This document shows, one piece after another, positions 1-37,443 of a stretch of 37,443 nt of DNA (its first letter is position 1; every line of letters starts with the position of its first letter). The DNA lies in NCBI GenBank assembly GCA_031763465.1, contig JARFOE010451567.1:1-37443 (forward strand), given 5' to 3'. A program made the translations under genes and the position numbers. This DNA comes from Squatina squatina. Lineage: Eukaryota. The notes beneath the pieces are model-generated. The model saw only the letters and a list, made by a program, of their open reading frames with translations, did not search any database and was not told where the DNA came from.

Positions 1-560
1 GAGTACTGTGAGCAGTTTTGGTCCCCGTATTTAAGGAAGGATATAAATGCATTGGAGGCGGTTCAGAGAAGGTTTACGAGGATGATTCCGGGTATAGAGG
101 GATTGTACGATGAGGAATGGTTGAACAGGTTGGGACTCTACTCATTGGAATTTAGGCGAATGCTGGGAGATCTTATTGAAGCAGAGAAGATTCTTCGGGG
201 GCTGGACAGGGTAAATACTGAGAGGATGTTTCCTATCATGGGTGAGTCTAGGACCAGAGGTCACAGTCTCAGAATAAAGGGGAGCCCATTTATGACAGAG
301 CCGAGGAGGAATTTCTTCACCCAGAGGGTGGTGATTCTTTGGAACTCCTTGCCACAGAGGGCTGTGGAAGCTGAGACATTGTGCCAATTTAAGTCCGAGA
401 TAGATAGATTTCAAATCAGTTAGGGAATGAAGTGTTATGGGGAGATAGGCGGGGAGCTGGAATTGAGAAATGTAGGATCAGCCATGATCCAACTGAATAG
501 GGGAGTGGGCTCGACGGGCCGAAGGGCCTACTGCTGCTCCTATTTCTTATGGTCTTATGT
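1..560 (+). mobile_element. CR1-clade LINE (shark HER1-like), 3' end of ORF2 plus 3' UTR and tail
   Basis: Translation EYCEQFWSPYLRKDINALEAVQRRFTRMIPG...LGLYSLEFRR..GDLI...SRTRGHSLRI...RRNFFTQRVV.LWNSLP is the typical CR1 ORF2 C-terminus. The 3' UTR has the gggccgaagggcct hairpin and ends in (TTCTTATG)-like repeats at about 544-560. A premature stop lies at 421-423. Confidence 0.95.
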
Positions 561-2295
561 CAGTAGCAGATTGAGTGAGGGGGTCTCAATGCACCCAGGC
601 GGGGCATGGAACCGGGGATCCACCTGGTCGCTGCGTTGTTCACTGTACCACAGTGGGAGAGACAGGGCAGCACATTTGGAGCAGAGCGGCAATAAGCCTG
701 GGATATTCCTGTGCTCTGTGTGTGCAGCTCATTCCCAAACCTGGTGAGAGAGGGCAGTTCACTGTGCACAGGCTGATAATGTAGCCTGCGACCTTGCTGC
801 CTCGTTTGTGGGGCACAGTACCACATTGGGTGAGAGAGGGCAGCTCATTGAGCAAAGTCCGGACAAGTAGCCTGGGATCTTCCTGCTCTGTGTTTTGGGC
901 CCACTCACACATCAGGTGAGAGATGGCAGCTCACTGGGCACTGATCAGCCATGGAGCCTGGGATTTTCCTGCAGTGTTTGAGGAGCTCAGTGCGACACAT
1001 GGTGAAGAGGGTGTCTCACTGCACACAGGCCGCTTATAGAACCTTCAATATTGCCGCCCTGTATGTGGGGCTCGGTACCTCACTGGGTGAGGGAGAGCAA
1101 CTCACCTGCCACGATCTGGACAAGTTGTGTGGGATCTTCCTGCTCCATATCAGGCTCCACACAACACGGTGTAAAAGATGTCTCCCCATTGGGCAGGGCC
1201 TGGTGATGGAGCCTGGGATCTTCCTATTCTGTGTTTGGGGCTCAGTACCACCCTGTGTCAGAGGGGGCACCTCACTTGGCAAATTACAGGAATGGAGCTT
1301 GGGATCTTCCTGTGCTGAGTGTGCGGGGCCCCCGTACCAAACCGGATGAGAGAAGGAGGCTCATGGGGCCCATACTGGGCATGGAGCCTGGGATCTTGCT
1401 GCTCTGTGTGTGGGGCTCAGGACCACAATCGGTGAGAGAGTGTGGCTCCGTGGGCACAGACTAGGCATGTAGCTTGGGAATTTCCTGCTCTGTGTGTGGA
1501 GCTTGAACCACACTGGGCGAGGGCAGCTCACTCGCCACAGCATGAGCACAGACCCTGGGATCTCCCTGTTTAGTGTGGGGCTCAGTACCACGGTGGGTGG
1601 GAGAGGGCAGCTACTGGGCACATGCCGTTGGCATGGAGCGTTGGATCTTACAGCAACATTTGTGGGGCTCAGGATCAGAACTGTTGATAGATGATAGCTC
1701 ATTAGGCACGAGCCTGACATCGGGTTTCGGATGTTCCTGGACTGTGCTTTGGGTTCAGCAGCTCACTCGGTAAGAGACGGCAGCTCACTGCTCATCGCCA
1801 GCACATGAACCCTGGGATCGCCCTGCTGTTTTTGGTTTTCAGCACCACAGCCGGTGTGGAGAGCAGCTCACTGTGGATAGGCTGGGCCTGGAGCCTGCAA
1901 TCATCCCCCTCTGTGTGCGCGGGGCTCAGTATCAAACTGGATGTGAGAGGGCAGCGTACTATACATAGGTCAGGCATTGAGACTAGGTCCTTCAAGTTAT
2001 GAGTTTGTGGGCTTCAGTTCCACACCAGGTGAGAGAGGACAATTGGGCTTGTGGCCTGGGATCTTCCTGCTCCTTTTTTGGGGCACGTACACACCAGGTG
2101 GGAAATGGCAGCTCAATGGCACAGGCCAGGCATGTTGACTTCGATCTTCTTGCAACATGTGTGGGGCTCAGTAGTACAGCAGGTTAGAGACGGCAGCTCA
2201 GTGGGCACAGGCCAGACATGGATCTGATCAAATGTCTGCTCCATGTGTGGAGCTCAGTACCATACCAGATGAGAGAGTGTAGCTCACTGGTCGGG

Positions 2296-2655
2296 CATAA
2301 GGACATAAGAAAATAAGGAATAGGATCCGGACTTGGCCATTCAGCCCCTCGAGCCTGCTCCGCCATTCAACAAGATCATGGGTGACTTTTAACCTCAATG
2401 CAATTTTCACGCACTATCCCCATATCACTTGATGTCTTTGAAATCGAGAAATCTATCAATTTCTGTTTGGAATTTACCAAGGACAAAGCCTTTTCAACCC
2501 TCTGGGGCAGAGAATTACAAAAATGAACTACAATCCGACTGAAGAAATTTCTCCTCCTGTCTGTCCCAACTGGTCTGCCACTTATTCCGAGTTTGTACCC
2601 GGTTCTCGGCCCATCAGCCAGCGAAGCTTCCTCCCTGCCTCTTCCCTATCGAGCC
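2296..2655 (-). mobile_element. 5'-truncated CR1 LINE 3' fragment inserted into the 86-bp satellite
   Basis: Begins cataaggacataagaaa (reverse complement of the TTCTTATG tail), then ggccattcagcccctcgagcctgctccgccattcaa (CR1 3' UTR) and antisense ORF2 end. The satellite monomer resumes (atggagcctggg) right after it. Confidence 0.9.
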
Positions 2656-4347
2656 AATGGAGCCTGGGCTATTCTTCTCTCTGTGTGGGCCCCAGGACCA
2701 CACCGGATGTGGACAGCTCACTGGGCACAGCCATGTATGGGGCTCAATACCACTCGAGGTGAGAGAGGGCAGCTCACTGGTCAGAGGGCGCGCATGTAGC
2801 CTGGGATCTTCCTGCTCTGTGTGCACGGCTCTGTCGCATGCTAAGTGAAGGAGGGCAGATTGCTGGGCAAATGCCAGGCAAAGAAGCTGGGAGCTTCCTG
2901 CTTCGTAGGTGGGACTCAGTAATACACTCGGTGAGAGTGTGCAGCTCACTGGGTGCAGTCTGAATATGGAGCCTGGCAACCTCCTGCTCTATGTGTGAAG
3001 TTCAGTAACACATCATGTGTGAGATGAAGCTGAACGGTCACAGCCCGGCTATGGAGCTTGTGAATGTCCTGCTCTGTTAGTGGAAATCGGAACTACACTG
3101 GGGCAGAGAAGTTCACTCGCCACAGAATGGAGATGGAGCTTGGGATCTCCTGCTCTGTGTGGGGCTCAGTACCACACGGGGTGAGAGAGGGAAGCTCACT
3201 GGGCAATGTACAGGCAGGGAAACTTGGATGTTCCTTTTGTGTGGCGGGTTCAGTACCACAGCGAGTGTGGAGTGCAGGAAACTGGGCACAGGTCGGGCAC
3301 GGAGCCTGGCTTATTCCCCCTCTATGTGCACGGTGTGCAGTGCCATACTGGGTGAGAGAGGGGAGCACACTGCGCACAGGACGAGCATTGAGTCTGATTC
3401 AGTGATAACATTGTGTGTGATGGTCAGTAGCACAACAGGTGAGAGTAGGCAGCTCAGTGGACACAGGTTGAAACCTGGGATCTTCCTGTGCTGTGTATGC
3501 AGCTCGTACTGCACCGGATGTTCAAGGGCAGCTCACTGGCAAAGGCTGAATTTGATGCTGAGATCTTACTGTTCTGTTTGTGGCGCTCAGTACACACCGG
3601 GTGAGAGAGGGCAGCTCACTGAGCACAGACCGGGCATTGAGGTTGGGATCTTCCTGCTCTGTGTATGCGGCACAGTACCACACCCGGTGAGAGAGGGCAG
3701 CTCACTGTTCTCATGCCAGTCCTGTGGCTTGGAATATTCCTGCTCCATTTGTGGGGCTCAGTACTCCACAGGATCAGAGCAGCTCAGGCGGCATTGGCAC
3801 GCAACGAGCCTTGAACTTTCCTGTTCTGTTTGTGGATCTCAGCACCACACCACGTGAGAGATGAAACAAAATGGTTACGGGGCTGATGTGCAAGTTGGGA
3901 TCTTGCATATTCCATGTGTGTGGCTCAGTGCAACACATTGGTGGGAGAGCGCGAAACTCACATGGCTCATGCTGGGCATGTATCTTGGGATCTTTCTGCT
4001 CTGTGTTTGGCGGGGGAGCTGGTCAGAACCACACAGCCTGAAAGAGTTCAGCTCACTGTGCGCAGGCCTGGCATGGAGCATGGGCTCCACCAGCTCGCTG
4101 TTTGGGGCTCAGTACCACACCGGGTGAGAGAGGGCAGCTGGCTGGGCACAGGTTGGGCATAGACTCTGGGCTGTACCTGCTCGCTGTGTGGAGCTCAGCA
4201 CCACAACTGTGAGAGAGGGCAGCTGATTGGGCAAAATTTGGGCATTGAAACTGCGATCAACATGCGCTTTGTGTGGGGCTCAGTACCAAACCGGTGAGAG
4301 AGTGCAGCTGGCTGGGCACAAGTTGTGCATACAGCATGGGATATTCC

Positions 4348-4802
4348 TGCTCTGTGTGTGGGGATCATTAACTCACTGTGAGCTCTGTGTGTGGGGCTCA
4401 TTAACTCACTGTGTGCTCTGTGTGTGGGGATCATTAACTCACTGTGTGCTCTGTGTGTNNNNNNNNNNNNNNNNNNNNNNNNNNNNNNNNNNNNNNNNNN
4501 NNNNNNNNNNNNNNNNNNNNNNNNNNNNNNNNNNNNNNNNNNNNNNNNNNNNNNNNNNAACTCACTGTGTGCTCTGTGTGTGGGGATCATTAACTCACTG
4601 TGTGCTCTGTGTGTGGGGATCATTAACTCACTGTGAGCTCTGTGTGTGGGGATCATTAACTCACTGTGTGCTCTGTGTGTGAGGACCATTAACTCACTGT
4701 GTGCTCTGTGTGTGGGGACCATTAACTCACTGTGAGGTCTGTGTGTTGGGATCATTAACTCACTGTGAGGTCTGTGTGTGGGGATCATTAATTCACTGTG
4801 TG
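4348..4802 (+). repeat. 33-bp minisatellite (TGCTCTGTGTGTGGGGATCATTAACTCACTGTG)n spanning an assembly gap
   Basis: Near-identical 33-nt units on both sides of the N run. The ORF track shows the 11-aa periodicity THRAHSELMIP. Confidence 0.95.
4459..4558. other. Assembly gap (100 N)
   Basis: Run of N inside the minisatellite; the true array length is unknown. Confidence 1.
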
Positions 4803-5057
4803 AGATAGGGCAGCTCGTTGGGCACATGCCAGCAATGGAGTCTGAGATCTTCCTGCTCTGTGTGTGGGTGTTAATACTTCATCGGGTGAGAGAGCGCCAC
4901 TCATTGAGCACAATGCGAGAATGAAATCTGTGATTTCCAGCTCTCTGTGTTGTGCTGAGTATCATAGTGGGAGATAGAGCTGCTCACTGGGCACATACCA
5001 GACATGGAGCCTGGGATCTTCCTGCCATGTGTGTGGAGCGCTATACGACACATGGTG

Positions 5058-5233
5058 AGTGCTTGGACCAATGTACTCGAGGACAGCTTACCGAGTTTTC
5101 TGGGAGGTTGGTTCAACTCAAGCTGGCAAAGGGAGAGTCACCAGGCTGAATCACTGGAGAGGAGATTGTTGTTGTACAGAGGATTGGGAGTGAGATAAGC
5201 TATAGAATAAAGAATAGTTCAGAAAATGAAAGC
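5058..5233 (+). mobile_element. Decayed CR1 ORF1-end / inter-ORF fragment, paralogous to about 18410-18590
   Basis: ggaccaatgtactc...ggttcaactcaagctggcaaagggag...gagaggaga...cagaaaatgaaa aligns by eye with gggatcaatggcctc...ggtttaagctaagctggtagggag...gagaggaga...cagaaatggaaa. Confidence 0.7.
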
Positions 5234-5284
5234 AGGCAAGAGATTGAGTGTGTGTATGACACGGCGAGGAAGAGAGAGGGCGGG

Positions 5285-5806
5285 CAATAAAGTGAGTGAG
5301 ATTTGCTCCAAAGCAACCCATGACAATGTGTGACGATGAACATCATGTCTATTTGTGTGTTAATATCTATTGTGGATTTGTGGATGCATTTTATTGCACA
5401 AATAATGCATCTGGCGGTGTTCTATTGTGTGCAGGGAGTTCCGTGGTTCACTTAATATTACACAGGGATTGGATAAATATTCACAGGGAGTTTCGATCAG
5501 CCAGTGGTCTGTAGAAGTGTTTTATTGGTTAATGTCAGCGATTGGCAGTCTCGGAGTGCAGCCAGAGTGTCTACATGAGTGAGTTAATATTAATCTCTGT
5601 TCTCTGTCAGAGTGTCAATATTCCTGAGCTCAGTGGGAGTGTTTTCAGGTGCACAGCTTGTTTGTGGCGGCGTGTTATGATGTATACTATGTGTCAGTGA
5701 ATCCGTTAATATTAACCTGCATCACTGGGCTGGTGGCGGAGAGCTGGTTGGTGAGACCATGAGGAGGAATTGAGTTCTGATGCTGCAAGGTCTTCAGTTG
5801 CTCTCA
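5285..5806 (-). repeat. Duplicated ~500-bp 3' flank (UTR-like) of the GPCR pseudogene, copy 1
   Basis: Collinear with 20613-21115 (same strand) and 35489-35990 (opposite strand). Shared blocks include gtgttaatat, aatattc(c/t)gagctcag(t/c)ggga and catcactggg. Confidence 0.85.
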
Positions 5807-6215
5807 TCAATTAATGCATTTTATAATTACAGTAAAGTGACGTAACACCATATTCTTCAACTGCTCTCTGGAATCAGACTGGGGAAGGGCAGAAATGCAA
5901 GTGTTTCTGCAGCAACTCAGGAGCTGGAGCATGAACCCCATTTGTTGCACAAAATAAAGTAGAGATGCAGACTCATACCTCAAAAGCCTCAACCACTCGC
6001 TTATAAGAAACACGATAACCACAGTCGATGACAGTATGATATTCCCAGAGACTTGGAAAAAGAATGTGTTGGATTTCGCTCAGTTCTCAAACGCTGGACC
6101 TCTCGGAATGTCCCCACTGCTGTGATCACAGACTCTCCTGCTTATTGTGCCAGCGACCAACATGTGTCTAATGGTGAAAACATTCAGCGATAGAATGAGA
6201 AGAAATGGGAACCAC
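5807..6215 (-). pseudogene. GPR139-like class A GPCR pseudogene, TM5-TM7 and C-terminus
   Basis: Minus strand reads PFLLILSLNVFTIRHMLVAG..SRR..DHSSGD.PRGP.FEN*..KS...VSGNIIL..VVIVFLI...MGFMLQLLSCCRNTCISA..Q...REQLKNMV...IN*, with an in-frame stop at 6080-6082 and a frameshift. This matches the recalled motif pattern of the expanded chondrichthyan GPR139-like receptors. Confidence 0.85.
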
Positions 6216-6329
6216 ATGTAGAATGTAAGGAAGGAACGCGCTGGCTGCCCAGACCTGTGATTGCAGAACAGCACGTTCCTTCCTTACATTCTAAATGTGG
6301 GTCCAATTTCGTCTTATTCAGTTGGTATC

Positions 6330-8590
6330 TCCCTTCTCTGTGTGGAGCTCAGCATCACACCAGGGTGAGAAAGAGCAACTCATTGGGCACAGACTGGGTA
6401 CGTAGTCTGGGAACAGCCTGCACCGTGTGTGTGGCTCAGTACAACACCGGGTGAGAGTGCACTGCTCACTGGGCACATCCAGAGACATAGATTGGGAAAT
6501 TTCTGCTCTGTCAGCGGCTCAGTTCCAGCGGGTGAGAGAGGGAAACTCACCCTCGTGCATGGAGACTGGAAACCTCAAGCTCTCTTTGTGGAATTGTGCA
6601 TGGCACCTGTATAGAGAGGTAGCACACTGGGGACAGGCCCATGGAGCCTGTGCTTTACAGCTCTGTGTATTGGTCACAGGACCAAACCGGTTGAGATTGG
6701 GAAACTCAATTGGCAAAGGCCGTGCAGGATTCTGTGATCTGTCTGCTTTGTGTGTGGAGCTCAAGACCACTCCGGGTGAGGGCAGTTCACTGGACAAATA
6801 GGGACTTATGGCCTGCGATCTACGTACACTGTGTGAGGCTCAGTAACACACCGGGTGAGATAGGGAACCCAATTGGCACAGGCAGTTCATGGAGCCTGGG
6901 ATGTTGCTGCTCTTTGTGCGGGACTCAGTAACACCCTGAGTGGAGCATCTTACCGGACACAGGTCAGGCATGGAGCAGGTAGCATCCTGCTCTCTGTCTG
7001 GGGCTCAGTATCGTACTGGGAGAGTTAGGGAACCTCACTGGGCAATGGCTTGCCGCGGTGCCTGGAATCTTACTTATGTGTGTGTGTGTCAGGCTCATTG
7101 ACACCTTGAGTATGGGCATCCCACTGGATACATGTGGAGCATGGACCGGCGATCGTTCTACCCCCTTTATGGTACTCAGTTCCACACCGGGTGTGGGAGG
7201 GCATCTCACTGGGTATTGGCGAGGCATTGAGTCTGGGATATGCCTGTCTTGTGTGTGGGTCTCAGTAATACACTGGGTGAGAGAGGCTGCTCACTGGACA
7301 TGGGATGAGCTTGGAGCCTGGAACTTTTCTGCTCTCTGTGTGTGGTCTCAGTAATGCACCAGATGAGAGAGGCTGCTCACTGGACATGGGATGACCTTGG
7401 AGCCTGGAACTTTTCTGCTCTCTGTGTGTGGTCTCAGTAATGCACCAGATGAGAGAGGCTGCTCACTATGCATGAGCTGAGTCTGGTGCCGGTGACTTTT
7501 TTGCTCTGAGTTTGTGGTCTCAGTGACATCACAGGTGACAGTGGCCAAGTTACTTGTCACGGGCCGAGCAAGGAGATTGGGAACTTCCTGGTCTGTTTGG
7601 TTCACACCGTTTAACTGTTGGAGAGAGAAGGCAACGCACTGGGCACATGTCGAGCATGGATCCTGGGATCATCCTGCCCCGTGTCTGACGTTCTATACCA
7701 CTCTGTATGAGAGGCCACAGGTCACTTGGAACAGGCCGGGCAAGGAGCCAGGGATATCCCTGCTCTGTGTGTCTTGCTGAGCCGCAAATGCGGGTGAGAG
7801 AGAGCGGCTCACGGGGCACAGGCAGGGCATGGAGCTTGGATCTTCCTCCCACTTTAGTGGGGCCCAGTATCCCAAGGGGTGAGACACGGCAGCTCACTGG
7901 CCACAGGCCGCACATGAAGCCTGATATCTTCCTGCTTTGAGTGGAGATCAGTAACAAACTGGGTGAGAGAGAGCAGCTCACTGAGCACAGGCCGGTCAGG
8001 GAACCTGGGAAAATCCTGCACCATTTGTGGGGCTCACTACAGCACCAGCTGTGATATTGGGCAGCCCCTGGGCACAGGCCAGGAAGCGAGCATGGGATCT
8101 TCCTGCTCTGTGAGTGTAGGGCTCACTAACCCCCTGGCAGATGGCACCACACTGAATGCATGTGGGGAATGGACCCTGGGAAAATCCTACCCAGAGCGTG
8201 GGGCTCACTACCATAGCGTAGAAGAGAGTTAATTTCAGTGGGCTCAGGACAGATATGGAGAGTGGGATCTTCCTACTCTCTGTGTAGGGCTCTGGATCAC
8301 AACTGCTGTTGGTAGCCCTCTGGGCACAAGCCAGACATGGTACCTGGGATCATCCTGGTCTATGTGAGAGAGAGCAGCTCTCTGCACACAGGGCGGGCAT
8401 GTAGCTTGGGCTCTTCCTGCTCTGTGCTGTGGAGCTCAGTACCTCACCAGATGACTCAGGGCAGCTCACTGGGCACAGGCCAGGAATGGAGTCGGGGATA
8501 CTCGTGCCCTGTGTTGTGCGGCCCAGGACCACAGCAGGAGAGGGAAGGTAGCTCACTGTGCACATGCTGAACATGTATCCTGGGATTTTC
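6330..8590 (+). repeat. ~86-bp satellite, second + strand block
   Basis: Same consensus as 561-5057 but more diverged. It includes a near-exact monomer duplication at 7278-7449. Confidence 0.93.
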
Positions 8591-8654
8591 CTCTCAATAA
8601 CAGTCAATAACAAACAATCCAATTTCTAGTTCTTGCGTTGAGGGGCGAAATGTC

Positions 8655-8777
8655 CTGTTAAGTATATAATAATTAGGAACAGGAGTAGACCATTTAGCCC
8701 TTCGAGCCTGCTTCATCATTGAAAAAGATCAGGGCACATCTTCGACTAAAACTCCCCTTTCCTGCACGATCCCCATA
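8655..8777 (-). mobile_element. CR1 3' UTR fragment
   Basis: aggaacaggagtagaccatttagcccttcgagcctgct...aagatca...tccccataa is the reverse complement of the CR1 3' UTR seen at 430-545. Confidence 0.8.
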
Positions 8778-8894
8778 ATGGTTCTGCACATGTCACATCT
8801 TACCAGCTGAGCTCATGTTTATGACCTTGAATTGGGACCAAACAAACAACCTTGTCTTCTGAAAGATGGAGAACTGCCGGCTGAGTCCAGCTGC

Positions 8895-8984
8895 CCAATG
8901 ATCCACGTCACCCAGAGAGTAAACACCTTTTCCCAGGATATGGTCAGAGAGCAGAGCCACTCCCCATGTGTGTGTGATTATAAA
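8895..8984 (+). promoter_or_regulatory. Putative Pol II promoter: CCAAT, CCACGTCA (UPRE/XBP1-CREB3-type), forkhead GTAAACA, TATA box
   Basis: CCAAT at 8895-8899, CCACGTCA at 8903-8910 overlapping CACCC, GTAAACA at 8919-8925 and TATAAA at 8979-8984, about 80 nt upstream of a signal-peptide ATG. Confidence 0.6.
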
Positions 8985-9062
8985 GGCAGCAAACTCTCAG
9001 TGAGGATCCAGAGCATTTCTACTCCAGCCCCATGAATCTGACTCTGAAAAATTCAGCAGAAG

Positions 9063-9150
9063 ATGATGAAAGCTCTGCTTTTAATTCTTGGGTTCCTGGT
9101 GCTGACTCAGTCCAGCCCGTCCAGATGGTTTTATTTTCTACCCATACAAG
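9063..9150 (+). pseudogene. Orphan first coding exon of a secreted protein (signal peptide); no downstream exon found
   Basis: ATG ATG AAA GCT CTG... = MMKALLLILGFLVLTQSSPSRWFYFLPIQ, with a basic N-region, hydrophobic core and TQS cleavage-like site. It is followed by a phase-1 donor CAAG|GTAAAT at 9150/9151. Confidence 0.6.
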
Positions 9151-9222
9151 GTAAATGTCTCCGATTTCTCAGCAGCCAGTGTTTGGAAAGTGAGGTAATG
9201 TATTTTATTATGTTTTTGAGTG

Positions 9223-10340
9223 TCACATTTTAATTGGTTGAATGAAGATAAAGCTGCGATTCGAAGAATCTCTGAAGAATTTAACCTGATCCAGTTCCAC
9301 AGTAAATCCCCTGATTGTCCAGTGGGTAACTGAGCGGGTACAGGGAATGGTGGCTGTTGTTTGCTGCTCCGAACAGACCAGCCATAGATATATGTATTGC
9401 TGGCTGGTGCTGAGTGGGCAGTTCTCAGTTGAAGCATTGAGCTGGTTGGGAGAGTCTGTAATTGGCCCCAGTAACTCGGTGCTAGAGAGGGGAAAATACC
9501 AGTTGTTGTTCCCGATCACTGCTACCTGCTGCAAATTGTGACAGTTTGGACTCTTTTTGAGGACAGGTCCGGAATCTCCATCAGTCCCTTTTCCACTGCA
9601 CTCACTGTCCAGACCAATAGATGAAAATGGTGCTTTGGGAGCGATACCGGTGTTCTCTGTGGAACCTGTCCCCAGAGATGAATCAGCTTTCCATAAAATG
9701 AGGGCAGGGAATGCCCTCAAAGCTGTAAACACGTTTATTTAATTTTACTTGAACTGCAGCCTTCATAGAGTTCGGGATGTGAGAACAGGCACTAACTAGA
9801 TGAGGCAAGTGGTGAAGTGATTCGCTCAATAACTGGGTCCCAGTCTGACGCAGTAGGAAGTTGAGTGGACCAGTTGTGGTTTGATGTCCCACTCCAGTAC
9901 ATACAGACCTGCACTGGGAGAGTGCTGAAAAGTTGCAGTTGACAAACAATGACTGGGGGAGTGTTGCAATGTTGCATGTGACATCCCTGCGCTTGGGGAG
10001 CATTGCGAAGTTGGAAGTGACAGCCCAGCACCCGGGGAGTGATGCACTGTTGAAGGTGAGACCTCAGCGTCGGGGGTATGTTGCCTTTTGGAGGTGACAA
10101 TTCAGCACTGGGGAAGAGCTGCACTGTTGGCGGTGACAGTCCAGATTTGGGGGAGAACTGCGCGACTGCTGGTTACAGCCGAGCAATGAAATAGTGCTTT
10201 ACATTTGATGGGGACATATTGCAGTTGAAACATTGAATTGAGACCCGGGCTACCTGTTCATGTGGCAGGAAACATCTTTTGGAATTATTTGAAGATCTGG
10301 GAGTTCCCTGGATTCCTTGGACCAACATCACTCTGTCAAC
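9223..10340 (-). pseudogene. Probable decayed large coding exon of an unidentified Ser/Pro-rich protein
   Basis: Overlapping minus-strand open frames (10340-9826, 10003-9683, 9732-9223) with disordered-protein composition, and a codon-phased 39-bp repeat broken by one stop and one 1-nt deletion. The gene is not recognised. Confidence 0.45.
9904..10214 (-). repeat. Eight diverged 39-bp (13-codon) tandem repeats
   Basis: SPSNVKHYFIARL / *PAVAQFSPKSGL / SPPTVQLFPSAEL / SPPK-QHTPDAEV / SPSTVHHSPGAGL / SLPTSQCSPSAGM / SHATLQHSPSHCL / STATFQHSPSAGL. The span is 311 nt = 8x39-1. Confidence 0.85.
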
Positions 10341-11371
10341 GAACTTACCCAGAAACTCTCCATCTTGTCAAATCCCATTTGCTGTGTTTGGCAATTCGCT
10401 GTGTGCGGCCGTATTTCCTGCAAAACAGAGTCGACACTTCAGAAACAGTCTGTGAAACTCTTCGGGTCTTCTGATGCCAGGAAAGTTTATTTAGCAATGT
10501 CAGATATTTCCCCCCTGTGTCTCTGGTCTCAGGTCGTGGGTGTGGGCGGTTCCATTCTGAGCGAAATCTCTTGGGTTACCCTTTAGGGCAATGACTGGGT
10601 CTGTACAGGTTGGGCGATGGAGAGCGGTGTGGGATTATATTAAGTATGAAAGAGTTAATGGCCATGTGTTTTCCAGAGACAGCCCCCAAATCAGTGATGG
10701 ACTCAGCTTCATAAATTCTCATTCTCAACTATCCGTCTGTGAACAGAACCATTAATCAGTTGATTCTTTATTCTGGTTTATAGAACGTTGCGCTCTCTGG
10801 CAAGCAGGAGCATGTCGTGTCAATTGTAATGCAGACGAGAGGACCATACATGGCAATTTCTGCGACGGTGGGCTCAGATGTTGCCAACCGATGGAGTAAA
10901 AGATCCGGTGATGGATTCCCACCAGGCTGAGCTCTCCACTTTCTCACTGAGTGATACCTTGTGGTCACGGGTAGCAGTTTCTCTATGATTGTTCATAACT
11001 CGTAACCCCTGACCCGGTAATACTGCTGTCTGAATAATAGGATGTACTCATAAATAAAACTTACTGCATTTGTCACAGCTACACATCCGTGTCTTGTTTC
11101 TCTTTTGGATCAGTGTGGGGATTACAAGGTGTTTGGGGTGGCATAAGGCTGGAAAAAGATATTGGAATCACAGGAAATGGGATGATGATGCACCACTGAA
11201 ATTATCTCTGCAAAGTGCCTGATGCATCCAGAAATGTATTGAGATAAGTTCTGTGTTCCAGAGTGTCAGCACACTGACCGTTCAGGGTTAGGGTTTCTCA
11301 GTTGAAAGAGTTTGTTCAGGCAGGTTGATGCAGACATACATCATGGCGGATCCAGAGACTGATTCGTGGGA

Positions 11372-11582
11372 AAGTGCAGAGGGAGCTTTACACTGTATCT
11401 AACCAGTCGTACAGTTACCTTTGGAAGTCTTTGATGGGAGAGTAAAGAGGGAGCTTTTCACTTCTTTTTACCATCCTTTACCTGCCCTGGGAGTTTTGAT
11501 GTGTCAGTGCAGAGGGAGCTTTACCCGCTCTGTTCCATTCTGTATCTACCCTTGGGATTCTTTGCCAGCACAGTATAGAGTA
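11372..11582 (+). repeat. About three decayed copies of a ~70-bp repeat (AGAGGGAGCTTTAC...CCTGGGAG..TTTGATG..ACAGTG)
   Basis: agagggagcttt recurs at about 11378, 11446 and 11511, each followed by ..cctg/ttggga..tttgatg. It resembles a common shark interspersed tandem repeat (recalled, not verified). Confidence 0.75.
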
Positions 11583-12265
11583 GGGGTGGGCCATTATTTG
11601 TGCGGGAGCACCAGTTAACAAGGTTGTGCTGAGCGGTGGAGAATCGCTCACCAATGTACCCACTGAGGGGCGAGTTCTGGCGTTCAGAGAACAATCGCCA
11701 GGTCACGTGCAGTCGCCTCAACAATGACACACGAATAACATTTATTGTCTTCACAGAAAACATTAAAGTTTATTAGTGGGGAATGAGAGATGGATTCTGC
11801 TTCCACTGCCAGTTGTAAACAAGTATCAGGCACAATCACAGCTAAAATTATTTTCACATTTAAAAATTGAACATGAAAGTCCAACTTTGATGGTTTTCAA
11901 AGTGGCTGAGAAATAATTACATGCCTCACAAGATAATTTGAACTGCAAATTGATACCCTGGTCAGCCATCAAATTGGGCTTGTTCATTGTCAACGTGTTT
12001 CCACTCCTGAGAAAAGCCAAGATGCCTGTAGAGTTTGCAGACATTCCCTGGAGAATCGCCACAAGTCAAGCAGCATTATAGTGCTCGCCTCCATCGCAAC
12101 TGCTGTCCGGTTCCATTTTTAAACAATAATCGATTAATTGTTGATGGAGAAAGCACAACGTTATCACAATGAAACACATTTGGAAAACTCACTATGTACA
12201 CCAATCTGATGTATTTTCTCACAAGGGTGATGCATAATTTTACTGTTTAGTTCCATTCCTTACAG

Positions 12266-12722
12266 GTAACCTGAATTTAATTGTGACCCAACACAAGAAA
12301 ACTGTGGTCTCTCCAAATGGGTCACTCATCACCTGGTGCCCATGGCAGTGCCAGATCGATTGGTCATTATCATCATCCTGATATGGAGGCTGTTTCCCGT
12401 GCTTATTTGGATCATGTTTTTGTGCTCCAATTCATTTTGCAGAAAATCCCAGTTTGTAAAGCTTATGCCATCCTGCTTCATGCAGTCACAGAATGTTCTG
12501 TTTGGTTCACATTGAATTTCGGCTTTGATCGATTTGTGACCAGATGTTGCCAGAAGCTGCAAATTTTAATCTTGCACCGAGACACCGGCAGCTGTGTTTC
12601 TGGGTGCAGTGAAACTGCTGAGCTTCTTAAAGTAATATTTTTGGTGTTCTATATTAAAAGGACGATACTGGATTCTACTTGTCTTTCCTTTTGTTATGGA
12701 AACTTTTTCGGGATTTGCATCA
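12266..12722 (+). pseudogene. GPR139-like GPCR pseudogene, 5' part of main exon (TM1-TM4)
   Basis: Acceptor ttccattccttacag| at 12265, then NL..IV...NCGLSKWVTHHLVPMAVPDRLVII...IPVCKAYAILLHAVTECSVWFTLNFGFDRFVTRCCQKL...CTE..AAVFLGAV..LS.LK. Contains the DRF motif and several frameshifts. Confidence 0.9.
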
Positions 12723-13609
12723 GTACCTGAAGGAAATAAAGTTGCACAACTATGGGGGAAGGGCGGGGGGAGTGGGTCTTGCTGTAAACCGGCACGGGCT
12801 CTTCCGGTCGAATAGTCTTCTTCCATTCTGTAACATTTCTATGATTCTATGAATTAACCCACATTAATCATCACGCTCCAGGCATTTACGCAGATGCACT
12901 ATGAGCCCATCTTAGCCTCCCTCTCATTTCCCCCAGCTGTCTCCATTTCTGAATTGCTCTTTATTTGAATGCTGTTTTCACTTCAGTCCCCTGTACAACT
13001 TGTATCCCACCTCCAATGCTCATCCTGGTAACCCTCCGCCTGCCAGCTTAGTGTAAACCATCTCCCACAACACCCGCTGAGCTGTCCACGAGGACAGAGG
13101 TCCCAGCACTCTTGAGCTGTGATGTGTCCGTCCTACACTTCCGTCCTGCCACAGGAATCTGAAGGCTGACCAGCTTGCTGGCTTCAGTAGATTGCATCCC
13201 AGTATTTAAAGGGATTAAAGTAGGAAAATAGTTTGTGCTTTAAACAGAATCTTCCAAAGCTCTCTCGATTCAGCAATTCTCACTACAGGTATCGTTGGTG
13301 GAATTTTATGTGAAGTTCCAAAACGGATTTCGATACGGTTCCTGAAGTGACTTTTGGCGAAAATTATTGAGTAAGCAATTGCATTCCAATTATGGACCTA
13401 GTTCGGAGATTGGATTGGCAGTGGAGGACAGAGAGTAGGGGGAATGGTTATCTACTCAAATTTCAGGGAATTGACGAGTGGTGTCTACTAGGCTCTGTGC
13501 TGGACCCACAACTGTTCACTATAATTACTATTGACTTAGAGAAAAGAATGCAGAGATATATATCCTGCTTACAGCCACATGGGCAGCGAAGTTGTCAATG
13601 ATTTCCAGT

Positions 13610-13880
13610 TTCTGGAGGGTAGATCTGTGGAGACTGGCAGGAGGGCAGTGGCATAGTCAAGGCTGGCGGGTTAAAGGCACTGATGAGGGCGGAGACAGGT
13701 GATATTACAAAGTTAGAAATGGGCGATCTTTGTAATAGAACGCAAATGAGGTAGTTAGATCAATTTGTGATCAAATATGACACCAAGATTGCGAACAGGA
13801 TTGGTCATCCTTGGACTTTTGGTGGGTAGAGCAATTGAATATATGTGAAGGGCATGAGTATGTGCCGTTCAAGCCCGGCA
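13610..13880 (-). mobile_element. L2-clade LINE RT C-terminal fragment (in copy A)
   Basis: gatcaaatatgacaccaagattgcgaac is antisense VRNLGVIFD and is identical to the block in 15425-15810. Confidence 0.75.
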
Positions 13881-14360
13881 TGCGTCAAGGGAGCTGCCCT
13901 CTCTCACTCTGTCGTGTACTAAGCCCACACACTGAGCAGGCAGATGCCAGGCTCCATGTCCATCGTGTGTACAGTGAGCATTGCTATCTCACCCATTGTG
14001 GTACTGAGCCCCCCAAACACAGCAGGAAGGTCCCAGGTTCAATATCTGGCCTGTGTTGAGTGAGCTACTCTCTCTCACCAGGTGAGGCAATGAGCCCCAC
14101 ATTTATAGCAGGATGAACTCAGGCTCCAATCCTGGCCTGTGCCCATTGCCCTGCCCTCATCTGTTGTGTCACTGAGCCACTAATATGGAACATTAAGATC
14201 CACTACTTCATGCCAGGCCTGTGCCCTCTGAGCTGCACTCTCTGAAACGGTGGGTTAATGATCTCCAGACCAAGGGGAACATTTTCTCAGCCTCCATGAG
14301 TGGCCTGTGCCCAGTCAGCTGCCCTCTCTCACTCATTGTTGTACTGAGCCGCACACAGAG
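13880..14360 (-). repeat. 86-bp satellite, reverse orientation
   Basis: gagctgccctctctcac...gtactgagcccc...gcagg...ccaggctccat units. Confidence 0.9.
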
Positions 14361-15424
14361 ATGGATCACTATATCATAATCCCATGTGAGTGCTTCCATG
14401 TTCAAAATCATGAGGGGTCTGGAAAGAGTAGAGATAGAGAAACTGTTCCCATTAGCGGTAGGATCGAGAAGCAGAGGACACAGATCTATGGTGATTAGCA
14501 AATGAAGCAAAGGTGGTGGAAGAAATACTTTTTTACACAACGACTGTTTGGGATGTGGAATTACCTGCCTGAAAGATGGTGGAGGTAGACTCAATCTTAA
14601 CTTTCAAAAGGTAGTTTGGTGAGAAACAGAATGATATTTTTCTGCAGAGCGACGGGGAAAGGGCGGGGGGAGGGGGATTAGCTGAGAGCTGGAATGGGCT
14701 CAACATGTCGAATGGCTTTCTATCGTGTTATTTCCATTCTATGATTCTAAGAATTCAGCAACATTAATCACTGAACTCCAGGCAATTATGGACATTCGCT
14801 CTGAACACATGTCATCCTCCCTCGCATTTCCCGCATCAGATTCCATATGTGAACCATCCTTTATTCTATTGCTGATATCTCTCCCAGTCCACTATACATA
14901 TCTCAGCTCCACTGTATCATCCTGGTCCCTGTCCCTCTGCCAGCTTATTGGCAACCATCTCCCACAACACACACGGTGAGCTGCCCATGAAGACATTGGT
15001 CCCAGCACTGTTTAGAGACTAATTTACTGGCCTGGTCAGATTGCACCCCAGGGTTTCTCAAGGATTAACTGAGAAAGCTTGCACGTGTTTTAACCGTCAT
15101 CTTCTGGAGCGATCAAGATTCATGAATTCTCCCTTTAGAATGTCTGTCGGGGTATTTTGTGTCATCATCCAGAGGGCATTCGATAAGATTCCTGTGAGAA
15201 TCTGTTGGATAATAATGCTCAAAACATTGAAGACAAATTATGGACTTGTTCGGAGATTGGATAGGCGGTGGATGTCTGAGAGTGAGGAACATGGTTGTGT
15301 TCTCAGTTTGAAGGGAAGTGACTCCTGGTGGCCAAAAGTGTCTGTGCTGATTCTACAACTGTTCACTAAAATTACAAATGACTGAGATCGAACAGTGCAG
15401 AGCCATATCACCAACTTACTGGCA

Positions 15425-15810
15425 GACAGGCAGCAGAGCTCTGAATGCTCTGAAGTTTATGGAGGGTGGAGCTGGGGAGGCTGGCAGTAGGAGATTGACA
15501 GAATCAAACCTACAGGTGATAAACGCATCGATGATGATTTCAGCTGCAGATACGTTGAGGTAAGAATGGAGATGGGCGATATTACGAAGGTGAAAATGGG
15601 GGATCTTTTTGATGATCCGCATATGAGGTTAGAAGCTCAATTCTCGATCAAATATGACACCAAGATTGCGAACCGCCTTGGGCAGCCTTGGATAGTTGCG
15701 CGGTAGAGAGATTGAATCTTTGGAAAGGGAACAGAGGTTGTGACCTGAACCGAAGATATTGGCATTGGTCTTCAAAATATTTAATTGTAGGAAATTTCTA
15801 CTTACCAGTG
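15425..15810 (-). mobile_element. L2-clade LINE ORF2 fragment
   Basis: Antisense VRNLGVIFDRELSF*PHMRIIKKIPHFHLRNIAHLHSYLNVSAAEIIIDAFITCRFDSVNLLLPA matches the L2 motif VRNLGVIFD..LSF..HI....K.A.FHLRNI.R.R..L....AE.L.HAF.TSRLDY.N.LL.GLP. Confidence 0.88.
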
Positions 15811-15824
15811 TAGAAAAAAACCAC

Positions 15825-16400
15825 GAAGCCTGTGCACATTGAGCTGCCCTCGCTCACCCGGTGTGGTACTGAGCCCCACAATCATATATCAGGAAAATCC
15901 CAGGCTTCTTGACCGGCTGGTGCTGAGTGAGCTGCACCGACCCGGTGTGGTACTGAGACCCATAATCTCACAGCAGTAAAATCCCAGGCTTCTTGCCTGG
16001 CCTGTGCCCAATAACCTGCCCTTAGTCACACGTTGTGGTACAGTGTACCTTGCAGAAAGTTGAAACATCCCAGGATCCATGCTTGGTCTGTGCCCATTGA
16101 GCTGCCCTCTCGCAAACCTTGTGGTACTGAGCTCCAAACAGAGAGCAGGAAGATCCCAGGATCCATGCCGGGCCTGTGCCTTTGAGCTGCTCTCTCTCTC
16201 TCAATCCGTGTGTCACTGAGCCCCACACATGTAGCAGCGTAACGTCAGGCTCCACTCCTGGCCTGTGCCCATTGCGCTCCTCTCATTGGTTGTGGTACTG
16301 AGCCGTCCAGGCAGAGCAGGACGATCACCGGCTCCACGCCTTTCCTTTGGCCCGTGAGCTGCCCTCTCTCACACATTGGTATACTGAGCAACACACTGAG
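15825..16400 (-). repeat. 86-bp satellite, reverse orientation
   Basis: Reverse-complement monomers, e.g. gagctgccctcgctcacccggtgtggtactgagcccc. Confidence 0.9.
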
Positions 16401-16429
16401 ATGGTTCACTATTTCATCAACCCAGGTGA

Positions 16430-17725
16430 CGATTTTCCCCTTCAAATTGATGAGCACTCTGGAAAGAGTCGATTGAGAGAAATTGTTCCCATTGGCGGTA
16501 CGGTGGCGAACCAGACTTCACAGATTTAAGGTCATTGGCAAAGGAAACAAAGGCAATGCAAGAAAATATTTGTTTATGCAGCGACTCTGTGGGACCTGGA
16601 ATGTCCGGCCTGAAAGGATGGTGGAGTCAGACTCAATCTTAACTTTCAAAATGGCAATGAATAAGAACGTGAGGGATTTACGTGTTTGCAGAGATATGGG
16701 GAAAGGGAGGGGGAGCGGGACTAGCTGAGAGCCGGCATGGGCTCGACAGGTCGAATGGCCTTGTTCTGTGCTATAGGTGTTATATGATTCTACGAATTCT
16801 ACGAATTCCTCTCGCTCCAGGCATTTATGCACAAACACTCAGGACCCATGTCAATCTCCCCAGCATTTCCTCCATCTGAGTCGACTTCTGAAGCACTCTT
16901 TATTCTGTTGCTGATATCTCTCCCAGTCCTCTGTGCATATCTCTTCTGCAATGTATCGTCCTGTTGACACTCCCCTGGCAGTTTAATTTAAACTATCTCC
17001 CACAGCACTCGCCGAACTGCCCGTGAGGACATTGGTCCCAGCACTGTTGAGTTGCAATCTCTCCATCTTATACATGACCCACCTGCCACAGGAATCTGAA
17101 GGCTGAGCTAATCCCTGGCCTGGTCAGATTGCACCCGCGGGTATCCAGGGAATTAACTGGGAAATATTGAAGGCGTGTTTGTCCATGATCTTCCTAAGCT
17201 ATCTCCATTCAGGAATTCTCCCTTCAGATTGTTTATCGTTTTTTTTAATCATTCAGAGGGCCTTCGGTAATGTTCCTGTAAGAGACTGTCAGCTGAAATT
17301 AATGGTAAAAGAATGGAAAGGAAATTATGGACCGAATTTGGAGGGTGGTTATGCGGTGGAAGAGAGAGAGCAGAGAAAATTGTTAAAGTCTCAGTTTGGA
17401 GGAAAGTGACACGGCTAATGCCCAGTGAGCTCCCCATCTCACCCGGTGTGGTCCTGAGCCCCACAAAAAGAGGAGGAAGATCCCAGTCTCCATGCATGGC
17501 CTGTGCCCAGTGAGCTGCCCTCTCTCACTCGGTGTGGTACTGAGCCCCATAAAAAGAGGAGGAAGATCCCATTTACCATGCATGGCCTGTGCCCAGTGAA
17601 CTGCCCTCTCTCAATCTGCGTGCTTCTGAGCCCCACATAAAGAGGAGGAAAATACCAGTCTCCTTGCACGACCTGTTCCCAGTGTCCTGTCCTTTCTGAA
17701 ATCGTGTGCTGCTGAAGCCTACACA
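16430..17725 (+). repeat. Composite duplicon copy C (lacks the L2 piece)
   Basis: CR1 3' end about 16440-16805, antisense ORF1 end about 16806-17103 (GRWVMYKMERLQLNSAGTNVLTGSSASAVGDSLN*, like the CR1 esterase motif DGLHLN..GT.VL), RT piece to about 17412, satellite(-) 17415-17725. Confidence 0.85.
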
Positions 17726-17869
17726 CGGGGCAGGAAGCTCGGATGAGGAGGAGGAGCGACAGCGAGCGGGAGACCAGGATTAAACAGAGCGGGGCCCACA
17801 GAGAGGCCTCAGACCCGGCGGCGGAGCGGAGGAGGAGAAGCGACAGCGAGCTGCAAACCTCGGCCATGC

Positions 17870-19460
17870 CTTAACACCTCCAGGCTTGACAATGCCAATG
17901 CACTCCTGCCGGCCTCCCTAATTCTACGCTCCCTAAAATTGATATCGTTCGAAACACTGCCCGTGTGCCTGTAACTTGTATATATTGTTTTTTCGAATTC
18001 AATAACAAATATATTGAACAGATGTCGGTCCAGCATATTTGGAAACCTCCAGTCACTCTCCCCCTAACTGAGAAGATGCCCATTTTGCCGCTTCTCTGTT
18101 TTCCGCTGCCTATGTAATCTCCGAACTCGATCCATAATTTGTGTTCGCCTCCTTGAGCATTAACTTTAGCCAAAAGGCTTGTACAGGATTCTTATTGAAA
18201 GCCTTTTGGATGTTCACATAAAATACACCCGTTGACCCTCTCAAACACGAATCCCTGAATCGAGAGAGCTTTGGAAGAATATGGCGAAAGCACCTGCAAT
18301 GTTCCTCATTTCATCTGGTTAAAATCCTCTGGTCCAGGGAATTGGTCAGTCTTCAGCTTCCTGGGGCAGGAAGGGCCTGTCGAAGTCAGACATGTTGCAC
18401 CTCCAAAGCACTGGGATCAATGGCCTCGCTGGCAGCTTGGCGAGTTTTGCGTGAGATGGTTTAAGCTAAGCTGGTAGGGAGAGGGGCAGCAGCATGAAGC
18501 ATTAGAGAGGAGATACAAGTTCTAAAGAGGGGTGGGAGAGACAGCAGCAAGAGAGTAAAGAGTTGTCCAGAAATGGAAACAACGGGGCAAATCTGAGGCT
18601 GAATAAGATGGGTTCAGAATGCATGTCCATAAATGCCTAGAGCGTACTGGTTAGTATTGGTGCATTCATAGAATCATAGAATTGTTATAGCATGGAGGAA
18701 GGCCATTCGGCCCGTCGAGCCCATGCCGGTTAACAGCAATTCACATTCCGCGACTCCTTTCACAATTACCCTGCATTTTGTTCCTTCACGTACTTATCCA
18801 ACTCGTTTTGAAAGCAAAAATTGAGTCTCCCTCCAGCCTTTCAGGCAGTGTGTTGATGTTGCCAACCACTCGCTGTGTAAACAAAGTTTTTCCTTGCAGC
18901 GCCATTTGTTCCTTTGACAAGCACCTTAACTCTGTGTCCTCTGGTTCTTGACCCTTCCACTGATGGGAACAATTTATCTCTATCTGCTCGGCCCAGACCC
19001 CTCATCAGTTTGAAGTTACAAGTAGTCACGTGGGATTATAATATAGTGGCAGAAAGGAGTACTTGGCTTAAAGAAGGGAAATGAACGCGACTTAATACTC
19101 CAGGCTATAATGTGTTCAGGGAAGGCAGGGGTAGAGAAGAAGCGTGGTGGGGTGAGATTATCAATCAATGATACTGATTCAAAGCTGGAAAGGGTGGAAC
19201 TATTTGAGGTTTCAAAGAGAAATTTGATTTTGTGAGAATTAAAGAATAATGGAGGAATCATTAGGTTTATGCTACAGGCCAACAATTAGTGAGGAGGATG
19301 GAGAGCAGCAAATTTGCAAGAAAATTGCAGCGACATGGAAGAGCCTTTGAATCGTGGTCATGAGGGGCTTAATTATTATAATACACGCTCGGAAAATAAC
19401 AATGTATAGGACTACGAGTGGTGGTGGTGGGGAGAGGAGATATTCCTGAATTGCGAAAAA
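17870..19460 (-). repeat. Composite duplicon copy D, inverted relative to A-C and more complete
   Basis: L2 piece(+) at about 17870 (TSRLDNANALLPA), RT piece(-) to about 18340, CR1 ORF1 end(+) about 18350-18665, CR1 3' end(-) 18667-19015 starting catagaatcatagaa, CR1 endonuclease(+) 19016-19460. Confidence 0.85.
19016..19460 (+). mobile_element. CR1 ORF2 AP-endonuclease fragment
   Basis: TWDYNIVA..TWLKEG....LNTPGYNVFR.GR...KRGGV...I, then decayed YRP and VVM.G.N motifs. Confidence 0.8.
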
Positions 19461-19596
19461 GAAAGCCAGCCCATCAAGCTTGGATTCCGTGCTGTAGCTT
19501 GTTGTGGTGAATGTATTTACATTATTGTCTGGAATGCAATGCTTCAAAGACTGCTGGAAGCAGACGAGTTAATAACTGTCAATAGCGATTTAGTTC

Positions 19597-19613
19597 GAGA
19601 GAGACAGAGAGAA

Positions 19614-19669
<56 letters not shown>

Positions 19670-19791
19670 AGTTGTGAGAAAATGTGTCTGTGAGTGAAAG
19701 ATTGAGGAAGAGAGAAGTTTCAGACAGGCCAGGCAAGAGCGCGTGTGTGCGAGAGCGAGAGGGACAGATAGGGGCAGGCCTGGGGAGAGAT

Positions 19792-19824
<33 letters not shown>

Positions 19825-20612
19825 TTGTGTGTCAGAGAGTGAGAGAGTGAACTTTCAGGCAGGCGAGGCGAGAGAATGTGTGAGTGAGAGAGAGAGAGAC
19901 GGGGTTGAGGCAGTCCAGGTGGGAGAGTGAGTGAATGAGATGGATAGTGAAAGAATGAGAGAGTCAGACAGGACAGTTGAGAGAATGAGAGATGAAGAGA
20001 AAGAAAGAGTGAGATAGAGACAGCATTCAGGAAGGACACACGAGATAGTGAGCGAAGGTGAGAGGGGGAGAAAGAGTTGAGGCAGGGCAGGCGAGAGAAT
20101 GATACAGAGAATGTTAAGCAAAATGTGAGGCTGGCATGTCGGGTGCATTAATATGAGAGAGGAAGGGAGAGAAGGAGAAAGAGAGAGAGAGTGAGAGAGA
20201 GAGAGAGAGAGAAGTAAGGTAGCCTAGGAGAGAAAGGGAGAAATGGTGCTGAGGCAAACTAGGCGAGAGAATGAAACAGAGCGAGAGAGTGAGTGAGGCT
20301 CGGAAGGAAGGAGAGAGGGAGTGATTGGTTTTGATCGTGAGTGAAAGAAAGAGAGAGGTGAGACAGACGAGACTCAATAAAGATTGGTGTTATCATGAGT
20401 GAGAAAGAGAGAGTGAGTGAGCGAGATGGGAGAGTGAGGTGAGCAAGGCCAGGCAAGAGACTGAGTGTGTATGAGAAATGATGAGGGAGAGAGAGAGGTG
20501 AGGCAAGAGAGTGAGTGTGTATGAGAGATGACGAGGGAGAGAGAGAGGTGAGGCAAGAGACTGAGTGTGTATGAGAGATGACGAGGGAGAGAGAGAGGTG
20601 AGGCAAGAGAGT
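19597..20612 (+). repeat. GA-rich low-complexity tract with (GA)n and (GT)n microsatellites and a recurring AGGCAGGCCAGGCGAGAGA-like motif
   Basis: (GA)n at about 19617-19665 and (GT)n at about 19795-19832. It is the counterpart of the CT-rich tract at 35990-36520. Confidence 0.95.
20452..20612 (+). repeat. 50-bp tandem repeat, 3.2 near-identical copies
   Basis: GGCAAGAGA(C/G)TGAGTGTGTATGAGA(A/G)ATGA(T/C)GAGGGAGAGAGAGAGGTGA at 20452, 20502 and 20552, partial at 20602. Confidence 0.95.
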
Positions 20613-21115
20613 GACTGAGCTTTGCCCAATGGAAAATGTGTTACTTTGAACAATTTGTCCGGATACATGTGTTAATATTTATTGCAGATTTGTGGGAGAA
20701 TTTAATTGCACAAAGAATGTCTCTGGTGTTGTTCTATTTTCTGCAAGGCGTTCGTTGATTCAGTTAGTATTACACGTGGAATGAGTGAATATTCAAACGA
20801 GTTTCTGTCAAGCAGGGTCTTTGGCAGTGTTTAATTGATTACTGTCACCCATTGGCAGTCGAATAGTTCGAACAGTGTGTCTCAGTAAGTGAGATTATCT
20901 CAACCTGTGATCTTTGCCAGGGTGTTAATATTCCGGAGCTCAGCGGGAATGTTTCAAATACAAAGCGTTCCTCTGGCGGTGGGGTATCATGTACACAGTG
21001 TGTCAATGAATATGATAAAACTAACTTACATCACTGGGCCAGCAGGGAAGAGCTGGACGGTGAGACTATTGGGCGGAATTGAATTCTGATGTGGTAAATT
21101 ACTCCATTCTTTGCA
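20613..21115 (-). repeat. Duplicated GPCR 3' flank, copy 2
   Basis: Collinear with 5285-5806. Confidence 0.85.
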
Positions 21116-21342
21116 TCACTTCACATATTTTACAATTGCAGTAAAGTGATATATAATCATATTCTACAACTGCTCTCTGATCTTAGAAAGGGCTTCAATG
21201 CAAGTGTCTCTGCAGCAACTCAGGAGCTGGAGCATGAAGCCCATTTCCTGCACAAAATAATGAAGAGATAGAGACTGATACCGCATAATCTGCATTCATT
21301 CGCTTATAATAAAAAGGAAAAACACAGTCCAAAACAATAGGA
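21116..21342 (-). pseudogene. GPR139-like GPCR pseudogene, TM6-TM7 and C-terminus
   Basis: Antisense ...YQSLSLHYFVQEMGFMLQLLSCCRDTCIEALSKIREQL*NMIIYHFTAIVKYVK*. ctgcagcaactcaggagctggagcatgaa is identical to 5907-5935. Confidence 0.85.
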
Positions 21343-23360
21343 AACATCCTCCCTGCATCTAGTCTGTCGAGCCCTGTCGTAGTTATATACGTTGCCATGA
21401 GATCACCGCTCAATGTTTTAAGCTCTTGTAAATACAGGCCTTGTCGACCCAATCTCTCTGCATATAACAAAACTGCGATCCCAGGAATCAATCTGTTGAA
21501 AGTTTCCTGCACTCCCTCTATGGCTGGAACATACGTTCTTAGCTAAGGAGCCCAACGCTCCACAGAATATTCCAAGGGTGGTCTTACAAAGGCTCTGCAT
21601 ACTTGCACCAATACATCCTTCCACCTTTACTCAAATCCTCTTGCAATGAAGGCCAACATACCACTTGGCTTCCAGACTGCTTGCTGCATGTGCATGTTTG
21701 CTTTCAGTGACTGTTGTACAAGGGTTTCCAGATGCCTTTGTACATCAACATTTCCCAATCTATCACCATTTTTAAAAACATGCGGCAGTCTGTTATTTCT
21801 TTCCAAACTGGATGAATTCACATTTTTTTCAAATTGCATTCCATCGGTCATGCTCTTAGACACTCACTTACCTTGTTTAAATCTGCTTACAGTCTTTAGC
21901 ATCCCCTTACAACTCGTAATCCCACCTAGCATTGTGTCATCCGCGAATTTTGAAATATACATTTTGCAGTATAATGTGGATAAATATGAGCTTATCCACT
22001 TTGGTGACAAGAATAAGAAGGCAGATTATTAGCTGAATGGTGACAGATTAGGAATAGGGGAGGTGCAACGAGACCTGGGTGTCATTGTACATTGGTCGTG
22101 GAAAGTAGGCTTGCAGGTACAGCAGGCAGTGAAGAAAGCAAATGGCATGTTGGCATTCATAGCAAGAGGATTTGAGTATAGGAGGATGGTTCTCCTACTG
22201 CAGTTGGAGAGGGCCTTGGTGAGACCACACCTGGTGTATTGTGTGAAGTTTTGTTCTCTTAATCTGAAGAAGGTCATTCTTGCTATTGAGGGAGTGCAGC
22301 AAAAGTTCACCAGATTGATTCCCGTGATGGCAGGACTGACATATGAAGAAAGAATGGATCGACTGGGCTTATATTCACTGGAATTTAGAAAATGAGAGGT
22401 GATCTTAGAGAAACATGTAAAATTCTTAAGGGATTGGACAGGCTTGATGCAGGAAGAATCTTCCCGATGTTGGGGAAGTCCAGAACCAGGGCTCACAGTT
22501 TGAGAATAAAGGGGAAGCCATTTTCAAACGAGATGAGGAAAAACGTTTTCACCCAGTGAGTGGTGAACCTGTGGAATGCTCTACCACAGAAAGCTGTTGA
22601 GGCCAGTTTATTAGCTATATTCAAATAGAGTTAGATGTGGCCCTGAAGGCGCATGGGATCGGGGGGTATGGAGATAAAGCAGGTGCAGGGTACTGAGTTG
22701 CATGCTCAGCCATGATCATATTGAATGGCGGTGCAGGCTCGAAGGGCCGAATGGCCTACGTCTGCACTTTATTTCCTATGTTTCTATGTTTCTATGTCCC
22801 CTCGTCCAGATTGTTGATAGATTGTTTTTAACTGCGGCCCACCCGCCGCTCCCTGAGTTGCCCCTCTTGTCGAAGCCTGCCAATCTGAAAACAAAACAGT
22901 TTAAGTTTACTCTCTATTTTCTGTCTGTTAACCAATTCTCAATCGGTACCAGTATATTCCCCCCAATTCCATGCACTCTAACTTAGCTCAGCGAAGTCCT
23001 GTGTGTGACCTTATCGAAAGCTTTCTGAAAATCAAAATACGACATAGGCACTGTTTCCCCTATATTGACTCCACTAGTTATATCATCAAATAACTCCAAC
23101 AGATTTGTCATACATGATTTCCCTTTCCAAGTTCCATGTTGACTTTGTACAATCTTTATTATTTTCAAAGTGCGCTATTATCAAATTCTTTATGACAGAT
23201 TTTAGCCTTTTCCCTATTCTTGATGCCAGGATAATAGATCTGAAGATCTATTTTTCTCTCTCCCTCCTTTCCTCAATAGTGGTGTTACATTTCCTAATCT
23301 CCAATGTGCAGCAATCCTTCCAGAATCTATAGAATTTTGGAAGATGATAAACAATGCATC
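21342..23360 (-). mobile_element. CR1 LINE ORF2 (RT) fragment, split by a younger sense-strand CR1
   Basis: Antisense GKSCMTNLLELFDDITS...YFDFQKAFDKVTH, SKFADDT (about 21930-21955), GMLAFIARGFE and GLDRLDAGRMFP. Confidence 0.9.
21964..22796 (+). mobile_element. 5'-truncated CR1 LINE (ORF2 3' part, 3' UTR, (TTTCTATG)3 tail)
   Basis: QYNVDKYELIHFG.KNKKADY...QRDLGVIVH..KV..QVQQAVKKANGMLAFIARGFEY...LVRPHL.YCV...LGLYSLEFR, ending tttcctatgtttctatgtttctatg. Confidence 0.95.
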
Positions 23361-23394
23361 GGCAGTGTCGACAGCCAGCTCTTCCAAAAACTTG

Positions 23395-23629
23395 ATGGTG
23401 AACCAGCCAGAACAGTCAGTGACTGCATAAAGCAGGATAGCATGAACATTACAAACGGGGATGTGCTGTACGATGAATTCAAAGAGAAAGAAAGAAAATT
23501 AGCACACGGAGCAATCGCAATCTGTCACAATAATTGACTCACCACGGGCATGGTCAACAATTAGCGCTTGGCACATTTGGAGCGAAGACAATATCCCTGA
23601 GACAGGTCAAAATTATCATCTGGTTAATT
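23395..23629 (-). pseudogene. GPR139-like GPCR pseudogene, 5' part of main exon (TM1-TM3)
   Basis: Minus-strand acceptor catttctctttctcag| at 23630, then N...I..LSQGYC..SKC and VQHIPVCNVHAILLYAVTDCSGWFTI. The upstream intron is homologous to 11845-12265. Confidence 0.85.
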
Positions 23630-24029
23630 CTGAGAAAGAGAAATGAACAGTGAAATTATACATCACACTTAGGCGAAAAGTTATCAGTTTGACGGAACAC
23701 ACAGCCTGATTTGCAAAAATCTTACTGTATCCAGTGATGTATTGAAATGATCATTCCTGGAATGTACTTGGATATTGCGACAAGAATGACTGTTCATCCT
23801 GTGATCGGTTTATCTGTTGGAAACAGGGATTACATTCAATGAATTCAACCATTAAATGTGAAATAATATTTTCGAGGAATTACTCATGAGGAATAGCACT
23901 TGAGATGAGATCAGTTAACGGTCGCAGTTATTTCATGGTCCAGTGTCAAGAGCTATTAGTTGCAGCAAATAATAACGTTCACAATAGCTAAACATCCCTA
24001 GGGAGAAGTAGAGCTGAGCTCAGTGAGTC

Positions 24030-24290
24030 TGGCTCAGTGTGTGGGGGAGATCATCCCAGATTCATGATCCTGATAATCACCGAATGATTCTGGTTTAATG
24101 TGGGGGGATTAAACCAGTTTCCTGCTCCCCATCATTGTACAGTGAAACTGGGTTAGTGAGGGGGAATATGCCCAAGTTCATGCAGCTGATCATTCCCCAC
24201 TTACAATGGGTTGGTGAGGGGGAATGTGCCCAAGTTCCTGACCATTATCCAAAGATCATGGGTTAAAGTGGGAGGAACCATCTCCAACAT
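24030..24290 (+). repeat. About five diverged ~55-60-bp tandem repeats
   Basis: GGTT(A/G)GTG(A/T)GGGGGAA..(T/G)CCCAAGTTC(A/C)TG..ATCAT units starting at about 24031, 24092, 24151, 24209 and 24261. Confidence 0.7.
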
Positions 24291-25030
24291 GAGCACCACT
24301 GTGTCGCAGGCAATGGTGACTATAGGCTTCTCCATGGATAGGGTGCGACCTACATGGAGCAGCTAATCTGTCACTCACTGGAACAAATGCTCTCTATAGA
24401 GGATAGATGGCAGAGCCGCACAGATCTCCTGTCTGGGAGGGATGTCATCATAGATCTGGGTCCTCACTAATGTGCAGCAGGGTGCCCTCCAGCTCCTTGG
24501 CAGCAGGGAAGTAAGCAGGCTGCCTCTACCTCTGCTGAAGCCGTAGGGGTAGCACTTCGTAGAAGCACGTGGAAGAGAAAGATCCCACACAAGTAAATTC
24601 TCAGGGGTAGTCAATGTTTATGTAAAGTTTCTGTTAATGTGGTGTCAAAAATAAAATCTTTATTTTCAACACTTTCCGGTTTTGGACAGATTTTTGTGCA
24701 CACTTGGAAGTGGCTTCGTGAGTTGCAGTGAATATTGAGACATAATGTTACTTCCAGCAATGATGGTGAGTGTGAAAGGAACGGTTTGGTCATTGGAGGG
24801 TTGCTTTATGATGTTGCTGTGGGGTGGTGCCAACCTGTTGCATCATGTTACAGCCACATGGGGATAATCTTTCAAGTGAAATAAATCTGGCCATGATGAG
24901 TCCATTCCTGGCCTCCCAGGCAGCAATGTGCTTGGGTGCTGATGCCCTCTATCCTGTGCAGCATCAGGTGATTGTTGTTGATACTGCTGGTGTTGGGGCT
25001 TATTGTGGTACGATTCTGAGGAGGAAAGTC
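24290..25030. mobile_element. Probable PIF/Harbinger transposon central fragment (convergent ORF ends)
   Basis: Plus strand gives SMDRV-TYMEQL...KQAASTSAEAVGVALRRSTWKRKIPHK* (stop 24594-24596). Minus strand gives HIAAWEARNGLIMARF at about 24930-24885, like the HARBI1-type transposase end AAR..R..LI..RF. An AT-rich spacer lies between them. Confidence 0.45.
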
Positions 25031-25034
25031 ACCA

Positions 25035-28000
25035 AACAGAAACCATGAGCTGGGTTGTAGAATGGACCAGTGAGCAGCGAGCATGGACAGTATACATCCA
25101 GAAACCATGAGCTGGGTCGGATAATTGACCAGTGAGCAGGGACTGAGGTCAATATCCAACCAGAAACATGAGCTGCGTTAGAGAATGGACCAGTTAGCAG
25201 GGAGTGTGAACAGTATCCTCCCAGAAACCATGAGCACGGTTTGAGAATGCACCATTGAGCAGTGTATGTGGACAGGATCCACGCAGAAACAATCAGCTGG
25301 GTTGGAGAATGAAGCAGTGAGCAGCGAGTGTGTACAATATCCACCCAGAAATAATGAGCTGGGTTGGAGAAAGGGCCAGTGAGCAGGGATTGTAAACAGC
25401 ATCATCCCAGAAAGCATGAGCTGGGTTGGAGGATGGACCAGTGAGCAGCGAGTGTGGACAGTATTCACCCAAAAACAATGAGCGGGGTTGGAGAATGGTC
25501 AAGTGAGCAGCGAGTGAGGACAGTATTCACCCAGAAACAATGAGCTAGGTTGGAGAATGGAGCAGTTAATCGTAAGGTTGGACAGTATCCACCAAGAAAG
25601 CAAGAAAAAGGTTGGAACATTTACCAGTTAGAAGTGACTGTGGACAGTATCAATCCAGAAATGATGAGCTGGTTTGGAGAATGGAGCAGTGAGCAGCGAG
25701 TGTGGACAGTATCCACCCAGAAACCATGAGCTGTGTTGGAGAATGGACCTGTGAGCAGCGAGTGTGGACAGTATCCACCGAGAAACCAAGAGCTGGGTTG
25801 GAGAATGGACGAGTGAGCAGCGTGTACGGAAGTTATCCACCCAGAAACAATGAGCTGGGTTGGGGAATGGACCAGTAAGCAGCGAGCATGGACGATATCC
25901 ACCCAGAAACCATGAGCTGGGTTGGAGAATGGACCAGTGAGCAGGGAGTGTAGACAGTATCCTCCCAGAAAACATGAGCTGGGTTGGAGAATGGATCAGT
26001 GCGCTCTGAGTGTGGAAAGTATCCACCCAGAAACCATGAGATGGGCTGGGGAATGGACCAGTGAGCAGGAGGTGTGGATAGTGTCCAACCAGAAACCATG
26101 AGCTGGGTTGGAGAATGGAGCAGAGAGTCGGGAGTGTGGAAAATATCCAGACAGAAACCAGGAGCTGGTTTGGAGAATGGAGCGCAGAGTCGGGATTGTG
26201 GACATTATCCACCCAGAAACAATGAGCTGGGATGTAGAATGGACCAGTGAGCAGCGAGTGCTGACAGCATCCACACAGACACCATGAGCTGGGTTGGAGA
26301 AAGGACCAGTTAGTCGTAAGTGTGGACAGTATCCACCCAGAAGGCAAGAAAAGGGTTGGAGAATGGATCAGTTTGTCGGGAGTGTGGACAGTATCAACCC
26401 AGAAGCGATGAGCTGGGTTGGAGAATGGACCAGTGAGCAGCGAGTGTGGACAGTAACCAACCAGACACCATGAGCTGGGTTGTAGAATGGACCAGTGAGC
26501 AGGGACTGAGGTGAATATCCTACCAGAAACATGAGCTGCGTTGGAGAACGGACCAGTGAGCAGGGAGTGTGAACAGTATCCTCCCAGAAGCGATGAACAG
26601 GTTTTGAGAATGCACCATTGAGCAGTGTATGTGGACAGGATCCACCCAGAAACCATGAGCTGGGTTGGAGAATGAACCAGTGAGCAGCGAGTGTGGACAG
26701 TATCCACCAGAAACAATGTGCTGGGTTGGAGAATGGAACAGTGAGCAGCGAGTGTTGACAGCATCCACCCAGAAACAATGAGATCGTTGGGAGAAAGGGC
26801 CAGTGAGCAGGGATTGTAAACAGTATCCTCCCAGAAACCATGAGCTGGGTTGGAGAATGGAGCAGTTACTCGTAAGTTTGGATAGCATCCACCAAGAAAG
26901 CAAGAAAAAGGTTGGAACATCTACCAGTTAGAAGTCACTGTGGACAGTATCAATCCAGAAATGATGAGCTGGTTTGGAGAATGGACCAGTGAGCAGCGAG
27001 TGTGGAAAGTATCCACCTAGAAACCATGAGCTGTGTTGGAGAATGGACCTGTGAGCAGCGAGTGTGGACAGTATGCACCCAGAAACCATGAGCTGTGTTG
27101 GAGAATGGACCAGTGAGCACGGTGTGTGGACAGTATCCAACCAGAAACCATGAGCTCGGTTAGAGAATGGAACAGTGAGCAGGGACAGAGGTCAGTATCC
27201 TACCAGAAACATGAGCTGGGTTGGAGAATGGACCAGTGAGCAGGGAGTGTGGACAGTATCCTCCCAGAAACCATGAGCTGGGTTGGAGTTTGGACCAGTG
27301 AGCAGGGAGTGTGGACAGTGCCCACCCAGAAACCATGAGCTGGTTCCGAGAATGGGCCAGTGACCAGCGACGGAGGACAGTATCCACCCAGAAACAATGA
27401 GCTGTGTTGGAGAATGGAGCAGTTAGTCGTGAGTGTGGATGGTATCCACCCAGAAACCATGAGCTGTGTTGGAGAATGGACCAGTGAGCAGGGAATGTGA
27501 ACAGTATCCACCCAGAAACCATGAGCAGCGTTTGAGAATGCATCATTGAGCAGTGTCTGTGGACAGGATACACCCAGAAACAATCAGCTGGGTTGGAGAA
27601 TGAACCAGTGAGCAGCGAGTGTGGATAATATCCACCCAGAAACAATGAGCTGGGTTGGAGAAAGGGCCAGTGAGCAAGGATTGTAAACAGCATCATCCCA
27701 GAAACCATGAGCTGGGTTGGACAATGGACCAGTGAGCAGCGAGTGTGGACAGTGTCCACCCAGAAACAATGAGCTGGGTTGGAGAAAGGGCCAGTGAGCA
27801 GGGATTGTAAATAGTATCATCCCAGAAACCATGAGCTGGGTTGGAGTTTGGAGCAGTGAGCAGGGAGTGTGGACAGTGTCCACCCAGAAACCATGAGATA
27901 GTTTCTACAATGGGCCATTGAGCAGCGACTGAGGACAGTATCCATCCAGAAACCATGAACTGTGTTTGAGAATGGAGCAGTTAGTCGGGAGTGTGGAGAG

Positions 28001-31000
28001 TATCCAGCCAGAAACCATGAGCTGTGTTGGAGAATGGAGCAGTTAGTCGTGAATGTGGACAGTATCCACCCAGAAACCATGAGCTGTGTTGGAGTATGGA
28101 CCAGTGAGCAGGCAGTGTGGACAGGGTCCACCCAGAAACCATAAGCTGGTTTGGAGAATGGACCAGTGAGCAGCGTGTTTCGAAAGTATCCACCCGGAAT
28201 CCATGACCTGGGTTGGAGAATGGTCCAGTGATCAGGGAGTGTGGAAAGTGTCCACCCAGAAGCCAGAAGCTGGTTTGGAGTATGGGCCAATGAGCAGCGA
28301 CTGAGGAGATTATCGACCGAGAAACCATGAGCTGGGTTGGAGAATGGACCAGTGAGCAGCGAGTGTGGACAGTATCCACCCAGAAACAATGAGTTGGGTT
28401 GGAGAAAGGGCCAGTGAGCAGGGATTGTAAATAGTATCATTCCAGAAACCATGAGCTGGTTTGGAGAATGGACAATTGAGCAGCGAGTGCTGACAGTATG
28501 CGCCAAGAAACTCATGAGCTCGGTTGGAGAATGGAGCAGTTAGTCGTAAGTTTGGATATTATCCACCAAGAATGCAAGAAAAAGGTTGGAACTTCCACCA
28601 GTTAGAAGTGACAGTGTACAGTATCAATCCAGAGATGATGACTAGTTTAGAGAATGGACCAGTGAGCAGCGAGTGTGGACAGTATCGACCCAGAACCAAT
28701 GAGACTGGTTTGGAGAAAGGGCCAGTGAGCAGGGATTGTAACCAGTTTCATTCCAGAAACCAAGAGCTGGGTTGGAGAATGGAAAATGAGCAGCGAGTGC
28801 TGACAGTATTCCCCCAGAAACCATGAGCTGGGTTGGAGAAGGAAAAAGTTAGTCTTAAGTGTGGACAGTATCCACCAAAAAAGCAAGAAAATGGTTGGAA
28901 AATATACCAGTTAGACGGGAGTGTGGACAGCATCAATTCAGAAAAGATGAGCTGGGTTGGAGAATGGACCAGTGGGCAGCGAGTGTGGACAGTATCCAAC
29001 AAGAAACCATGAGCTGCGTTGGAGAATGCACCAGTGAGCAGCGAGTATGGAATGTATCCACCCAGAAACAATGAGCTGGGTTGGAGAATGGACCAATGAG
29101 CAGCGAGCGTGGGCAGTATCCAGCGAGAACCCATGAGCTGGGTTGGAGAATGGAACAGTGAGCAGGGACAGAGGTCAGTATCCTACCAGAAACATGAGCT
29201 GGCTTGGAGAACAGACCAGTTAGCAAGGAGCGTGGACAGTATCTTCCCAGAAACCATGAGCTGGGTTGGAGTTTGGACCAGACAGCAGGGAGTGTGGACA
29301 GTGTCCACCCGAAACCATGAGCTAGTTTCTACAATGGGTCATTGAGCAGCGACTGAGGACAGTATCCATCCAGAAACCATGAACTGTGTTTGAGAATGGA
29401 GCAGTTAGTCGGGAGTGTGGAGAGTATCCAGCCAGAAACCATGAGCTGTGTTGGAGAATGGAGCAGTTAGTCGTGAATGTGGACAGTATCCACCCAGAAA
29501 CCATGAGCTGTGTTGGAGTATGGACCAGTGAGCAGGCAGTGTGGACAGGGTCCACCCAGAAACCATAAGCTGGTTTGGAGAATGGACCAGTGAGCAGCGT
29601 GTTTCGAAAGTATCCACCCGGAATCCATGACCTGGGTTGGAGAATGGTCCAGTGATCAGGGAGTGTGGAAAGTGTCCACCCAGAAGCCAGAAGCTGGTTT
29701 GGAGTATGGGCCAATGAGCAGCGACTGAGGAGATTATCGACCGAGAAACCATGAGCTGGGTTGGAAAATGAACCAGTGAGCAGCGAGTGTGGACAGTATC
29801 CACCCAGAAACAATGAGCTGGGTTGGACAAAGGGCCAGTGAGCAGGAATTATCGACAGTATCATCCCAGAAACCATGAGCTGTTTTGGAGAATGGAAATT
29901 GAGCAGCGAGTGCTGACAGTGTTCACCCAGAAAGAATGAGCTGGATTGGAGAATGGAGCAATTAGTCATAAGTGTGGACAGTATCCACCAAGAAAGCAAG
30001 AAAAAGGTTGGAAAATATACCAATTAGATGTGAGTGTGGACAGTATCAATCCAGTAACAATGAGCATGGTTTGGAGAATGGAGCAGTTAGTCGGGTGTGT
30101 GGACAGTATCCACCCAGAAACCATGAGCTGGGTTGGAGAAAGAACAGTGATCAGGACTGAGGTCAGTATCCTACCATAAACATGAGCTGGGTTGTAGAAT
30201 GGAGCAGTGAGCAGGGAGTGTGGACAGTATACTCTCAGAAACCATGAGCTTGGTTGGAGTATAGACCAGTGAGCAGAGAGTGTGGACCGTGTCCACCCAG
30301 AAACGATGAGCTGGGTTCAAGAATGGGCCAGTGAGCAGCGACTGAGGACATAAGCCACCCAGAAACCATGAACTGGGTTGGAGAATGCAGCTGTTAGTCG
30401 GGTGTGTGGACAGTATCCACCCAGAAACCATGAGCTGGGTTGGAGTATGGACGAGTGAGCAGGGAGCGTGGACCGTGTGCACCCAGAAACCATGAGCTGT
30501 GTTGGAGAAAGGACCAGTGGGCAGCGGGTGTGGACAGTATCCAACTAGAAACCAAGAGCTGGGTTGGAGAATGAACCAGTGAGCAGCGAGTATGGAAGGT
30601 ATCCAGCCAGAAATAATGAGCTGGGGTGGAGAATGGACCAGTGAGCAGCGAGCGTAGACTGTATCCACCCAGAAACCATGAGCTGGGTTCGAAAATGGAA
30701 CAGTGAGCAGGGACTGAGGTCAGTATCCTACCAGAAACATGAGCTGGGTTGGAGAACGGACCAGTGAGCAGGGAGTGTGGACAGTATCTTCCCAGAAACC
30801 ATGTACTGGGTTGGAGTATGGACCAGTGAGCAGGGAGTATGGACAGTGTCCACCGAGAAACCATGAGCTGGTTTCTAGAATGGGCCAGTGAGCAGCGACT
30901 GAGGACAGTATCCACCCAGAAACCATGAGCTGTGTTGGAGAATGGAAAAGTGAGCAGCGATTGCTGACAGTATTCACCCCGAAACCATGAGCTGGGTTGG

Positions 31001-33603
31001 AGCCTGCAGCAGTTAGTCATATGTTTGGACAGTCTCCACCAAAAAGAAAGAAAAAGGTTGGAAAATATCCAGTTAGAAGTGAGTGTGGACAGTATCAATC
31101 CAGAAACGATGAGCTGGGTTGGAGAAGGGACCAGTGAGCAGCGAGTGTGGACAGTATCCACCCAGAAAACATGAGCTGGGTTGGAGAATGGAACAGTGAT
31201 CAGGGACTGAGGTCAGTATCCTACCAGAAACATGAGCTGGGTTGGAGTCTGGAGCAGTGAGCAGGGAGTGTGGAAAGTGTCCACCCAGAAACCATGAGCT
31301 GGTTTCGAGAATGGGCCAGTGAGCAGCGACTGAGGACATTATACACCCATAATCCATGAACTGGGTTGGAGAATGGAGCAGTTAGTCGGGGGTGTGGACA
31401 GTATCCACCCAGAAACCATGAGCTTGGTGGGATTCTGGACCAGTGAGTAGGGAGTGTGGACAGTGTCCTACCAGAAACCATGAGCTGGTTTCGAGAATGG
31501 GCCAGTGAGCAGCGACTGAGGACATTATACACCCAGAAACCATGAACTGGGTTGGAGAATGGTGCAGTTAGTCAGGGCTGTGGACAGCATCCACCCAGAT
31601 ACCATGAGCTAGGTTTGAGAATGCACCAGTGAGCAGTGTATATGAACAGAGTCCACCCAGAAACAATCAGCTGGGTTGGAGAATGAACAAGTGAGAAGCG
31701 AGTGTGGACAGTATCCACCCAGAAACAATGAGCTGAGTTGGAGAATGGGCCAGTGAGAAAGGATTGAAAACAGTATCATCCCAGAAACCATGAGCTGGGT
31801 TGGAGATTGGACCAGTGAGCAGCGAGTGTGGAGTGTATCCACCCAGAAACAATAAGCTGGGTTGGAGAAAGGGCCAGTGAGCAGGGATTGTAAGCAGTAT
31901 CATCCCAGAAACCATAAGCTGGTTTGGAGAATGGACAAGTGAGCAGCGAGTGCTGACAGTAGCCACCCAGAAACCATGAGCTGGGTTGGAGAATGGAGCA
32001 GTTAGTCGTCGGTGTGAACAATATCCACCAAGAAAGCAATAAAAAGGTTGGAAAATATACCAGTTAGAAGGGAGTGTGGAATGTTTCAATTCAGAAACGA
32101 TGAGCTGTGTTGGAGAATGGCCCAGTGCGCAGCGAGTGTGGACAGTATCCAACTAGAAACCAAGAGCTGGGTTGGAGAATGGACCATTGAGCAGCGAGTA
32201 TGGTAGTTATCCACCCAGAAACAATGAGCTGGGTTGGAGAATGGACCAGTAAGCAGCGAGCGTGGAGAGTATCCACCCAGAAACATGAGCTGGGTTGGTG
32301 AATGGACCAGTTAGCAGGGAGTGTGGACAGTATCCTCCCAGAAACCATGAGCTGGGTTGGAGACTGGAGCAGTTATTCGTATGTTTGGACTGTATCCACC
32401 AAGAAAGCAAGAAAAAGGTTGGAAAATATACCAGTTAGACGTGAGTGTGGACAGTATCAATCCAGAAACGATTAGCTGGGTTGGAGAATGGACCAGTGAG
32501 CAGCGAGTTTGGACAGTATCCACCCAGAATCCATGAGCTTGGTTGGTTAATGCACCAGTGAGCAGCGAGCGTGGACAGTATCCACCCAGAAACCATGAGC
32601 TGGGTTGGAGAATGGAACAGTGATCAGGGAGTAAGGTCAGTATCCTACCAGAAACATGAGCTGGGTTGGAGAATGGACCAGAGAGCAGGGAGTGTGGACA
32701 ACATATTCCCAGAAATCATGAGCTGGGTTGGAGTATGGACCAGTGAGCAGGGAGTGTGGACCGTGTGCACCCAGAAACCATGAGCTGGTTTCGAGAATGT
32801 GCCAATGAGCAGCGACTGAGGACAGTATGCACCCAGAAACCATGAACTGGGTTGGAGAATGGAGCAGGTAGTCGGGTGTGTGGACAGTATCAAGCCAGAA
32901 ACCATGAGTTTGGTTGGCGTATGGACCAGTGAGCAGGGAGTGTGGAAAGTGTCCACCCAGAAACCATGAGCTGGATTCGAGATTGGGCCAGTGAGCAGCG
33001 ACTGAGGACAGTATCCACCCAGAAACCATGAACTGGGTTGGAGAATGGAGCAGTTAGACGGGTGTGTGGATAGCATCCAGCCAGAAACCATGAGCTGGGT
33101 TGGAGAATGGAGCAGTTAGTTGTGAGTGTGGACAGTATCCACCCAGAAAGCAAAAAAACGTTTGGAGAATGGACCAGTGAGCAGGGAATGTGGACAGTAT
33201 CCTCCGAGAAACCATGGGCTGGGTTGGATAATGGACCAGTGAGCAGCGAGTGTGGACAGTATCCACCCAGAAACCATGAGCTGGGTTGGAGAATGGAACA
33301 GTGAGCAGGGACTGAGGTCAATATTCTACCAGAAATATGAGCTGCGTTGGAGAATGCACCAGTCGACAGGGAGTGTGGACAGTATCCTCCCAGAAACCAT
33401 GAGCTAGGTTTGAGAATGCACCAGTGAGCAGTGTATATGGACTGTATCCACCCAGAAACAATCAGCTGAGTTGGAGAATGAACTAGTGAGAAGCGAGTGT
33501 GGACAATATCCATCCAGAAACAATGAGCTGAGTTGGAGAAAGGGCCAGTGAGAAAGGATTAGTAACAGTATCATCCCAGAAACCATGAGCTGGGTTGGAG
33601 AAT
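25035..33603 (+). repeat. 62-bp satellite array, about 138 monomers, with higher-order structure
   Basis: Consensus CAGAAACCATGAGCTGGGTTGGAGAATGGACCAGTGAGCAGCGAGTGTGGACAGTATCCACC. CAGAAAC recurs at 25037, 25099 and 25161. Confidence 0.98.
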
Positions 33604-33720
33604 GCAGGAACAGGGTACTGAATTCCGATGATCAGCCATGATCATATTGAATGGGTGAGCAGGCTCAAAGTGCCAAATGGCCGATACCTGCTCCTATTTT
33701 CGATGTTTCTATGTTTCTAT
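33597..33720 (+). mobile_element. CR1 3' UTR and tail fragment
   Basis: gcaggaacagggtactga...tcagccatgatcatattgaatgg...ggcc...ctgctcctatttt..atgtttctatgtttctat, the same family as 22680-22796. Confidence 0.9.
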
Positions 33721-33739
33721 CCGATGTAGTAGGGATCAC

Positions 33740-35022
33740 CATAAGTGGAGCAGGAAGATCCCAGTCACCGTGCCGGGCCTGTGCCCAGTGCACTGCCCTC
33801 TTTCACCTGGTGTGACACTGAGCCCCAAACAGAGCAGGAAGTTCCCAGGCTTCATGTGTGGGCGGTGCCCCCTGAGTAGCCCTCCTCACCAGGTGGGATA
33901 CTGAAACCGACGTTTGGGATAGGAAGAGGCCAGGCTCCAAACCCGGCCTGTGGCTAGTGAGCTGCCTTCTCTCACCCCGTGTGGTACTGAGCACCACACT
34001 CAGAGCAGGAATATCCCAGGCACTATGCCCGGCCTGTGCTCAGTAAGATTCCCTCCGTTATGTGGTGTGGTGCAGAGCCGCAGGCACTGAGTAGGAATTT
34101 CCCAGGATCCTTGCCCCACATGCATCAAAAGGGAGGCCCTCACCCAGGTTGGTACTGACCCCTACACATAGAGAGCAGGAAGATCCCAGCTCCATGCTGA
34201 GCCTGTAACAAGTGATCTGCCCTCTCTCATCTAGGTTTGTCCTGAGCCCCACACACACAGAGCAGGAAGATCCCAGGCTCCATGACTGGCAAGTGCCCAG
34301 TGAGCAGCCCTTTCTCATCCTGTGTTTTACAGAGCCCCAGACACGGGGCTGGAAGAGCCCAGGGTCCATGTCCTGCCTAGGTCCAGAGAGATGCCCTTGC
34401 TCAGGGTGAATGAGCTCCACCCATAAGGCACATGAAGAATACTGGCAAGTGCCCACTGGGCTGCCATCTCTCATCCAGTGTGGTACTGATCCTGACACCC
34501 GCGGCAGAGATTTCCCAGGCTACATGCCCGGCCTATGCCCAGTGAGCTGTCATCTCTCACCCGGTGTGGGACTCAGCCCCACACATAGAGCGCAGGAAGA
34601 TCCCAGGCTTAAGCCGGTCTGTACCCAGTGTGCTGTCTTCTCTCTTGCTGTGGTACTGCACACAACTCACAGCCCAGGAGGATTCCAGGTTCCATGCCCC
34701 GCAATGTGCCATGAGATCCCCTCACTCAATGCGGTACTGAGCTCCACACACACAGAGCAGAACGTTCCCAGCCTCCATTCCTGTCCTGTGCCAAGTGTGT
34801 GCTCTCTGTCAACCAGCGCGTTGCCCCACAAACAGAGCACAGCAATATCCCAGACTCAGTGACCAGCCAGAGCCCAATTAGCTTCCCTCTCTCACCCGCT
34901 GTAGTACTGAGACCAACACAGGTTGCAGAAACATTACAAATTCTATATCCGTCCTTTGCCCAGTGAGCCGCACTCTCTGACCCAGTGTGGTACTAAGCCC
35001 CACACAGAGCAAGAAAGTACCA
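33740..35022 (-). repeat. 86-bp satellite, reverse orientation
   Basis: gagcaggaagatcccaggctccatg...gtgcccagtgagc.gccctctctcacc units. Confidence 0.93.
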
Positions 35023-35024
35023 GG

Positions 35025-35488
35025 TGGTGTTCTGGAATCAAAAGACTGGGAAGCAATCACAATTCTTAATTACATTATAAATCCGGGGGCCCATTGTTCT
35101 CATTCTGCTGCTCAGTGTCTTAACAATCAGGCACATGTTGCTGCTAGCAGAGACTGAACGAGACACCGGGATCACAGCAGGGGGAAAATCCCAGAGACCC
35201 AAAGATGGAGAGCTGAAGTCAATCCATCATTTTCTTTTTCTTGTCTCTGGGAATGACATACTGTTATGAACTGTGTATATCCTCTTTCTCCTAAGTGAAT
35301 TAATGAGGCTTTTGTGGCATGTGTCTGTATCACTACATTATTTTGGGAAAGACATGAGTTTCATGCTCCAGCTCCTGAGTTGCTGCAGAAACATCTGCAT
35401 TTGTGCCATTACCCAGTCGAAGTTCAGAGAGCAGTTAAAGAATATGGTGAAATATCAATTTACTGTAATTGAAAAATACATTAATTGA
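35025..35488 (+). pseudogene. GPR139-like GPCR pseudogene, ECL2/TM5 to stop
   Basis: WEAITILNYIINP..PIVLILLLSVLTIRHML...DPKMES*SQSIIFFFLVSGNDILL*TVYILFLL...MSFMLQLLSCCRNICICAITQSKFREQLKNMVKYQFTVIEKYIN*. Contains stops and frameshifts. Confidence 0.88.
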
Positions 35489-35990
35489 TGAGCACACTGA
35501 AGTCTTTGCAGCAACAGAACTAATTTCCACCTCAGATTCTCACCGGCCCACTCTCCGCTGCCATCCCAGTGATGTCGGTTAATATTAATGCACTAACTGA
35601 CACACTGTCTACATCATAATCCGCCACCAGGGCCACGCTGCCTTCTTTAAAACGCTCCCACTGATCTCAGGAATATTAACACACTGACAAATACCACAGG
35701 CAGGTGAAGATCAATTGACTCACTGAATCACTGTGTCTGCCTACTGGACCACCAAAGGCTGACAGCAGGCAATAAAACACTCCCACTGACACTCGGCTGA
35801 ACGAAACACGCTGTGTTCTATAAACTGAATCAGAGAACACCTTGAACACAATCTAGCACCAACAGATCCATTCTTTGTGCAAACAAATTCTCGCACGAAT
35901 ACACAATAAATATGAACACATATAAAGAGACATATTTTTTCATAGTAGCACACTGTCATGTGTTCCGTTGGATATATCACACTCACTCTA
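35489..35990 (+). repeat. Duplicated GPCR 3' flank, copy 3
   Basis: Reverse complement of 5285-5806 and 20613-21115. Contains AATAAA at about 35771 and 35905. Confidence 0.85.
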
Positions 35991-36520
35991 TTGCTTCGCT
36001 CCTCTCCCTCTTGCTCTCTCACGCACACACGCTCACTCTCTCGCCTGGCCTGCCTCACCTTACACACTCGTCTCTCTAACACACACACTCACTCAAACTC
36101 CTGCTCTCAAATAATCTTCATTGTTANNNNNNNNNNNNNNNNNNNNNNNNNNNNNNNNNNNNNNNNNNNNNNNNNNNNNNNNNNNNNNNNNNNNNNNNNN
36201 NNNNNNNNNNNNNNNNNNNNNNNNNNNNNNNNNNNNNNNNNNNNNNNNNNNNNNNNNNNNNNNNNNNNNNNNNNNNNNNNNNNNNNNNNNNNNNNNCTCC
36301 CTCACTCTCTTTCACCCTCTCGCTTGGTCTGCCTCGCTCTCTTTCTACCTTGCTGACACTCTCTCTCTCAACCCTCCTGCCTCACCTCCCTTTCTCACGT
36401 TATCTCTACCGACTGGCGTCCCTCACATGCCTCTTTCCGTTTCTCTCTCTCAATCACTCTCTCGCTTCGCCTGCCTCACCTCATTCGCTCCCTCTCGCAG
36501 ATGCTCACTCTCTCACCTGG
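35990..36520 (+). repeat. CT-rich low-complexity tract (CTCTCGCCTGGCCTGCCTCAC motif) containing a gap
   Basis: Reverse counterpart of 19597-20612. Confidence 0.9.
36127..36296. other. Assembly gap (170 N)
   Basis: Run of N. Confidence 1.
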
Positions 36521-36524
36521 TCTG

Positions 36525-37443
36525 CGTGGAATAAGGAAATGACAGAGAAATTAAACAAATACTTTGTGTCTGTCTTCACAGAGGAAGACACAAAGTCCAG
36601 AAATACTGAAGAATCAAGGGTCTAGCGAGGATCACGAACTGGATGAAATTATTATCATTAAGAAAATAGTACTCGATAAATCAATGGGACTGAAAGTCGA
36701 AAAACCCAAGGACCTGACGATCTACATCCAGGCATTTTGAACGTTGCAGTGATATTAATAGTGGATGCATTGTTTATCATCTTCCAAAATACTTTAGATT
36801 CAAGAATGGTTCCTGCAGTTGGAGAGCAGAAAACGTAATCCTAACTAATTACGAAAGAAGGGAGAGAGAAAACAAGTAATAACAGACCTATTAGCCTCAT
36901 ATCAGCAGTCGGGAAAATGCGAGAATCTATCATGAAGGATGTGATGACATTTAGATAATAAAATGATTGGGCAGGGTCGCCATGGAGTCCTGAAAGCGAA
37001 ATCAGGTTTGACAAATCTTTTTGAGTTCTTTGAAGATTAATCTTGCAGAATAGATAGTGGATGTGATGTATTTCAATTTTCAGAAGGCATTCAATAATGT
37101 CCAACACAGAAGTTTGGCCAAGTAACTTACAGTACAAGGAATTGGTGGGAATATACTGACATCCATTGGGAATTGTTTAGCAGACTGAAATCAGAGAGAA
37201 GGAATAAACAGGGATTTTTTCAAGATGGCAGTTTTTAGCGATTGGCTTTCCACAGCTATTCGCAATCTACATCAATGATTTGGATGAGGGACCCAAATGT
37301 AATCTTTCGAATTTTGCTGACGATACAAAACTTGTTGTTAATTTCAGAATTGAGGAAGATGCAAAACTGTTTCAAGGGGATATAGACAGGCTGTGCGAGT
37401 GTGAAAGATAGAAAGTCACTTGGGAAGATGTGCAGTTATCCAC
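36525..37443 (+). mobile_element. Decayed CR1 ORF2 RT fragment running off the window end
   Basis: NKEMTEKLNKYFVSVFTEED...GPDDLHP..L...RPISLISAVGKM.ESI...FQKAFN...IYINDLDEG.KCN.SNFADDTKL. Confidence 0.92.

What the first reader, a model, noticed from the sequence alone, without database searches (positions are those of the whole stretch)
5058..36520. Satellite-associated duplicon that has amplified and scrambled a GPR139-like receptor gene
Seen: four GPCR copies with shared flanks can be reassembled into one ancestral cassette. Read in GPCR sense it runs: intron, main exon, 500-bp flank, CT-rich tract, CR1 EN(-), CR1 3' end(+), CR1 ORF1 end(-), RT piece(+), L2(-), 86-bp satellite(-). The copies are 6215->5058 (minus, internally deleted), 11845->14390 (plus, TM5 to EN deleted), 23870->17870 (minus, most complete) and 35025->36520 (plus). 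Inference: the receptor exon is a passenger in a segmental-duplication unit propagated within satellite-rich chromatin. This is a possible mechanism for the large birth-and-death GPR139-like family annotated in cartilaginous fishes (recalled).
Basis: partly seen in the sequence, partly recalled or inferred. Interest (0 to 1): 0.7.

Follow-up and report, generated by a model that had tools for sequence, protein, structure and literature searches.

The report
Old shark repeat carrying dead receptor
In this shark-type genome, an already broken receptor gene was copied at least 40 times along with satellite DNA and jumping-gene debris, likely by unequal crossing-over long ago, which left a graveyard of fragments and not the large working receptor family.

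Summary
The cassette is real; the proposed role is not supported. Four pieces of a shark 'GPR139-like' receptor exon lie in the window with shared flanks and LINE-LINE junctions, 66-74% identical. The same unit occurs on other contigs, head-to-tail at about 6-8 kb.

All cassette copies form one clade (40 of 108 tips, support 100) that holds 0 of 44 intact genes. Only 1 of 44 intact genes has the satellite nearby. All 10 clade copies covering TM1 share a 1-bp frameshift that 41 other copies lack, so the founder was dead before amplification. Nineteen copies, including window copies A and D, begin at one satellite|codon-152 junction; the 15 tested decay at the neutral rate.

The 86-bp satellite is a tandemised piece of the tRNA-like head of a dispersed SINE-like repeat.

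Verdict: an old composite tandem repeat or duplicon that multiplied a pseudogene. It adds deaths, not births, to the family. The scan noted satellite-led dead copies of this family, and shark SINE-derived minisatellites, in other genomes.

The parts
596..5061 (-). 86-bp satellite arrays, interrupted by a CR1 3' piece (2293-2655) and a 33-bp minisatellite with N (4348-4802)
5053..5232 (-). remnant of the 'mid' LINE piece, joined to the CT tract of copy A by a deletion
5336..5791 (-). shared 3' flank of copy A
5807..6276 (-). receptor copy A, codons ~152-308, starting at the shared satellite junction (about 47-bp local duplication at the join)
6323..8592 (-). 86-bp satellite array upstream of copy A
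8801..11840 (+). unidentified co-amplified 3-kb module (matches on about 40 contigs, one on a 6.4-Mb scaffold); holds a SINE-like body at 9399-9648; no Pfam hit
12198..12667 (+). receptor copy B: intron end and codons to ~140; carries the clade's 1-bp TM1 deletion (near 12286) and the codon-107 stop
12712..14361 (+). CR1 tail, mid, RT piece, L2 piece, satellite (unit 1)
14367..17740 (+). two further receptor-free units sharing a satellite|CR1 junction; sister copies in the tree, 74% identical
17850..19559 (-). EN piece, CR1 tail, mid, RT piece, L2 start of copy C; inverted against the satellite at about 17745
19581..21110 (-). CT-rich tract and shared 3' flank of copy C
21117..23696 (-). receptor copy C: intron end to codon ~91 and codons ~230-308, separated by CR1 pieces (21341-23385); carries the 1-bp TM1 deletion
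25037..33604 (.). 62-bp satellite, 138.5 copies; not part of the unit, but found on two other cassette contigs
33719..35024 (+). 86-bp satellite array ending at the shared junction
35024..35945 (+). receptor copy D (codons ~152-308) and 3' flank
36532..37443 (+). CR1 piece inserted in the CT tract, a mark of the junction lineage

Best explanation
This is an old composite repeat in which one frameshifted receptor pseudogene, LINE debris and a SINE-derived 86-bp satellite were copied together at least 40 times, likely by microhomology joins followed by unequal crossing-over. Order of events. (1) Shown: one member of the shark 'GPR139-like' family lost a base in TM1. (2) Shown: it was copied with its flank, CT tract and LINE pieces. 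One branch took a deletion of codons 74-194. (3) Inferred: a tandem duplication joined the satellite to codon ~152, probably through a 3-4-base microhomology. That lineage also carries a CR1 insertion in the CT tract. This made a 6-8 kb head-to-tail unit. (4) Inferred: a burst of unequal exchange spread it, leaving a star-like tree about 17% from consensus, roughly 10^8 years ago on a published chimaera SINE rate. (5) Shown: later CR1 insertions, deletions, inversions and younger duplications (88-95% identity) scrambled it. The receptor DNA is neutral cargo and makes no receptor.
For: One clade, 40 of 108 tips, UFBoot 100, with 0 of 44 intact genes (the same). 1-bp TM1 deletion in 10 of 10 clade copies and 0 of 41 others. 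Same satellite phase and receptor position at the junction in 19 copies on 15 contigs. Head-to-tail units on C386075 (6.2 kb), C127 (7.9 kb) and C353153 (5.7 kb), and a satellite-to-satellite unit on C302807. Intron end kept. Neutral decay in 15 junction copies: 0.146/0.150/0.155 at codon positions 1/2/3, flank 0.146, dN/dS 0.81 against a neutral simulation of 0.74-0.98; the 11 nearest intact genes give 0.122/0.089/0.156. Satellite within 5 kb: 20 of 40 clade copies, 1 of 44 intact, 0 of 24 others.
Against: All clade copies lie on contigs under 38 kb, so one array versus many sites cannot be told. Neighbouring receptor units on a contig are not each other's closest relatives, which simple stepwise tandem growth would predict; age may have erased this. 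Half of the clade copies show no satellite in the DNA held, including the codon 74-194 deletion branch, so the satellite is not needed for copying. The genome searches scored only the best candidates (150 of 333), so an intact gene inside the cassette could be missed. The satellite association is one evolutionary event, not independent repeats.
Confidence: 0.85

Rival explanations
1. The cassette is the engine of birth and death in the intact GPR139-like family.
For: The family is large: 150 matches in this genome and 2,398 protein clusters. One intact gene, C661990, has six satellite-like units 2.1 kb downstream. A few intact genes share the 3' flank.
Against: 0 of 44 intact genes are in the clade, and none has EN, mid or the RT piece downstream in its own sense. 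The founder was frameshifted. The array at C661990 lacks the cassette-type motif in 6 of 6 units. The flank is ordinary 3' sequence inherited by the subfamily.
Confidence: 0.04
2. The unit is a non-autonomous mobile element (Helitron-like or a CR1 3' transduction) that captured a receptor fragment.
For: Fixed junction, star-like burst, internal tandem repeat, and a sense CR1 3' piece after the flank in 9 of 11 junction copies.
Against: Shared sequence continues past that CR1 tail into EN and onward, so copies do not end there. The intron end is kept. Units are head-to-tail with no fixed outer ends. None was found on a megabase scaffold. Helitron termini were not searched for.
Confidence: 0.07
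3. The amplified fragments are kept for a non-coding role, such as small RNA or a decoy acting on the intact family.
For: The satellite, in the sense of its SINE-like source, reads into the receptor's sense strand at all 19 junctions.
Against: That is one origin. The monomer lacks the A-box region and has a decayed B box. Exon and flank diverge equally.
Confidence: 0.03
4. The scrambling is an assembly artefact.
For: Fragmented assembly (1.15 million contigs) and N stretches in the window.
Against: Copies are about 70% identical and easy to separate. Junctions recur on up to 15 contigs. Separate contigs at 88-95% identity carry the same stretches, four of them for 9.8-10.3 kb.
Confidence: 0.01

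Closest known systems
Composite repeats / macrosatellites of T2T-CHM13, e.g. LSAU-beta/D4Z4 and TELO_Comp (10.1101/2021.07.12.451456; 12 passages read)
   Same: A unit of three or more repeats (TEs, simple repeat, satellite) with captured exon sequence, in tandem arrays, attributed to unequal crossing-over.
   Different: Here units are only about 72% identical (they report 80-100% for LSAU arrays) and heavily rearranged. The captured exon was dead before amplification.
SINE-derived satellites of squamates (PMC10702118; abstract and Discussion read)
   Same: The tandem unit is a part of a dispersed SINE, with low homogeneity.
   Different: Shark, not squamate. The arrays are embedded in a larger composite and form its key junction. 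A longer terminal unit reaching the SINE end was not tested.
SacSINE1 / Deu-domain SINE of sharks (PMC5499810; parts 1-2 of 6 read, supplement not available)
   Same: Old tRNA-headed SINE of about 460 bp in sharks. The dispersed source element here has A- and B-box-like motifs and about 400 aligned columns.
   Different: Identity is by recall only; no reference sequence was compared.
Shark proteins annotated 'probable G-protein coupled receptor 139'
   Same: The nearest intact gene is 71-79% identical to most of the 120 best hits and passes Pfam 7tm_1.
   Different: It matches the solved GPR139 chain only weakly (E 2.7e-7), so the name is likely an automatic label for an expanded paralogue family. 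The window's copies are pseudogenes.

Membership tests
Composite tandem repeat (T2T definition) | [quoted passage not shown] | tested here: met
   satellite, CT tract and five to six LINE pieces
Composite tandem repeat (T2T definition) | head-to-tail arrangement | tested here: met
   two successive units on C386075, C127 and C353153; three LINE-satellite units in the window
Composite tandem repeat (T2T definition) | not retrotransposed | tested here: met
   intron end kept; shared sequence continues beyond the CR1 tail
Homogenised macrosatellite | concerted evolution, high unit identity | tested here: not met
   median pairwise identity 0.73 and 0.72
Segmental duplication (over 1 kb, over 90% identity; definition recalled) | identity above 90% | tested here: not met
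   main burst about 72%; met only by a younger pair, 3.1 kb at 92%
SINE-derived satellite | monomer homologous to part of a dispersed SINE | tested here: met
   whole monomer aligns to the consensus of 23 dispersed copies, score 78 against a maximum of 32 in 500 shuffles; each dispersed locus has at most one monomer hit
SINE-derived satellite | source is a tRNA-derived SINE of a named family | tested here: inconclusive
   A- and B-box-like motifs read by eye; Rfam gave no tRNA hit; ARAGORN hits only at a relaxed threshold
SINE-derived satellite | subtelomeric location | not testable with these tools
   cassette-type arrays were found on short unplaced contigs
Class A GPCR gene | intact 7TM reading frame | tested here: not met
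   all four window copies are truncated or broken; met by the intact relative (7tm_1, 61.4 bits)
GPR139 orthologue | single-copy gene with strong similarity to mammalian GPR139 | tested here: not met
   E 2.7e-7 only; at least 150 matches in this genome; synteny not tested
Helitron or other DNA transposon with captured gene | fixed termini or target-site signature | not tested
   no fixed outer ends seen in the module maps; no motif search was made

The most novel reading that the evidence does not exclude
A SINE-born satellite fused to a dead receptor exon became a self-propagating heterochromatic unit that is still duplicating (88-95% pairs). It may mark a sex-linked, B or germline-restricted block in sharks, and its transcripts could act as small RNAs on the shark's large orphan receptor family.
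Probability: 0.07. Interest if true: 0.65.

Novelty: new variant of a known kind. Interest (0 to 1): 0.3.

Why it matters
It shows that pseudogene counts in this receptor family are inflated by one dead founder copied at least 40 times, so pseudogene fractions misstate receptor turnover. It extends SINE-derived satellites to a shark; the squamate paper says it is uncertain whether they occur elsewhere. The shared lesions give an unusually clear order of events for an ancient composite repeat. It reveals no new function. The larger lead is the intact family itself, for which my searches found no paper by title or abstract start.

Tried and rejected
Sequencing runs for 34700-36050: none was listed, so there was no read or RNA test. 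Rfam and default ARAGORN found nothing in the window; Rfam on four SINE-like loci gave only chance-level hits. Pfam on 16 window ORFs found no GPCR or LINE family. Six-frame scans of the 8801-11840 module and its scaffold copy found nothing, and the Atlas search was uninformative. Exon 1 of the receptor was found beside several intact genes but not convincingly beside any cassette copy; decay could hide it. Stops at codons 218 and 247 (20 and 16 of 32 copies) were rejected as founder lesions: they look like recurrent CpG decay, and the deletion branch's consensus keeps Arg. Haplotigs were rejected for the 88-95% partners of 9.8-10.3 kb, because four distinct copies exist; they remain possible for single partners. 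Paper searches listed nothing on a chondrichthyan GPR139-like expansion (titles and abstract starts only). Searches listed nothing on this cassette or satellite. The supplement of PMC5499810 could not be read and may hold the SacSINE1 consensus.

Full report
1. Observation. The window is contig C451567 of a 1.5-Gb assembly in 1,152,659 contigs; homologues point to a shark. An intact gene from contig C312464 (308-codon open frame) maps the pieces: A and D hold codons ~152-308, B the intron end to codon ~140, C the intron end to ~91 and ~230-308. All are broken. The intact relative passes Pfam 7tm_1. It has 2,398 database relatives at E<=1e-20; the 120 listed are all shark proteins named 'probable GPR139'. 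It matches the solved GPR139 chain only at E 2.7e-7.

2. The unit elsewhere in the genome. Searches with the exon (150 of 333 candidates scored), flank (40 of 45), satellite (40 of 136), LINE block (40 of 446) and junction (40 of 43) were followed by fetching contigs. Module maps show the order satellite, receptor 3' half, flank, CT tract, CR1, EN, CR1 tail, mid, RT piece, L2, satellite. It repeats head-to-tail on C386075 (EN to EN 6.2 kb), C127 (7.9 kb) and C353153 (5.7 kb). The LINE names are my reading of translations from recalled motifs. The CT|EN junction is conserved in the copies printed. Of 29 other contigs listed by the satellite search, 14 carry a cassette module (one doubtful) and 6 a receptor piece; among the 10 of at least 5 kb, 9 carry a module.

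3. Shared lesions give the order of events. (a) A 1-bp deletion in TM1 is present in 10 of 10 cassette-lineage copies that cover the site, including B and C, and in 0 of 41 other copies. No compensating change is seen in the alignment. The founder was therefore a pseudogene. (b) One branch shares a deletion of codons 74-194 with a 3-base microhomology (6 copies so classed). (c) The other branch shows a stop at codon 107 in 4 of 5 copies covering it. (d) Nineteen copies on 15 contigs, including A and D, start at the same receptor position directly after the same satellite phase; C203572 was assigned by eye from 44 upstream bases. Unjoined clade copies read ACAAG, ACATG or ACAAG at that point and the satellite CCAGG, which fits a 3-4-base microhomology; this is inferred. 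(e) A CR1 piece sits in the CT tract in 9 of 11 junction copies with enough sequence, and in 0 of 5 copies whose flank runs straight to EN. So C is an older type of unit than A and D.

4. Relation to the intact family. Of 113 receptor loci in the DNA held, 108 entered the tree. Five rows were dropped as too short; one of them, C318029, was mis-binned as intact because of a LINE frame and fell in the clade. Forty tips form one clade (UFBoot 100) with no intact gene; 44 intact and 24 broken or partial copies lie outside. The sister is a dead copy on a 4.7-Mb scaffold without the frameshift or satellite. Satellite within 5 kb: 20 of 40, 1 of 44, 0 of 24. With at least 1 kb held on both sides: 12 of 14, 1 of 18, 0 of 10. 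This is one origin, so I give no weight to the Fisher P values. The exception, C661990, lacks the cassette-type motif. In the 15 junction copies of the first alignment, divergence is equal at the three codon positions and in the flank, and dN/dS 0.81 lies inside a neutral simulation (0.74-0.98); the 11 nearest intact genes show constraint at position 2. The cassette multiplied a dead gene.

5. Age. Junction copies are 0.155 from their consensus (JC 0.17, n=19), and the trees are star-like. On the chimaera SINE rate of 1.0-1.1e-3 per site per million years (PMC5499810, part 2) this is about 160-170 million years. The slower elasmobranch rate quoted there gives implausible ages, so only the order of magnitude holds. 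Younger duplication also occurred: separate contigs match parts of the window at 87-95%, and four distinct copies of 9.8-10.3 kb exist. The inversion near 17745 is absent from the 89% partner C336784 and from the other full units, so it is derived.

6. The satellite. 191 monomers average 79% identity to their consensus. A motif search gave 6 matches, 4 of them single, non-tandem sites. One of these found 40 of 40 scored dispersed relatives, several on megabase scaffolds. The consensus of 23 such loci has A- and B-box-like motifs, and the whole satellite monomer aligns to the part from mid-head into the body (score 78; shuffle maximum 32). This fits the SINE-derived satellites described for squamates (PMC10702118, abstract and Discussion). 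That the source is SacSINE1 is recalled, not tested.

7. Mechanism and rivals. Best reading: microhomology joins made a satellite-bounded unit, and unequal exchange amplified it in repeat-rich chromatin, as proposed for human composite repeats (10.1101/2021.07.12.451456, passages). Against a simple stepwise array, receptor units on the same contig are not sisters, though the two receptor-free units in the window are. A mobile element is unlikely but Helitron ends were not searched. Location on chromosomes cannot be judged: all clade copies are on contigs under 38 kb, but so are most intact genes.

8. Literature and earlier notes. Searches listed no paper on this receptor expansion; those none on this cassette (titles and abstract starts only; subscription papers are largely not searched). 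PMC6504862 (2 passages) and PMC12642534 (5 passages) and PMC10468316 (1 passage) added nothing specific. Earlier scan notes from other genomes describe satellite-led dead copies of this family with a different, 26-bp repeat and shark SINE-derived 33-bp minisatellites; I did not check them.

9. Verdict. A real, well-resolved ancient composite repeat carrying a pseudogene. A new variant of a known kind, with no function shown. Interest 0.3.

Noticed in passing
genome-wide; e.g. L044:702-1625 and the 44 intact loci: A large two-exon class A GPCR family labelled GPR139 by databases (2,398 clusters), only weakly like true GPR139, with dN/dS about 0.4-0.5 against its consensus. It is a candidate chemosensory or immune receptor expansion; no paper was listed in four searches.
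   Followed up: partly
window 8801-11840: Unidentified 3-kb module with matches on about 40 contigs and a single copy about 19 kb from a family member on the 6.4-Mb scaffold C203, a possible source locus.
   Followed up: partly
C1126794, C502800, C476236 (L128, L130, L131); window 23900-24350: The codon 74-194 deletion branch has a different tandem repeat of about 220 bp upstream of the exon, and a younger sub-burst at 90-94% identity.
   Followed up: partly
window 25037-33604: 62-bp satellite of 8.6 kb with strong strand asymmetry; also on cassette contigs C483854 and C318029.
   Followed up: partly
L049:5588-6078 and L319:4723-5148: Small arrays related to the same SINE head at other loci, one on a 4.7-Mb scaffold; possibly independent origins of a satellite from this SINE.
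   Followed up: partly
window 17745-17850 and L116:3468-3645: The same short GC-rich repeat lies at or near the break with the high-identity partner in both places.
   Followed up: no
window 4348-4802: 33-bp minisatellite at 94% identity grown from part of the 86-bp monomer, a young expansion in an old array.
   Followed up: no
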